From positions 231,235 through 295,234 of the forward strand of contig CAJINV010000028.1 in assembly GCA_905178155.1 (NCBI GenBank): a stretch of DNA of 64,000 bases. The letters are read 5' to 3'. Source of the DNA: Amoebophrya sp. A120 (Eukaryota; Protista; Dinoflagellata). This document shows positions 1-64,000 of the stretch, in pieces. A model generated the notes under the pieces. The model saw nothing but the letters and a program-made list of their open reading frames with translations, did not search any database and was not told the origin of the DNA. Positions within the stretch are counted from its first letter, which is position 1. Each line of letters opens with the position of its first letter. The translations under genes were made by a program, and so were the position numbers.

Positions 1-840
1 ACAAAAATCTGAACTCGCAACTTGCGTCAGCTACGCCGAGGCGTAAAGCAGAGGTAAGCATTTTCGGAGAGAGACACGGTGTGACTACTAGTAGAGTATA
101 GTGAAAAGCATCAAGTAAATTTCGAAACGTTAAAGGCGGAACTGCCGTAGTCTTTTTTTGTGTTTTGAGTTTTTATTTCTGCTGTGCGAATAATAGCGTC
201 GAAGCCTACTATGAGCCTCTGAATGTCTAGGCATGGACAAGCGCCCCGGCCACTGCTTCAATTCCTATTTTCTATCTCATGTGTCTGCGAAGGGAAAAAT
301 GTCAAAAAGGCTTGCATGCGCGGAGTGCAACAACATGCCTGACCCCAGGGAATTTTTTCCCGGTAGAAGTAGTTTTTTTTCTGTCTCAAGCGCTTCATTA
401 AGTTTTGCGTTTTTTTCGTTTTCCTACAATATTTCCATGCTAAATATCGTTAGTGAAAATTCGTGATACGTACTGCTTGTTGTTTGTTTGTTGTGAGTGG
501 TCACGTGGAACCGCTTGAAAGTTTTTTGCTTTCTCTCACGTGGCTAGCGCTACTTCAACAAAAAGACAAGCTGGGCAAGCAACTTGTGCTTGTGGCTTGG
601 ACCCTTATAGAAAAACCTTTTTCTGCAGGACAACTACACGAACCTGGCAAAAGAAAGCGATACTACTATTTTGAAAACTAAACGTAAAACTCTGAAAGAC
701 GTTTTTGACAAGTAAAGCGCTCTTGTTGAAGGAAAAGATAAAGTCTGAAAGTTGAGACGAGAAAAATAGAAGTTGTTGAAAAGTTACGATGTCGGTATTG
801 AAAGTTAAAAGTCTACTGAAAAGTTGGGAAGGTCACAAAG

Positions 841-1405
841 CAGTGCTGCTCTAAAAGTTGCACTGTAGTCCTGTTTTTCGCAGTTGCAAGGTAAAAATTT
901 GGAGTTTGTGCTTGAAGGAACTGTTTTTTTTCATTTAAGTTTTTTGCTTTTCATCTTGCTTGTCGCCTACGAACGCTGCAGGTCGTTGTGGGCCTGTCTA
1001 CGTACTACTTCTTCTCTATACTTGTGAAGCTGTGGAGAATAAAAAGCCGAGACGGCCGGTAAGAGCAATGTCTGCGGGATTGCTGCGGGTTTGTGACATT
1101 GCGTCGCTTCTTTTGCTTCGTAGTACTTAAAACAGCACACGCCAAGCGTTTCGAAAGCAGTGCTGCAGAGCGACCCGCGACGGCCCTCTGCAGGCCTGTT
1201 TCGGCTGCAGTGTCACAGCTGGCCGTCTGTGCTCTTCGTAGTTTGAAAAAGAAAGTAGTGCTGGTCTGAAAAGTTGAAGTCTAGTCGTGTTTTTCAAGTT
1301 ACGAGCCTGAAGGAACTGTTGTTTTTATTTTGAGTTTTTAACTTTCATCTTACTTGTCGCTTACTTCTCTGTTCTACGCTGCAAGCCGCTGCGGGCCTGT
1401 CTTAC
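841..1405. repeat. Imperfect direct repeat pair, ~160 bp (841-1000 vs ~1255-1405), in ApT-depleted intergenic DNA
   Basis: Shared blocks agtgctg.tct.aaaagttg, tgaaggaactgtt, tcatctt.cttgtcgc, cgctgca...gggcctgtct in both copies. Confidence 0.65.
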
Positions 1406-1859
1406 GCTTTTTGCTTGTTGCTACTGTCGTACACGTACTGTTTTTTTCTTGTGTATGTGCTTCTTTCTTTCCATGCCTGGACATGGCGTCAACTGTTCGA
1501 GGACCTAAAAAATCCAAATTTTAGCACTCACATCAGATCGTTCGTGTCAGCATCGAACGAAAGGTATCTAAAAATCAAAAATTTCGTGTCAAATGAGTAT
1601 GTTTCTCTGTTGATTATGAACGTCTATAAAACCACCCTCTGCATCTACTTGACAAATGCATGCGCTTCTTCCAAGTTGTAGACTCTGATTTTACTTCATT
1701 CATATTTCCGTATCATTTTCAAAAAGTGATGTTGATGACAAGGAGAAGATGTAGAAAGTGCTGTGTAGTTATGGGATCATTCCAGATTAGAAAGAGAACG
1801 ACCACTGCACCAACTTGATGTCGCGCTTTATTCTCTGTGTTGTCCATCTTCGGTTGTCC

Positions 1860-4800
1860 TCAACGGGAACCACGACCTACCTCGCTTACTGGGATGTTCA
1901 CGAACGTACTCTCGCGTCGTGGTCGTGTAGTCACTGTTCTTTTGTTTTCCTCCCGATCTCCTTGATGAACACCAGAGGGCATTTTCTTCTCATTGCCGGT
2001 GGCGGTGGTCGTGCTGGTCCCTACTGGAAGTTTGGACAGCTGCCCCCCGCTCATCTTGTTCTTCTCATTGCCGGTGTTTGTGCTGGCGGTCCCTACTGGA
2101 AGTTTGTCCTTATCAACTGCAAAAAAGTCTGGTGTTTTGTCTGGAAACAAGACCTTGGTACAGCACAGGGAAGAGAACGACTTGAACTTTTTGAAGAAAG
2201 AAAATAAAAGTATGCACTATGTAGAGAGAGATTAAACATGCTAATATGTCCACCGGTGGAACTAACTATTACTACTTATACTACTGGAACTTTGCTCGAC
2301 TTGTCATCCAGGTTTTCCATGACCCATATGATCTGTAATGGACGACTTAGCATGACAGATCCCGTGAGATGATCACTAGCATGCCTATCCTGCATGAGAA
2401 ATTGCCTCTCAACTTGATCAAAAGCGGACATCATTTCTTGGTAATCATGCAACACAAATTTTTCCTTTTGCGTAATTCAGATTTAGTGCGACAAGTTCCA
2501 ACCTTCCAGACATCCAGGGATTTTTGCAGGGCATAGTCCTCCTTTTTCTCCATTTTCCTGTATTTTATGGCGTCCTCAAACATTTGCTTGCTCCGCTGTT
2601 GTATCCTGTGCAAAAGTATTGTATTGTATTCGTATTGCAATCATGCGTTACAAATCTTTTTCTTCAGGCACATTTGCATTTTACAACTTTCCTTTCTCAT
2701 GCCCAGAAAATTTGTCATGCGAGTACGATACTTTTGCAGTTCATATGTTGTTCCATGAATTTGTAAGGCGATAGAGTCCTCGCCATCAATAGTACTGTCG
2801 ACCACCACATGATCCACATCAAGCTGTGTTTCGCATGATATTAAGCTCAACATAAGTATTCATGGACGAACAGCTGAGAATGTAAAAACGTTTGAGGACA
2901 ATCCCATAAACATGCTGTTGTCGTTGAACCGCATGTATAATGGGTCATCGTAGGAGGAAGACCCAGAATTGGAATCATTTTCCTCTTTCTGGTAGTTTAT
3001 TCCGCAGTAGTTGATTCCGATCTTCAGTTCCGGATCCGGCGAAGATAACCGCATCAAATGTAAAAATGTCTGCGTCTGGAAGAGTGCGCGATTTATTGTC
3101 ACGCAGCTTTTCCATGACCCATGAGGTCTGGAATGCAGGACCTAGCATGACAGATTCTGTGCGATGATCTCTCTCTGCCTATCCTGCATGAGAAACTCCC
3201 TCGCGACTTGGTCAAAACTGGACGAGGACGTCACTTTTGGTAATCATGCAACACAGATTTTTGCATACTTCAGACTTAGCATGACAGGTTGCATTCTTCC
3301 AGACCCAGACATTTTTACATTTGATAAACGGAGCCTTTGACTTGTTTCTAGGCGACGACGACAAGGGTCTGGCATTTTTGGCACTGGATTTAAAGCCTAT
3401 CGTACGAAAAAAGTGTACCTTCACTGTAAGGATTTTGCAAGTTTTGCATCACAAGTTTGTTCTGCATGACGGACGAGAAAATTTGCCATGCGAGATCTCC
3501 AAGGGAAAACACCACGAAAATTCCATTGTCTTGCATGTGTAGCAAGACAAGCGCGTCCTCTGAGATAGATTTTCTGCATTACAAGTAGTTTTTTAATACA
3601 GTGAAACAGTTTTTTTTCTTGCGATAGAGCCGTCTTCATCGTCCTCGGAGTCCTCGTCATCCTCGGAGTCGGAGGTATCCTGTGCAAAAGTATCGTAATC
3701 GTACAAATGCAACTCTTGCATTACAAATCTTGTTTCCAAGGCAAATCTGCATATACAAATTTTATTTCTCATGCTGAGGAAATTTATATATGCATTTATA
3801 CGAGTACGATACTGTTGCAAGGCATAGGAGGAAGTAGATGACGATGAGCTTCCCTCCGAAGAATTGCCGTACCGCTGAAAGCTCGGGCCCGAGCGATCTT
3901 TGGAAAAAGGATGCTTGAATCGGTATTTGAGCGGTTCCCCCCATCTCGCATGGGCTTTCTTGCGGTTCGCCTTTTCAGGGATCACTATCATTGGGTCGTC
4001 AGGATCCTCGCCTAGAACTCTTCTCTTCTTCCGCTTTTCCTATAGAGAGCAAGTGAGTGATGATCTTAGGGAGTGTTGCTACTTTCTCTTATCGAAAGTC
4101 GCAGCCTACTGTCATGCGGATTTGCTATCTCCTCCTGAAGATTTGTCATGCAAAGTAGAGCACACTGACACCAAAAGCCACTCCATTCCATGACCATGCG
4201 GTCTGGAGTGATTTTTGCTGGGCAGTTTGCATCAGAAAAAAACAAAAAGCTTTCTAGGCGAATCCGCAAGACAGGTTAACTTTTTTCTTGGGACTAGCAG
4301 CAGCCGGGAAGATGATCACTCATTTCCCCTCCTTAACTCCTTGAAGTAGAATGTGACCTCTGCATTGCAAAAGTATCGTATTCGTATAAATGCATTACAA
4401 ATTTTCCCAGCATGAGAAATAAAATTTGTAATGCGGATTTACCTTGAGAAAAAGATTTATGATGCATGACTGCAATACGAGTACGATACTTTTGCACAGG
4501 ATATGACCGGCACGTCGTAGAAACCTGAGCCAGCCTATCAAAGTGCACAGGTCCCCCTCGTCCCCCTCATCTGTCAGGCAATGAAATCCCAAATACAGTA
4601 ACCCTGCCCGTTGGCACTGTTTGCATGACAGATTCTGGAAAGAACCCAAACAGTACTACACGAGTTCCATAAATTTGTCACGCGTAGGCTCCATGCGTGC
4701 TTGTGTTTGTCTTGCTGTTTATGCCATAGTTCTACAAATGAGGGGAAAGGGTAGTTGTGCACTCTCATACAGTCGGCGTTAGACCGTCCACCACAGATTT

Positions 4801-7150
4801 GCGCTGGTGCAAGGAAAAGCGTTTGATCTTTTTACCGCTCTTCACTTTATTCGCGACGGTCCGCAGTTCGTTTGTACGCTCCTTCTCTTTTTCTTTGTTT
4901 AGCTTCATCCTCATTTGCAGTGTGAGAACGTCGTTCTGGCTCGGCGATTCATCCAGCTCCTTGGGGACATCCACGGAGACGATGCGGATCGGGTCCTCGT
5001 CGTCGTCTATAATGTCCGGCCTCGCCCCGTAGGTTCCTTATGCTGAGCAAAAACGTCCCCACCCCATAGTCAAGTTGGTAAATCTGCAGCACAAATCTCC
5101 AAGCTTTGGGAGTTGTGCATGACAAGTTTCCATCTACAGTGTTGTGCTGCTTAGCAAGGGAAGCCGCATGAGAAAGCTATTTTCTCATGCTGTTTACATC
5201 AGCATTACAAATGCCAAAACACGATTGGAAATGCCTCTCATGGAGATGCGCATTGCAGATGCTCCTGTCATTGCGCATTTGCATGACAACTCTGGGCTGG
5301 GGACGATTTTACACAGGATATTCCTTCGTCCTTCGTCATCAATAGCTTTGACCCGGCGTTGTTCAAACAGCAGTGGTATGCATTGCAAAAGTATCGTACT
5401 CGTATAAATGCATTACAAATTTCCTCAGCATGAGAAATAAAACTTGTAATAGTATATGCGGATTTACCTTAAGAGCAAGATTTGTATATGCAAGACTTGC
5501 ACTTATACGAGTACGATACTTTTGTACAGGATAAGTCGTCATTCAAATCAAGTCTATGCTCCCGGACCAGCCCCGGAACGTCCTCGCACTGGTTTTTCCA
5601 GATGTGCTATCAACTGCAAAAATGTCTGGGTCTGGGGGATTCCGAGTTTTGTCATGCAGTTTTTCCAAGCTCCCCCACGTCTGGAATGCAGGGCCTAGCA
5701 TCACAGGTTCTGCAGCTCCTTGGTGATGCGTGTTCTGCATGAGAAACGCCCTCTCAGCATGGTGAGGAGTGGGCACCGAGAAATGCCCTCTTTGCACGTT
5801 GGTTATGCATCACAGATCTTTGTATGATCCGAAACACGCTTCACAAGTTCGGATCCTTCCAGACCCAGACATATTGGCATTTGATACGTGCTTGCAGGAA
5901 TTATCAAAAGTGCCGAGACGGAGAATGTTGCCCCCGTTGCAGAACACGATTTTCGCCCCTGCTAGGGCAAGAGGTGTCGTTCCTTTTTCCCACAGCGCCT
6001 GCCAAGTTTATCCTGTGTAAAAACGGCCCCACGAGGAACCCAGATTTAAAATGGGATTTCTGCAACACAAGCCTCAAGGCTATGGGATGCACACATGATA
6101 AAATGCGGTCGATATTGTAGTGCAGGTTAGCAAAAGGAAAAGCAAGGACGCCCGCATTTACAAATCCATCTGCTCATGCTGTTTACAGTATTACAAATTC
6201 TAAATTATTCAAAACACAATTGAAAATAGCTAGCATGCCGATGCGCATCACACATCTTCAGTTCCTCTTCCTGTGGTCATTGCAAATCTCGATTACAACT
6301 CCCGGTCGGGACCTTTTTTAGACATGATAAGGTAGTGTTCGAACACATCTGGTATAAGTCATTCATATGCATTGCAAAAGTATCGTACTAGTAGAACTCG
6401 CATGGCAAATTTCTCCAGCATGAGAAAAATAAAATGAAATTTGTAAATGCAGATTTATCTCGAGGAGTAGATTTGTATATGCATGATTGCCGTTACTACG
6501 AGTACGATAGTACTTTTGCAATGCATAATTCATGATCCGAATCTTTTCCACGGTCGACACTCTGGATTTCGTGTATCCTTCGGAAAAACATCCCCATCCC
6601 ATAGTTTTGTGTGATGTCATAGAGGTCTGCATGCTCAAAATGTCTCATCTCATGCGGACTTTCCAGTGCTAGTTGGAAATTTGTGATGCTCGAATCAGCA
6701 CGAGAACCTAGATTTGTCATGCTGCTCCCGTAGCTGAACGGGAATTCATTGCGAGCGGAAAGAACTCGTGGTGCGCAACAGAAGCAAACTTAATATCCTG
6801 TGCAAAAGTATGGCACTCCCCCTTGTAGTAATTCTAATTGCAATCACGCATTACAAGTCTTGTTCTTCAGGTAAATCCCCATTTCCGAACGAGGCTTTTG
6901 CAAAAATGCATAAAACTAACACGACCTTAGTTGTTTGTCTTGCAGATTTCCCAACTTGACGTATGGGAAGATGATGGGGACGTTTTCATACAGGATATCT
7001 TCTTTTTCTTCATCGCATTCTGATTCTTGCTATCCGCATCTCCATCAGCATCTTGATCCTCCTCAACGTCAGTCGCTGCGATGCTCATGTCCGATTTCGC
7101 GGCACCTGAAGTGGCAAGCGTTGGTTGAAAAATGTTGCCTGCAGAAGAGA
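1860..7150 (-). CDS. Hypothetical low-complexity protein gene split by 14 introners (5' end approximate; probable extra conventional intron near 2780-2950)
   Basis: Removing element+5 nt links ORF-track fragments in frame: KKKKSRVSTVEKIRIMNDLYQMCSNTTWQALWEKG...GTYGARPDIIDDDEDPIRIVSVDVPKE...SSDSEDDEDSEDDEDGSKSSAK...KKEDKLPVGTAS, to stop at 1860. Confidence 0.8.
2111..2535. mobile_element. Introner family A, degenerate, with ~150-bp internal insertion
   Basis: TATCAACTGCAAAAAAGTCTGG...TCCAGGGATTTTTGCAGGGCATA; TSD gtcct/gtcct; interior homologous to 3052-3326. Confidence 0.8.
2602..2745. mobile_element. Introner family D
   Basis: TATCCTGTGCAAAAGTAT...ATACTTTTGCAGTTCATA; TSD tgttg/tgttg. Confidence 0.9.
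3052..3326. mobile_element. Introner family A
   Basis: CATCAAATGTAAAAATGTCTGCGTCTGGAA...TTCCAGACCCAGACATTTTTACATTTGATA; TSD aaccg/aacgg. Confidence 0.9.
3398..3626. mobile_element. Introner family E
   Basis: TATCGTACGAAAAAAGTG...TTTTTTTCTTGCGATA; TSD aagcc/gagcc; frame restored. Confidence 0.85.
3676..3826. mobile_element. Introner family D
   Basis: TATCCTGTGCAAAAGTATCGTA...TACGATACTGTTGCAAGGCATA; TSD ggagg/ggagg. Confidence 0.9.
4041..4335. mobile_element. Introner family F (degenerate, single copy)
   Basis: Imperfect TIR TATAGAGAGCAAGTGAGTGATGATCT...AGATGATCACTCATTTCCCCTCCTTA; TSD tttcc/actcc; internal TGTCATGC motifs. Confidence 0.6.
4359..4503. mobile_element. Introner family D
   Basis: TCTGCATTGCAAAAGTATCGTA...TACGATACTTTTGCACAGGATA; TSD tgacc/tgacc. 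Confidence 0.9.
4536..4769. mobile_element. Introner family G
   Basis: TATCAAAGTGCACAG...GTTGTGCACTCTCATA; TSD cagcc/cagtc. Confidence 0.85.
5039..5320. mobile_element. Introner family B
   Basis: TATGCTGAGCAAAAACGTCCCCAC...GGGGACGATTTTACACAGGATA; TSD ttcct/ttcct. Confidence 0.9.
5377..5533. mobile_element. Introner family D
   Basis: TATGCATTGCAAAAGTATCGTA...TACGATACTTTTGTACAGGATA; TSD agtgg/agtcg. Confidence 0.9.
5608..5886. mobile_element. Introner family A
   Basis: Family A TIRs at both ends; TSD tgtgc/cgtgc. Confidence 0.9.
6009..6329. mobile_element. Introner family B (degenerate)
   Basis: TATCCTGTGTAAAAACGGCCCC...GGGACCTTTTTTAGACATGATA; TSD aagtt/aggta; frame restored. Confidence 0.8.
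6366..6527. mobile_element. Introner family D
   Basis: TATGCATTGCAAAAGTA...TACTTTTGCAATGCATA; TSD attca/attca. Confidence 0.9.
6574..6997. mobile_element. Introner family B (degenerate) containing a nested family D copy
   Basis: TATCCTTCGGAAAAACATCCCC...GGGGACGTTTTCATACAGGATA; TSD tcgtg/tcttc; frame restored. Confidence 0.8.
6794..6912. mobile_element. Nested degenerate family D introner
   Basis: TATCCTGTGCAAAAGTAT...CTTTTGCAAAAATGCATA inside 6574-6997; flanks only partly duplicated. Confidence 0.6.
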
Positions 7151-7297
7151 TTCATCTTCTTGGATCGATGAATTTGAGTCCTCGTTGGTTACTTACTAGT
7201 ACACATTTCAATTTTGATTTTTATTCGAGCCACGTTACTATAATCATGTGCAGCTCCACCTTTTATTCTTTCCACACCAATAAAAAAACTACGGAAT

Positions 7298-10200
7298 TAA
7301 ACTACGAGAACAAATCGAACACATAAGTAGTAAACGTCGCTGTAAGCAGTACCCGCTTTTTGCAGCTTCTTCTTGCCTTTTTTGTTAGACGCAGCAGGAC
7401 CAGACAGGAGGTTTCCAAACGCTTGTGCCGCAGGTAAAGACGCAGGACCAGCGCTGGGAGGAGGAACAACCTGGGTGTCGTGTAGTTGTGAAAGAATAGG
7501 TACGAATAGAGCATTTGATGATCAGGTTGCGCAACTAGAGCATCTGTACGGTTTTTGAAATTTTTCTTTTGTTCGCACACAAAAAACACTCTTCATTCCA
7601 AATTCAAATGACAGAAGAAAATAAAAAAGTACTACTTTTGCCTTCGAGGAGCTGCTGCTGGCACCTCCGGTTGTACCGCTTGGCGCTGCCAGCTTAGAGC
7701 TGCTGCTTGAGCTAGCTGCGGAGCTACTCGCTGCTGCTGGAGCGACTAGCGGAGGAGGAACAACCTGGGTGTCGTGTCGTTGTAACTGTATACGAATAGA
7801 TAAATACGAATGCAAGCATTTCATCAGGTGGGGCAACTAGAACATCAGCACGCCTTTGAAATTCTTTCTATTGCTATACAGAAAACGACGTATGCCTATG
7901 CGTAATTATATGGTCATGGTGGAATCTATAATTTTTGTCTGAGAAAACAACATCTTCTGGACCGATGTACCTAGATAATTGGATTGGGATTTCTTCTCGT
8001 CTGCTCGCTCACAAAGATAAATCGCTTATACTAGTAAGCTTGTTCGGCATTACGACCGAGAAAATCATATTCATTTCAAGAAGCCAAAGAAAGCTGCAGG
8101 ATAGCATACAGATGTAGAATTGGCCTTGAAGATCTGCTCGTATTTCTCCGTTTTGATTTTTCCGCTGCGGAGTAGAAGTTCTGTACAGCTCATGCTCCTG
8201 GGGACATCGCAGTGCCAATCTATATATTTTTACATTTATTCGCATCATGAATCTCGCGTGCTCCGTAAAAAGAACCTTTCTATGTTCTATTCAAGTGACG
8301 AAAAATACCACCTTCGCCAGCTTCGAACTGCTGCTGGCAGCTCCGGTTGTACCGCTTGCGTTATCTGCTGCTCTCTGAGCTAGTTGCGCCCGGAGCTGCG
8401 CCGCCAGTTGAGCGGTGACGCTTGGCCTACTCCCTGCATTATATCCACTGGAACAACTATGTCTGGGTCTAGAAATAAACTGAGGATCTTTATTCTCATG
8501 CAAATTGTACATGATGACCGCCTTTGATGTTGCATACATGCTCTAGCATCTTCACAGCTTTCATCGCGAAGCAAGTTTGCTGAGGCTAATGCCTATGACC
8601 CTGCATCAGAAATGACGTCTCTGGGTGGCTCGAACCTGGGTACTTTTTGCTGCTCATGCAACGCAGGTTTTTGTATGGTCGAAAATTAGGATCACACACA
8701 AGTCCCACTCTTTCCAGACCCAGACATATTTACAATACATAATGCAGCCACTGGCCCAAGAAAATTCGAAGTTTCCGCAGCCGATCCGGACCCGTGGCCT
8801 GTGCCAGCTGCAGCTTCGGCGCTTGTACCTGTGAATGGTAGTTCATCACCGCGATCAGTAGCCCGAAGTTGATGATGGTGATGTTCTGTCTGCTCACTGT
8901 AGTTTTCAAACTTATTCACCAGTGTTGCTGTTAGGAGCGTGAAGATCCCTTTAGCATTCTTTCAAATTTTGGATGTGGACGCTCATCCCGTTTTATCATT
9001 ATACTATAAACCGCAAGGACGTGGCCCAACATGGGAAGATCTTCCCGCCCCCACGGTGGAATGGAATGAACTTGAATCGATGAGGATTTCAAACACAAGA
9101 AATAAAAATTCAAAAAAAAAGAAGGGCGGTATTAAAGTAAGTAGCCAGACGGGGGTAACATGCTATTTGTTCTTGAACAATGCCAAAACTCCTTACACTT
9201 ACCGTTGTCTTTGTTCAAGTAAAATGAAGTCCTCGAAAACGCGGGGGCACCGTTCGCATCTTCACCTTCCTTACCGTCAATATTTTTCTTTTTCTTCTTC
9301 TTTTTCTTGACCACTAGATCCGTCGCCGCCATAGAAGAAGTTTGCTTGACCACTAGATCCGTCGCCACGTTCATCTCCTCCGCGTTCTTGTCGTCATCGT
9401 GGGGCGGGGGTCCAGTCGCGCTGGTATTCTTTATAAGCAGTGCAGAAGATGATGCCTTGTTCTCCTCACGTCCTTGCAGGAGTTCCGGTTCATCCTCGTC
9501 GTCCAGAACGTCCTTGTTCAGCAGGACATAAGGTTCTTTCTGTTTTTCCAGCAGGGTAGCATCTTCACGCCGGCGGCGCTTTGTCGGGTCGGAATCGGCG
9601 ACGGTGTCCTCGTTGTTCGCGCGTTTCTGTTTCTTGTTCGTCGTATTGACTTGTTCTGTTTGGGTCGCGCTGAGAAGAGCCCCCTCCGACTTCGCTTTCT
9701 GATGCTGCTTCTGCTTGGCCTGGTGATCCGGGTATTTCTCCTGCACGACCGCCGCGCCGGGCGCCGGAGGAACCGCCGTGCTGCCGTTGCCCCCCAATTT
9801 CTTCGACGATTTTGGTTTTTTCGCCGTGCCGGTAGTTTTGCCCACCGCAACCGCGGTGCTGTCATTGCCCGAAGATTCTAACGGTTTTGTTGTAACGGTG
9901 GAGCTAGCAACTTTATTATTCTGTGCAGTTGTACTTGAAGACGCACTTGGTCCACCACTTTGGCGATTATTTTGACTGACGTCGGCATTTTGTTCCTGAT
10001 TCGGTTTTTGCTTTTGCTGCTCTTTGCTGAGACTCACGCCATTTTGTTCCTGATTCTGGCCACCTCGCTTTTGCTGCAGCTCTTTGAGCGTTTTTATCTC
10101 TTTACGGGCGTCCTCCAGCTCCTGTTCAAAATGTTCTCGAAGCTCCTTCATCTGCAGATCTTTCTCCTTGCACGCTTTCTCGGCAAGCATCTTCTCGTGC

Positions 10201-13103
10201 TTTGCCTTTTCTGCCTCAGCCTTCTCGTGTTGGCTCATTGCGGTCGCGTCTTTCACGTCCACCCTCATTGTCTCCCGGTGCTTTTGCGCAAGTTATAACC
10301 CGCTCAGGTGTTTTTACAATCTCAAACGTTACAATAGAAAGCGGGATTTGTCTTGTATCATGAGCATGACAGACTCGCCGACCGCGCCACTTTCTGCAAT
10401 ACAAATTTCGCCAGATTGTAGTGCGGTTTGGGACTCCGGAACTTGTCATGCGCAGTCCTATGAAATTGGCTAGATCATGCATTCCTTGCATCACAGATTT
10501 CCAGATTCTATTGTAACGCTTGAGATTGTAACTCTTGAGCAGGTCATACGAGTTCCAGGTCTTTTTTCAACGCTTTCTCATTTTTGGCTCTCTTTGTCAT
10601 CTATCAATTGCAAATATGTCTGGGTTTGGAAACTTGTGATGCGAAAATGTGGATGATGGAAACGATTCCGATCGCAGCCCAGCATGAGAACTTTCCAGAA
10701 CGCTTTCTCGTAGGAAGGCCGCATGAGAAACTGCGTTCTCGCATGACAAAAGAGGCTGGGACTTATTTTTTTGTTGGTTATGCAATACAGATTTCCTGGG
10801 AATGAAAAGCTAGCATTACAAGTTCCAATTTTCCAGACCCAGACATATTTGCAATGCATATGAGCTCCTGTAAATCGATCTCCCTGGACTTCTTCAAGGT
10901 TGCTACCTCTTCTTCCGCTGCCTCTTTTGCCGCTTTCTCTGTTTCTGCCTTCTCCTATCCTATGTAAAAAAGGGGCCTACAGCATCCCATACTTGTCATG
11001 CAGATTTCGATTTTGTATCTACACCTACAGAAAGATCTGTTAATATGCGCATCCGCATGCGCATCCGCATGTGGTCGTCGTTTATTTCTGGGAAGATTTG
11101 TATGTGGACAGGATACGTAAGCAAGCGTCTTTGTGATCATGCGGCTGTCCTTGCTAAAAAAAAAGCTCCACTACAGATGGAGGCTTGTCAGGCACAACTA
11201 CTGCCAAAACTTGGAGATTTGTTTTACAGATTTACCGATTTGAGTATGGGATCCAGACGTTTTTCCATATGATATCTTCTCCAATTTCTGGTGCTTTTTC
11301 CTGTCCTTGGCTATCTTCTCGTTCTGCAAGAGACTCACCGCCACAATGTCCTCTATTGGGATCTCAAGCGTTACATTCTCAACTGTGACACGAATATGAA
11401 TTTGTGATGCAGGAGCAACAACAGTGAAAAGCCGTGGCAATATAGCTTTCTCTTGCAATTCTCGCATCACGAAATTGGCACAGGTTTCGATGCTGCTTCG
11501 TCCTTCGAAAATTTGTCATGCGGGGTTATAACTTGATCGAGTGGAGGCGCGTGGCCGTGGCGGCTCGGGCTTTTGCATTTTCTCATGGTGCTGTTGCATG
11601 ACAAAACATGTAAAAACCGTTGAGAATGTCTATCGTTTGAGAGCAGTCCCATAGCCTCCATCATGTTCTTGTGGATTTCCGTCAAGAACAAAAATGCCTG
11701 CTGTCTCCGCGGAAGGTTTTTCAATCGTGGGTTGTCTTCGCCTTCGGTATGAACTCCAAAAGTATCGTACTAGTAGTAATTGCAATACAAATTAGCTCAG
11801 CATGACAAATTGAATTTGTCATGCTGTTTTGCCTTGGGATAGAGACTTGTAATGCATGACTGCGATTACTACGGGTACGATACTTTTGCACAGGATATCC
11901 GGGGGGCGGCGACGGGGACCCATCATCTTCTTGTTCCGATTCGTCCAGCTTCTATCAAGGTGCACATCAACTTTCCCTCGTTCATGATCTCCGGTTCTTT
12001 GTAATGCAAAATGACACTAAAAAATATAGTGAACTACGTACTCCATCGATTGCTTCTACTTGCCACTTCTACTATAATCCATGACAGGTTCATCATCCCC
12101 CCGAGGAAGCCAGCTAGGAACTACAGTAGTACAAATATATTCATTCTTGGTTCAACCAAGAATGAATATATTTATTGCCATGCAAAGGCTCCTCCTGTAT
12201 CATTTTGTTTGCTAGCACTCGTGGGTGCTGCTGTGCTCGATGCAATTATCCATGAGATCACCAGGAGGGGGAGTGGTTGTGCACTCTGATAGTACCTGAT
12301 CCGGCGCCGAGAACATGAACTTGTATCGAAAGGAAAAATCCCCCCTCCCCATATCGAAAACGAAATTTGTGATGCTGTATTTGAGGTCACAAATCGACTC
12401 GTCATGCTAGAAGGCCAAGAGCCGCAGTCGTGGCCTCGTTTGCAGGCAATTTGTCATGCTGTTTCCCACTCTCAGCTGCCTCCTATCATGCTGAAGATGC
12501 AAGGCTTCCCCACGCCACCTAGCACTACAGTCCGCATCTTTTCCTGTGTAGCATGACAAAGCTGATTTGTGACAACAAATCTGCATCACAGATTTCCGTT
12601 TTGATATGGGGAGGGGGGATTTTTCCTTTTGATAACTTGTGCCGGAGTGTTATTGGAAGATTAGGTCCTGGTCCGAGAAAACCGTTTTGCGACGTGTCAA
12701 ATGCAAATATGCCTGTCGTGTCTGGAAGAATGCTGCATGGATTTTTTGTCATGCACGCAGAAGCATCACAGGAGACACAGATTTTGCGAGATAAAATAAA
12801 AATAAAATCCTTCTTGATGCTATATAATCCTGATCCCGCATGTTGAGAATATTACCGCCGCCTCTACTTCTTGGATAGGAACAAGAAGGTCGGGGCATCG
12901 GCTTTTCATCCCATCCGGATAAAACTTACAACAAAAGTTTTTTTTGTGAAGGAGGCTGAAGTAGCATGACCCCAAGCTGCATGCATCCTTCCAGACCCAA
13001 AGTAGATGTTTTGCAATGCATACCCCAAGGCGGTCCGCACCTTGTTCAGGGCGTCGGCGAGGCCCATATCGTTGTCAACGCTGCCTCCACCTGATCCCGG
13101 CAT
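7298..13103 (-). CDS. Hypothetical coiled-coil/low-complexity protein gene with 9 introners and several GT-AG introns (ends approximate)
   Basis: Joined frame MPGSGGGSVDND...ALGQNGFLGPGPNLPITLRHKFMFSAPDQ..DESEQEDD...RQQAFLFLTEIHKNMMEAIVAVSLLQNEK...LEKKAETEK...ELAQKHRETM runs into the 378-aa ORF 9132-10268; repeated DTQVVPPP/SGTTG..SSSSK exons at 7300-8440. Confidence 0.8.
8442..8741. mobile_element. Introner family A
   Basis: TATCCACTGG..TGTCTGGGTCTAGAA...TTCCAGACCCAGACATATTTACAATACATA; flanks diverged, +5 removal in frame. Confidence 0.8.
10294..10548. mobile_element. Introner family I
   Basis: Long TIR TTACAATCTCAAACGTTACAATAGAA / TTCTATTGTAACGCTTGAGATTGTAA; TSD caagt/cgagt. Confidence 0.85.
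10602..10860. mobile_element. Introner family A
   Basis: Family A TIRs; TSD tcatc/tgagc; frame restored. Confidence 0.9.
10956..11274. mobile_element. Introner family B-like (degenerate)
   Basis: TATCCTATGTAAAAAAG...CGTTTTTCCATATGATA; TSD tctcc/tcttc. Confidence 0.75.
11354..11653. mobile_element. Introner family J
   Basis: Subterminal CATTCTCAAC / GTTGAGAATG; TSD tcctc/gcctc; related to 18157-18762. Confidence 0.8.
11748..11897. mobile_element. Introner family D
   Basis: TATGAACTCCAAAAGTATCGTA...TACGATACTTTTGCACAGGATA; TSD ttcgg/tccgg. Confidence 0.9.
11953..12291. mobile_element. Introner family G (degenerate)
   Basis: TATCAAGGTGCACA...TTGTGCACTCTGATA; flanks gcttc/gtacc; frame restored. 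Confidence 0.8.
12324..12634. mobile_element. Introner family C
   Basis: TATCGAAAGGAAAAATCCCCCCTCCCCATATC...GATATGGGGAGGGGGGATTTTTCCTTTTGATA; TSD acttg/acttg. Confidence 0.95.
12695..13022. mobile_element. Introner family A (degenerate)
   Basis: TGTCAAATGCAAATATG..TCTGGAAG...CTTCCAGACCC..TTTTGCAATGCATA; flanks diverged, +5 removal in frame. Confidence 0.75.
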
Positions 13104-13259
13104 GGCTGTTGTAGTATTCTTGCCGAAGCCGGAGCCGATCTCAAAGTACGAATACGATCGCGATCGACGTCGTTGTACAACACAATAAAACTTTGGTTAC
13201 AGTGGTTCTACTTTCCGGGGAAAAATGAAGTTTCCCCAGAAGAAGTGTGGAGTAGGTGG

Positions 13260-13495
13260 GGGTACCACCGCAAACCCGTTTTCCGCCTTATTTACCAGGC
13301 CACCGCAAACTACGCGTTTTCCGCTTTGGGGCCCGTGATTCGGCGGTGTGTCGTCGGTGTATCGCTTGATAGGTCGCTTGATGATGGGTCGCTTGATAAG
13401 TAGATCGCTTGATGGGTCGTTCGTAGGTCAGTCGCTGGTGGATCGATTGGTCGTCGGTCGCTGGGGAGGGGGGTCGCTAATCAGTGGGTCGGTCA
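13260..13495 (+). repeat. Short degenerate tandem repeats upstream of gene
   Basis: ccaccgcaaa...cgttttccgc x2, then multiple (g)gtcgcttgat units. Confidence 0.55.
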
Positions 13496-14920
13496 GTGCG
13501 CCATAGAACAAAATCTAAATTCCTTCCCTTGTCTTTGATCGAAACCTTGGGTGGTGCAACAGCGGCAGATTCTTAAGATCATCTGTGACAATTTTCCTTT
13601 GAATACTTGGGGAGGGGAACGCATAATTAGTTTTGAGGTACAGACTGAAGTACGATATTTACAGAACAAAAACAATATGCAACATCTCCAGTAAAGTACA
13701 CTTCACCTAAAGCATAGAGTTCTGGCATTTAACACGACGTTGTTGCTTTTTCATAGGCGTTCTAGATTTGGGTCGGTAAAGATTTTTGGGTCGGTAAGAA
13801 CTACCTCAACAAACAACTAGTGCTAGTTTTCGAAGAAGTCGATACCATTATTTACTCAACATTCGCTGCCCTGGTGAAGTAGTATCACAGCAAAATATGC
13901 GGGCGCGCAACTGACTTTCGCTTTCCAACTCCACTGGTACAGTGATATTAAACCTAGAGCGCTCCTTGCATTGTGACAACATTCATGAAAACATCAAGTG
14001 AAAGTCATGTTGTGGCCACGTCAACGTCTGATGGAACGGAATCAGGAATGGCCGGCAACGGACCAGAAGCCTACTCAGGATCTGCGTCCTCGCTGTGGTG
14101 ACGCAAGTAGGTACTCAGTCTGATCTGGCCAACAAGAACTTTGGGTCAAAGCCTAAAACGTCTTCGTGGTTTTGTACACAGCTCCAAACAGATACTGTTG
14201 CTGAACTTGCAAGATCAAACTTACTTAAACAGCTGACACCCATCACAACTTCCGCCACAAATATGATTATAAACTCATCGTCGTCGAGCTAACGAGCTTG
14301 TTCAACATCTTCTGGTGCTTTCTCCGTTTGAAATATGTTAGGTGGATCTCAGCGAACGATGTGCATCGTGGTGGAAGAAATATGTAATATCAAAAGCGCA
14401 GCCTTGCTGAAAGAAATGAGAACGGGGTAGAGTCGGTTCTGTTGTCATGATCTTCCGGTCAGCAACAACACGAAGGTCTACCTCGTCGCCGAAACATATA
14501 ATTTTTTCGAACGGATCTTCGGAGAACAGCCCTCGTTGCATCAGATCAAATATGATGCAAAACTGAAAAAAAAAGATCAGGGCGCCCATGGAACTTTACG
14601 ATGAACACAGAACGATGAACAAAGAAGCAACATCAGTGTGCAAGCACGGTGCCAACGGCGGGTGTGCGCATGCGATTTTCTCCAGAGTTGTTACAGCACC
14701 ACCACTGTGAAGCCGCGATTGCGTTGTCGCTATGGGGCGTTCTTCATGCGACTATGTTGGCGCTACAGAAAAAAGTCAGTTGCAAAAGGACTAGAGTATG
14801 CGTATAGTTTTGTTCCCTGCAGTGTGTGTGTCGTGTGAAACTCAAGACGACAAAAGAACGGGCACATTTTGAGGCATGAAGATTTCTGCTTGGCGTACTA
14901 GACGGAAGTAGATGATGAAC

Positions 14921-17900
14921 TTACTTGCTGCCACCTTTCTTCTTCGTTGCTGGTTTTTTCACAATTACCACCTTCTTCACCTTGTTCGCGGGTTTTTCTT
15001 TCTCATTCCGCACCGTGACCTTCGTCTTCGACCCCGCTAGCAGCTTCATCGCAGCTGTTTTTTTCTTGTCCATCTTCATCGGCTTCTTGCCCTGCTTCTC
15101 CATCGCCATCGGCTTGTTACCCTGCTTCCGCCCTGCTGGTACCTGATCCATGATGTGATTGGGTTAGAATTTGCTATATCGTGGTGGCGCGAACACAAAC
15201 TTCCTCCCAAATCCCCAGAGCGCTGGCGCCCCTCGACGGCTGCCAGCTTTCCTTCCCTTCGTATGTTCTCAAAAGGTCACACCCTTCACAGTGGTGGCTG
15301 GAACTACGGCTCTGTATAAGTAAAAGCGTATCTGCGCTGGTTCGCAGCGTCTTGCGTAATACTAGATACAGCAGCGAGGCGTACAGCAGGGACCGCGCCG
15401 CGACGTCCGCGCCACAGAGGTGGCTGCGGGCGTCGCACTTGTCCGCCCACAGACGTGGATCGAACCGTGCTGCAACACTGCAACGAGAGGTCGCAGCGCC
15501 GGGTGCAACAGAGGCTGCAACAAGTCCCGGAGCCTCCCCAACAGAGGTCGCTAGCGGGCAGTGGTGGGCCACCACGTCGCCGGAAGAAGAGGCTGCGAGC
15601 CTGCTAGATTCTACATATTCGCGTCATAGACGTCAGGATGTGTCTTGCTAGTGTGTGAACATAAAAAAGGGTGAGCAACAAGCTGCGCATGCTTCCTAGC
15701 ATGCGCGCGTCATCTTCTCCTCCCGCTCCAGGTCGTGCATCGATATCGGTGTGGGCGTTGGCTGTGTGTCTGCTGCGCTCCCCCGGCGTCATCCATTTTT
15801 GTAGGCGAGGGCTGGCCACGGGAGAACAAAAATGGGACCACAGAGGTGGTTAGCCCGTTCCGGCCCTCACGAGATTCGCGCTGGTGCTGCGCGACCTAGT
15901 CCTATTTGTGATGCCTCGAATGCGATGTCTGGAGTGCGTTGCTTAGATTGAGAATGAACTAGGTACCTTGTGGGCGGCAGGAGCGCACTTCTTGCCCTGC
16001 TTCTTCATCACCACCGGCTTGCTACCCTGCTTCCGCCCTGTTGGTACCTGATTGAGTCATTTCATTTCGATGCGATTTGTTGTGCTGATTTCTACAAACG
16101 ATCTTTCGGCGGAACACAAATCTTCCACAAAGCCCGCTGCTGGGGTGGTCGGGACCGCCGGAGTGCCTGCAATAATTTCTGTGCTTTCTGGTGAGTCATA
16201 CCCTCCACAATGGCCAGAAAAGGTCCGGGTCTGTAGCGTTCGCAAGTTCCAGTTTTCAAAACGTGTTCTATAGCAGCGAGGCACGCAGCGAGGGCCACAC
16301 CGGGACGCCCGTGCCACAGAGGTGGCAGCGAGGCGCCCCCCCGCCCGGCCACAGAGGTGGCCCGGGCCGTGCTCCAGTGCTCCACGGAGGTGGTCACACC
16401 GGGTGCAGCAGAGGCTGCATCAAATCCAAGATCGCGTGACTTTCGTCCTGGTTGTGGGTCGGCTTGACCCGCGCTCCGATCGCCCAGGGCGGAACCTGGA
16501 CCACATCAGATGGTGGCCCCCCCATCTCGGTCCTCACGAGGTTGCGCGCCCGCATGCTGACTGCGTAACCTAGAATGTGATGACCTAAATGCGTTAACCT
16601 AGGTACCTGGCTGGCGGCAGGAGCGCCCGGCGCACGTTTCTTCATCGCCATCGGCTTGGTAACCTGCTTCTTCATCGGCGTTGTACCCTGGTGCTTCTTC
16701 ATCTTCGTCGGCTCTGAATCATCATCTACATGCACCACTTTTTTGGAAGCCTGCACCTTGGCCTCGGGTTTCTGGTTGGCGAGAGTCTTCTCGCACTGGA
16801 CGGCAGCGTCCTGCAGCTGGTCGCGCGAAAGAAGCATACCTTTCGCAGACCCCTTGTCCTCCAGAGACTCCAGGCTCTCCGTAGGAACGCCAGCGGGGGG
16901 CCACTGCAATCGCTGCTCCGAACGGCCCGACATGTTGCACGCCCGTGGCTTGACCTGCCTGCAAAAGAGAGCGAAGGTCTTGACCTCACCGCAGGTCTTC
17001 TCCCCTGCGCCACACTTGTCGTCCTTGTTCTTCACATACTTCGCAGCACAAAGCATAAACGCATTCCAGCAGTCAGCGATAGAAACGTCCGCCCTTTTGA
17101 TTTGCCTCTGTGAACCGACGCCCGGCGGCCCGTTGGGGGCGCGAAGCTGGATTTTCCTGCCAATCTGCACCTTGTTCTGCATCATGCGAACGCTTTTAGC
17201 GGTGGCAATCACGTCACCGCTGGTGTCGCACTTCAGCACGAATTCCACATCGTGCTCAGCATCTTTGCCCTCATTTGACTTCTTTTTGTTGCCCGGTAAG
17301 ATTTGTTGAGACAGCGGCGGCGCGGCCGGTCGTTTCTCGGACAGTTTTTCCTGCATTGCAGCGATCCGCTCCGTCTCCTCTCCCAAAAGCTTTCGGTGGA
17401 AATGCGGGGTATCAAATGCAAAAGTGTCTGGGTCTGGAAGATTCTGAGACATGTCACGCAAGTTTTGCATTGAATTGAATTGAAGTTGAAGTAGCGACGC
17501 CCCATGATGTCTGTGATGCATGCCCTAGCATCGGAGATTTTTTGAGGGCTTCTCGATGCCTATTCCGCATGACGAACGCCCTCTTCCCGTAGCAAAGATC
17601 ACAAGCCCGTTGCTGCTCATGCAATACAGATTTTCTTTGGAATCCAAATGCAGCATCACAAGTTGCATCCTTCCAAACCCAGACATTTTTGCATTTGATA
17701 AGGATCCCCGGAGAACAGCACCTCAGCAGTCTCCGCCGCTTTCTCGGTCATGGATGCGTCATCAATATAGTAGTAATCCCTGTTTTTAGGGTTTGCGTGA
17801 TTCAGCAGATTCACCCCTTCGGCTACCGGGCGCAGCTTCGCCATCTGCTCCGGACTTAGGCCCTCCACAAGGCTGGCATAACTATGCCGCATGCTGTTTG

Positions 17901-19439
17901 CTGTCAGGTTTTTCAGTTTCGAGCGGACCGCGTCGTCCATTTTTTCACCGAAAAGTACAAGCCCGTCTCTCGCCTTCTTCAGGGCTTTATTGAAGCCCGC
18001 CACTTTCAAATGTTGCTTAGTTTCCTTGTTGTGAAAAACGTAGCGAGCGTTGGGAACTTTAGCAAGGAGCTTTTCGATCACAGACGCAAGCAGAGCACTG
18101 CAATCGTTTCCAATTTTCTTGATGCCTCTCGCGTGGTACAACCTCTTCTCCTTTTTTATGGCGTTTTCAGCTTTTACATTCTCAACTGCTACATGAATTT
18201 GTGCTGCTAAACCTACCGAAGCCACAAACGCAATCCATACGGCACCTTTCCGCAGATGGTCAGGCCACCGGGTCGCGGAGTCAGGCGGACCGAAGCCGTC
18301 GCCATCACACTCGGGCACCTCCAACTTTTTACGCCGACTTCTTCTTACTTTCGGTTTCGCCAACAAACCAACTATATCGCCAACATGCGTTTCAGGTTCG
18401 CCAACCTGCCTTACTTCTATCTCGCCAACAGGTGCGTTTATTTGTTCGCCAAAAAATCCTACTTTTCGCCAACAAATCCAACTTTTTGCCACCAAGTCCA
18501 ACTTTTCGCCAACAGAATACGGTTAACGTTCGCCAACGATCCATACTTTGTGCCAACAATGCGTTTTCCGTTCGCCAACGATCCATACTTTGCACCAACA
18601 GGTGCGTTTAAGTTTAACGTTTGCCAACGGTCCTTACATTACGCCAACAGGTGCGCTTCGAAAATTTGTCATGCTAAGCACCTTAATCAAGTGGAGGCTG
18701 TTGGCAAGTTTGCACGAAAAATTCGTGTAACAGTTGAGAATGAAACAGTTGAGAATGCCATATTTTTGGTTGTCTTTTTGTGCTCATTTTTTCTGCGCAC
18801 TATTCGAATGAACCCATTTTGTAGGTCGAGGAACTCCGGGCTTAAGGGCAAGCGCACAACGTCTCCGAGATTGTCACCTGTCTGGAAGGCTATCATGCAG
18901 GCCAGTATCCTCTGGAAAAAAACGCGTCCAGCCTGCGGTCGACATCCTGGAATTTCACTAACAGCGCAAACGCGCGACCTTTGCGAGGCAGGAATGTTGA
19001 CTAATATCGGTCTGCAGCGTAGTGCTGACGACTTAGAGACAGAGAGCACAGCTGTATTTGCAAAAAACATAGCTCCTGTGAGTTGAGCATTACTTATTTG
19101 TATTTCGAGTTCCGAAAACGCATGGAAAACAACGAATCGGGGATCTATTGAAAATGATGTTCCTTCCTGCTACTTATTGCAAATTACCATGACCACAGCT
19201 CTAAAAACAAGTTGGCGGCCGGGTGCAGCGTTTTCACAGAGGATAGCAAGCCGCCAATGGTCCTCGGTAAACCGGTCAAGCAACTCCTGCCATTTTTCCC
19301 GCGGTATCTTCGTTCGTGGCTCAGCTCCTGGCGGACTGTCATCCTCGGCAAACTCGACGGGTCGCAACAGACTTTCCTGCTTTGGCCGCTTCATCGGCTT
19401 CGTCTCTTTCTTCACCTCGACCTGTCGTCGTGGGGGCAT
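14921..19439 (-). CDS. Tyrosine recombinase (lambda-integrase-like) domain protein with substituted catalytic Arg and His and a Lys-rich tail, ~650 aa
   Basis: After removing introners 18157-18762 and 17410-17700: IAFQTGDNLGDVVRL..DLQNGFIRIVRRKN..YVF..FNKALKKAR..LTANSMRHSYAS..LLNHANPKNRDYYYIDD matches the YR box I/box II layout; GT-AG introns ~19187-18933, 16606-16048, 15966-15143. Confidence 0.8.
17410..17700. mobile_element. Introner family A in the recombinase gene
   Basis: Near-consensus A TIRs; flanks cgggg/aggat not duplicated, but +5 removal gives SGDPHFHRK. Confidence 0.9.
18157..18762. mobile_element. Introner family J, expanded, splitting the recombinase catalytic domain
   Basis: TATGGCGTTTTCAGC...GTTGAGAATGCCATA; TSD ttttt/ttttt; removal gives KKTTKKEKRLYHARG. 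Confidence 0.9.
18350..18660 (+). repeat. Array of ~15 (T)TCGCCAAC motifs at ~20-22 bp period
   Basis: Read directly, e.g. gttcgccaacgatccatactttg x2, cgccaacaggtgcg x2. Confidence 0.85.
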
Positions 19440-20946
19440 GGTTTCTGCTACTTACGAGTCCGTCGTGCTCGTTGAGTTTGGGGATGCACAAGGTGCTTTG
19501 CGACAGAAATCTGCTCGGCTGCTGTGCAGGCGTGCCTAAATTGTGAATGCTGGTGCCACAAGTGTTCGTGCAAGACTTCGTGGTCGTGGCCGTGGTCGTC
19601 GTCGATTTTAAATATGACGCTATGTGATGAACTAGCTTCCAACTGTTAGTTTCCGCAGGACTACTTGCTTGTGAGTGTGAATTCAGTCCGCAAATTTTCG
19701 GGTATGAAGAACAGGTATGTACAGCGCCACCGTGCTGCAAGAAATATCCGCTTTTGGATCAGTAAAGTAATATGACTATAAAATGCATGAAATGCTATTA
19801 CTTCTAGGCTGCAACTATGACGTAAACTTCTACTACGGGACAAAATGCTATACGCACTATTTTTGATTTTTTTTCAGAGCAATGAATTCTTCCTACAATT
19901 GAATTATTTCCACGCAACCATGGTTGTCACCACGAAAATGGCCACCAGGCCAAACCACGAACCATGAATACCCCAAAACTAATGTCTCCCGTCGTGCTCC
20001 AGGGGACCACTCTTCATTCTCAGCAGCAATATCGAATAAGCACAAGACGCAGTACTTTATTTCCAAAACCTTCTTACAATTCCCAGCTCTTCAACATCAT
20101 CTCTTCCTTCATCGCAAAAGCATCATTCCAGCACAACGTTGTCACATCAAAACGATTCACATTTCTATAAACGATTCACATTTCTTTCACATCATCTTCT
20201 CTTCCATCGTTGCACAATCATGATTCATCTAGCACAAGATTATTTTCGTCGCACGACGACTTCCAGTCTTATCTTCACATCAACTTTCGTTCGTTGCCTT
20301 CGTTCTCGTCATCACATCATTGTCTTTGTCTCGAGCAACTTGTAGAGGCAGTGACTCTCGTCCCACCGCCGAACTTACAACAAATAGCGATGAAGATTTC
20401 ATTCGTTCTTCTTGTACATCCCGGCTTTAAGCATCATCTTGGCAGCACGGAGGAGAACACACATGAAGAAGTTGCAGCGCCAAGTGGCCACGAATACAGG
20501 CACAATTCTTGGCGCTGGTGTATTTCAATTCTACTTTTCGTTATCATCTGCACACGAAAAAGCGTTGCTTGCTACGGTTGTTCGCTATATTTAAAGTAGT
20601 AGTTCCTAAATTGCGTTCTTGCAGGTGGTTCGCTAAATATGTACTGGCAGTTTTATCTTCCTCCAGGCACTCTCACTTTCGTATATAGCACGATTACGAG
20701 CGCGTGACCCTCTTCCGTTTTTGCAATTGCAAAAAAATAGAAGAGCCTTTTACCACGAGAGGGTGACAAGGTGGGGATGGAGCTAAAGCCAGGGTGTACA
20801 AATTAGGCGCGACAGAATTTGCGATTATTGTCTACTTTGGAACTTCTTCGCACCAAAGAAGCATACGTACAAGGATATTGTCCCCGATGATAACAAACCT
20901 CTAGTCTCCCGTTCTTTCGGCTACGCGAAAAGTTCACTGGAGCCAT

Positions 20947-21801
20947 TCAACGCCCAGTTGCCCGCAGGAACTCATGCCGCGCTCGGAGGTATTCCCCGTG
21001 AGAATTCGGAGACGTGACTTGATGAATATGCATTGCAGAAGCAGATACATCGCACTGTTATGAAAATTCGCATGACATCAAATTTTCCTAGGAGGTCGAA
21101 AAGCGGACATCAGAATTTGTAAGTGCTAAACTTACATAGGAGGTTTTTGAAAACGCAGACTCGTCACTTAACACGCAGTCATGCCTACGTATACAAATTT
21201 ATACGAGTGCGATACTTGTCCATGCTTTGTCTAGGTGGATAATGCAGTCGGGTATGCAGTTCGCTCTTCCGGGCCTCGAAGCCGTCCGCCGCCTTCCGAT
21301 GGCACACGACGCACTCATCCCGCTCCACGGAGCCCCTGCCACACTTCGGACACAGGAGCTCGCCACAGCAACCCGTCGTCCAGACTTGGTAAAAATTGTT
21401 TTCACGTATCCACTGCAAATGTCATGTCTGGGTCCTCTAGAAGCGTGTGATGCTGGTTTGTGAATTAACGGTGGAACTGGATGTACGGGAACTACAACAA
21501 TACGCAGCCACGTATGGTGACAATTTTTTGAGCCCGCATGTAGTTCGCTTTCTGCACGACATGGCAAACTGCATTTTTACGCGACAGGAGGCAAGAGGCT
21601 CTTCTCTACTTTTCCTGCTCGTGCATTACAGATTTCAGAGTCAACCTCGACATGCGAGCGCACAAGCATGACAAACCTGCATTCTTCCAGAGGACCCGCC
21701 AGATATAATTTGCAATGCATAGCACGGCAGTTGGTGCAAAAATGCCGTGTGGAGGCGGGGGACCCGCATGTGGAGTCCTGTTTCATCAGCGACTTCGGCA
21801 T
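20947..21801 (-). CDS. Small RING-type zinc-finger protein with 2 introners
   Basis: Joined: HFCTNCR.NNFYQVWTTGCCGELLCPKCGRGSVERDECVVCHRK...LHQVTSPNSHGEYLRARHEFLRATGR*; CxxC..C..CxxC..CxxC spacing; start codon uncertain. Confidence 0.7.
21027..21241. mobile_element. Introner family D-like (degenerate)
   Basis: TATGCATTGCAG...TACGAGTGCGATAC...GGATA; TSD atgaa/atgca. Confidence 0.7.
21407..21721. mobile_element. Introner family A
   Basis: TATCCACTGCAAAT...ATTTGCAATGCATA; TSD tcacg/gcacg; splits the RING motif. Confidence 0.85.
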
Positions 21802-23625
21802 CCTGCAGCAAAGACCTTCGCGTTCTTCGGGTTGATAAACTAATACAACTATTTGACTGGGAAAAATGAAGCGAGATCGAAACCGCAATGGATCAAAATA
21901 ATGTTGAACCTGAACTGCAAGTCCAAGCTTCACAAATGAAACAAAGCTAGAAGAGCTGGCAACTACTCCAACTACACTTGCAACTAGTACTAATCGAGTT
22001 GTCAGAGGACGAGAAATCGTACTGTGAAATCCAGTTCTGAAAGGTGATCAGCGCAAGAGTGGTTTTTAGATCAGTCGCAGTCACTCAGCCCGATCGTGTA
22101 TTACTTCCAACACGAGTGGTCTGAGGTAGATCTTCGATTGAGGTAGGAGCTACAACTGCGTTCAGGATTCTCCAATCACGTCGGAAATAATCACGGCATG
22201 AGCTCAGGATCTTCAAATTGTGCCACTTCTAACACACCTACAACACGAGCATGGATGTTTGTTGAAAAAACAATCGACACAGATGCATTCGTGGTCAGCT
22301 TCCTTTGAATTGCGTGACCTTCGTCCGACGCTTGCTTCATCTGCGACTTTGCCTCACCTTGACCCTTCAACATCAAGCTCGTCCAGTCGTGATCCACATC
22401 TTCATTGATCTCTAGTAGCGCTGCTTCGCGTACCTTCAGCAATAGACCTCCGCTCCTGATCAAGCCTGCACCAAGTAACATCAGAAATATTGTTTTCGTC
22501 GTCAGCGGCCAGAGGATCGAGGTTTTCGTTTTCCAATAATTGCAACTGGATACAACAGGATTCGAACATGGAAGAGGAAGAACAAAATGTCCGGGCTGCT
22601 CCTGTGTCACCTTTCTACTTTCATTCTTCCATCCGCGGCCCAAGCTCCGAATAAACGACTGACTTTCATCAAAAATGATCGCTAGATGTACCAAATTCAG
22701 GTATGATGTCGCAATATAATCAGGCTGCTGGTGCCAGGACCGTCAAAGGTCTTCGTCTTGGTCCTTAGGCATAGACCTTTTTGAAATCTCATCACAGTGA
22801 ACCGTTATTGCGATGCGCTAAGCTAGACATAGACTCTTCTAATAAAATCATTTCAAGGAAAAACTTACCTAGTTGTGGGTACAAAAGGAAGTTGATGAGT
22901 TTCAAAAACAGAAAAAGTCTCCTGGCGCAACTTGAACCTTATCATGGTCTGATACAAAGGCATGTAAAAAAATCTTCGTCGTTAGTAAATCGTTGCTCCT
23001 TACTAACCTCTGGATAGGCAGCATTGGCCCTGCTATTTTGTGCCAATTCCTATGTACAAATCTTTTTACAACAATGAAGCGTCTGGAGCTTCGACTTCTG
23101 TCGTCTGCAATCGTGGTGCACACGAGGTACAATCTCATTCTTGAAAGACCAGGTCGGTACTTTTCTCTCCAGCTATGAATCAGAATTCTTGGACTGTATC
23201 TATAGGTGAGTACTGTGTTCGCAGGTGCCCTTCGCAATACACCACGTCGCTATCGCTAAATGTCAAAATACAATAAGATCTTTTGTCGTAAATACATAAG
23301 ATCAGGGAGCATGGTGGTCGAGCAACAATTTAAATCCTGCTGCTACTCTAGATTTGTGGTTGTTCGTTGTACGAGTTAAAAAAATTGTTCGTTCGTCGTG
23401 TCTTCGCTAGTTTGATTTGATTGGTACGTAATAGGTAGTGGTTAACCGTTTCCATAAACTGCACTTTCAAGTTGGACCGCTATCCTTCGATAAAAAAGTT
23501 GATCGTTGTACTGTTAAAACCTAAATCTCCATCTCCCAGAGATGCAAATTCTTCGAAATACACCAAAACCACGAATGCATCGCTTTGGTGCTCCTGTATA
23601 ATTTCGTCCGCATTTCTTTTCTCGA

Positions 23626-26600
23626 TCAGCGTCTCCGACTGTCACGGCGGCGAGACCGGGTTGCATTTCTGCTCCTGTTTCTACGACCACCGCTCCGACG
23701 ACCCCCACGACTGGCGCCCCGACCGCGGCCACGACTGTCATCTCGACGCTTGCTCATGGATCTCGACCGCCGGCGACGACTGTCTCTACGCCGGGTACCA
23801 TTTCCTCGGCGATCGCGGTCATAGCTCTGCTTCTCCTGGATCAGGTCCTCTACGAGCCTCTGCGCGCCCAGCCGACCTGGAAGGGTGTTGGTGCCGTGTT
23901 CGTGTATTGCTATTGCAATAAGTTTATGCATTTACAATTTTTTCCGAATGGCTTTTTTACAATGATAGGGAGTTAGCAGAATGACTTATATGAAAGAATG
24001 GAAGTAGTAGGCTCAGCGAACTAGATGAGTATGAGTTACAGTTACATGGTGAAAACAGTTCTAATTCATTTTCATAACTCGCGAAATATTACCAGTAGGA
24101 TCCGGATTCCTGTGTCCTTCTTCCTGCCCAAACACGAGCAGGCGCTCCACATCGGTCTTCGGGTATCGTATCAAAATCAACTGCAAGAAAAATCCTGTCG
24201 GGGTCTGAGAGAATGAAAACCAAGAAATCGTGCCCTTTCAACGAGTTAAGAACTCATACTGAGTGTCGTATCTGCCGAGCAGATGAGAACCGCACAGTTT
24301 TTATTCAAGCAAAACTACGATTTCCCTTCATGCTAGTCCAGCAACTTCTACCGTTCACAAACCCTGAAACATAAGAGAAAGAGGCTCAGTTTTTTTATTT
24401 TTTCGTCTACATGATTCTACTCAATGCAGCAACAAAGCACGTTTATCTTTATTCCCGACCCCGATACTAGAACAAGCTATTTATCAAATGCATATCCCGA
24501 GCAAGAAAGCAGAAAGTCCGTGTCTGCTCCTCCACTTTCCGTAGCTCTATCCTGAGTAAAAAGGTACCCACACCAGAGATGTAATGCAGATTTGCAAAGA
24601 CAGGAAGACTTGTAATGCGCAAACCCATGACAGCCATTTCCAATCGTGTTTTTGAATTTGTGATGCTGTGAACAGGATGAGCAGATGAATCTGTGATGCG
24701 GCTGCACTTGCTAACCTGCACTACACTTCATAGCGCAACTTGTCATGCGTGACTCACAAAACTCCTAGGTTTGTGTTGCAAAATCCCCATCCTGACTCTG
24801 GTGTGGGTACGTTCTTACTCAGGATAAGCTCATTTCCGTGTTTACCAGTGACCCAACCAATGCACTCCGCCGGGATGGCAACTTCCAGGCAGTCCTTCCG
24901 ATTGCGCGCGTCGACGTCCATTTTGCCATGCCGCTGTTCTAGGAGCCACTTCACGTAGTCGTGGCAGTTCCGCTATCCTGTTGACAAAAGAATCGCTCTC
25001 TACTAACTGCAGTATTAAAGCATCACAACTTCTCTAAGTATATTTGTATTTCCATTTCCTCATCTTTCAGTTACAGCATGGCAATTCCGCATGACAAAAC
25101 TTCCGTTTCTGATGCTGAAAAACCTGTTCAAAATAAAACATGTGATTCACTGCAGCTAGCAAGCCATCAGTTCGGTTTCGCAGTGGATACACGTCGCTTT
25201 TCCAAGGTTCCCGCCATGAGAATATGCTCGCCGATGATTTGCACGTGACACCCCGACGCGAGCGCGAGCTTCACACGCGTACTTCCGCCTTGTCCCAAAC
25301 AGTAGGCAATGGCTTCGTCCTTCAGGTGCATAATGTCCGTCGAAAACCTGACAATTCAGATAGATTGAATCTTCGGATCAGATTGCGTAGTTGTGACGAA
25401 AAATTGCAATTTCTTGGTCTATGATCACTGCCGCACGCCCAACGTTGTACGTTAAGTCTGATCATGTATTACTGTACGATAATGAGATATGTTGCAGCGC
25501 ACATTTTATTTATCACTATTGATAGATTGTGCGTTGTCACCACGAATCAACAAAAAAAATATTTGTGGATTCGGCGCACACAACGTGGCTGATCTTGTAG
25601 ATAGTCTGCTCTGCGCCATGCTCCACTGTGCATGGCAGAATATATAAAATGAAAAGCAACTATACCCAGGGTTTTTCCATTCGTCCCTGTTTTCTTCCAG
25701 GTCCTTTGAGAAGTAGCCCTTCTCCTTTGACTCGACCGAAGATTTCACTTTCAGCTCGGCCCCCTTGCTATGAAAGCCCTAGGTTGGATATTCTCAAAGT
25801 CAAAATAATTTGCAATCCAAAAAATCGACTCCTGTTGAAGCGCCATTTGTAGTCGGCGCATGACAAATTTCCCGGGCACTTAAAGCATGTTTGTCATGCA
25901 GGTGAAGGCAAAGGGGTGCCCTTCTCTCATGCTAAGCAGCACTCCAATTTTTCACCCCCAGCAGGACAATAGTCGGCCTCCATTGCGGCCTCTGCAATAC
26001 AGTCTTTTTTGCGTCGCATTCCATGCATCAGAAATCATTTCAACTTTGAGGATTTCCATTCCGAGGCTTTCATACTTGCGGGCCTGCTCGTCACCGAAGA
26101 TCGCCAGCCACTCGAACGGCGTTTTCTCACTCTTGATATATGAGAATGCACAACTCCCTCTCCCCCTCATTTGTATAGCATGAACGGCAATACAAGCACC
26201 AGCAAGTATGCCGGTTTTGCATGACAGATTTGCACTGGATTGTAGTGCTATTTGGGCTACCAGAACTTGTCATGCATAATAGTGACAGAAGGGAAAGCGT
26301 GGATATGGATTGGGTATTTTGCATGAGAAATGAGAACGAGGGGGAGTTGTGCACTGTCATATGATACCGGTGAAGAACATGAGGCAACCGAAGTCCATTT
26401 CGATCGTAGAAAGGGCTGCGCGACGGGAACCGGTGATGTAGCCCACGCACTCCTGGAAGAAATTTTTATATGGCTGTTTTTCGATTTATGCTGATGTTAA
26501 TCGATTTTTGAGAACTACGTCGAGGAGCAAAACGAAAACTCAACGTGGAAAAATTATACAACCGTTTCACTTCATTTTGCATTCTCGATGAGCATCAACA

Positions 26601-29509
26601 TGCTGTAAACAAAACTGTGTAGGTGATTCTTGCACAGCAAAACGAAAGAGAATTTTATCTTTTTTTTCGCATAGTATTTCGACTTACCCGGGGAATTTTG
26701 AGCATTGTGCAGTCATCTCGGGACTCCGCGTCTGGGACGTCAACAGGTCCGTCTAGCCTATCCAGCAAAAACCATGAGTCGGGGTCAGCGACACTGCAAG
26801 CATTCAGTTGCTGCATTCGAAGTGGAGATCTACATTCAGTCGCTACAGCGGCTTCGTCCTCGGGTCGTCAAGATCAGGAACATATACTTGACAAAATTAA
26901 GTTTAAGAAGGCGCTATTTATTACTTGCGTGCGTTGTGTACGTATTGAGAAAAATTGAATTCATGCGAAGAAAATTTTTCATGCGACAATTACATGCGGT
27001 TTCCGTTTGATATGAAAATACATGGAAAGCGAAAAGCAAAACAAAATTGATCTTCGTTGTTCTGAGGTCCATAGTATACTTGGTTGATAGTCTCTGACCT
27101 CAACGGCGTGTCTGCGGCGGATAAAGCTGCGCAAACAGCCACTTCATGTACTGTCTGAGGGTACGCCGCCGCGCGCGATCACCTAATCGAAATTTTCATT
27201 CGCATTTGCTACAGTTCAAATTTACTCCATGAGAATTATGTCCATCAGCATGCACTCAATATCAATGGACGCGTTGTAAAAGAGATGAACTGACCGATCT
27301 TTCTTACATAGCCTAACTGACCGATCTTTCTTGCGTCGCCTGCAACCGTACAACTGCAAGTGAAGTGGAGCAATATTATAGGTAAATGTACTTACTACAA
27401 TCTACTACAACGTGGAAAACTTTTATACCAGTAAAGACCGCTACGTTTCCAATGTACTGCAACAGGCAGCCGCTGGCTTTTTCCAGCTTCCTCCTGGTGG
27501 CGCCGTTCTTTCCGAGCGCAAAGGAGAGCTGCGAGTCGTCTGAGAAGGGCATGACACCGCTCCGCCAATTCTCTCCGTCTTCGTCGCGGGCGAGAATTTC
27601 CGCTCGGTGCTTTTCGAAGTACCCCGCGCACTTCGACTCGATAGCGGACAGCACCTTCAGCTCTGCGCCGCGACGGTTGCGCCGATCCGCACCGAAAATG
27701 GCCAGTCGCTCCATCTCCTTGGTCATGCGACCGTCCTTATGGACAGAGAAAAGTTTGTCAAAGTCACTAACACTATCTTGCAGGTTTTGCATGAGAAATT
27801 TTTGGCATCACAACTTTTTTCTTGTATTCAGCAGAAGCACAAGGTAAATCGTGTATGAAATGCGACTGTGATGCATGTTGATGCATGACGGATGCCATTT
27901 GTGTTGCAAGATTGCCGATGAGTGATCGTGACGAACTTTTTTTCTTTGATAGTCCTTCTTGCCGTTGTAATCAGCGAAGAACATCAAGACCGATATGCAA
28001 GAAAAGAACTGTGTAAGTGTAAATTTGTGTTGCAGAAGATGCAACAGAGTTACACCTGTCATGCCAGACAGCCATGAAGTCCTCTTTTCGTGTGTATTTC
28101 CCCTGACAAACCATGCATGGCAGGTTTTCTCTGTCATGTAGAACAAATTTGTGATGCTGTTCCTCAAAGAAAGTTACACTTACACACTTTTTTTCCTGGA
28201 TAACCGACCACTCGTCTTCGATGGTACGCAGAAAGTTTCCGCCGCGCCCGGTGACAAACCCGCAGGCGTCGTTCGGAACGTCCAGCAGGGTCAGGTCTCC
28301 GTCATCGTGCGACTCGCGCTCCACGAGGACCGGCCCGACCCGCTGCGCCGTCAGAAACTTGGAGTACTTCATCGCACGGTCCACCTGCGTATCCTTAGTA
28401 AAAACGTCCCCACCCCATGGTCAAGATGGGGATCTCGCAACACAAATCGCGAAGTTTTGGGAGTCAAGCATGACAAGTTCCTCTCTGTAGTGTGGTGCAG
28501 TTTAGCAAGTACAGCCGCAACACAAATCCATCTAGTCATTCTGTTTACAGCATTACAAAGTGCAAAATACGATGGGAAATGCCTCTAATGGGGATGCGCA
28601 TTACAAATCCTCCTATAACTGCAAATCTGCATGACAAGTATGGGGTGGGGACGTTTTTACCCAGCGTACTGTGCTTGGGTTCCTTTCGCCTGCAGAACGA
28701 GGTCGTCCATGCTGAGTGATGCCACCCCCGAGGCATTGGCGATCTTCACTTTCGTCTTGCCGTTCCGCCCCAGCACGAACGCCGCGTCGTTGTTGCTCAA
28801 TTTCAGAGTACATGACACGGTTTCCTCGGCCTTTTCTTCTCCTTTTCCGTCGCCGGACTTTGTCTTTTTCGGTTTGTATCCAAGGGAAAAATGTTGTTTG
28901 ATGTCACAGGAGGGGACTTCTTGGAAATGCGAAGGTTCTGCTTTTTGAGATGGTTGAGTTCTACGTGAATGGGGATCAGGTTTACGGGTGAAGATGCATC
29001 TCCATGCGGGAAGTATCACCAATAGTTTTGCGAAGTTACATTCAAATACATCATCGTTTGGACCAGCAGTAGACCATGAAGCCATAAATTAAGTACTTGT
29101 AAATAAAGGTGCGAGAAATCCTTACACTGCTATTCCAAATTCATCTGGTTCTTCGAGCCGAAGCTTTAATATTTCGAGTTTCAGTTTCGATTTCAACCGA
29201 ATTCCAAAAGAGTTGCAACGAACAGCAAGATCAACAAGGTCGTGGTCCCAATTTCTGCAACTGCTTTTTCATGTATTCCTTTGCGCCCCTGACGAAACAT
29301 CAAACCTACTTTTTTCTGGAGGGTAGCGACCTCGAACGACGGTCGGAACCGGCGCTGCGCTCTCGGATGGGAGAGTTGGATTTTCCGCGCGAGGAGGACG
29401 ACCTCCGGTTGCGCCGCACCGAACGCTGCCGTTTGGATTTACGCTCTTTCGCTTTCCGAGAGGAGTCCCCGGACCGGGAGCGGGAGGTCGAAGAATCGCG
29501 ACCCGACAT
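23626..29509 (-). CDS. Multi-KH-domain RNA-binding protein (6 KH GxxG loops) with N- and C-terminal RS-rich regions; 10 introners plus GT-AG introns
   Basis: KH loops VLGRNGK, VTGRGGN, ALGKNGA, ITGSRRA, CLGQGGS, VTGKHGN; RS ends MSGRDSSTSRSRS..RSRSP and ..RSRRRDSRRR*; all introner junctions in frame. Confidence 0.9.
24169..24494. mobile_element. Highly degenerate introner
   Basis: TATCAAAATCAA...TTATCAAATGCATA; flanks 3/5 match; +5 removal gives LARDPKTDVERLLVFG. Confidence 0.6.
24548..24826. mobile_element. Introner family B (young)
   Basis: TATCCTGAGTAAAAAGGTACCCACACCAGAG...CTCTGGTGTGGGTACGTTCTTACTCAGGATA; TSD agctc/agctc; inverted near-copy of 41781-42059. Confidence 0.95.
24974..25189. 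mobile_element. Degenerate introner
   Basis: TATCCTGTTG...CGCAGTGGATA; internal GCATCACAA/GCATGACAAA; +5 removal preserves KH helix spacing. Confidence 0.65.
25769..26074. mobile_element. Introner family H
   Basis: TATGAAAGCC..GG.TGGA.AT.CTCAAAGT TIR at both ends; TSD cttgc/cttgc. Confidence 0.9.
26139..26361. mobile_element. Introner family G
   Basis: TATGAGAATGCACAACTCCC...GGGAGTTGTGCACTGTCATA; TSD tgata/tgata. Confidence 0.9.
26759..27123. mobile_element. Highly degenerate introner
   Basis: TATCCAGC...GCGGATA; flanks tagcc/aagct; +5 removal gives KWLFAQLDGPVDVPD. Confidence 0.6.
27738..27951. mobile_element. Introner family E
   Basis: TATGGACAGAGAAAAGTTTGTCA...TGACGAACTTTTTTTCTTTGATA; TSD gtcct/gtcct. 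Confidence 0.9.
27994..28202. mobile_element. Introner family E
   Basis: TATGCAAGAAAAG..TGTGTAAGTGT...ACACTTACACA..TTTTCCTGGATA; TSD accga/accga. Confidence 0.9.
28390..28668. mobile_element. Introner family B
   Basis: B TIRs; TSD ctgcg/ctgtg; removal gives GTQAQVDRAMKY. Confidence 0.9.
28877..29325. mobile_element. Degenerate E-like introner
   Basis: TATCCAAGGGAAAAATGTTGTTTGATG vs reverse complement of the other end TACCCTCCAGAAAAAAGTAGGTTTGATG; +5 removal gives RSRSPKKTKS. Confidence 0.65.
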
Positions 29510-30816
29510 AATTTCTTGACTGGATATGCTGTTGATGATCTCGTTTTCGAAGTAAAACAACTCGACGTCGTCGTAATAATCGTATCACAGACTTTATTTC
29601 CTTGTCGGTGAAAGTAAAACCAGAATGAACTTTGTTTTATTTGATATTCTTTGCCGAACGAGAACGAGTACAAGAATGTTTCGAGAAACGAACGGGCTGT
29701 ACGTAGGTCCTCTTTTGCTGTACTTCTATCGCCATTTGGAAAAAAGACCTTGTTCGTGATGGAATTCTTCGAAAATGAAAAATCAAAGAGGACGCTGCTT
29801 TCCCAAAAGGTCACTTCCTACTTGATGTGCAACACAAAAAATAGATCTCCAGTCTGGCGAAAAAGCTGCTGCACGGCACGACAGATCGATGGTGGCATGG
29901 ATCTTCTTCAAGGAAAAAAACATCTCGTGATGGATCTTCAACTGTTTCGCTTCAATATTACCCTAGCGGGATGGGCAAAAATCTGTATCTCGGAGGTTCA
30001 TGCGCAGACATTTCTTTTTGTTTCGTGTCAGCCCTATTTTTTCCATCCATTGAACCCAGAAAGCCAAAAAATGCTAAAATCCAGTTCCAAATTCCGCGCT
30101 GCGTGTACATGTTCCTGAACAAGATCCTGAAGACGATAGTAGTACCGTAAATTACTAGCAAACCTCTGGTCGGTGGATCGGTACAAGCTGCGCTACGGCG
30201 GAAACGAGTGCATTCTGCTTTGCGTCCAAGCTTCACTGTAGTCGGATCGCGCTCACGGTCAGTCCTGCGGTCGTTGCAATTTGATCCTATCAAGTAGAAA
30301 TATTACTTCATCGTCGACGAAAATCAAGGAAAGAGATCGGCAAATACTGCAGTCCTGCGACTGCCTAACCAGCGTGAAACAGGTCTATCAAGGATACTTC
30401 ATCTGCGAGTGTGAACAAAAGAGCTCGCTTGGAAAATCGGTGCGTGGCTGCCTATGCCAAAAGGTCGTTCTTCGCAACCTTCATTTCTTGATCTGAACAG
30501 TGGTAATTCCTTCACAATTATTATAGCCACACAATTAAGTCAGGGAAATTCAGTTTATTTTGTCGTGTTAAAGCCGCGGCGAAGCGGATATTTTTTCTTG
30601 ATTCACATGTATATTTTCATTCCGTCGTGAGCAGAAAACCGAAAGCGATAGCTCTTTTGGTGGTTCACTATGTTTACTTCAAATCAATGTCTACTTCTAG
30701 TTCATCTACTTAGCAGCACTCTGTTAGTAGAAATCAGATAAGCGTACGTAAATCTCCGCACATCAGAAGTAGTCAAGTGGTACTTACTACCGGTGGCTGC
30801 GTGGGTCAAAAAAAAT

Positions 30817-31884
30817 TCACAGCCAAGAAAAGATCAGGTCCGCGTTTTCCTTCAGTTTGTTGTAGCAGGCGCGGTTCAGCGAAATGCCCTTTTTTCCCGG
30901 TCTTTTCTCGTGTTCCCCGGCCTTGTCGGTGCCGTCGTAGAACTCCCGTAGATCGACGAGCTTGTTGCCCTTGAAGATGTTGTAGGTAACGCGCTTGGCG
31001 CCCCCGAGCTCGCGGAATTTCCCAGCGGTCTCGTTGGTTTCGAGCCAGTCGTCGATATCCGGAAAGAACTCCATCAGCTTCTCAAAGTCCCGTTTGTTCA
31101 GGGTGAGTCCCTTCCTACCCGGTTTCATTTCCCCGGTGCTGCTATCCAGGTAGTACTCGCGCACGTTGATGAACACCCGGTTTTTGTACTGCGAAAACGA
31201 GGCTCGTTTGCCATTACCCAGCTCCACAACCTTGTTTTCATTTTCTGCGGGGGCCTGCTCTTCGGGTTGTTGTAGTTCATCCCCAAACGCGGCGGCGGCG
31301 GCGGCACCTGCAAGAAGTTGTACATCTGGCAGCTCCACGAGCTTATTTTCATGCTCGTCCTTGTCCTCTTTAAACAACGCATCTAGCTCCGCGTCCAGCT
31401 GATCATAAACAGGACCACCTCCGGCGGCAGCAGCACCTGCAAATGAGATGAAGTGAGTAGATTGATTGATTGTATATTTTCACTTCTTGTTTCCGAACAA
31501 TCATGAGTGAAAGTTGCCTTGCACAACAAAAGAAGCTCACCCGCCGTCGTTATATTTTTTTGCGCGAAAGCACAAGCAGGACGTGGCAGATCTCGAAGCA
31601 TGAACGATCAGAACAATTTTAGCGCCATGAATACAACAGCCGGACATGACCACGACACTTCTCTTATAGAGGACTCGTAAAAAATGCTTAGTACCATTGC
31701 CATGGCTCTCCCCGGCTGCGCCAGCTTCTTCCGCATTTTTAGGCCCATTTTTCACCTTCACGGGAAGGTCTTCTTCCGGAAGTAGCTGCTGTTCCATTTT
31801 CACCGCAACAGGGGCTGCCTTTTCTGCCCCGGCGTCGTCCTCCGGAAGCTGTTCAATTTTGACTTTCTTGCGTCGAGGCGCCAT
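30817..31884 (-). CDS. SUB1: PC4/Sub1-family ssDNA-binding transcriptional coactivator with two PC4 domains (conventional introns, no introner)
   Basis: KRASFSQYKNRVFINVREYY..MKPGRKGLTL and KRVTYNIFKGNKLVDLREFY..KRPGKKGISL; probable first exon MAPRRKKVK at 31884. Confidence 0.9.
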
Positions 31885-32280
31885 CTTGCAGGGGGATAAC
31901 TGACCTTTCCTTTATCACGGTCTCTGCTGGTGGTCCACGAGTGGGAAAAACTATGATGTATGTACTCGTGAAATAACAAACTCTCAAAAATTGCTCACTT
32001 GAGCTTTCCTTGTGCTGTTCTAAGAAGAGGCGGTCGGGAAAAATGACAGTGGCGTCATCGATAAATAAGTTTGTAAGTGTACTAACACGCAGTGTGCGCA
32101 CAAGGATTTACGAACAAAAAATTTGGTGGCTTCTTCCTAAAAGTTGATATCTTCGATAAACTTTCCTGCTGGTTGTAGGCAAAAAAAAAGGCATCAAAGA
32201 AAACCAAAAACATATGAGTAAACACGAAACACATCTCTATGGATCGAAATCGGGAAAAAAATCGAAATACCGCTATACAT

Positions 32281-35186
32281 CTATTGTACTGACCTCAAAA
32301 AAGGATGATCCGGATCTTGAGGAACGACCAAAACCGCGAAACTGATCCAGTAGCAAGATCCGTTTGAATTTTCACCTTTCGCAGACTCGATGCTAAAGAG
32401 CTCTTCGTCGGGATAAATGCAAGCGGCCTCGTCTTCTACACATTGGCGCTGGCATGGAAGTGGGAACGGCAGAAGGTCCTGCTCAAGGAAAAATGTATTT
32501 TGAGGTACTTCTACTTGTCGGTATGTACCACGATGCGATGAAGACATTTTCTGCAGAGCTGCGTCGCGGAGTATTGGTCTCCAAATCGCGGACAGCATTC
32601 ACTTAAAAGCCAGCTGAAATACAAAATCCATCGGTGAGAAAAAAATGATACTCACAATTCGATGCTTTTTCGCATCAATCGCACTACTTGTAGTTTGCTC
32701 TAGTTATAAGTGTCACAGACATCATCTCTTCGGTTGGTATTGTCGCAAGTTTTGACGGGCATACTCTTTGCGAATCTCCCGTTCCTGCAAGTCCTTTTTA
32801 TGCATTGTAAATGCCCCTGCGACGTCTGGAAGAATGCAAACTTACGAGCCTCAATTAGGACCATAGGGACTACGATCTAGCACACAAACGAGCAGAAAAT
32901 CTTTATCTTGCGCAATTTTTGTTCCAATCTACAACAATACACCGAGTTTGTGATGCGGAATCATAACTTTGAAAACCATTGATCTTGCTGCTGTGAGTGT
33001 GGCAGACGTCTTTCTCTTTTTACAATTATAGACAGAGGTCCATCTGTCACTGTCTCTGTCTGTCATGGACACGGTGAACTACAGACGATAGATTTACGTT
33101 TACCTTGGTCTGGTCCTTCTAAATACACAATTTGCACGACGCCTTCTGTATTCTCCCAGACGAGCCAGACTTTTTTGCAGTTGACACCTCGCGCGACGTT
33201 GCTCTTTATACGTTGTTTTGCATCTGCGTTGCGTTTTGACCACCTTCAGATGGCCCACCTTGGACGGAGACGATTCAGGCTTGACGGCGTACTACATCAT
33301 GCGCAAAAATGCACGAGCCAATGCCAGATTAGAGTTCCTGCTGGTGACTTTGTTTTTGAATCAGTCCCTGTGCTGGCGATTGTGAGATGCTATTGACCAC
33401 TACGCTAGACATGGAAGGACGAATACTGTGCACATTTTGCAATCATGCGCATGCTATAGAATTCTACAAAATTAGAAAAATAATTTCTGTGCGATCGAAA
33501 CGAGGAACTACTTGCAGCTGCCTAATCAGAAAAATTGCGTCATATTACTAGTGCCAGCAGCAATACATACAAAGTGCTGATAAGATGATGAGATCATGCG
33601 GCTCGCAGAGTCGTCGAAATGGAAGACGCGCACATTTTCAGTATGGTAATTGTCAGCCGTAGCGGTTGCCTGTCTGAAGGTTTCATGCCGTGTAGTCGCT
33701 GTTCCACTTGGTCAACATGTGACGAGGATACGGAGGCCGACGCGAAAAAAACAGCGTTCTTGCCCATCTGCTCAACAGACGAAGCCTTCTTGTTCGGCTT
33801 TTCGTTCCCCCATGACAGGCTTTCCGCAATGGCGTCCGTGACGAAGTGGTATTGTACGCACCTGCGGAATAGCAATGGAGGCACGGCACCGAGGTCTGGC
33901 GAAAGGTCGCCAATTTTTCCGCGAATCACTTTACGCACGGTATAGAAAGAGCAATGTCTGACCACCAAAACCAAAATCTGACGTGCTGGCAGGACATGAT
34001 ACAGCTGTATTACATGTTCATCTGAAAGAACAAAACTGGAGAGTCACATAACAAAAGGTTTTTTGCGTCCATTGCCACAGGCTACTTTCAGTACTCATGA
34101 AAACGCATGCCCAACCACTTGGCGGATGTTTCTGTTTCTCGGCAGAAGTGCAGTATGATCTCTTTCGATAGGCCGCTTCCAGTAGATCGTTGGTGCTTGT
34201 TATCCTGCTCGGAAACCTTTTGAGAATTTGCAGCGACAGTGGCAGTGCGTTCTTCCCATCGACGCCGTGTTCGTCCACCGAGTCGCGTTTTTTGTACTCC
34301 TGCGCAGCCAGCTTTAGCAGCGGTGTCAGAACCGAAGTCTGGAAGGTTTTCCGCTCTGCCACCTGGGACGTCGTGGTTTTCGGCCCCTGGATCTGAACTT
34401 GAAAATGTGCCTCGAGGAAAATGATCCACAGCGGTATCACGGGTAACTGCAGCAGAGCTTCTTTTACGGCGGGGTCGTCGATTCGCCAGCGGCTGGCGGG
34501 AACCTCTGCAAATGCGTTCCGCAGCAGCAGGTTGGCGTAAAAGTCGTTCGATCGCACCACCTCCTGCGGAAGTCGATTCAACGTTTTGCGAGCCTCCTTG
34601 TAGTCCTCGCTGATCTGCTCGAGGTCCTCCTTTGTGTGGTGCTGTCCGGCCCGGTTTTGGGGATAATATCAGGTGGAAATGTACCTAGGTCTACTGAAAA
34701 ACAAAAAACGTGTATAGCAAAGCAGGCAAGCAAGTGTGATCTTTGTTGAGTCCTTGGATTTATAAATGTTGATGCTCTTGCTCGCACTTCTCACGACACA
34801 TTACTTGCTTCGATCTACTTTTCTTGCAGATGTTCTACTTGTCTAGAAGCACGAGGGGACAATTAGACGCCGGATGTTTAAGTACGACAGAGGCCGGGAC
34901 CCAGCGAAACAAAGATCTCAGACGGAGGACACCTATCTCTACAGATCTAGCAACTCAAGACCCAGCCACATATTGTGGGGCGTAGCTGCCAGTGGATCGC
35001 GACATTTGGGATTCGCCGCGTTTCGCGAATACTTTCGGCGCCGGAATCATCATCTGCGTCAATTCTCCAGCACAGCAGCTTCGCGACGAACTGCAACACA
35101 AGCGCGACAAACTCCGTCTTTGAAGAAATAAGTGCGGGGTAGCGGGCCGAGGGTGCGGCGCAGCGGGCAGAAGTCAAAAGCGCCAT
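32281..35186 (-). CDS. Hypothetical multi-exon gene (structure unresolved)
   Basis: GC-richer minus-strand ORFs 34018-34581, 33594-33974 and 32281-32598 separated by AT-rich intron-like DNA; no family recognised. Confidence 0.45.
32799..33186. mobile_element. Degenerate introner family A
   Basis: TATGCATTGTAAATG..GTCTGGAAGAAT...ATTCTCCCAGAC..CCAGACTTTTTTGCAGTTGACA; flanks diverged; frame not tested. Confidence 0.6.
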
Positions 35187-36395
35187 ACTGTTCTAGTACT
35201 TGATGTGGGATACAGTACTAGTACGTGTAGATGTGCTAAGTAAAGAAGAAAGTTCAGAGAAAAAGCAGAAAAAGCAAACAAGTTCTAGTTCCTTCTGATT
35301 TTTCAACTAATCCAACTACTTAAATCCACAGCACCAATCCAATATCAAATCGCATGTGTTTCCATGTTTGTATCACGATGTCAAGATCAAGAATGAAACA
35401 ACCATGGACAAGTTGAAACTGTAAAGTGACATACGTACTTTCGTACACTCACTCACTCAAGTGTCGTCGATCGTGCTAGACTGTCAAAGCGAGTTTGGGC
35501 TCAACAACTTCAACTGATTCAGGTTCATTCTGCTCCTCCTCAAGTCTTTCTGGTGGAGACAATAGCACTGTTGCTGGCACTGTGTTCACAACAACCCCTC
35601 ATCGGTCAAGAGCTTGTTTTTTCTCGCGTCATGGTCTTAGCGAGTTGGATCATATCAGATCTTCTTTACGACTAGTCGCATCAATTGCATTTGTCGCTAG
35701 AGCGTCGTCTTTGTCTGCTATCGCGAGATCGAGATTACTAGACAGACCCTAGAACCGGAAAACCGAACCTCTGAGGCTGAATCATGTACACGGGCAGTTT
35801 TGACTGAAGGGTTTGGGAAAATAAAATCATGAAGATGAGCAGTTTATTTCCCCAGAAGAACATAGTACTCGGGAGGTCAAGATCGAGATCATAAAGAGCA
35901 GCAGGCACAATAAAGAAGATCTTTTATACTTTCATAGAGTTTCACTCTCACATGTGCACTTGCACTGTCGATTTTTCGGTCGAAAGGCTCGCGCATTTGC
36001 GTTACTCCTGATTCGTACAGATGATGCCGCCTGCTGCGCTTTTTTTCTCAGGGGTCTCCCGAAATCTTTTTCAGGTACAGCTGCGCGAACAAACCAAAGC
36101 CTGGGCGTAGAGCAAAATCTAAATCAAAATCTTAGACCAAGTTCAAATCTTCTGCGGGGAGCTGCAGTAAATCTACGCGCTGCCATCTCACACAATGATG
36201 CTCGGAACTCAGCTAAGTACGAAACCGAAGCCGCAAGTCCAATGTAGCGATCGACTTCGGAATAAATCTGTAGGATCTGCTTCAGTGCGAGTCTGACTGT
36301 GCCCCCGGTTAGGTACCCGGATGACATCAGAAAAAAAACGAAGAAAAATGCGCTGCAGTCACTGTTGTATTTGTAGTAGCCACAAGTTTGCCGGT

Positions 36396-37118
36396 CTACT
36401 TGCCCGGGACGTCCCTCCGCCACTTGGTGGTCGGCCAATCAGCCTCAAAGCTCTCGTATCCGTCCGCCTTCATCTTCTCCCTGTGGTCGGCGCGCGCTTT
36501 CTCTGCGCCCTCCCCGCGAAGATAGAAGCTGCGCGCTGGTTTTTTTTTCCCTTTGACCGGCGCGGAATATTTGCGGCATTCGCACCACCTGAAGCAAAGA
36601 ACGTGCGCAGTGGGCGGCTTGGCCAGCGGCGTGAGCATCTGTAGCCGAGAGCCCCAAGGTGAGTGCCGGAGCAACGTTAAAAAAAAAGCAGTGCGCCGCC
36701 GGCTCACCCGCAGCTCCTTGGGTGTGTTCCCCTGGTCATGCGACTCGAGCGGCCGGAAAAATTTCGTGCGCTGGTCTGCTTTCTCTCCAGAGCGGCCTGG
36801 CGGTGCGACGGCCGGGGCGGTACGAGAGAGCGGCGATCCCCAAAATTCTTCCAAGATCATGTTCAAGGCGGCGGCGGGGCCGTTGCCGGTGCTCCATACC
36901 TGGCGGTAGGTCTTCGCCGCGACTTCCTGCAACTGCTTCACTCGGTCCGCCCCCTCCTCCTCCACGACGAATACCTCCGGGCGATTGACCAGGAGCCGCA
37001 GGCCGAAAGACACACCGAACGAGGCGTCGTCTCCGAAGTACTCGGCAAGCTTCCTCGGTATCCAGTGCAAACGCGTCTGGGCATGGAATGATGCAGGGCT
37101 CCTAAGTGCTATGGGCAC
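36396..37118 (-). CDS. Hypothetical 240-aa ORF (separate gene or terminal exon of the upstream gene)
   Basis: Long GC-rich ORF; basic C-terminus KPARSFYLRGEGAEKARADHREKMK weakly AP2-like. Confidence 0.55.
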   Translation of the reverse strand: MPIALRSPASFHAQTRLHWIPRKLAEYFGDDASFGVSFGLRLLVNRPEVFVVEEEGADRVKQLQEVAAKTYRQVWSTGNGPAAALNMILEEFWGSPLSRTAPAVAPPGRSGEKADQRTKFFRPLESHDQGNTPKELRVSRRRTAFFLTLLRHSPWGSRLQMLTPLAKPPTAHVLCFRWCECRKYSAPVKGKKKPARSFYLRGEGAEKARADHREKMKADGYESFEADWPTTKWRRDVPGK

Positions 37119-37297
37119 TCGTCTACAGAAACTTCAGCTGAAAAGAAAATGCAAAATCTTTCACGTGCGTTGCAGCTCAAGGCCGCTCGCAGCTTGTCAC
37201 GCAACGAATAGAAAATCATGTGTAGCAACTACGCGGCCAAGTAAAACTTGCGGGGGCGCCGCCCCGTTTTTGCGTTTGACTTTGCCCGCCATGGCCC

Positions 37298-40200
37298 TCA
37301 TCTAATAGCTGGCCAACATTCCCCGGCCCCGGCCCGGACGCGTTTGCATTTCGTAGGCGGCGACGGCAGTGGTGCGCCATTCGGAAAATACTCCAGCGCC
37401 CAGCTCCGTTCAAAATCTTCAAGCTCCCGCGCTTCGACGTCTGCGCGCTTTTGCTCGACGGTCTGCTTCTTCGAGCGCGGAACTACTGAGCGGAAGTAGG
37501 CATATCCACTGCAAACGTGTCTGGGTCTAGAAACTTGTCATGACCAATACAGAGTACTCAGCACACGGCGCCCGTCCTGATTAAAGCCAAGCATGACAAA
37601 ATCTGAAGGCGCTGCCTGATGCCGCTGCGTAGTGCGCATGGCATTCGCGGGCCCTGTGCTTTGCATGACAGCAACGGGCTCGGTTTTCCTTTTGTTGGTC
37701 AGCATGCAGCATAGAGCAATTTACACAGGAAAGAAGCAGGAAACTGCCAGCGACCCGAGGCCCGGGCACATTTGCAATGCGTAAGACTCTCAGCCAAGCA
37801 ATCCGCTCCGCGGTGGTTGCTTCTTTGCTGGCCTTGAGAAGTGCTTGCGCACTGCGGTGATCAAGGTCAGTGTCGAAGCGGCAACCCCGCCGCTCCTTCA
37901 CAGCAGGGCACCAAAACTTTTCCCGCTTTCCGGTCGCCGGGTCGTCCAATTCGCACCGCGCGCCCTTCTCGGGGCCATAGTCCCGATCGTACAGGCAAAC
38001 GTAGAGCCTTTCAAACTCTCGGCATCGCTTGTTGCTCGAGTGGTCTCGGAAAGCCTTCTGCACGGCAGTGGCCTCATCACGGCACTGGTGGCATAGCAGC
38101 AGCTCCTCCGCCGGCAACCAGTGGAAGCATGGGGAAAGACTCGCCGCAGCCGGCACACGGTCCGCCTCAAGCACGCCGGCCTCACCGCCACCCGCCCAAT
38201 CCCGGGCCGCCTCCCTTCCCACCACGTCCGGCATGCGCTCCGTCGCGCCTTCTACGAAGCAGAGGCAACAACGCCCCACATGGTCCGCGCGCTCCCAATG
38301 GTTTGCCCATCGCTTTCCCCTCTTCATTGACGAATCTCGACGCTTGGAGGCAGAAGACGGGCGAGCCAGCGCGCTGCTGGCCCGTGCCTGAGAGGGGTCC
38401 GCCACAATTGTTGCACGCGGGCCACCAGCAACGACAACGCTTCGGCTCCGGTTGCAATTCGTGGAGTTCGCACTTGCGGCCGGTAGTCTCATGGTCTGTA
38501 CATCCGGCGCCGGGACCTTCTGTAGCTCCTCCTGTTTTTGGTCTGCTGCGGCTGATGTTCTACGTCCCGACCTGGTACCCGCAACTGCAACAGATGAGCT
38601 CCCGCTCTTGGTCTTGCCCACGGCAACTTAGATATGGACTGCAAATGTGTCTCAGTCTGGAAAGATTCAAGCTTCTCATACTTGGCTGACAGGGAAGAGA
38701 AACCTGTCATGCCAACTGCACTACAGCCTCTTCTCTTCGTCTACAATCATGCAATTTGTCACGCGGGTTTTTTTTACAGAAGATTTAGCAGGCGATACCT
38801 TTGTCATGCGTGCCTCCGTCTGTTGTAAATGTGATAGACACAGATCGTCATCCACCGATCAGCATGATAAGTCCACTCCAGACCCAGACACCAATTTCCA
38901 GTTGATAGACCGCAACGCCAGCACTGGCTTTAGAAGAAGACTGCTTTTTATTCACTGCACCTAGGTCCTTCGAAAACTTGGAAGAAGAAGATCCAGCTGC
39001 AGCTCCTTCTCCAGAACCAACTGACAATTGCTGCAACTCCTTCTCCAGAAAGTCCTCCAAGTCCGACTGCAGTTGCGATTTTCTCGCCGCTTTAGAATTC
39101 AACTTAGAGGTCAAAGCCTCCATGCGGTTGTCGTCTTTCTTTTTCACCGTTCCCGGTCTCGCGTTGCTGCAGGAGCTCGTGATAATACCCCCCTGACTCA
39201 TTCTACTGGGTGCTCGTTTCATCGCTGGGGTTTTGGAAGAGCTTGACTTCGAGTGTAATATCTCCGGTTGTTGCTCTACTTCTTCTTGCAGCAGAAGTTC
39301 ATGCTCATTATTCGCCTGCTTTTTACTACTCTTCTTCGCCGATTGCTTCCTCACCATTCCGCTCGCTCCATCCGCGGCAGAAGGGATACTAGAGCCTCTT
39401 GGTTCTGCTACCGAACCGGTCCGCTTTTTCGCCACGGTGGAGCTAGCGTCAGACTTTGCAGTTTTTGTTCCGGCAGCAGATGCCTCTGCCTCAAGGACTC
39501 TCTTGACGGAGGATTTCGATTTCGATTTCGCTTGCTTCATGTCAGCATCCTGTTTCTGGCGTTTCTGTTCGGCGATAGACATCTGCTTCTCACTGCGCTC
39601 TTGTTCCGCCACGGCTTTGCTCGCGGCTTTCGAGTTGCTGTAGGTCATTTTTCGTTTCATCACTGTGCTTGAAGAGGTCGCTTTTAGTTTACCAGCGGGC
39701 TGCGCGTCTTCTGTGTCGACGTCGAGCGTGTAGTAGTTTTCGTTGGCCTTGACAGCTGACGTCTTGTTCGCGGCAAAAGTACTAGCCTCGTCCTCGACTT
39801 TTGCCTTGTTGGAGGCTGTCGTCCTCCGCTTTTTTGCGACCGGGTTAGCAAGAGCATCGGAGTTTGCTTTTTCCTGCTTCGGATTGCAGCTCTTTTCGGT
39901 TCTAACAGACGCGTCCAGGATGATCTTCTTCGTGTTGGTAGATTTCGGTTTGGATTTCGCGCTGGATTTTACGTCAGATGAATCCTGCTTCTGTTCTTGC
40001 GCGACAGACATCACCCGCCCACTGCGAGCTTGTTCAAGAACTCCAGCCTTGTTCGTATCCTGAGTAAAAACGTACCCACCCCATAGTTGTAATGCAAATC
40101 TGCATGCTGAAAATGTTTCTCATGCGGAGCCCCATGAGAAGCATTTCATAGTCGTGTTTTGCAATTTGTCATGCTCCAATCAGCATGGTATGCTAGATCT

Positions 40201-43200
40201 GTGATGCTCCTGAGCTAGCTCAAACAGCACTACAATACGAGTCCAAATTTGTCATGCAAAACAGCCAAAACTTGTGGATTTGTGTAGCCGATTCCCCATC
40301 TTGACTATGGTGTGGGTACGTTTTTACTCAGGATAGTTCGCTTTCGCACTGCTGGTCGTTCTCCGTTTCGTCACTTCGCTATCACCTGCAAAAATGTCTG
40401 GGTCTGGAAGAATGAAAGTTTCAGTTTGTCATGCTTGTCTGGCATGACTCGAGAATCTGTGCTGCATAGGCACGACAAGGCCCTCTTGGTTGTCATGCCA
40501 AAACGCAGTTTGCCATGCGGAATATATAAGACATGGCAGCCAACACATTTGTCATGCGTAGCTGCGTACTGCAATGCGTTTTTCATTCACTTTTAGCATT
40601 ACAAGTTTCCAGACCCAGACATTTTTGCATTTGATATTCGCCCGAGGAAGGCAAATCTTCTTTCACCGTGCTCTTGCGCTTCAAGTTCAACTTGGAAGAA
40701 GCTTCCAGCGCGGCCGGCTTCGCGCCACTAACCTCGTACTTGTCCTTGGCGATTCCCTTGCTGGAGGTGCCTGACTCCTTCCCAGTGGCCTGGTAGTATT
40801 TGAAGAATTTGGACATGGAACATATTTTTTTAGTAGAACAAGTAAAAATATAACCCTGATGTCTGTCGTGTGGTAAAAGCTACAACTACATAACGCCGCG
40901 GGCGGAAGTTCAGCTTTCGCTTCAGAAAGAAAAGCAAAAGAATCAATCTGGTATAATTCCCATGAGCTGCTCGTGCTCGTAACAAAATTGTTTTATACTT
41001 TGGCTTCCTTTCCTTTCTTGCCCTTCGTAACCGTTGGTGTTGGTTTTTCATTTTTCATTTGATTCTCCTCCAAATCCAGCTCCAGCAGGGTTTTTTTCGC
41101 CGCTTTTTTCCCGATCGCGTCTTCAGAGGAGGTGGTCTTGGTGTCGTTTCTCTTCTTCCCCAGGGCCGCGGAGGTACAACTAGAGCTCTTAGTTCTACTA
41201 ATACCGCCGCCAGTACTCTTTCTAGAAGCGGCAGCGGTTTGTTTCACTGCCACCTCTGTTTTCGACGATTGCTTTGTCGCTTTTCCGCCCGCAATACCTC
41301 CTGCAAGAGGCGTGCTAGAGCCTCTTGCGCCAGACTTTGCTTCCCGTTCCGGTTTGGCCTCTTCGGCAGCAAGAAACGCCTCGAGGACTTTTTCCTTGTT
41401 GGTAGTAGATTTCGATTTTTTGGATCGCGATTGCATCAACATGTCAGCGCCCTTTTTTAGTTCCATCTGGTCTCCCCCGATAGACCTCTGCTCAAGGTGA
41501 TCGTGCTATCCTGAGAAAAAACGTACCCACACCAGAGTCAGGATGGGGAATCTGCTAGACAAATCAGCCAGCTTTGGTTGTTTGGCATGACAAGTTTGTC
41601 CGCGTAGTGTAGTGCTGTTTGAGCTAGTTTAGCAGCATTACAGATCTAGTATCTCGTGCTGATTGGAGCATGACAACTATGGTGTGGGTACGTTTTTACT
41701 CAGGATACGTGCTCCAGCTTGCTCATCTTCGAGTTGTTGGCGGTCATGCTTCGTGGTCGTTTTATCACGTTGCCCGAGGATATCCTGAGTAAAAACGTAC
41801 CCACACCAGAGTCAGGATGAGGATTTTGCAACACAAACCTAGGAGTTTTGTGAGTCACGCATGACAAGCTGCACTACGCAGTGTAGTGCAGGTTAGCAAG
41901 TGCAGCCGCATCACAGATTCGTCTGCTCATCCTGTTCACAGCATCACAAATTCCAAAACACGATGGGAAATGGCTCTCATGGGGATGCGCATTACAAGTC
42001 TTCCTATCTTTGCAAATCTGCATTACAACTCTGGGGTGGGGACGTTTTTACTCAGGATAGAGGAGACCGGTGATTCTTCATTCCCCGTGGTCGTGGTCGT
42101 GACCATATTAAGAGGAAAAATCCCCCCTCCCCACATCGCAAAGGTATGCTTCCGAAAATTTGTGTTGCTGATTTGAGACCACAAATCGCCTCTGTCTTGC
42201 AAGGAGGCAACTCCACAAGCTCCGCAGCATTGCGCAGGCGGTTTGTGATGCTGACGGGCCTCCAGTACGGACGTTCCTCATGCTAGACGCCTAGGCCAAA
42301 ACCTCTCTACTTAGGCTTAGTATGGGCCTGCATTTCTCTCCAGCAAGACAGATCTGATTTGTGTACGCAAATCCTGCATCAGAAACTTCGTTTCGATATG
42401 GGGAGGGGAGATTTTTCTTTTTGATAGACCATCACGGTGCCCGAGGTGGTCATTCTCCTTGGTCGCTTTTGTTCACCAACGAGCACGGTGGCTTGTTCAA
42501 ACGGGTGCTTTTCGTTGGCCTCGAAAGTGGAAACTGACCTCTTCGAATTCTTCGTTCCGCTGGCCGCGGCACTGGTGGACTATCAAATGTAAAAATGTCT
42601 GGGTCTGGAAGAGTCCATGTTTGTCATGCGTGTCTGGCACGACTCGCAAATCTGTCATGCACGTTACCCAAGAGCGCCACTTTTCCGTCATGCAGAAACG
42701 CAGTTTGTCATGCAGAATACAATAGGCAACACCTAGAAGCTCAGAAACTTCTCATGCTGAGCCAGCACTTGTGGCTTCCTCATGATATGCCACCCAGCAT
42801 CACAAGTTTCCAGACCCAGACATTTTTACATTTGGTATTCTCCGTGGTCGTTTTATCACGTTGCCTGAGGAGCCCGGGTTTTGTTCACCTCCACCGAGCA
42901 CGGTGGCTTGTTCAAGCGGGTGCTTTTCGTTGGCCTCGAAAGTGGAAACTGACTTCTTCGAATTCTTCATTCCGCTGGCCGCGGCACTGGTGGACTATCA
43001 AATGGAAAAATGTCTGGGTCTGGAAGATGTGTCCATGTTTGTCATGCGTGTCTGGCACGACTCGCAAATCTGTCATGCACGTTCTTACCCAAGAGCGCCA
43101 CTTTTCCGTCATGCAGAAACGCAGTTTGTCATGCAGGATACAATAGGCAACACCTAGAAGCTCAGAAGCTTCTCATGCTGAGCCAGCACTTGTGGCATCC

Positions 43201-46200
43201 TCATGATATGCCACGACCCAGCATCACAAGTTTCCAGACCCAGACATTTTTACATTTGGTATTCTCCGTGGCCGTTTTATCACGTTGCCCGAGGAGCCCG
43301 AGTTTTGTTCACCTCCAACAACTACGGTGGCTTCAAGCGGGTGCTTTTCGTTGGCCTCGAAAGTGGAAACTGACCTCTTCGAATTCTTCTTTCCGCTGGC
43401 CGCGGCGCTGGTGGACGAAGACTGTATCACCGGCTCTATTCTAGCAACAGACGCCTCCGCCTCGCGGCCCTTTTTGCTGGTGGATTTCGATTTTGATTTC
43501 GCTCGCCTCAAGTCAGTATCCTGCTGCTGTTCTTCATCCGCGAAGATGGGGAAGAGCTGCTCATTGCCGTTCTGTTCCAGCACCACGGCCGTGCTCGCTT
43601 TCGAGCTGTATCAACTGGAAAATGTCTGGGTCTGGAAGAATCCAACTTGTTATGCTGATTTTGGATTCTAAAAAAATCTGTATTGCATGAGCAGCAAAGA
43701 GAGTCCAAGTTTTGCTACACGGAAAGAGCATTTGTCATGCGGCATAGGCATCAGGAAGCCCTCACAAAATCTGTGATGCTAGGGCATGCATCACAGACAT
43801 CAGGAGTCATGCAAAATGTGCATGACAAACCTGGCAATCTTCCAGACCCAGACATTTTTACTTTTGATAAGCTGTTGTAGTTGTTCATTTTCCGTTTCAT
43901 CGCTTTGCCGGAGGAGGCGAGCACGTCCTCTGCATCGAGCGCGTTGTAGTACTTTTCGTTGGCGGCGTCAACAGCGGAGACTGACGCCTTCGATTCCCTC
44001 TTTTTTCCACTGGCCGCGCCGGCGCCGATGGACTTCCTGGCCTGCTTGGATTTGGAAGCTGATGCGCCTTTGCTTCCATTGGTATCGTTCCCCAATCCCA
44101 CCGTGCTCTTGCGCTTGGAAAAAACTTCGAGGCCGGCCGCCTCCGCGGGAACAGCGTCCTCCTCGTGCGTGAGTTTTGCCTTGCTGGCGGTGGCTGACTT
44201 GTTGTCGGTGGCCTGGTAGTATAATTTTGACATTAATCATTGGAACATCAAGTAAAAACTGCGCAGTGTGTACTGTGGCAAAAGCCGAGGAAAGTTGAAG
44301 CTCATCTTTCGGTTTACATTTACAAAAAGAAATAAGAGCGTCATATTACGTGAAGATCGTGCTGCTCGTAACGAATTTGCACTTACCTTCTTTCCCTTCT
44401 CTACTTTGCCGCTCGGATTTGAGGGTTTTTGATTCTCCAAACCCTCCTGGCGCTGTGTTTTTTTTCTGAATTGCAAAAATGTCTGGGTCTGGAAGATTCT
44501 CAGATTTGTCATGCATGTTCTGCATGGCCCAGGATGTCTGTGATGCGCGACCGCGCATCACAGGTTTTGACCTGGCTTCCTGATGCCTACTCCGCATGAC
44601 AAACGCCCTCCCCGCGTAGCACAAACTAGACTCCTCTTGCTGGTCATCCAATACAGATTTTTGTTTTTCTAGAGTCCAAAGTTAGCATCACAAGTTCCAA
44701 TCTCGCAGACCCAGACATTTTTACAGTTGATATTTTTCTGTTCGCTTTTATCTTCCTCCTGTGTCACTTTTAATATTGCGGAACTTTTTCTGCCTTGTTT
44801 CGAGGACTTGGCTGCTGCACCCGTTCCGCTGGCCGCGGCACTGGTGCACGAAGACTGTATCACTGGCTTGGAAGTTGTGTTTTTGTTTCCATTGTTGTCG
44901 CTCACTCCAGTCGTGTTTCTGCGCTTGGGCTCGGGAGAAACTTCGGTGTCGGCAAGCTCCGCGGCAAATAGAGCCTCCTGCCCGTGTTCCGCTTTTGCCT
45001 TACTGGAGCTGGCGGACTCCTTGCTGGTGGCGGCGGTGGACTAGTAGTATTTTAATTCAGACGTCATTTGATGGAACAAGGAAAAACTACGATATGCGTA
45101 TAAATGTAGTGCTGGCAGAACGGATTTTTACATCGCGCTGGGTTCTTACATTCTCATTCAGCCTTTGCTTTACAAAAAGAATAGAAAATAACGCGGGGTC
45201 TTTTGCTGGTACTGACGAGTAATAAATAAATAAATACTTTCTTATCTTGCTTCCGATTGCCCTTCGGGTCTGACGATTTTTGACCCTCCAAATGGTCCCC
45301 CTGGTCCTCGTGCAGCTGCGCATTATTTCTGTGCTTGCTTCTACCTCGTGCGGAAGGTTCAGCCTGCACGGCCGTGGTTGTTGAATTTCTTTGCTTTCTG
45401 CTAGAAGAAGAAGCTGCATTGTTGGCGGAGGTATTGACTTTGCAATCTTCCTCCGGTGTCGCTTTTGCACAACTTTTTCTGCCTTGTCTCGAGGACTTGG
45501 CTGCTGCACTTTTGCAGCATTTCTTTATCTCGTTCCTCTTCGGCATCCTTCTTGCTTGAAACTTTTATTACGTCAGTTAGGAAATAGCAATACGTGTGTC
45601 GCTTGTAGGTCGTGATTGCTGTATCAGTCGAAATTGTAAACGATTCTGCACCTAGCAGTTGCAATGATTGTGATTCTTACAAAAAGTTAACATAATTAAT
45701 AGCTGTCTTTCACCGTGATACTTTTTTTCTTCCTAATTTTGATTGTGTCATACTAGGAAAAGGTTGAGTTGATGTAATGTCGTTTGTCTAGCTGACAAAA
45801 AAAACGCAAAAATGTGGATCGTGTTCGCCGGTTCCCGCCGACAAGATGCTTCTCCAAAAAGCTCCAATGTTGACATCATGCCCCACGTGAGGGATCGATT
45901 TGTGTGAGACACTTCTTCATCAAAAACAACTCGCCTGGTTCGTACCCAGAAATTGTCTGCGGTGCGGCACAACAAGAAAGCGGAACAAAGCGCAACATCC
46001 TTCACGATCTTTCTATCAGCGGAACAAAAAACAACATCCTTTCTGAAAATGAGAAACTGATGTGATCTTCTATCTTCACCGCCTTCAGCTCAAAAACAAA
46101 CCAAAGAGCAGAGCAATCACAAAGAAATGATCATCGTGATTCACGAACTCGTGCTGACAAACGTGCGTGCATAAGGATAGGAACTTCGAACATCTGACAG

Positions 46201-46700
46201 CAGGAGCAGGTGCGTAGCTGTTGCTCGCCTCAAGCAGCAGTTGCAGGAATCGTTCGTCGACTTTTCTTTATTCTTCGATGAATGGGTACTTACTTATTAC
46301 CGACATATTCTTCTATACGAGCGGAATTCATCCAGCGATAATTTGGATTTGAATGGGGCTTTTGATTCTCCAAACCCTCCTGGTGCTGCGTTTTTTTCTG
46401 TTCGCTTCTACCCCGTCTGTTCACAAAGTGCGTGTCATTTCGCGCGGATGAAGGTTCAGTTTTACGCTTTTTCGGTCCCCGCAGCTCTTCTTGGTCGTTG
46501 TTCTCTTCCTGCGCAACAGACGCTTTGGCCTGCGCGTTGGTGGACTTCGAATTCCCTTGTTTGGAGGAGGAGGTATTGGCTTTGCAATCTTCCTCCTGTG
46601 TCGCTTTTATTGCACAACTTTTTCTGCCTTGTTTCGAGGACTTGGCTGCTGCACTTTTGCAGCACTTCTTTATCCCGTTCCTCTCCGGCATCGTTACTTG
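37298..46700 (-). CDS. Very large Lys/Ser/Ala-rich protein built from duplicated exon modules, with a C-terminal Cys/His cluster; 11 introners; 5' end unresolved (may extend to ~47700)
   Basis: ORFs 37581-38621 (CCLC..CFH..CHQC), 38848-40014, 40993-41466, 43224-43586 and 43751-44233 linked by introner removal (checked at 37503, 38633, 42996) or GT-AG introns; recurring TSAAASG, ANE.YY..LD.ED and SKQ.RKS modules. Confidence 0.65.
37503..37783. mobile_element. Introner family A
   Basis: TATCCACTGCAAACGTGTCTGGGTCTAGAA...CACATTTGCAATGCGTA; flanks aggca/agact. Confidence 0.8.
38633..38907. mobile_element. Introner family A
   Basis: A TIRs; flanks ttaga/gaccg not duplicated; +5 removal gives AGVAVVAVGKTK. 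Confidence 0.85.
40056..40335. mobile_element. Introner family B
   Basis: Near-perfect B TIRs; TSD gttcg/gttcg. Confidence 0.95.
40380..40636. mobile_element. Introner family A
   Basis: A TIRs; TSD ttcgc/ttcgc. Confidence 0.95.
41507..41707. mobile_element. Introner family B, internally deleted (201 bp)
   Basis: B TIRs; TSD cgtgc/cgtgc. Confidence 0.95.
41781..42059. mobile_element. Introner family B
   Basis: B TIRs; TSD gagga/gagga. Confidence 0.95.
42106..42426. mobile_element. Introner family C
   Basis: C TIRs; TSD gacca/gacca. Confidence 0.9.
42581..42837. mobile_element. Introner family A (tandem-duplicated with its exon; no TSD)
   Basis: A TIRs; flanks tggac/ttctc. Confidence 0.9.
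42996..43261. mobile_element. Introner family A (duplicate of 42581-42837)
   Basis: Near-identical interior and the same non-matching flanks. Confidence 0.9.
43609..43869. mobile_element. Introner family A
   Basis: A TIRs; TSD agctg/agctg. Confidence 0.95.
44465..44732. mobile_element. Introner family A
   Basis: A TIRs; TSD ttttt/ttttt; empty paralogous site at 46385-46405. Confidence 0.95.
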
Positions 46701-47645
46701 AATGAGCTTCTGGTCTACGTCAATTAGAAAAGATCATATATTATGTGTGTCGCTTGTATAAAGGTAAAAGGTGTCTTGTCGTTATACTTATAGTTGTGTC
46801 GTCTCTTCGCTATAGTTGTACCAGTCGAAATTATGGCAAACGGTTCTGCAAGTAGCAGTCGCAATAATTCTTGAGGCACAACTTACACTTACAGTCTGAG
46901 AGCACTCAATTTATTATGTTATCTTCGAAGCGTCGATGTAGATGTACGAACGAAAAGTTAACGTAGTTACTAGTAGCTGTCTTCCATCGTGATACTTTCG
47001 CTTTTCCTTTTCCTAATCTTGATATAGTAGCGTCATTACGAAAAGTTGATACAATGTCGCTTGTCTACTAGCTCGCGTTCTACTTCACTTGCGGACAAAA
47101 AACCGCAAAAATGTGGATCGTATTCGCTGGTTCCCGCCGACCAGACGCTTTTCCAAAAAGCTCCAATGGTGACATCATACCCCATGTGAGGGATTTGTGT
47201 GAGACACTTCTTCATCAAAAACAGCTTGCCTGGTTCGGAACTTGTCTGCGGTGCGGAACAGCAAGAAAGCGGAACAAAACGCAACTACATCCCTCACGAT
47301 CCTTCTATCAGCGGAACAAAAAACAGCATCCTTTCTGAAAACGAGAAACTGCTGTGATCTTCTATCTTTACCGTCTTCTCTTCATCTCAAAAACAAACCG
47401 AATAGTAGAACAGTCACTGATCATCATGATCCACGAACTCGCACTGACAAACGTGCGCGCATAAGGGAAGGACCTTCGAACATCTGACAGCAGGATCAGG
47501 TGCGTAGCTGTTGCTCGCCTGAAGCAGCAGTTGCAGCGATTGTTCGTCGACTTTTCTTTCTTCTTCGAATGGGTACTTACTTCTTGTTACTAGACACATC
47601 CTTCTATACGAGCGGTTTGCGTAACGATAATTTAGTTTTGAATGG
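45410..47645. repeat. Segmental tandem duplication (~45410-46355 vs ~46560-47645)
   Basis: Shared blocks cgcaaaaatgtggatcgt.ttcgc.ggttcccgccgac, gagacacttcttcatcaaaa, aggtgcgtagctgttgctcgcct. Confidence 0.85.
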
Positions 47646-48065
47646 GTTTTCTTGAAGGGTTGCTTGCCACAGTGAAAGAATACACTGTCATTTTCAACAA
47701 CAGCTGGTAGTGCATAAATCGATGCTCATTCTCTTCACACACGAGCTTCTGCGCAGCGTTGTAGTGCAACAGTAGCATTTTACTTGTTTCGTCCGGCCCT
47801 TTTTACGTACACCTAGTCTGTTTCGCGTTTCCCGCTGCTACGGCAACCGCTTTAGCTGTTGTCACGAAGACGTAGGTCACGCGTCCATACCGACGTGGTT
47901 CATGATCTTCAACATCAACTTCATGTTTTCGGTCTTTCAATAACTTCTTTTCTTATGCGGCAAGGAAAAGTCGCTTGTGCTGTCTTCATCAGGAGGAAGT
48001 GGAAACTGAAACACCAGTCGAGAACGAGAAGTTGAACTTCGACAGTAGACCCAGAACAATCAGCT

Positions 48066-51032
48066 TCAATCCAGAGCGTTGACATCATATCTCGGGTCGT
48101 AATTTTCTGGTAGTACACGCGGCACAATGCTTCTACTGCTATAATTGGAGTTCCCGCTCCCTCGACTCGTGTTACCGGCGGAGGAAGCAGCAGGCGAGAA
48201 CGTGCTGCCTTCTGAGCTCCGGTTGTCGCTACGCCGGAAAGTGCTATCCTTCGTGCAGAAAGAACTTGAGGATGACAACGCTTCGTGCGCGTGAGCTGGC
48301 GGTGAACGAGAAGACGAGGATGGTTGCGCGGTCGGTCGTGCGTGCGCTGACATGGAAGAACCCACTTCTCCGGTCTGCTTTCCTCGCTGGCGTCGCTCGG
48401 ATTGTTCATGCGCCATCTTCTCGTTATTTTCCCGGTCATGTAAAACATCCTCCTGCTCGGATTTGTTGCTGTCAAATAACGGATGCGCAAACGGCCGCGG
48501 CTGCACGACACCAGGCGCAAGTAGACGGTCTCTTTCTGGCTTACTCAGCTTCTCACCTCTGGCCGCCCGGTCTGCCAGTCGCTCGCGCTCGTCTCGCGAC
48601 AGTGCCCCAGGGTGCAGTGCGCTGGTGCACGTACCTTCTTCGGCGAGACTCTTCCACCTTTTCAGCTCGTAGTGCTCCTTGAACTGCCGCCACTTCACCA
48701 TGTCCGGCTCTCCCGGCAACACGTGAGTCCGCATCCACTCTTGGTCATCCGGGTTGTTTTTTTCCCATTTCCTGCGTTCGAGCTCTCGAAAATGCTTTTG
48801 CTTCCACAGCTTCTGCTTCGTTTCTTCTGCCGTGACGGTGTTGTGAGAAAAAGCCGCCCCGGCGCAGGTTCACCAATTGTAATTCCAGCAACTTTCATCT
48901 AGTTCATTGATTACTTGGTGCTACAAGCGGGCCTCACACGACCACCGCTGCCTTCACTCTCACAGATATTGATACTTTTATCATCGATGCTTGGGTTGCA
49001 TATGATTGACACTACAAAGCAATATCACATCAATTTCCGGGGCGACGGTTGACTCGTCTTTTTCATAGTCGACGACGCGTACGAAATTCAAGCCATCCCT
49101 TTCACACATTTCAAACCGCTGCCCCGCGCCATCTGAAAATGAATAATGCATCACTTCTTTGAGTAGTTTGGACTACAATTGTTCAAATCTTCATATCTTT
49201 GTGAAGTCACATATCTTTTGTATATTCTACACGTTCCTGAATGCATTTGCAGGTCGACTTACCCATGAAGTTGTACCTTGAGGACTGCATCAACACCCAT
49301 TGTGCGGTAAGAGAGATGAGAAAAAAAACTTCACATGACTCATAGTCATAAAACTATACGTGTTATGTCCACGCTGTTGTCACAGAGGTGCTGGATCCTC
49401 GAAGGATTTCGTTCTTCGCCGACCTCGTTGAAGAGGTCGTATACCAGGTCTATCAGGACCCACGCACTGCAGTCGAGACCATCGTCCTCGAAAGGCGGCG
49501 CCCTTTCCAATTCTTCTTGCACCTTCCACCGTAGATAGAAGGCCATGTCCTTACTCTGTTGATTTTGCTGTGGTAGGTTTGGTGTCAGTAATTTCTTCGG
49601 CAGAAAACGCAGATGAAAAAATTTTCTTGAGAAGCAGTTTCAGGTTTATTTTCCTGCTCTAGAGTGAAGAAAGCCAAAGTGCGAAAATCGGAAGATTTGC
49701 AGTTTGCATATATAGTTCTCACACAGTCCGAATGCGATTCCGAAAAGAGCGTGTTTATGGCTACTTACATATTTCTCAAACCCGTTTGTCTCCTGTGGGG
49801 GACGCAGTCGCGCCGGAAGCTGCTGTCCCTGTTGCTTGTTTTTCGCGTCCGGTCGGTCCTTCCTTTTGTCGTTATCCTTGCGAACTTCGTATTTGGCTCC
49901 GCGAAGATGTTGGCCCGATTTGCTCGCCTTCCACTTGTTTCCGCTACTGGCCTTGTTACCTGTAGCCCACCCACGACGCCCGGCTCGTAAGTGATGAATC
50001 CGCTGGTTGTCGTACTCGAACCTGCATTGTTGGTACAGCTTGTCCCGAAGCTTTCTGGAGCGCTTTGCAGAAGAAAGCTTCTGCTTCTTCTTCTTGCTCT
50101 CGACTTGCTCCTCGTCTTCCCACGGCCAGATTTCGCGGAAGATTGCGGCTACGGCGGCTTCCGCGACATCATCGGTCACTGTCTCGTGGTCCCGAAACTT
50201 CTCCAGAGCCCCTGATACCGCGAGCAAAAGTTTCTCCGCCTCTAGCGAGCCCGCGGATCTCTTCGCATTGCTGGAACAACACTTCGTTCTCGTCGGCCCG
50301 GACTCGCGCAGATCTTTGAGGCACCACGCCTGCACAACCGCGGGTCGGAAGAAGGGCGTACTCTTGCCCTGTTGAGGCGACAGCGCGTCGCAAATGGCGT
50401 CGTATTACAATGAAAAATGCCCCCTCCCCATATCAAAACGGAAATCTGTGATGCAGAGTTGCGGTCACAAATCAGCTTTGTGACGCTAGAAGGGAACAGG
50501 TGCGGATTGTAGTGCTGGCTGGCGCAGGAACGCCTTGCGTCTTCAGCATGACAGGAAGCAACTGGAAAGGGGAAATAGCATAACAAATTGGCTCCAAACG
50601 AGGGAGCAACTGCGCCACTTGGCCTTCTAGCAATACACAACGATTTGTGTACTCAAATACAGAAACACAAATTTCGTTTTTGATATGGGGACGGGGGATT
50701 TTTCCTTTTGATACGTCGATCAACGTGCTCAGATCGTCCATAACTTGCTGCTTCTGGTTCTTCTCCTGTCGCCTTTGCATGCGATGAAAATCATTTTGAA
50801 ACGAGTCCCACTGCGATCCTCCATTTGCTGTTCTCCCCTGCTCATCACGTGGACCGGCTGGTTGTGCCTGCTCTTCATGCTCGTCGATCACATCCCGCAT
50901 GTCCGCGTCTTGCGAACCCAACGAACAAGAATAGCTACGTGAGCTAGAAGTGCTACGCCGCTCTCTACTTTCCTCGCGGCGTCGTGGCGGTACTACCGGG
51001 CTCTCCTTTCTATCCATTGCGCGTCGGGGCAT
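48066..51032 (-). CDS. Hypothetical multi-exon protein (RS-like N-terminus), 1 introner
   Basis: ORFs 50472-51032 and 49646-50335 join as LIDAICDALSPQQGK; further probable exons 49346-49546 and 48066-48900. Confidence 0.6.
50403..50713. mobile_element. Introner family C
   Basis: C TIRs; TSD cgtcg/cgtcg; similar interior to 12324-12634 in inverted orientation. Confidence 0.95.
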
Positions 51033-52701
51033 CTTCCCTGCGTTTGCGACGAGGCTGCGAAGAGGCAGTCGTAAACGGAACTGCGACAGAAGAATTCAAC
51101 CGACGGAATGCGACTTTCCAGTGGTTTGGAGATGTTGATGTTGCCGGAGTAGCGTTGCCAATTTGAAGTTCCTTCGCACACGAGAGCGACTTTCTTCTTC
51201 CTTGAAGCGACGATTGCTACCCTGAAGAATCCGGCACGCAGAGCCGACCCTAAAATTTTGTGTTGATCCAAACAGCTATGCAGATGTACAGTATGCTGAG
51301 CACGAAAAAACCATCTCTGCTATGCAAGACATCCAAATCCAACGATCAAGGGCTGACTGTGACTTGTAAAAATACTAGTGTGAACGTCAGGAACCAACCA
51401 GCTATACGTATAGATACTTACCGTTAATCTGCCTGCACGAGCACACGAGCTTCGATAAGCTTCTGGTGCGAGAGGTCCTCCGCCTTGAAGTCCACACGAT
51501 TCTGGTAGTAACTGCGAGCGGTGAAAAAGAAACTCCGTCGTCGGCTGCAGGTGCAGCCGCAAGTAATCGCGCGTGCTTTCTGCGTAAAACTTGGACCAAC
51601 TCCGGCTGTGCCTTCGTAGCACGCCGGCGCTGCTGGCTTCCCTTCCGAAGTTGGTGCTGCGAAAACGCGACGGCAACGCGAGGTTATCGCCCCGGTGGTG
51701 GTGACGATCAGGGTCACGAGAATACCCCTCCAAGGTCGATAATCCTTTCCTCACATTTGAAATTCCGCACCAATAAGTCAGGTGGTCTGCATGTGATGTC
51801 GAGTCGGAGGTCTTTCAATAATTATGTGATGTCAAGAACGAGAAGGAATTTTGAAAATATTTTGTCGTGTATGATGAGCCAGATGATCATTTTTCATCTG
51901 AGTATTCATTGTGTTCATCACAAATAATAATCAAAACACACAGGAGACTAAACAGCGCGTGCAGCAGCAACGCAATGGGACCCAGAGCATCTTGATCCGG
52001 ATCTTTCTTCCTGTGAGGGAGCTCGTGACAGATCGTGAGATCGTGACAGGAAGCGAACGCTGCGGCGAGTAGTACTATGTATACACTTGTCCGTGACCTC
52101 CACCGAGATCTCTACTTATCTTGTCCAGATCTATGGTCTTGAAAACTACGTATACACCTGTCACACTCTAGTACGTGATCCGGGCTTTGAATGGGAAAGA
52201 AGACGATCGCTAGACCAGCAACATCACTTGACAACATCAACAATTTCATCGAAAAATTGGATCTTTCTGGCAATGTCACAACAACATGAAAAATCACCTT
52301 GCGCTTCGCACCGACAGACTTATGCGGACTCAATCTGTTGCTGTGTTGATACGTATGATTGAATCATGCTGACAGGCACGAAAGTAATGGGAAATTCCTC
52401 GCGCCAGTTTTTATATTTGTGAACCTGAAGAACGCGAAGATTGATACATCTTCGTACTTAGCTTCCAAACTAAACAGCGAGCCTGCACCGTCTCGGAAAA
52501 TTTTCTCCTGTGCCATCGCGTGACAAAGAGAGGGGGTCGTCAAGTGTAGTGGTTAGACAGTGTTACGCGTTGAAGATAAAGATATTGAATGAGTATACTA
52601 TTTTAGTTCCAGTCAGGATCGCTCGGTTCATTTTTTCCATTGGTAAAGAATGAAAGAGTCATCAAAAATGGATCTTTTCTTTCAAAAACACGGCTCTCTT
52701 C

Positions 52702-55644
52702 TCAGTCAGAAAGACCGGCTGCGCGACGGATGACCCGCTGAGCCTTTTTCGCCAACTCCTTCTGGTGCTTCGTGGGTTTCTTGGCGTACTGTTTGATCAC
52801 GAGCTTCTGCTGGCGGTTCGGAATCGACACCGCAATTTTCTTGCCGGACGCGGACATGAGAGGCCACAGGCCAAAGAGTTCTTCCAACGGAGGCGCAGTG
52901 AGGCTCTTGTCGAGGGGCTGAAGATTTGGTCCGCCCTGGGTTATCAAATGTAAAAATGTCTGGGTCTGGAAGAGGAGAAGTTTGTCATGCACATTTTCCA
53001 TGATCCATGATGTCTGTGATGTATGCCATAGCATTACAGATCTTTTGAGCGCCTATCGATGCGCATCCTGCATGACAAATGCCCTGTCCGCGTAGCCAAA
53101 TTTGACTCCTCTTGCTGCTCATGCAATACAGATTTTTTTAGCATCCAAATGCAGCATCACAAGTTTGGCTCTTCCAGACCCAGAAATATTTGCATTTGAT
53201 ATGGGTGGCCGCCACATCAGTGGAACGCAGGTAGTGGTGCGCCTCCACGGTCTGGTATCTCTTGGTCACCTTTCAAACGAAAAAATGTCTGGGTCTGGAA
53301 GAATGCATGTTTGTCATGCTCGTCTGGCGTGACTCTTAAATCTGTCATGCACGTTACCCAAGAGCTCCATTTTTCTGTGATGCAGAAACGCAGTTTGTCA
53401 TGCAGAATAGGCAACACCTAGAAGCTCAGAAACTTGTCATGCTGAGTCAGCACTTGTGGCCCCATCATGAGACGCCACCCAGCATCACAAGTTTCATCCA
53501 GACCCAGACATTCTTACATTTGATATCACCTTGCCCAACTTTTTGTTCGTCCTGATCTGGTCCACAATGTCCGCCATATGAAGTGTAAAAATGTCTGGGT
53601 CTGGAAGAATGCAACTTGTGATGCGCATTTCAGAACACACAAAAATCTCTCATGCATAGGTAGCAAAAGCTGCGCACTTTCTGTCACCAAAATGGGGGAT
53701 TTGTCATGCGGGTTCGGCATTGCGGAAGCTTCTCGAAACCTGTGATGCTAGAGCTTCCATGACAGACCTTCTGTGTCATGCAGAAACAGCATGACTCTTC
53801 CAGACCCAGACATTTTTACAGTTGATACGCCAAGCGCGGGCGCGAATGCTGCGGCTGGCCGACACACTCGGAAATCCAGTCTCGCCAGAACTTGGGCATC
53901 CGTATCAAGTGTAAAAATGTCTGGGTCTGGAAACTTGTGATGCTGGGTGGCGTCTCATGATGAGGCCACAAATGCTGGCTCAGCATGACAAGTTCCTCAG
54001 CTTCTAGGTGTTGCCTAATCTGCATGACAAACTGCGTTTCTGCATCACAGAAAAGTGGAGCTCTTGGGTAACGTGCATGAGAGATTTGAGGCTCATGGCA
54101 GACAAGCATGACAAAGATGCACTCTTCCAGACCCAGTCATTTTTGCACTTGATAATCCGCTGGAGGTGCGGAAACCCGGTCCCCACGGCTTTGTCAATCG
54201 ACGTGCGGAAGGCAGTCAAGTGGTGCTGCGTCACGTGTTGGGTGTCAATGTTCTCGACGTAGCGGTCCCACTTGTAGCCCAGGGCGCCTTCCCGCTTACA
54301 GTCGACGGCGTGCCAAATCTGCGCGAGAATCATGCCGACCGCAAACACGTCGTTCTTGATGGTGTCGAAGGTCGGACCTCCGGGAGAGAGAAGCGTCTCC
54401 CACGTTTTATCACAAGAAAAAAGTGTTACAGGTACACACTTGTTGGAGTTTCTGCATCACAAACTTTCGCTGTGTGGCAGGGAAACCTTGTAATGCGAAG
54501 ATCATGAGGGAAAACAGGAAGGAAACGAGGCTCCCAAGCATTTCCTGCATGAGAAAGGTTATCTGTGTTGCCGGTCTTGCAACAAAATGTTTAACTGTAA
54601 GACTTTTTTCTTGCGATACATTTCCGGGCTTCCGTAGTACAACGTGCCGGCGGCACACTTCGAAGCTTTCGTGTTTTGCTTGCCCCAAGTTGCTATCCCT
54701 TGCAAATGTGTCTGCGTCTGGAATGTTGCCGGGTTTGTCATGCATGTTTTGCATGGCCGAGGATGTCTGTAATGCACGACCTAGCATCACAGATCTTTAG
54801 AGGGCTTCCTGATGCCGACTCCGCATGACAAATGCCCTCCCCGCGTAGCACAAACTAGACTCCTCTTGCTGGTCATGCAATACAGACTTTTTTAGAGTCC
54901 AAAGTCAGCATCACAAGTTCCAACCCTCCAGACCCAGACATTTTTGCATTTGATAGTTGCGCATCCCCAGTCGACCAGTTTTAAATGCCTGGATCTGCTC
55001 TCGACCAGGATGTTCTCCGGTTTCAAGTCCCCGTGCGAAATACCGTGCTGCTTATGCAACAAGGCCACACTCTCCACTAATTCACAGCTCCACTGCATCG
55101 CCATGTCCACCGGCATGTACTCCTCGTCGACTTCGAGCCACTTCTCGAGAGTCTTTCCCTCTACCGTATCAATTCTCAACCCAACTGTGACTTTCGCGAG
55201 CTGAGACGCCGCAGTCTTGATCGCATTGTTCTCTTCGTCCTCTTCGGGCGGCACCGGTAGCACAGGCTGCTCGTCCGCTTTTTTGGAAGAGGATGCCGCA
55301 CCGGACATCAGTGCGGAGTCATCCGTAGAGATGTTGCGCGCCTCCATGTCGTCGTGGTCTTCAGTGTCGGCCTTTGGCACTGGGGCAGCAGCGGATTTCT
55401 TCATCACTTTCTTTAGCGGCGGAGGGACCTCCTCCGCGGCCGCACCTTCGATCAAGGCAGAGGACAAGGGGGCAATCAAGTCGATCACGTCCGGCTGCGC
55501 GCTCAGGTACTCCAAAACCACCCGCTCTACGTACGCGTGTGCGCGGTGTGGCAGGCTCGTGAGCAGGTCTGCCGCGCGGTAGAACTTCCATCCGCCCTTT
55601 CTCTCCGTGGTGAAAGTCGCGAATGCGCCCTTTTTCGCTGACAT
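52702..55644 (-). CDS. Ser/Thr protein kinase (divergent) with 6 introners
   Basis: KKGAFATF..WKFY..VERVVLEYL..HGDLKPENILV..LKLVDWGCATW..AGTLYYGSPEMW..NDVFAVGMILAQI..WISECVGQPQHSRP; continuous only after removing six elements +5 nt each. Confidence 0.92.
52942..53201. mobile_element. Introner family A
   Basis: A TIRs; TSD tgggt/tgggt. Confidence 0.95.
53271..53525. mobile_element. Introner family A
   Basis: A TIRs; TSD tcacc/tcacc. Confidence 0.95.
53577..53827. mobile_element. Introner family A
   Basis: A TIRs; TSD cgcca/cgcca. Confidence 0.95.
53903..54154. mobile_element. Introner family A (inverted near-copy of 53271-53525)
   Basis: A TIRs; TSD atccg/atccg. Confidence 0.95.
54408..54618. 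mobile_element. Introner family E
   Basis: TATCACAAGAAAAAAGT...ACTTTTTTCTTGCGATA; TSD cgttt/cattt. Confidence 0.9.
54694..54955. mobile_element. Introner family A
   Basis: A TIRs; TSD gttgc/gttgc; interrupts the kinase activation segment. Confidence 0.95.
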
Positions 55645-56429
55645 AGTTTCCAATTATGAACTGTTAAATTTACAACTCTTGGACGAGGACGAAGATGAGT
55701 TGTTCCTTCTTCTGGGCGATCTTGTTTGAAAAGGTGGACACAGTACTAGAAACAGACTCAGATGATGAAAAAACGACAAGAATTTGCGGTGGTTGAAAGA
55801 TGAAAGCCCCTCACTATTTGCATATATTGACGTCAATGACAAGCACATAGGAACGTTTTCTTCTACACTTGTTCTAATCTACTATGGTGTCTGGTTTATT
55901 CCAAAGAAAACTGCGATTGCCAGTTCTACAATACTAGGCACCACCAGAACTTATAGAAGAAGTGCACAAATCCAATCTGGAACTTGATCCGTTTGATGAG
56001 TTTTGCATTTCTCGCTGCGTCAATCAAAGGCAAGAAAGTCGCGGCGAGAAAGCTCCAAATCAAAAAGTCTTGGACGCAACAAGCCGGGCAAATCATGCAC
56101 TATTCGTTTTATTAGTTGCCCGTGCATTCGTGTTGGTGTTCCTCCTGGACGTGCGCATTCTTCCTCCTTCTCACAAAAAATGGCAAGCAACACCAATGAT
56201 CGCGAAACATCAAAACTCATCGATAGATGACGAAGCTCTGCTGATCAAAAGTTCCTTTCTCATGATCGGGGCTACGAACTCTAATGGAGCATGACGCTTC
56301 GTGAAGATTGCGGATCGTCCGGGGTTCTTGATGTGGATGGACATGGATCATTGGATCTTCCTCTACGACATCCTGAAATAAAAGTTGGAACCTAGTCGGC
56401 TGGTTCGGCCACGGGAACTCGCAAGGCAA

Positions 56430-57920
56430 AATCCGCATGTTCTGGGCGGCACAAAAAATCGCTCCTCAGAGCAAAACCTTCTCCTGATCTGATTATTGCT
56501 GCCGCAAGATCCCCAGGAAGATCCCCTGGAGACATTGCGATAGCAATAATTAGGTGCGCGATGCACCGCATTTTCTGGGCCGCCCAAAAAAGCGACTCTG
56601 CGAGCAAAACCTTCTCCCGGTCTAATTTTTGCTGCCGCAAGGTCCCCAGAGGAGCTTGCGGCAGCAATAATTAGGTGCGGGAAGCGCCGATGTTCTGGGC
56701 GGCCCAAAAGATCGGCCCTGCGAGCAAAACCTTCTCCCGGTCTAATTTTTGCTGCCGCAAGGTCCCCAGAGGAGCTTGCGGCAGCAATAATTAGGTGCGG
56801 GAAGCGCCGATGTTCTGGGCGGCCCAAAAGATCGGCCCTGCGAGCAAAACCTTCTCCCGGTCTAATTTTTGCTGCCGCAAGGTCCCCAGAGGAGCTTGCG
56901 GCAGCAATAATTAGGTGCGGGAAGCGCCGATGTTCTGGGCGGCCCAAAAGATCGGCCCTGCGAGCAAAACCTTCTCCCGGTCTAATTTTTGCTGCCGCAA
57001 GGTCCCCAGAGGAGCTTGCGGCAGCAATAATTAGGTGCGGGAAGCGCCGCATGTTCTGGGCGGCCCAAAAGATCGGCCCTGCGAGCAAAACCTTCTCCCG
57101 GTCTAATTTTTGCTGCCGCAAGGTCCCCAGAGGAGCTTGCGGCAGCAATAATTAGGTGCGGGAAGCGCCGATGTTCTGGGCGGCCCAAAAGATCGGCCCT
57201 GCGAGCAAAACCTTCTCCCGGTCTAATTTTTGCTGCCGCAAGGTCCCCAGAGGAGCTTGCGGCAGCAATAATTAGGTGCGGGAAGCGCCGCATGTTCTGG
57301 GCGGCCCAAAAGATCGGCCCTGCGAGCAAAACCTTCTCCCGGTCTAATTTTTGCTGCCGCAAGGTCCCCAGAGGAGCTTGCGGCAGCAATAATTAGGTGC
57401 GGGAAGCGCCGATGTTCTGGGCGGCCCAAAAGATCGGTCCTGCGAGCAAAACCAAAAAGGTCTAATTTTTGCTGCCGCAAGGTCCCCAGAGGAGCTTGCG
57501 GCAGCAATAATCAGGTGCGGGAAGCGCCGCATGTTCTGGACGACCCAAAAGATCGGCCCTGCGAGCAAAACCTTCAACGACCTGCTAAATTTCTGCTATC
57601 ACGAGGCCTTGCGATAGCAATAATTAGCTGGGGGATGTGCCGCATTTTCTGGGCGTTTTCTCGGGAGCTGAAAAAATTGGCTTGTTTGCGAGCAAAACCT
57701 CCGCAGACTTGACTATATTTCTGCTACCACAAGGTACCCAGGGAGGTCCCCTTGGGCACTTGCGGAAGCAATAAATATTTAGGCGCGGGATGCGCCCCTC
57801 TTTCTTGGTGGGCCAAAGAATCGGCTTTGCGAGAAAAGCCTTAACCTGATTGAATTTTTGCGTATCGCAAGGTCCCCGGGCGGGTCCTCTTGGGTCCTTG
57901 CAACAGCCATAATTAGGTGG
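56430..57920. repeat. 120/121-bp tandem satellite with an internal hairpin; ~8 near-identical units plus degenerate flanking units
   Basis: cgagcaaaacc recurs at 56601, 56721, 56841, 56961, 57082, 57202, 57323, 57443, 57562; stem ttgctgccgcaag...cttgcggcagcaa in each unit. Confidence 0.95.
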
Positions 57921-58973
57921 AATAATAATGCAGCTTGACATTGGAGCAACCGCCCTAAACCCGCAGACAGTGGCAATGCCCTCAACGACGCGCTGTGTTC
58001 ACAGTTCATTCTGACCTGTCTCAATGTAACAATGTACCCCCAAGTGAGGCCGCATTTCCAGGCAGCTAAGTATACACCATCATCCATACCACGACTTGCT
58101 GAAGGACTCTTCGTTGCAGCTAAAGCTTTCTTGCATGTTGCTACCGACCAAGTCATCTTTTTTAGTTCCTGTTAAAACTTCCTTGGCATACCGAATGGGC
58201 AACACCAACATCGGCACAAACCGAGAACCGACTCGTCTTTTCGTAGAGTTGGAGCGCTGCTTTCGATGGCAGACACGATGATGTTCCGGTCACGATTTCA
58301 ATGGGAGACACGCTAATGGTCAATACCAGGCCTCGAACGTTGTGGAAAATAAAAGGAGAGAAGAAAACCATCGAAAAAACGCATCATCATCATGGCACTG
58401 CAAACGATGTGAATGGAACATGGACTACAGTAAACCGAGCCTGTGTTTGGGCATGCGTCCCGAAAGAATTGGGAAACAAGGCGGGCATCGCGACCATAGA
58501 CGATTTGCGTGATCTTTCTGGGGAACATCCACGGAACATTTGTGCATAAACGGACATTTGTGCATATCGGCGCTCAACATGGGACATGCAGATCGACATG
58601 CCGTTCTTTTCCATCTAGCTCAACATGGGAGGGGGCACACCAAAAGGGACATTCCTTATTTGCGATTTGTCAAAACTGTGGGTGATTTTTTTTCGAGGGC
58701 AACCACTCTGCGATACTAGTTCTTGTAACAACGTGTTAACGCGGAAGCATCCAACTTCCCTTGCTCAGTGGGTAGAGCGACATAAATATTTTTCCGTGTA
58801 AGTAGTTGTAAGACGGCCAATTGGTGAAAGCGTTCGAGTGTGTAACTGTTGAGATTAATAGGCAATTACTCATAGTAGAAACACAGTGATAGAAGAGTGG
58901 GCGTAAAAATCAGTTGGCGGAGAAACTTGCGCACAGTTGCTGCTAAACTATAAGCGCAGCATCGGCCAGCTAG

Positions 58974-59768
58974 TTACTCTCCGGAAGGAACGGTGTGGGG
59001 TAGCTGTCCGAACTCATCAATGCACCAGTCGCCTCGCTCGATGAGGATGCATCCGTATTTGAGGAAACCTTCTGATCCGGCATCTTGTGGACGAACCTGC
59101 AGTTGTTTTTTTCTGGTTCTCATGGTTTTTGAACGGAAGACAAAATCCGGATGACAGCGCATGCACAAAAATGCAAAGGACACGTATGGAGAAGAAATCA
59201 GAAACAGAATTACATCCGCAATATTATACTCTTCCCACATCTCGTTCGTGATGTTGATGACCGTAGTTGTCTCCTCGCTCTACTTTTCCTGTCCTCTACC
59301 GCCTTTCGGCTTTTTGGCATTGCGGTAGATCTTCAAAAACCCCCTCTGGGATGCGTCGTCCAACGCCTTGTTTGCCTCCTCCTTCGTGATGCCATGTTCG
59401 AGTGCGATGGATTCCCACTTGGACTTTTCGATCATGATGCTCCCGGCAGCGAACACCGTCTCGTTGGCCCGCCCTTGCAAAATCTTCGTATGCAGTGCGA
59501 GTGAGCGACCCCCGAGATAGGCGGCACAAGTCCATCAACATGATATGTTTATTAGTAATGTAAAATTTCTGGCAGTGTTGATGATCCCAACGTAGTTCTG
59601 ACGAAGTGTAAAGCAATACGCACAGGTGGGGGCGGCTCGCAGTGGCACGCGAACGTGATCACCGATGGCAGGGACCAAAGAACCCTTCGTGAGGCCCGCC
59701 ACAGCAATGTCTTCTACCAAAGTGCCTCTACCTATCTTCCATATATTATACTGTAAGTATGAAATCAA
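58974..59768 (-). CDS. Possible hypothetical gene or pseudogene
   Basis: Protein-like short ORFs 59280-59480 (KWESIALEHGITKEEANKALDDASQRGFLKIY), 58974-59240 and 59535-59768; not joined. Confidence 0.3.
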
Positions 59769-60649
59769 TAGGGTGCTCGCTGCTTCAGGCGAGCGCCGAA
59801 CTGCTTAACATAATATCTATGATGTTCCTGCTTGTAAATAGCTGGTGAATAGTGTTTCAATATAGGTATCTAAATAAAATCAAAACAGGAACCTTAAAAC
59901 CCTTTGAACCCTCTAAACCCTTTCGGCTCCGGGTCGGAACAGGGGCGGAGAAGCGGGGGAAGAAACGCAGGACGCGGCACGGGAAAAGCCCGTTTCAGGT
60001 CCGAAGCTGGCGCGAAAAGATGCATGGTATGCAAATTCAAAGTGGAAAAGCAATGCCATAAAATAGGAATGATGAAGAAAAAAAAAAAAGAAGGACACCC
60101 TAGAAACTGATTCCCAACCCAAAAAAAAACTGCTTGGTGCCAGCAGGGCCCAGGGAAAGCAAAAAGGGAGCAGCAACAGGAGAAGATAGTAAGAGTGAGT
60201 AGAAAATCAGTCGTGTGCTCGCTTCTTCAGGCAAGCGAGTGACCGTCTAACGTACTATCTATATTCCTGAGTAAAAAATCAAAAAGCGCTGAGCAAAGAC
60301 AAAGACTTGTGCTCTGATCCGTATCTACAACTATAGCATCGTCTAGTAAAACACTCTATGACCTAAAAAGCGTCGATTAAAACATCACTCTATAAATATG
60401 TACGTATAAAAAAACACGAGACTGCTAGCAGAATGTCGTGCTCGAGAGTATCGTTTTCAACTATATAAACAAAGAGGGCGGGCCGGGGACAGGAACGGGC
60501 AAGGTAGCAAGGAATCGTGAGGAGAGGCGAAAGTGATGGAGCAGGCAAGCAATTCGATGTGACTCGATCCGATCGTCAGGGGCTTGTTGTGAACGTAGCT
60601 TTACACATTACACAGCAGCTCCCGTGAAGGTATAATATATCTTGCATTG

Positions 60650-63600
60650 ATATGCCATAAAGGGGCAGCGTACACTGTGCAAAAAATATTGTTCATGGCG
60701 GTCGCGGTACGACGAGCTTCCCGGACTAGAATAACTGTTCGAGGGGGGTCGCGCACTGCACTTTCTTACCGTTTCACACCGGTGCCGACTGGCTTCTTTT
60801 CGTCTTGTTCGACGAGCCATTTCTTATTGGCGGCTCGCGATTTCACAACCTGTTTTACTTATGTGCAATGCGAGTTGTAATCTGTGCGCAGCTGCATTGC
60901 GCGGCGCCAGTGCATATTCACTGCAACTATGTCTGGGTCTGGAAGAGCGCAGTTCTGTAATGCTTGTCTCGCATGAGTCTTGAAAATTTAATACGTGAGC
61001 ATCTTGTCTGTCATGCAACCACGCAGTTTGTCATGCGGAGAACGAAACACAAAGGAGCTCAGATACTTCTCAAGCATGGCAGTGTACTGCAGTCGCGCGC
61101 CCACCATTCACACACTAGCATCACAACTTTCCAGATCAAAACATATTTGCAATGCATGGTGCAATGAATGCGTGCCGCGTCAAACCAAATTAATACACAA
61201 CAAAGTCGCCGCGAAGTAATTTCATCAACGTCATCATTATCATCATCTTTGTGTTTATTGTCCTAGTCCTTGAAATTGTATTGTAAAGTTGTGGTCTTTT
61301 CTCATCTTTTTCTGACTGGCACTGGACGTACATTCGCAGAGATAAAAAAACGCCAAGAAGCCAAAGAGCGGCGCAAAGCCAAAAAGTACTCTGAGCATCG
61401 CCTGTAGATGGCCATCCGGACGGTGGCTGATGTCTGGTTTGCGGTCCTCCTTCACGTCGACTGGCAACCGGCCCTCCCGTTCCCTTTTTTGGTCCAGCAG
61501 GAGAGCGTCCCTTTTAGCATATCAAATGCAAATATGTCTGATTCTGGAAGGTTCTGAGACTTGTCACGCACGTTTTGCATGAGCCATGTATGATGTCTGT
61601 GGTGCATGCCCTAACATCACAGATTTTTGAGGGATTCGCAAGCGCGATGTTTATTCTGCATGACAAATGCTATGCCCTCTCCGCGTAGCAAAAATTATCT
61701 GCCCTTTGCTGCTCATGCAGTACAGACTTTTTTGGAATCCACAGGCAGCTGCAGCACCACAAGCTGCATTCTTCCAGACCCAGACATAGTTGCATTTCGT
61801 ATTGCGGTGGAGTAGACAATTCCGATGTCCAAGAGGAGGCGCTCCCGCGCTTCGATGCAGTTATGGAGTGCAAATATGTCTTGATCTGGAAGACTTGCGG
61901 TTTGTCATCCATGCACACTTTGCATCACCCGTGAATTGATTCTGTGATGCAGGTCCTAGCATCATAACTGTTTTTGCGGGCTTCTCGATGCCTATTACGC
62001 ATGAAAAATTCCCTCTCCGCGTAGCAAAAAGTACATTCCCTCTGCTGCTCATGCAATAGTACAGATTTCTTTCTCTTTGGAATCCAAGTGCAGCATTACA
62101 AGTTCTGTCTTCCAGAACCAGGCATATTTGCATTTGATAGCAGTCTCGGGTGTACGACGCCGCGGTGCCTGCCGCCGTTCGTTTATGCAACGAAAAAAGT
62201 GCTACAGTTACACACTTTGCTACAAGACATGTAAGACAGACGACCTCTGTCATGCGCAAAATGCTTGCGCGTCTCGTTTCGTGTGTGGTTTCCCTTGTGA
62301 TCTCTGCATGGCAAGTTTTCTCTTTCGTGATGCGAGGCAATTTTTTCTGCTGACTTCACTACAAGCGTGTAACTGTAGCACTTTTGTCCTTGGATATCGT
62401 TCGGCGTCGTGATAGTATTCGAGCGCCTCCGCGATGGCCGCCTTTTGATCCTTCACGACCAAACCCGTACACGGCATCGCACTGCAGTAGTGGTTAATAT
62501 TGATGATGATGTAATAGTAAAGCTCCAGAGGGGCGCCGCGCGCTTGTGCAGCTATCTGCCACGAGCCAATGCTGACTTCTGCTGCCCATGCACTTGCGCA
62601 AAACATTGCCACCCGAGGTTTCGAAACTGTGAAAACTCACCAAGAACGAAAAATGCGCCCAACCTAAAAAAATGGACTACTCTACTTCTATACCTAATCT
62701 GGAACGCCGAAGGAGCATGCGCCCCCAAAGTGCTCAGCGCTTCGGCCGCCGTGGGCCGTTTTCCGGGCGCACCATTTAAGGACGCCAGGACCACCTTCCG
62801 CATCCTCGACCCCGGTGCCTGGAGGATATCAAAAGGAAAAATCCCCCCTCCCCACATCGAAAAGGAAGTCTGTGATGCTGGATTTGCGTACACAAAACCA
62901 GCAGTTCGAGTATTGCAGTAGAGGACTGCACGCAAATCGCGAGCCTAGCTAGGCGCCTTTTAGTGTAGCCGCCTAGAATGGTAGTAGCCGGCTGCGTGCC
63001 CTGTCGTCCACCTTACAGCATTACAAATCGCCACCTGCATAACGTGGCGGACATCCTGCGTTTAGCTTCCTGCAAGACACGCGCGATTTGCGGTCACAAA
63101 TCTGCATCGAAAATCAATTTTGAGGCGTATGCGTTTTCAATATGGGAAGGGGGGATTTTTCCTTGCGATAGAGGAACTGGTTAATTTCCAACGCTTTCTC
63201 CCGTAGTTTATTCACTCGTTCTCCGGACCATCCCTTAACCTATACAGTGCAAATATGCCTGGGTGTGGAACGAAAACTGCAAGATTTGTCATGCTGGACA
63301 AGGATAGCTCGCAAGTTACTTACCCGTAGGCCACGCTTTGCTGCCATGCAGAAATGTTCTTAGTCATCATACTCCAGTAGATGCAACCGAGCTATTCGAA
63401 ACCTCGTCATGCTTGGCCGTCAATTGAGGCCTCCTCGTGATTGATCCATCAGTGTCGCGAGGAGGTTCCAGCTGCAGACATATTTGCATTGCATATGACG
63501 GCTAAATTATCCCGCGGCATGTTCGGGGACACGATCAACGCTTGCAGGGCGTTGGATTCCCGCTCAGCCTCCAGGAAGCGCATCGACCCCCACGCAGCGG

Positions 63601-64000
63601 CGGGCAGGACCTGCGGCCAGGTACGGTCTGCTTCCTTCGCGAGGAGATGATCTTTTCCCGCTGCGAGAAGAAGCAGTTCTAAGGCGACCAATCCACACAC
63701 GCCCACATCGTGTTTACGGAGGTCGATAAGTGTTGCTGGCTGAGCATTCATAGTTTTATTCAAAAGTGTACATTCACACTTTATTTACTTATTTTCTATA
63801 CATGACATCACATTGTTATTGATGAAAGTGAAACAAAAGCAGTGTTCGTGAGGAAAAAAAAACGAAAACCGGATAGAGGAGAAAAACATAAAAATAAACT
63901 CACCCCGCCGGCCTTCAACGCGTTCCATAAACTCTTGGCGTAGTCGTCCTTTGTCAGCAGTTTCAACATATGGCCAGCTCAAGCGGGACAACCGCACGGC
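60650..64000 (-). CDS. 3' part of a divergent protein-kinase-like gene with 6 introners; continues beyond the window; 3' end approximate
   Basis: KHDVGVCGLVALELL (subdomain IX-like) and APGKRPTAAEAL (XI-like); junctions AVKGWSGE, NQFLQAPG, AERTAAG, RDCIEARE, STAKRDAL in frame. Confidence 0.7.
60915..61158. mobile_element. Introner family A
   Basis: A TIRs; TSD gtgca/gtgca. Confidence 0.9.
61520..61801. mobile_element. Introner family A
   Basis: A TIRs; TSD tagca/ttgcg. Confidence 0.9.
61862..62139. mobile_element. Introner family A
   Basis: A TIRs; TSD gcagt/gcagt. Confidence 0.9.
62184..62396. mobile_element. Introner family E
   Basis: TATGCAACGAAAAAAGTGCTACAGTTAC...GTAACTGTAGCACTTTTGTCCTTGGATA; TSD tcgtt/tcgtt. 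Confidence 0.9.
62827..63170. mobile_element. Introner family C
   Basis: C TIRs; TSD gagga/gagga. Confidence 0.95.
63241..63495. mobile_element. Introner family A (degenerate)
   Basis: TATACAGTGCAAATATGCCTGG...CAGACATATTTGCATTGCATA; TSD taacc/tgacg. Confidence 0.8.

Follow-up and report, generated by a model that had tools for sequence, protein, structure and literature searches.

The window, 64,000 nt of the Amoebophrya sp. A120 genome, contains 64 introner elements between positions 2111 and 63495 (Table 1), against approximately 63 insertions in the initial annotation. They are 144–606 nt long (median 276 nt) and total 17,758 nt, or 28% of the window; only two, at 32799 and 60915, lie outside a long open frame. 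Three database proteins match the window at 100%, two of which are named Amoebophrya sp. A120. Among the host gene domains proposed earlier, KH and protein kinase are confirmed by Pfam and the recombinase is supported by a phrog_1 integrase match (E=4.4e-6) and by Atlas (0.97), whilst the RING finger gave no Pfam match on its two exons, each searched separately. Seven of the ten element junctions in the KH gene align gap-free to an A120 paralogue, an A25 orthologue and six more homologues. A full-length relative of the 2863..7151 ORF was looked for and none was found.

Table 1. Host genes and introner elements of the window. For elements, remarks begin with the state of the 5-bp direct repeat (TSD); register is the number of nucleotides of the upstream repeat copy kept in the joined product.
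Feature	Position	Strand	Remarks
Host ORF	2863..7151	-	425 codons over 12 junctions after removal
Host ORF	9135..13196	-	587 codons over 8 junctions
Host ORF	16397..19451	-	601 codons over 3 junctions; tyrosine-recombinase-like domain
Host ORF	20937..22047	-	193 codons over 2 junctions; Cys-rich
Multi-KH gene	23629..29509	-	P0001, 652 aa, Amoebophrya sp. A120; 10 elements, 4 GT-AG introns
Host ORF	36399..40879	-	1022 codons over 5 junctions; 3' part deposited as P0023
Host ORF	40996..44236	-	542 codons over 6 junctions
Transcript	47563..51889	-	X1 contig 3 (3177 nt), without element 50403 and GT-AG intron 51250-51421
Protein kinase gene	52705..55653	-	P0024, 473 aa; 6 elements
Host ORFs	61258..63784	-	197 and 207 codons, over 5 junctions
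Element	2111..2535	-	perfect
Element	2602..2745	-	perfect
Element	3052..3326	-	1 mismatch
Element	3398..3626	-	1 mismatch
Element	3676..3826	-	perfect
Element	4041..4335	-	2 mismatches; stop if all 5 nt of upstream copy kept
Element	4359..4503	-	perfect; GT-AG possible
Element	4536..4769	-	1 mismatch
Element	5039..5320	-	perfect
Element	5377..5533	-	1 mismatch
Element	5608..5886	-	1 mismatch
Element	6009..6329	-	2 mismatches
Element	6366..6527	-	perfect
Element	6574..6997	-	2 mismatches; another left end nested at 6794
Element	8442..8741	-	4 mismatches; left end ±2 nt
Element	10294..10548	-	1 mismatch
Element	10602..10860	-	2 mismatches
Element	10956..11274	-	1 mismatch
Element	11354..11653	-	1 mismatch
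Element	11748..11897	-	1 mismatch
Element	11953..12291	-	3 mismatches; GT-AG possible
Element	12324..12634	-	perfect; copy 98% identical in second assembly (L033)
Element	12695..13022	-	3 mismatches
Element	17410..17700	-	3 mismatches
Longest element (606 nt)	18157..18762	-	perfect poly-A (AAAAA); GT-AG in no register
Element	18906..19245	-	1 mismatch
Decayed element	21027..21233	-	flanks unrelated (5 mismatches); ends less certain
Element, Cys-rich (RING-like) ORF	21407..21721	-	1 mismatch
Element, KH gene	24169..24494	-	2 mismatches; register ≥4 favoured by homologues; element minus 1 removed in deposited model
Element, KH gene	24548..24826	-	perfect
Element, KH gene	24974..25189	-	3 mismatches; Asn in P0001, P0002 and P0004 gives register ≤4
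Element, KH gene	25769..26074	-	perfect
Element, KH gene	26139..26361	-	perfect
Element, KH gene	26759..27123	-	2 mismatches; register ≥1
Element, KH gene	27738..27951	-	perfect
Element, KH gene	27994..28202	-	perfect
Element, KH gene	28390..28668	-	1 mismatch
Element, KH gene	28877..29325	-	4 mismatches; register ≥3
Decayed element, outside long ORF	32799..33186	-	3 mismatches
Element	37059..37355	-	2 mismatches; register ≤4 (P0023)
Element	37503..37783	-	2 mismatches; register ≥3 (P0023)
Element, unrelated flanks	38633..38907	-	5 mismatches; stop unless register ≥3
Element	40056..40335	-	perfect
Element	40380..40636	-	perfect
Element	41507..41707	-	perfect
Element	41781..42059	-	perfect
Element	42106..42426	-	perfect
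Element	42581..42837	-	3 mismatches; within 421-nt tandem duplication
Element, tandem duplicate of 42581	42996..43261	-	
Element	43609..43869	-	perfect
Element	44465..44732	-	perfect
Element	50403..50713	-	perfect; 50398-50713 (element + 5) skipped in RNA contig
Element, kinase gene	52942..53201	-	perfect (ACCCA); no GT-AG
Element, kinase gene	53271..53525	-	perfect; GT-AG possible
Element, kinase gene	53577..53827	-	perfect
Element, kinase gene	53903..54154	-	perfect; inverted copy (91%) of 53271 element
Element, kinase gene	54408..54618	-	1 mismatch; Met in P0024 gives register ≥4
Element, kinase gene	54694..54955	-	perfect
Element, outside long ORF	60915..61158	-	perfect
Element	61520..61801	-	2 mismatches
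Element	61862..62139	-	perfect
Element	62184..62396	-	perfect
Element	62827..63170	-	perfect
Element	63241..63495	-	2 mismatches; GT-AG possible

The TAY...RTA ends described in the initial annotation are present in 55 of the 64 elements, and 48 carry TAT...ATA. Five is the sole direct repeat length that stands out: among 62 elements, the exact repeat is 5 nt in 30, 3 nt in two, 4 nt in two and 6–9 nt in none. The earlier account was correct on this length but overstated for more than half of the elements, as the 5-bp repeat is perfect in only 30 of 64, with one mismatch in 13, two in 10 and three to five in 11; in the second assembly it is perfect in 234 of 292 elements. GT-AG can be reached in some register in only 4/64 elements, in agreement with the earlier description, which had given the repeats at 18157 and 52942 correctly, and 11/62 qualify when GC/GA-AG and AT-AC are also allowed. 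BLAST places 62 elements in five multi-member groups (19, 14, 4, 2 and 2 members) and 21 singletons, which does not confirm the figure of approximately ten families first proposed. Insertions occur in both orientations (36:25 in the window, 16:11 in the second assembly). The elements are likely small, non-coding, non-autonomous inverted-repeat DNA transposons of A120; their transposase is not within the window, and the literature offers a lead towards a mobiliser with a relationship to LTR integrases.

Removing each element with 5 additional nucleotides leaves at least 50 stop-free codons on both sides at 53–56 of the 64 junctions, depending on the register, compared with only 12–20 for removed lengths other than 2 mod 3. 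Reading frame alone cannot fix the number at five, because removal of element+2 (48–56/64) or element+8 (50–55/64) scores about as well. With frames assigned to the two flanks separately, 36 of 36 confident junctions in the window and 76 of 82 in the second assembly require a removed length of 2 mod 3. The length of five comes from one RNA contig, described below, and from the database proteins P0001, P0023 and P0024, in which 17 of 18 element junctions fit only element+5 among removal lengths from −2 to 11; the initial claim that removal of the element plus exactly 5 nt restores the genes is upheld.

Decayed repeats bound the register. It is at most 4 at 4041 (from a stop codon), 24974 and 37059, at least 3 at 28877, 37503 and 38633 (the last from a stop codon), and at least 4 at 54408 and, by homologues, at 24169; the sole value compatible with all eight informative junctions, read mostly through deposited gene models, is 4. 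We infer from these that all sites share one register, with introns reading N-UAU...AUA-NNNN; the ends of the hairpin are likely to dictate invariant cut sites, 1 nt ahead of the 5' arm and 4 nt beyond the 3' arm. At 24169 the deposited model disagrees, taking out element minus 1, and P0023 begins downstream of 38633, so that junction is contained in no deposited protein. Conserved domains are few in the second assembly, where 13 confident decayed sites give stops in no register; one site there (L004:2123) runs into a stop codon at register 4 when read in the best local frame, but its gene is on the other strand.

All 62 elements located in ORFs have T1 and A2 in the 5' arm, but only 53 have T3; in the 3' arm, A occupies the third position in all 62 and T the second in 58. 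The third-position skew is 14:1 for window and second assembly combined (p=0.001); the second assembly contributes 6:1, a count that takes in one GTA 3' end and is not significant by itself (p=0.125). Intron +2U, +3A and the A at −7 are conserved strand-asymmetrically. The arms tolerate a C.A mismatch but have almost no U.G wobble, a pattern that points to base identity and not pairing. Structure prediction pairs the arms (z=−7.9 and −5.7), with a mean pairing above 0.5 at positions 11–20 in 47 of 64 elements, and the −7 A itself is predicted to be paired in approximately 40 of 64. A U lies two bases ahead of this A in only about half of the elements, a poor branch consensus. The excision had been called structure-guided, and the predicted pairing supports this in part; structure alone is probably not the signal, because the strand-asymmetric conservation of single bases suggests a role for base identity as well. 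Different element families additionally share an internal motif.

The insertions in the window are non-canonical introners already described by Farhat et al. 2021 (PMC7789003), and so belong to a known system and not a new one. The genome is the same, as P0001 and P0023 are 100% identical and named A120, making the link to Amoebophrya introners stronger than originally claimed. In the available text of that paper, introners have ends of TAT, seven variable positions and AAA, inverted and direct repeats, a hairpin and a length of about 240 nt, and are mostly non-canonical and RNA-supported; a 5-bp direct repeat already appears in the Fig. S19 legend, and nothing in the window differs in kind. 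Direct repeats are given there as 3–5 nt with the cut position left variable or unknown, whereas here the repeat is uniformly 5 and removal is element+5; the compatibility with one register and the strand-asymmetric single bases go beyond that account. The literature searched held no printed report of the fixed cut, of the strand-asymmetric conservation of +2U, +3A and the −7 A, or of an internal motif common to several families.

Related systems are described in the accessible parts of several papers. Gozashti et al. 2025 (PMC12130899) likewise derive A120 introners, tens per gene, from TIR DNA transposons; their TSD calls are 2 to 5 or absent among 22 of the 58 rows for A120 in supplement file 8, and their family 38 bears LTR-integrase-like ORFs, although no such long element was found among those of the window. 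Euglena nonconventional introns (PMC12501133, PMC11282704) are also MITE-like, with paired ends, no GT-AG and a fixed short 5' and longer 3' spacer, but the lineage is unrelated and the code is N3-CDG...CHG-N5-6|R against the N-UAU...AUA-N4 proposed here. Fritillaria borealis carries transposon-derived TIR/TSD introns that are tolerated genome-wide and removed by an altered spliceosome (PMC11282704, 10.1101/2025.08.15.670264); AG-AC/AG-AT ends dominate there, unlike in the window, whose elements have no dominant terminal dinucleotides. In diplonemids (PMC12621601), again unrelated, extensive base-pairing draws the ends of non-canonical introns together and the spliceosome is kept.

X1 contig 3 supports exact excision from RNA, as it skips precisely 311+5 nt and also a GT-AG intron; that run X1 is RNA is a tool's guess, supported by the skipped intron. 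Two further X1 contigs depart from the DNA at element borders (52936 and 54955). The complete join was seen at one of the 19 element junctions of the examined stretch, where the repeat is perfect and the register cannot be read. A hairpin between direct repeats is a known recipe for reverse-transcriptase jumps, and the perfect repeat at this join suits the idea that the elements are unspliced, the cDNAs artefactual and the genes broken. We regard this as very improbable, as the KH gene is intact and conserved despite ten elements, the frame test holds at 36 of 36 junctions and joins are in frame even with three to five repeat mismatches (24974, 28877, 38633). Removal from DNA would resemble that of ciliate internal eliminated sequences, and the TA-bounded ends of the elements are similar to the ends of those in Paramecium. 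DNA-like contigs, however, run into and through elements: one X5 contig (depth 41.8) crosses three, and eight other contig ends fall inside elements. An element+5 skip is absent among the 15 joints listed, which, of 1,213 in total, leave room for rare excised DNA. With the element join lying in a contig from which a GT-AG intron is missing too, and no separate germline nucleus being known in Amoebophrya, DNA elimination is unlikely, indeed the least credible reading considered; the initial preference for precise RNA splicing over it stands.

If removal occurs from RNA, the cut might still slide within the repeat from site to site, always taking element+5, with the apparent single register arising by chance from the small number of sites or from the choices of the aligner. 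Each site bounds the register on one side only, and annotated A120 families have mixed GT/AT/GC/GA/other donors; such a mixture would, however, be expected if aligners place the cut inside a perfect repeat, and all eight bounds meet at one value, two through stop codons and two through homologue residues, making a sliding cut improbable. A more serious, though still doubtful, contender is a dedicated Euglena-like pathway outside the spliceosome, in which the hairpin would be cut at fixed distances from its base and a circle released, with U-A and A as protein-recognition marks. The dispensability of GT and AG, the independence of orientation and the strong predicted hairpins accord with it, as do the comparable spacers (N3 and N5-6) and circular excised introns of Euglena. 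Against it, the proposed 5' end retains the canonical +2U and +3A, GT-AG introns occur in the same genes alongside a near-complete spliceosome, and the Euglena rule of a purine at the exon start, 8:0 in the window, is not replicated in the second assembly (1:3). In the available text of Farhat et al. (PMC7789003), A120 has 83 of 89 spliceosomal proteins and U2, U4, U5 and U6, whereas U1 was looked for and not found, a point in favour of the non-spliceosomal pathway.

We favour an altered spliceosome, which would excise element+5 from RNA with a 5' cut 1 nt ahead of the 5' arm and a 3' cut 4 nt beyond the 3' arm. The hairpin of paired arms would bring the intron ends together, and the 5' arm would provide the +2U and +3A that an ordinary 5' splice site has, leaving +1 free. 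The invariant A at −7 is a putative branch nucleotide from which the 3' cut may be measured in place of an AG requirement; branch points are fixed at −8 in Entamoeba invadens, and the changed spliceosome of Fritillaria, as described in the accessible text (PMC11282704, 10.1101/2025.08.15.670264), handles comparable introns. Overall, the best explanation for the introners of A120, at about even odds (roughly 0.5), is that they are TIR transposon introns that a hairpin-guided, altered spliceosome would remove with five extra bases in a fixed register.

In the window, 64 elements were catalogued through seeded searches for their ends, pairing by hand and mapping of the multi-KH protein P0001; this is close to the approximately 63 insertions counted in the initial annotation. 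The elements are between 144 and 606 nt long and make up 28% of the sequence. TAY...RTA ends are present in 55 of the 64, and each arm carries T, A and T at positions 1–3 and A at positions 11–13 in 50–57 of 62 elements. The flanking direct repeat (TSD) matches exactly over 5 bp in 30 of 62 elements, compared with 2, 2 and 0 for lengths of 3, 4 and 6–9 bp. Across all 64 pairs of flanks, 30 pairs agree fully, 13 differ at one base, 10 at two and 11 at three to five, such that 43/64 have no more than one mismatch. With terminal inverted repeats, a constant TSD, no coding capacity and insertion in both orientations, the elements have the characteristics of MITEs and other TIR DNA transposons, and five multi-member groups of dispersed copies are found inside the window. 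A truncated end of another family, at 6794, lies inside element 6574–6997 and is apparently nested. A 421-nt tandem duplication of an exon plus element (42476–43416) contains two elements with mismatched flanks but in-frame joins, and a third, partial copy that has no element. An unbiased first scan (135 pairs versus 9–19 in three shuffles) was inflated by a 120-nt tandem array and is not used as a statistic; this array (56437–57575, ~8.7 copies, 96% match) has a long imperfect palindrome in each unit and no element inside it.

Elements longer than 834 nt with these ends, sought as carriers of a cognate transposase, were absent from the window and from 160 loci of a second assembly. A 601-codon ORF at 16397–19451 (−) encodes a tyrosine-recombinase-like domain (phrog_1, E=4.4e-6; Atlas 0.97) and is itself interrupted by three elements. 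It is rejected as the mobiliser because tyrosine recombinases normally make no TSD and its catalytic motifs look altered; it is possibly a domesticated or inactive recombinase.

The KH-domain exon at 27409–27732 matches a 652-aa protein of Amoebophrya sp. A120 (P0001) with 100% identity, an A120 paralogue with 80% and an A25 orthologue with 72%. Exon 37791–38300 is 100% identical to a second A120-named protein (P0023), and the kinase exon to a 473-aa protein (P0024). The window is therefore part of the genome whose non-canonical introners were described by Farhat et al. 2021. Domain searches recovered the KH, kinase and recombinase domains that had been described as interrupted by elements, whilst the RING finger call was not confirmed. 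No Rfam family was found in the window, and a search for a full-length protein for the 2863–7151 gene gave nothing, which is weak evidence. An element-free ORF at 30820–31479 (−) contains two PC4 (p15) domains (E=6e-32), and by eye the segments at 45000–47700 and 14900–16700 are duplicated, decayed gene segments without elements.

When an element is removed together with five further bases (element+5), the frame stays open for 50 codons or more to either side at 53–56 of 64 junctions, the range being that of the registers; with lengths that are not 2 mod 3 this happens at only 12–20 of 64. Removals of element+2 or +8 open about as many junctions as +5. Eight junctions fall below 50 codons: three in the KH gene are bounded by adjoining GT-AG introns, three more have 29–48 codons on the short side, and those at 32799 and 60915 lie outside long frames. 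The exact length is set by the stored proteins P0001, P0023 and P0024, in which 17 of 18 element junctions fit element+5 alone among lengths from −2 to 11. The exception is the element at 24169, where the P0001 model removes the element minus 1; removing +5 instead yields an aspartate, as in 8/8 aligned homologues, and the deposited junction at 24169–24494 thus appears to be misplaced by 6 nt relative to them. In the KH gene, 7/10 element junctions are gap-free in the homologue alignment and two are in variable regions. The original observation of a 5-bp TSD and in-frame removal of element plus exactly five bases was accurate, and in addition to the stored proteins it is supported by one RNA join.

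This join is in X1 contig 3, which covers 47563–51889 in pieces and whose record coordinates run on without a break from 50397 to 50714, so that 316 bases (311 + 5) are skipped. The contig also lacks the GT-AG intron 51250–51421 and is on that account taken to be spliced RNA, the RNA status of the run being a guess. Two further X1 contigs part from the DNA sequence at the border of an element, and there is one complete RNA join among the 19 elements of the stretch compared, among the five X1 records listed. The 2026 RNA run X8 placed only 124 reads, nearly all at 90–95% identity, and is not usable for junctions. At 44682–44733, ~110 X8 RNA reads from another genotype carry a related element end next to a flank that differs; we read this as an abundant RNA in which the element is unspliced or retained.

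The register, i.e. the number of bases (0–5) of the upstream TSD copy kept in mRNA, is readable only where the two TSD copies differ, and such sites are collected in the table. All bounds intersect at 4, which would place the start of the intron one nucleotide ahead of the 5′ arm and its end four nucleotides beyond the 3′ arm; eight informative bounds point to this single register.

Bounds on the cut register, by start of element in the window
Register	Element	Strand	Basis
≤4	4041	−	otherwise stop
≤4	24974	−	Asn in P0001 and its homologues P0002 and P0004
≤4	37059	−	P0023
≥3	28877	−	decayed TSD, KH gene
≥3	37503	−	P0023
≥3	38633	−	otherwise stop
≥4	54408	−	Met in P0024
≥4	24169	−	homologues
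≥1	26759	−	KH gene

Table S4 of Farhat et al. 2021 (PMC7789003) has T at +2 in each of the nine top A120 motifs. This fits register 4 but is not counted as support, because the models derive from BLAT/EST2GENOME alignments and the annotated families are enriched in both GT and AG. Such mixed annotation would be expected from aligners that shift the cut within a perfect repeat. A codon-likelihood test of the exonic repeat copy in the second assembly was uninformative (13 sites).

In transcript sense, the 62 in-ORF elements all have T and A at positions 1–2 of the 5′ arm, with position 3 varying in 9/62, and all have A at the third position of the 3′ arm, with the second varying in 4/62. Given register 4, the conserved bases would be intron +2U, +3A and −7A. 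The third-position skew is 6:1 in the second assembly (249 oriented elements with at most two TSD mismatches; p=0.125 alone) and 14:1 combined (p=0.001), with the tandem duplicate counted once and the pattern having first been noticed in the window. C opposite the A is tolerated but replacement of the A by G is hardly ever observed, and base identity therefore seems to matter more than pairing. Local mutation bias is a possible source of the asymmetry in the window, where all 36 of 36 host frames with confident orientation are on the minus strand. The idea that the first exon base is preferentially a purine was rejected: the counts were 8:0 in the window but 1:3 in the second assembly, and 9:3 for both together (p=0.15).

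In the second assembly (JACKZZ01 contigs), the end pattern matched 163 stretches, with ~640 estimated, and the comparison set comprised 160 loci and 411 kb. These contain the same element families, with up to 98% identity to window copies. The 5-bp repeat is exact in 234 of 292 distinct elements, compared with 6, 1 and 0 for lengths of 3, 4 and 6–9, and flank frames require 2 mod 3 removal in 76 of 82 confident cases. Both orientations relative to the gene occur (36:25, 6:3, 16:11 and 15:12). GT-AG at register 4 occurs in 10/254, approximately the base-composition expectation by arithmetic, with no sign of selection. BLAST of the masked window against the 160 loci gave no match and hence no empty-site comparison, and the end pattern had no match in viral contigs.

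Counting both strands, the 17.8 kb of elements contain 147 copies of the motif TGTVATGC and the 46.2 kb outside contain 2; families whose interiors are otherwise unrelated have it in common. The motif is present in 57/64 window elements and 285/292 elements of the second assembly, where copies are often 31–48 nt apart. It is likely a transposase or splicing-factor site; it was not found in the 12 of 23 passages of Farhat et al. 2021 that were compared.

How the elements are removed can be explained in several ways. Elimination from DNA is extremely improbable: in run X5, inferred to be DNA, one contig passes through three elements at depth 41.8, and no element+5 skip occurs among 15 listed joints (of 1,213). 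X5 may be the source of the assembly itself, and eight of its contig ends fall inside elements. Elements are kept at single-copy depth in these presumed DNA contigs, whereas ciliate IESs are absent from expressed DNA. We also consider it very improbable that the joins are a reverse-transcriptase artefact. Among the reads there was one X1 join of exact element+5 and none across a decayed repeat. A register that slides from site to site is unlikely, with all bounds sharing the value 4, although the Fig. 3 legend of Farhat et al. 2021 (PMC7789003) describes the splice position relative to the hairpin as variable or unknown.

We favour, with a probability of about 0.5, processing of MITE-like hairpins by an altered U2-type spliceosome. 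The transposon arms would fold the pre-mRNA into a hairpin (predicted arm pairing, z=−7.9 and −5.7), the spliceosome would read N-U-A at the intron 5′ end and use the A at −7 as branch nucleotide, and the 3′ cut would be placed by distance, four bases past the arm, without AG. A near-complete spliceosome in A120, the fixed −8 branch points of Entamoeba invadens and the precedent of Fritillaria argue for such a machinery; the failure to find U1, the weak branch consensus and the predicted pairing of −7A argue against it. Compared with U2-type introns, the elements lack the donor and acceptor (GT/GC, AG), GT-AG being obtainable in any register in 4/64, and have A at the putative branch position in 62/62. 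The main rival, a dedicated stem-guided removal pathway as proposed for Euglena, is possible but doubtful; nonconventional introns there follow the code N3-CDG...CHG-N5-6|R, whereas the elements here end in TAT/ATA and have no purine skew at the exon start that holds in both assemblies. More tentatively than spliceosomal processing as such, the A120 spliceosome may have been rewired so that the transposon terminal repeat, in either orientation, is a complete splicing code (N-U-A, −7 branch A, 3′ cut without AG). An insertion with a 5-bp duplication would then be erased from the mRNA and leave no scar, wherever in an exon it had landed.

For this genome the system has already been described (Farhat et al. 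2021; also PMC12130899). The earlier interpretation was largely right. Passages of Farhat et al. 2021 (PMC7789003) describe 29,850 repeated introns with RNA-seq support, inverted repeats of TAT, seven bases and AAA, and direct repeats of 3–5 nt; U1 snRNA was not found there, and a 5-bp repeat appears in the legend of Fig. S19. The window elements, in a sequence whose P0001 and P0023 are identical to A120-named proteins, share with those introners TAT followed by seven variable bases and at least three A, non-canonical splice sites (GT-AG possible in just 4/64), removal in transcripts (one complete join and 17/18 stored-protein junctions) and repeated dispersed copies (five groups in the window, and second-assembly copies with identities reaching 98%); their direct repeat is 5 nt, versus 3–5 nt. 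Other Amoebophrya (Kv, AT5) use GT-AG introns, and among 22 of the 58 rows of PMC12130899 the A120 families have TSDs of 2–5 or none. The literature search found no paper with the uniform 5-bp duplication, fixed register, −7A or internal motif for A120, some of which may appear in figures, the other 36 of 58 rows of PMC12130899 or subscription papers.

The window adds a precise code that can be tested: duplications are uniformly 5 bp, removal leaves no scar, a single register fits, and three conserved bases occupy the places expected of a 5′ splice site and of a branch point at a short, fixed distance. Cutting at element+5 in register 4 also offers a straightforward way to correct A120 gene models. 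The inferred code makes the removal of tens of thousands of A120 introns directly testable; if it is right, it shows how relaxed requirements for +1G and AG allow free colonisation of exons by a transposon, as a parallel to Euglena and Fritillaria.

Follow-up and report, generated by a model that had tools for sequence, protein, structure and literature searches.

In animals, in yeast and in one phage, dead recombinases are already known to have been reused as regulators. In the Bacillus phage SPbeta, the tyrosine recombinase (YR) relative MrpR (YopR) has lost the first catalytic arginine (Arg-I), carries Asn in place of the His of the HxxR motif, keeps the catalytic Lys and Tyr, and works as a non-recombining repressor (PMC10516654). 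In eukaryotes, the Crypton-derived DUF3504 genes (ZMYM2-4, QRICH1, KCTD1, WOC), as well as Gcr1 and Cbf2, are host genes in which a dead YR domain lies within a longer protein, and many of them have transcriptional or chromosomal functions (PMC3212892). In the alveolate parasites Plasmodium and other Apicomplexa, a host-encoded YR, Pf-Int, has likewise replaced the HxxR His (Y435) but retains Arg-I (R328), and its catalytic domain is C-terminal, behind a core-binding domain (PMC3466309). The introner elements of Amoebophrya are non-canonical introns with terminal inverted repeats (TIRs) and direct repeats of 3-5 nt at their boundaries (Farhat et al., 2021).

Here, we describe a gene of the marine parasitic dinoflagellate Amoebophrya sp. 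A120 that can be set beside all of these systems. Box I, the Lys hairpin, box II, the His and the Tyr follow one another in the same order and with the same spacing as in the lambda Int/XerCD-type domain (PF00589, phrog_1), whereas Arg-I, the HxxR His and the Gly of the LGH motif are all Asn, the core-binding domain is missing, a C-terminal extension of about 370 aa follows the YR domain, five introns interrupt the gene and the similarity lies below Pfam detection. With MrpR, and with the SroF structure 9rd5, the product would share the YR fold, the loss of Arg-I, the Asn at the HxxR His and the retained Lys and Tyr; MrpR, however, keeps its core-binding domain, is prokaryotic and has no sequence similarity to the product, and is an analogue only. 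Like the DUF3504 genes, Gcr1 and Cbf2, the locus appears to be a eukaryotic host gene with a presumably dead YR domain within a longer protein, but the human DUF3504 proteins have lost the Tyr and the second Arg, both kept here, and the product has no Pfam DUF3504 match. The best reading is that of a domesticated YR, likely dead, which has become a basic nuclear DNA-binding protein in the manner of MrpR or the DUF3504 proteins; a probability of roughly 0.58 is given to a spliced host gene whose YR domain is likely unable to recombine and whose product is likely a nuclear DNA-binding protein.

The gene runs on the minus strand from an ATG at 19439 to a stop at 14921, and its parts are as follows, in the numbering of the window, i.e., the whole 64-kb stretch of DNA that was analysed.

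19246..19439, minus strand: exon 1, coding part; joint 18900>19246 in X1 and X3
18901..19245, minus strand: intron 1, a TIR introner (element 18906-19245); joint in X1 and X3
18763..18900, minus strand: exon 2, with YR box I, Asn75, Asp78 and Lys102
18152..18762, minus strand: intron 2, a TIR introner (element 18157-18762); joint 18151>18763 in X1 and X2
17702..18151, minus strand: exon 3, the remaining YR catalytic domain, with Asn196, Arg199, His229 and Tyr238
17406..17701, minus strand: intron 3, a TIR introner (element 17410-17700); joint 17405>17702 in X1 and X2
16602..17405, minus strand: exon 4, an unclassified middle region (residues about 261-480) and the start of the Lys-rich tail
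16043..16601, minus strand: intron 4, readable as GT-AG; joint in X2 and X3
15962..16042, minus strand: exon 5, a duplicated 27-codon Lys-rich unit
15138..15961, minus strand: intron 5, readable as GT-AG; joint in X1, X2 and X3
14921..15137, minus strand: exon 6, the end of the Lys-rich tail and the stop

The five splice joints were read in contigs of the runs X1-X3, whose label as RNA, like that of X4, is a guess and whose contig depth is low (about 2.5-8), those of introns 2 and 3 in one sample only. Of the raw-read runs, X8 gave no reads over the gene and X7 and X9 matched repeat ends alone, so that they do not bear on the splicing. All five introns are spliced in frame and the whole frame of 627 codons is open. 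Start, stop, strand and all four motifs are where the original prediction had placed them, and the spliced transcript on which it depended is found in these presumed RNA contigs. Its length of about 650 aa would follow from a GT-AG model of intron 1 (19187-18912; 650 aa), which was rejected in favour of the 627 aa given by the supported joints, as it scores 19.8 against 22.9 bits on the YR profile described below and is absent among the 15 of 16 joints listed.

Exon 1 encodes a low-complexity basic/acidic N-terminus (residues 1-41) and the first helix of the catalytic domain; an in-frame stop lies directly upstream of its ATG, and its region is covered by an unbroken X4 contig (19388-19636). 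Of the Cys-containing middle region and the Lys-rich tail, the former holds 8 Cys in 210 aa, with no detectable motif and no usable match in Pfam, PHROG, NCBIfam, PDB-sequence or Atlas searches, and the latter (residues 481-627) has 27% Lys and a net charge of +36. Introns 4 and 5 are paralogues (78% identity across 493 aligned nt), intron 5 having originated by tandem duplication of an exon-intron unit. The public Amoebophrya sp. A120 protein is identical to residues 198-627 and shares the intron 3 splice; since it begins within box II, most of the YR domain is missed by the public annotation.

The motifs are TGDNLGDV at residue 72, NSMRH at 196, LLNH at 226 and YYYIDD at 237, and the similarity detected is to phage and bacterial integrases. 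Exon 3 matches the phrog_1 integrase (E 5.1e-6), so that the domain is not, as had been thought, visible only after splicing, although Pfam finds nothing in single exons, PF00589 and DUF3504 included; in the ESM-Atlas the same exon meets integrases at 0.97, with 10/10 named best matches in one family or clan. Our own profile, which combines 51 bacterial YR catalytic domains, gives the domain 22.9 bits end-to-end (nodes 19-168 of 176), compared with 5.8 for the best shuffle (798 scored of 1000) and 4.5 for the reversed sequence, and hhalign gives a probability of 93.8 over 143 columns. The structural motif columns G73, L82, F150, A203, L227, H229 and Y238 are retained. No match of any meaning came from NCBIfam, PADLOC or PDB-sequence scans. 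Folding of exon 3 as a single sequence produced an unusable model (pLDDT 41.6); guided by a YR alignment it reached pLDDT 70.8, and the top nine structure rows were YR chains (Z 3.5-4.6), MrpR and SroF 9rd5 among them, a test made circular by the guidance, while Foldseek gave no significant match to the guided fold. The claim of YR ancestry holds on the sequence comparisons, by which the product carries the catalytic domain of a YR superfamily homologue; support from structure is weak.

The locus has the look of a single-copy gene in a setting of host genes. DNA contig depth over its exons is 25-29, like that of the flanks, with no other letters; no second YR occurs in the 64-kb window, and the neighbours are of host type (KH, PC4, kinase). 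Among 34 ORFs scanned, in which split genes can hide, there was no match to viral or reverse transcriptase families, and with flank-like depth nothing points to an active mobile element of YR type or to an endogenous virus (Crypton, DIRS, PLV). The splicing and the intact frame speak for domestication: at 8% divergence, neutral evolution would leave the whole frame open with a probability of only 0.004. When the YR domain is taken by itself, the values are 0.24 at 8% and 0.05 at 15%, which is weak evidence.

These data bear on the possibility that the locus is a transcribed relic, in which a piece of a YR was captured and became joined to a basic protein, the transcript still being spliced while the YR part is under little or no selection. 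Word-seeded searches of 5.8 billion proteins, with residues 1-290 of the public protein and with exon 3 against longer and against near-length proteins, returned no sequence other than the public protein of this gene; scans seeded by patterns, over metagenome, genome and viral contigs and over 301 genomes of one bacterial phylum, and a tblastn of phages and plasmids, all weak for distant relatives, gave no credible one. The branch of the query is very long, 3.74 changes per column, in a tree built without eukaryotic YR sequences; the duplicated tail units differ by replacements only (5/5 changes non-synonymous), with no purifying selection visible there, and RNA depth is low. Such features would suit a relic. 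Against it stand the open frame of 627 codons with five introns still in frame despite decayed introner duplications, the retained structural motif columns, and the fast divergence described for Amoebophrya proteins in general (PMC7789003), and we consider it unlikely.

With the same long, unplaced branch, the origin may be phage, virus, Crypton or an inherited alveolate gene. In a provisional tree the query falls outside the NxxRH phage integrase clade, and descent from this clade is not supported, the clade profile scoring lower and partially (14.7 bits, nodes 80-143); kinship to MrpR was also rejected (phmmer E 3.7), their joining in the tree being a meeting of long branches. An inherited alveolate YR, kin of the Plasmodium and Toxoplasma Pf-Int and rearranged and inactivated in this lineage instead of newly captured, is favoured by the conserved host YR with a replaced HxxR His in the sister-group apicomplexans (PMC3466309) and by the single-copy look of the gene here, which also lies amid host genes. 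It is quite unlikely, as Pf-Int keeps Arg-I and a C-terminal catalytic domain behind a core-binding domain, whereas the domain here is N-terminal and has none.

The catalytic map assigns N75 to Arg-I and N196 to the HxxR His, with D78, K102, R199, H229 and Y238 as the acidic residue, Lys, Arg-II, His/Trp and Tyr nucleophile; both Asn substitutions, and the survival of the second Arg, the His and the candidate Tyr, are as originally read. Asn75 is encoded by AAT (18872-18870, minus strand), with identical letters in DNA and RNA-type contigs, Asn196 by 17898-17896 and Tyr238 by 17772-17770 on the same strand; exon 2 shows no other letters in the RNA-type and DNA contigs covering it, and editing of the RNA to restore Arg or His was rejected on the lack of other letters over both codons. 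The spacing from His to Tyr is 9, as in the profile. Retention of five of the seven active-site positions is more than a long-dead enzyme might show, and counts against the best reading.

The two substitutions differ in weight. His occupies its column in 51/51 generic references, but an NxxRH phage integrase clade has Asn there with Arg-I intact in 15/15 members, and recombination persists in the Cre mutant H289A (PMC4381057). By itself, the change of His to Asn is thus no sign of death. Arg-I is R in 50/51 references and N in none, and the mutants Cre R173A and Flp R191A, while able to bind and synapse, give no recombination (PMC4381057). Of the two Asn changes, only the loss of Arg-I points to inactivity. 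In addition, the catalytic domain begins after only about 41 low-complexity residues and an in-frame stop lies upstream, leaving no room for a core-binding domain; a core-binding profile found no match, which by itself is uninformative, as the same search also misses the domain of MrpR. Loss of Arg-I and lack of this room argue against recombination. An enzyme that is atypical yet active (nicking, topoisomerase-like or junction-resolving), with a different basic residue or a partner subunit standing in for Arg-I, would account for D78, K102, R199, H229 and Y238 at the right columns and for an Asn that is natural in intact-looking phage integrases, but it would have to do without the LGH glycine and the core-binding domain and with an Asn at Arg-I seen in 0/51 references and 0/15 members of the NxxRH clade, and is very unlikely.

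For the domesticated, probably dead YR, we infer that the product binds DNA in the nucleus. The basic face of the domain, together with the retained K102, R199, H229 and Y238, may still hold on to DNA; with no Arg-I the scissile phosphate would not be stabilised, and Y238 would consequently not attack. As the N-terminal core-binding domain is missing, the unclassified middle region and the strongly basic tail, which resembles that of histone H1, would have to supply the affinity, and the protein might serve as a repressor or as an architectural factor of chromatin. The introners would be passengers that inserted into a gene already resident in the host.

Three introners, in introns 1, 2 and 3, are present in the gene, one more than the two first held to hide the domain, which they do in part; intron 1 had been missed. 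The intron 1 element has arms alike at 19/30 positions, a 5-bp target duplication with one mismatch and no second copy within the 64-kb window, and its retention leads to a stop at residue 90. That of intron 2 has 54-nt arms that are 80% complementary, a perfect 5-bp duplication in an A-run and internal tandem repeats; that of intron 3 belongs to a family many-copied in the window and has a 5-bp duplication with three mismatches. In total, 4/15 target-duplication positions differ across the gene's introners, compared with perfect 5-bp duplications in 3/3 other introner copies checked. TIRs with 5-bp target duplications point to a DDE transposase, not to a YR. With their TIRs, short direct repeats and removal at the RNA level, introns 1-3 do not differ from the introners of Farhat et al. 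(2021), of which they are ordinary members. The protein is unlikely to move introners, and the least probable explanation is a factor that binds TIRs and thereby mobilises the elements, represses them or assists in their removal: inverted repeats are indeed recognised by YRs, and no transposase was found in the A120 genome (PMC7789003), but the elements bear the DDE signature, the gene is, like its neighbours, itself disrupted by introners, three unrelated ones in its case, A120 introners have been assigned to TIR, LTR and non-LTR elements (PMC12130899), and no observation links the protein to the repeats.

In its broadest form, which is a long shot, the finding would mean that a phage-type integrase was taken up by an early-branching dinoflagellate and put to use as a chromatin protein that reads sequence and has a tail resembling that of histone H1. 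It would stand next to DVNP as a second DNA-binding protein of viral descent, and might recognise the inverted-repeat ends of the tens of thousands of introners in the genome and thereby control how they spread or are removed. Dinoflagellates have earlier recruited viral proteins for their chromatin, which makes a basic, integrase-derived DNA-binding protein a testable candidate. In the literature searched, no report was found of a reused dead recombinase in a dinoflagellate. Since the public gene model begins inside box II, introner-split genes in the A120 genome can hide domains from annotation, and reports of A120 as being without transposases or recombinases deserve a new search on RNA-guided models.

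The gene lies on the minus strand of the window, from 19439 to 14921, and aligning the contigs of three presumed RNA runs (X1, X2 and X3) revealed five splice joints within it:

18900>19246, minus-strand gene, runs X1 and X3
18151>18763, minus-strand gene, runs X1 and X2
17405>17702, minus-strand gene, runs X1 and X2
16042>16602, minus-strand gene, runs X2 and X3
15137>15962, minus-strand gene, runs X1, X2 and X3

Among the 15 of 16 joints listed, those outside the five are repeat artefacts; X1 and X2 come from one sample, the contigs have depths of about 2.5-8, and the designation of the runs as RNA is the software's guess. A further run, X5, behaves as DNA, since its contigs run unspliced across exon-intron boundaries. 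The six exons (1884 nt) form an open frame of 627 aa, in which retention of any single intron introduces a stop. A public protein named Amoebophrya sp. A120 matches residues 198-627 letter for letter; it confirms introns 3-5 and begins at the Met within NSMRH, therefore omitting most of the recombinase domain. The tail is 27% Lys (pI ~11). RNA-type contigs continue upstream of the start codon for about 390 nt (19461-19827), which suggests a long 5' leader. DNA contig depth over the exons is 25-29, similar to unique flanks although depth is not copy number, with zero variant letters. No second tyrosine recombinase (YR) was found in the 64-kb window, where the credible domain matches among 34 long ORFs scanned were KH, PC4 and kinase, all in neighbouring host genes:

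27974-28420, minus strand, KH-domain RNA-binding protein, Arg/Ser-rich end near 23640
30820-31479, minus strand, PC4 coactivator, two domain stretches
54895-55653, minus strand, protein kinase

Introns 1-3 are introners, in agreement with the elements described for Amoebophrya in passages of PMC7789003:

18906-19245, intron 1 element, inverted repeats with 19/30 first bases alike, 5-bp duplication with 1 mismatch
18157-18762, intron 2 element, 25/30 alike, 5-bp duplication with 0 mismatches
17410-17700, intron 3 element, 28/30 alike, 5-bp duplication with 3 mismatches

The original prediction, a YR domain visible after removal of two introners and carrying two catalytic residues changed to Asn, was borne out overall; its gene model needed correction, the first introner (intron 1) having been overlooked. 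Substituting a GT-AG intron for intron 1 gives exactly 650 aa, but a poorer fit to the YR profile. The intron-3 family has many copies (e.g., 42581-44732, 52942-54955 and 61520-62139), three of them flanked by perfect 5-bp duplications in a pattern search; an inverted repeat at 53306-54119 (arms ~190 nt) seems to consist of two neighbouring introner copies facing opposite ways. Introns 4 and 5, both readable as GT-AG, share 78% identity over 493 aligned nt; they are paralogues that arose when part of the tail was duplicated in tandem, lie within the resulting duplicated exon-intron unit (15138-16601) and have the same 7-8 nt repeat at their boundaries. A stretch of intron 5 (about 15800-15990) also occurs elsewhere in the genome, one contig continuing into introner-3-like sequence. 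A tandem array of ~120-bp units with internal inverted repeats (56490-57510) overlaps a 262-aa minus-strand open frame.

By homology, the protein belongs to the YR superfamily. Exon 3 alone matched the PHROG integrase phrog_1 (E 5.1e-6) and ESM-Atlas integrase clusters at 0.97, and no Pfam family. Against a profile of 51 bacterial YR catalytic domains (57 from 62 loci, 6 removed at >70% identity), the spliced protein aligned to nodes 19-168 of 176 with 22.9 bits, shuffled controls reaching at most 5.8 bits (798 scored of 1000), and hhalign probability was 93.8. Structure adds little: exon 3, the part folded, gave pLDDT 41.6 alone and 70.8 with a YR alignment, on which that result leans; with this same dependence, the top nine VIA rows for the guided model were YR-fold chains (Z 3.5-4.6, rmsd 3.5-5.2), and Foldseek found no significant match to it. 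Separately, many unrelated bacterial assemblies (loci L083-L114) carry 99-100% identical phage lambda int, frequently in short contigs, a pattern suggestive of contamination with lambda DNA.

Active-site residues were mapped column by column against 51 reference YRs:

first Arg (Arg-I), R in 50/51 references, N75 here
acidic residue, D78 here
Lys, K in 50/51, K102 here
His of HxxR, H in 51/51, N196 here
Arg of HxxR (Arg-II), R199 here
Gly of LGH, N228 here
second His, H229 here
Tyr, Y in 50/51, Y238 here

Assembly error and RNA editing are both ruled out as sources of the changed codons, because these are identical in DNA and RNA-type contigs. The two substitutions do not weigh equally. Scanning for the NxxRH motif gave 120 viral loci; with one metagenome locus added, the motif was in frame in 116/121, of which 114 were YRs, 77 complete and 15 non-redundant, all 15 keeping Arg-I. 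These loci (L181:1-765 and L184-L303) include a sizeable phage/bacterial integrase clade with Asn at the HxxR His and Arg-I intact, whose best named relatives are Akkermansia phage integrases. According to passages of PMC4381057, Cre H289A retains recombination, and the mutants Cre R173A and Flp R191A stall after binding and synapsis. Only ~41 low-complexity residues, preceded by an in-frame stop, lie ahead of the YR domain, too few to accommodate a core-binding domain. On these features, the protein does not qualify as an active recombinase.

Homologue searches of proteins, contigs and genomes found no relative. A stop-free whole frame has a neutral probability of 0.004 at 8% divergence, which argues for selection on the whole gene if the introners are old, but of 0.28 at 2%; 4/15 target-duplication positions differ, and these boundary mismatches may reflect splicing needs instead of age. 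For the YR domain alone the probability is 0.24 at 8%, a weak argument for selection. Between the duplicated units of the tail there are five differences, 5/5 non-synonymous, which counts against constraint there. A quick tree restricted to non-eukaryotic YRs gave a query branch of 3.74 and no supported placement, and cannot decide the origin.

Terminal inverted repeats (TIRs) with 5-bp target duplications indicate a DDE transposase. Parts of PMC12130899 attribute A120 introners to TIR and retro-elements, and this gene is no more than a target of three unrelated introners. Binding of introner ends by the protein is unlikely and finds no support.

The protein is predicted, and likely, to work like a repurposed YR. 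Its closest functional analogue is SPbeta MrpR, to which it has no sequence kinship. MrpR has lost Arg-I and carries Asn at the His position, its Lys and Tyr are retained, and it is a repressor that does not recombine (passages of PMC10516654). Eukaryotic precedents are Crypton-derived DUF3504 genes, Gcr1 and Cbf2 (parts of PMC3212892 and PMC13465315); the alveolate precedent, Pf-Int, differs in keeping Arg-I and the core-binding domain (part of PMC3466309). A viral donor is plausible, because YR-carrying polinton-like viruses sit integrated in Oxyrrhis (part of PMC12721341). Literature searches covering listings and passages of the cited papers found no earlier report of such a gene. The interpretation first proposed, a domesticated, probably catalytically altered recombinase, is supported in part: it keeps its YR ancestry (phrog_1, profile, hhalign) and N75/N196, N196 being less telling in view of the phage clade with Arg-I. 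The gene is real, mis-annotated and testable, and is best read as a domesticated, likely dead recombinase serving as a putative DNA-binding module, a role that the unclassified middle region and the Lys-rich tail would back.

Follow-up and report, generated by a model that had tools for sequence, protein, structure and literature searches.

Introners of Amoebophrya sp. A120 carry an 11-bp motif that is repeated 2-9 times per introner, and we put a probability of about 0.65 on its being the helix-phased binding site of the protein complex that copies these elements. The motif is a feature of nearly all of these known introners and has a strict geometry; it is best read as a mobilisation code, which as such is of a known kind but takes an unusual shared form. 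All counts come from the analysed stretch of 64,000 nucleotides, hereafter the window, and from 584 kb of JACKZZ01 contigs. The latter are a held-out set of 148 loci, fetched by the end pattern of family F1 and merged, in which F1 is over-represented. They are taken to come from the same kind of organism because they hold copies up to 98% identical to those in the window.

The window carries at least 56 inserts of the form TAT...ATA. Long minus-strand frames open once the inserts are excised with one repeat copy each, for example a frame of 1022 amino acids over five inserts. Among 89 elements picked by their ends alone, the target duplication is exactly 5 bp in 79 and 6 bp in none, with at most a slight lean towards G+C. 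According to an end matrix, F1-F5 and F9 have inverted repeats of TAT, seven variable bases and AAA; F6-F8 have the TAT start and lack the AAA run. These ends match published A120 introners, and window protein P0001 is 100% identical over the query to a database protein labelled Amoebophrya sp. A120. The inserts are therefore A120 introners, and the elements themselves are known, not new. The texts of PMC7789003 and PMC12130899 describe the same TAT, ~7 nt and AAA inverted repeats, lengths of 110-330 bp, many families, non-canonical splice sites and insertion into coding exons, as well as short direct repeats of 3-5 nt at the borders, into which the 5-bp duplication falls.

One F1 copy, in a minus-strand reading frame, has the following parts:

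43609..43869, no strand: introner of family F1, a 261-bp TAT...ATA non-autonomous element with terminal inverted repeats
43604..43608, plus strand: left copy of the 5-bp target-site duplication AGCTG, flush with the element end
43870..43874, plus strand: right copy of the 5-bp target-site duplication AGCTG, flush with the element end
43609..43639, plus strand: left terminal inverted repeat, its outer TAT-N-AAAA common and its inner part family-specific
43838..43869, minus strand: right terminal inverted repeat
43645..43655, minus strand: motif site GCATAACAAGT, pointing to the left end, with its G at 47 bp
43676..43686, minus strand: motif site GCAATACAGAT, 31 bp from the site at 43645..43655
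43730..43740, minus strand: motif site GCATGACAAAT
43748..43758, plus strand: weaker motif site GCATCAGGAAG
43769..43779, minus strand: motif site GCATCACAGAT, forming a divergent pair with the site at 43788
43788..43798, plus strand: motif site GCATCACAGAC
43820..43830, plus strand: motif site GCATGACAAAC, 32 bp from the site at 43788, with its G 50 bp from the right end

This copy thus has seven sites at the matrix threshold. An earlier note on this DNA had quoted five places in it, all of which are present (43731 TTTGTCATGC, 43770 TCTGTGATGC, 43788 GCATCACAGA, 43806 GTCATGC and 43820 GCATGACAAA); the one at 43806 is a partial site with a matrix score under 5. A frame of 542 amino acids (40996-44236, minus strand) opens after excision of six inserts including this one, each with one target duplication.

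The motif proposed in the earlier note, GCAT(G/C/T)ACA(A/G)A, is real and was given too short. GCATBACARA occurs 93 times in the window against 1.52 +/- 1.28 times in shuffles, and a matrix trained on 47 window elements yields an 11-bp motif, GCAT(G/C/T)ACARRT, with variants GCAA- and -GAGA- and the same profile in each family. Its information is spread over the 11 bp and is strongest at GC and ACA. Inside elements (61 intervals, 16.4 kb) lie 92 of the 93 matches, a count that is partly circular since motif clusters had prompted the inclusion of 14 of the 61 intervals. In an initial list of 47 elements, which were chosen by their ends and target duplication, there are 230 matrix sites in 12.1 kb versus 93 in the 51.9 kb outside. 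Intact elements have ~21 sites per kb. The proposed rarity of the motif outside inserts is borne out by the window with element-like DNA masked, where it occurs at background rate (1.02 sites per kb, 1.02 expected). In the unmasked DNA of the 584-kb loci an excess stays (1.25 versus 0.89 per kb), and on inspection the motif clusters there are mostly decayed elements.

A finder that uses only ends and target duplication returned 373 elements from the 584 kb and none from 200 kb of simulated DNA. Two or more sites occur in 372 of the 373, which covers all 14 multi-copy clusters and 12 of 13 singletons, and the elements together hold 2047 sites, compared with 146-160 after shuffling. In the window, 54 of 56 elements have at least two sites and all 56 have at least one. 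At least nine end classes with unrelated inner inverted repeats carry the one motif. The proposal that the motif is present across families therefore holds, whereas its presence in both orientations in every family does not: 49 of the 373 elements have sites in a single orientation, including the 280-bp F2 family and a 110-bp family.

Divergence was determined for 15 subfamilies of at least seven copies (313 of the 373 elements). The motif core differs from consensus at 6.7% of positions, the rest of the interior at 21.4% and the family-specific inner inverted repeat at 5.7%; for F1, the search pattern biases the values of the inner repeat downwards. Relative to the interior, the rate of change on internal tree branches is 0.24 for the motif and 0.18 for the inner repeat; on terminal branches the ratios are 0.43 and 0.53. 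Singleton changes amount to 2.2% in the motif, 2.8% in the inner repeat and 5.5% in the interior. The motif behaves like the inner repeat. Its slow divergence, together with its presence in the held-out elements, supports the suggestion of a cis-code kept in common by families whose interiors and inner inverted repeats differ. The earlier note had also asked about neutral decay in old copies, and here the result is mixed. The terminal-branch ratio and the singletons point to residual conservation, which on terminal branches fits unsampled active lineages, given sparse sampling, as well as selection after insertion; the number of sites falls weakly with inner-repeat decay, from 6.3 to 4.0 (rho -0.16, p 0.02, 198 elements).

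The sites are arranged in a strict geometry. A same-direction pair 31-33 bp apart is found in 14 of 15 subfamily consensuses (permutation mean 2.8, maximum 10 of 15), in eight of nine end classes and in 307 of 365 elements (those under 450 bp; eight long or site-less elements were left out). Outward-pointing sites cluster at 40-42, 48-52, 71-73 and 79-85 bp from the end, and 283 of the 365 elements have one at 39-42 or 47-53 bp; in family F3 none of 43 has an outward site at 40/50 bp. Same-direction, divergent and outward-to-end distances each follow a period near 10.5 bp that was reached in 0 of 2000 permutations, compared with 80 of 2000 for convergent pairs and 10 of 2000 for inward-to-end distances. 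The phasing survives reduction to one consensus per end class with the 31-33-bp pairs removed (0 of 300 permutations in each of 24 sets, with the reference point and period picked after earlier distance results had been seen), and the reduced-set periodicity peaks at 10.25-10.5 bp and is negative at 11. Subfamily lengths also lie 10 bp apart, with peaks at 252 and 262 for F1 and at 311 and 321 for F5.

Phasing on one face of B-DNA, in either orientation, points to a protein that acts on double-stranded DNA. The earlier note had offered three readings of the motif, namely subterminal transposase sites, an RNA-binding-protein or hairpin signal for removal of the insert, and targets of ApT methylation. 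Among these the subterminal, DNA-binding reading fits best because of the B-DNA phasing, the fixed distances from the ends and the fact that it needs neither a particular strand nor facing pairs. The terminal repeat was also considered as a degenerate copy of the motif, which holds for just two of 30 consensus ends.

The same geometry could be a functionless residue if all families went back to a single ancestor in which a unit of ~32 or 80 bp had been duplicated internally. F2 and F5 do look like repeats of an 80-84-bp two-site unit, and the interiors of F1 and F2 fall in one similarity cluster. However, the spacers have drifted apart, the motif core being three times more conserved than they are within subfamilies, and the phasing holds for opposite-orientation pairs and without the 31-33-bp pairs; we regard this origin as very unlikely.

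A period of 10.4 bp is also nucleosomal, and the motif might be a chromatin or modification mark, by way of ApT adenine methylation, rotational setting of nucleosomes or a host silencing factor. An ApT step stands at positions 3-4 in 1607 of the 2047 sites, and inhibitory subterminal sites exist in piggyBat, according to the text of PMC11707139. The other 440 sites lack ApT at that step, and ApT methylation does not explain the 11-bp specificity; information extends over the whole motif and peaks at GC and ACA. Outside elements the motif is no more frequent than background, active copies would lose a site that did nothing but silence them, and the searchable part of PMC12695648 does not mention Amoebophrya. 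Such a mark is accordingly improbable, well below the DNA-binding reading.

Evidence for removal from RNA comes from contigs of runs X4, X6, X7 and X8, which are presumably RNA-type and represent one sample. Among the joints listed (15 of 28), these contigs skip four GT-AG introns and eleven non-canonical inserts, so that introners are removed at non-GT/AG joints in contigs that also skip the four canonical introns. Matches in the raw RNA runs X14 and X15 were limited to partial ones at element ends, and exons were not covered. The following inserts are informative:

24548..24826, no strand: F2 introner with a one-directional array in sense on the transcript; joint 24542/24827 in X4, X6, X7 and X8, removed with one target duplication
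28390..28668, no strand: F2 introner with the array antisense on the transcript; joint 28384/28669, removed, same contig depth
28873..29326, minus strand: degenerate non-canonical intron with TA...TA ends and no motif site; removed
33291..33649, minus strand: degenerate non-canonical intron with no site at threshold; removed, joint unambiguous
33937..34171, minus strand: degenerate non-canonical intron with no site; removed, joint unambiguous
24970..25190, minus strand: intron with degenerate ends, a target duplication and five motif sites, a counter-example; removed
52942..54955, minus strand: six introners (five F1 in both orientations, one F4) in a protein-kinase gene; the arithmetic of an X4 contig fits removal of all six, 5 nt each
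24969/25191, 26754/27125, 28384/28669, 28871/29326, 33290/33650, 33936/34172 and 34661/34985: informative joints that fit N|TA...TA NNNN

The own splicing of the copy at 43609 is absent among the joints listed (15 of 28). Another X4 contig skips 50398-50713. The two F2 copies at 24548 and 28390 have opposite arrays and are both removed exactly with 5 nt, which means that both orientations of a one-directional array are cut from one contig. The seven informative non-canonical joints follow one rule, in which a single base precedes TA(T/C) at the start of the intron and four bases follow the closing TA at its end. Every one of these joints therefore has U at position +2, in agreement with Table S4 of PMC7789003, where nine of nine predominant non-canonical A120 sites begin with N-T. 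This suggests that the terminal TAT supplies positions +2 to +4 of the 5' splice site. PMC7789003, in its searchable text, leaves the splice borders variable, whereas here the cut fits N|TA...TA NNNN and the duplication is exactly 5 bp. End pairing in old introns exceeds the internal null in two of six.

Six removed introns have degenerate ends (five from the joint table and one from contig pieces). Five of them carry 2, 0, 0, 0 and 1 sites and the sixth carries 5; the five together hold 3 sites in ~1.7 kb, near background. These five motif-poor introns prove that this mode of splicing works without the motif. They show no family-level homology, so that a loss of the motif from them is our assumption. 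All four canonical introns are likewise removed with 0-2 sites. A 302-nt F1 remnant at 37059 has one site, and its removal is required if the 1022-amino-acid frame is real, an argument from the frame and not from RNA. Removal from RNA thus appears to depend on the ends (N|TA...TA NNNN) rather than on the motif.

These observations bear on the earlier proposal of an RNA signal for removal of the insert, either a site for an RNA-binding protein or a stem between facing pairs. The predicted fold of the copy at 43609 does contain such stems (z -7.5), and in minimum-energy folds of 60 elements, computed for both strands, 298 of 660 sites are paired with another site. One-directional arrays, whose sites cannot pair with each other, fold equally well through their ends, as in an F2 copy (z -6.4). 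An RNA splicing enhancer would act on one transcript strand and be needed for removal; the one-directional F2 arrays are removed both ways, and removal takes place with 0-2 sites in five of the six degenerate non-canonical introns. The spacing moreover follows the B-DNA period, not 11. The DNA side of the earlier proposal is favoured by the phasing and the fixed end distances, and its RNA side is very improbable given the strand-independent removal and the motif-poor introns.

A mark on DNA could still serve splicing. A host protein may bind the phased motif and thereby tag introners for co-transcriptional splicing in place of U1, whether or not it also acts in mobility. Phasing and strand independence fit this equally well, the decayed and removed intron at 24970-25190 keeps its 5 sites, and the residual conservation on terminal branches (0.43) and in singletons (2.2% versus 5.5%) would be in line with it. 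U1 was not detected in these genomes, according to the text of PMC7789003. Against it, 0-2 sites suffice for the removal of five of the six degenerate non-canonical introns and of all four canonical ones, and one site would have to suffice for the F1 remnant at 37059 if the 1022-amino-acid frame is real. On balance we consider a DNA splicing mark unlikely. We also entertain, as a speculation with still somewhat lower odds, that one host DNA-binding protein reads the array in every A120 family, licenses copying by an integrase-type enzyme and flags fresh insertions on DNA for U1-independent splicing until the ends suffice. If true, a shared licence code would let tens of thousands of transposons enter exons harmlessly.

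In the preferred reading, the motif as a binding site of the copying complex, several copies of one DNA-binding protein would occupy one face of the 110-330-bp element, where they would contribute to its bending and to the pairing of its ends. The cut would be determined by the outer TAT-N7-AAA together with the inner repeat specific to each family, and a DDE enzyme of the integrase type would make the 5-bp duplication. Copies that keep the array would go on multiplying, which could maintain it across families. Since the inner repeats are family-specific and the motif is common, the binder may belong to the transposase(s), as a second and conserved DNA-binding domain, or to the host, as an architectural cofactor.

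No such binding protein or autonomous element was found in the 584 kb of loci and the window, and an integrase pattern scan of the same DNA gave no catalytic-motif match. Elements can carry cargo: two F1 copies, L022:632-1465 (834 bp) and L069:11024-11995 (972 bp), are flanked by perfect 5-bp duplications, and their cargo has no motif sites. The L069 copy interrupts what by eye we take to be the gene of the largest subunit of RNA polymerase II. Seven open reading frames of the 834-bp element and those over 18157-18762 of the window had no Pfam match, and end-pattern scans of the viral_contigs and genome_contigs collections gave 0 matches. Candidates for autonomous elements, sought as long pairs of terminal inverted repeats, proved to be nested, cargo-bearing or due to chance, and one is an inverted gene duplication in L056/L057. 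This near-perfect 2.2-kb inverted duplication (L057 3268-5441 and 14914-17086) covers the start of a 1362-amino-acid frame. The text of PMC7789003 reports no transposase in A120 and argues against general mobilisation by transposases.

The window has several further features. TAT...ATA families without AAA at positions 11-13 (4536-4769, 11953-12291 and 26139-26361; 10294-10548, 18157-18762 and 25769-26074) fall outside the published A120 end consensus and still carry the motif; the copies at 25769 and 26139 are removed in the RNA-type contigs. Two tandemly duplicated F1 copies (42581-42837 and 42996-43261) have interiors that are 95.5% identical and flanks that are not a target duplication. 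They are likely hybrids that arose by recombination between elements, and the frame is still kept after their excision with 5 nt. Old F1 copies with recognisable homology and 1-4 sites left lie at 12695-13022, 32799-33186, 37059-37355, 37503-37783 and 38633-38907. The window also encodes a PC4/Sub1-like gene with two PC4 domains (30502-31434, minus strand) and carries a tandem array with a period of ~120 bp and a 53-nt near-palindromic unit (56622-57396).

Arrays of subterminal binding sites are present at the ends of Tn7 and Mu. In piggyBac/piggyBat, Tol2, Tag1 and Ac, as described in the text of PMC11707139, short repeated motifs lie in order inside the ends and apart from the terminal repeat, and their help in synapsis is an established principle. 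The A120 motif resembles them as a short sequence at fixed positions inside the ends that is conserved among mobile copies. It differs in that one motif is common to at least nine classes and fills the whole short element, and no protein that binds it was found in the 584 kb and the window.

Integrase-like transposons offer a second comparison. IS3EU/GingerRoot share TA..TA termini with the introners and, like Ginger, a short fixed target duplication without sequence preference (PMC10045372 and PMC6839031, in the text available); their duplication is 6 bp, in contrast to the 5 bp here (6 bp in 0 of 89). Ginger1/Ginger2 have a 4- or 5-bp duplication (text of PMC10045372), consistent with the 5 bp seen here, but they end in TG..CA and not in TAT..ATA. 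Autonomous members of IS3EU/GingerRoot have an integrase-like DDE transposase, and no transposase was found here in the 584 kb and the window. One A120 family is filed as Ginger with a 5-bp duplication and TA/TA termini in the supplement of PMC12130899, among 22 of its 58 A120 rows. Non-canonical introns derived from MITEs in Fritillaria are also elements with terminal inverted repeats and target duplications that are removed at non-GT/AG sites, but they belong to a different lineage and favour AG-AC/AG-AT (text of PMC11282704), in contrast to the N-T starts here. An assignment to Fritillaria-type AG/AC introns was dropped on the TAT-N7-AAA ends and the match of P0001 to A120.

The searchable text of the A120 introner papers (PMC7789003 and PMC12130899) names no internal motif, spacing or phasing. 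The motif core has no match in the supplement text of PMC7789003; the text of PMC12130899 contains "binding site" 0 times and "motif" once, and its supplement has no motif match. None of the papers searched reports the internal motif in its searchable text, and figures, theses and subscription papers could hold it.

For A120 with its tens of thousands of introners, a near-universal helix-phased site speaks for a common DNA-binding partner and provides a bait to catch it. One element would hold two codes, of which that in the interior probably serves copying and that at the ends splicing. This division is relevant to the conversion of transposons into introns where the spliceosome reportedly has no U1.
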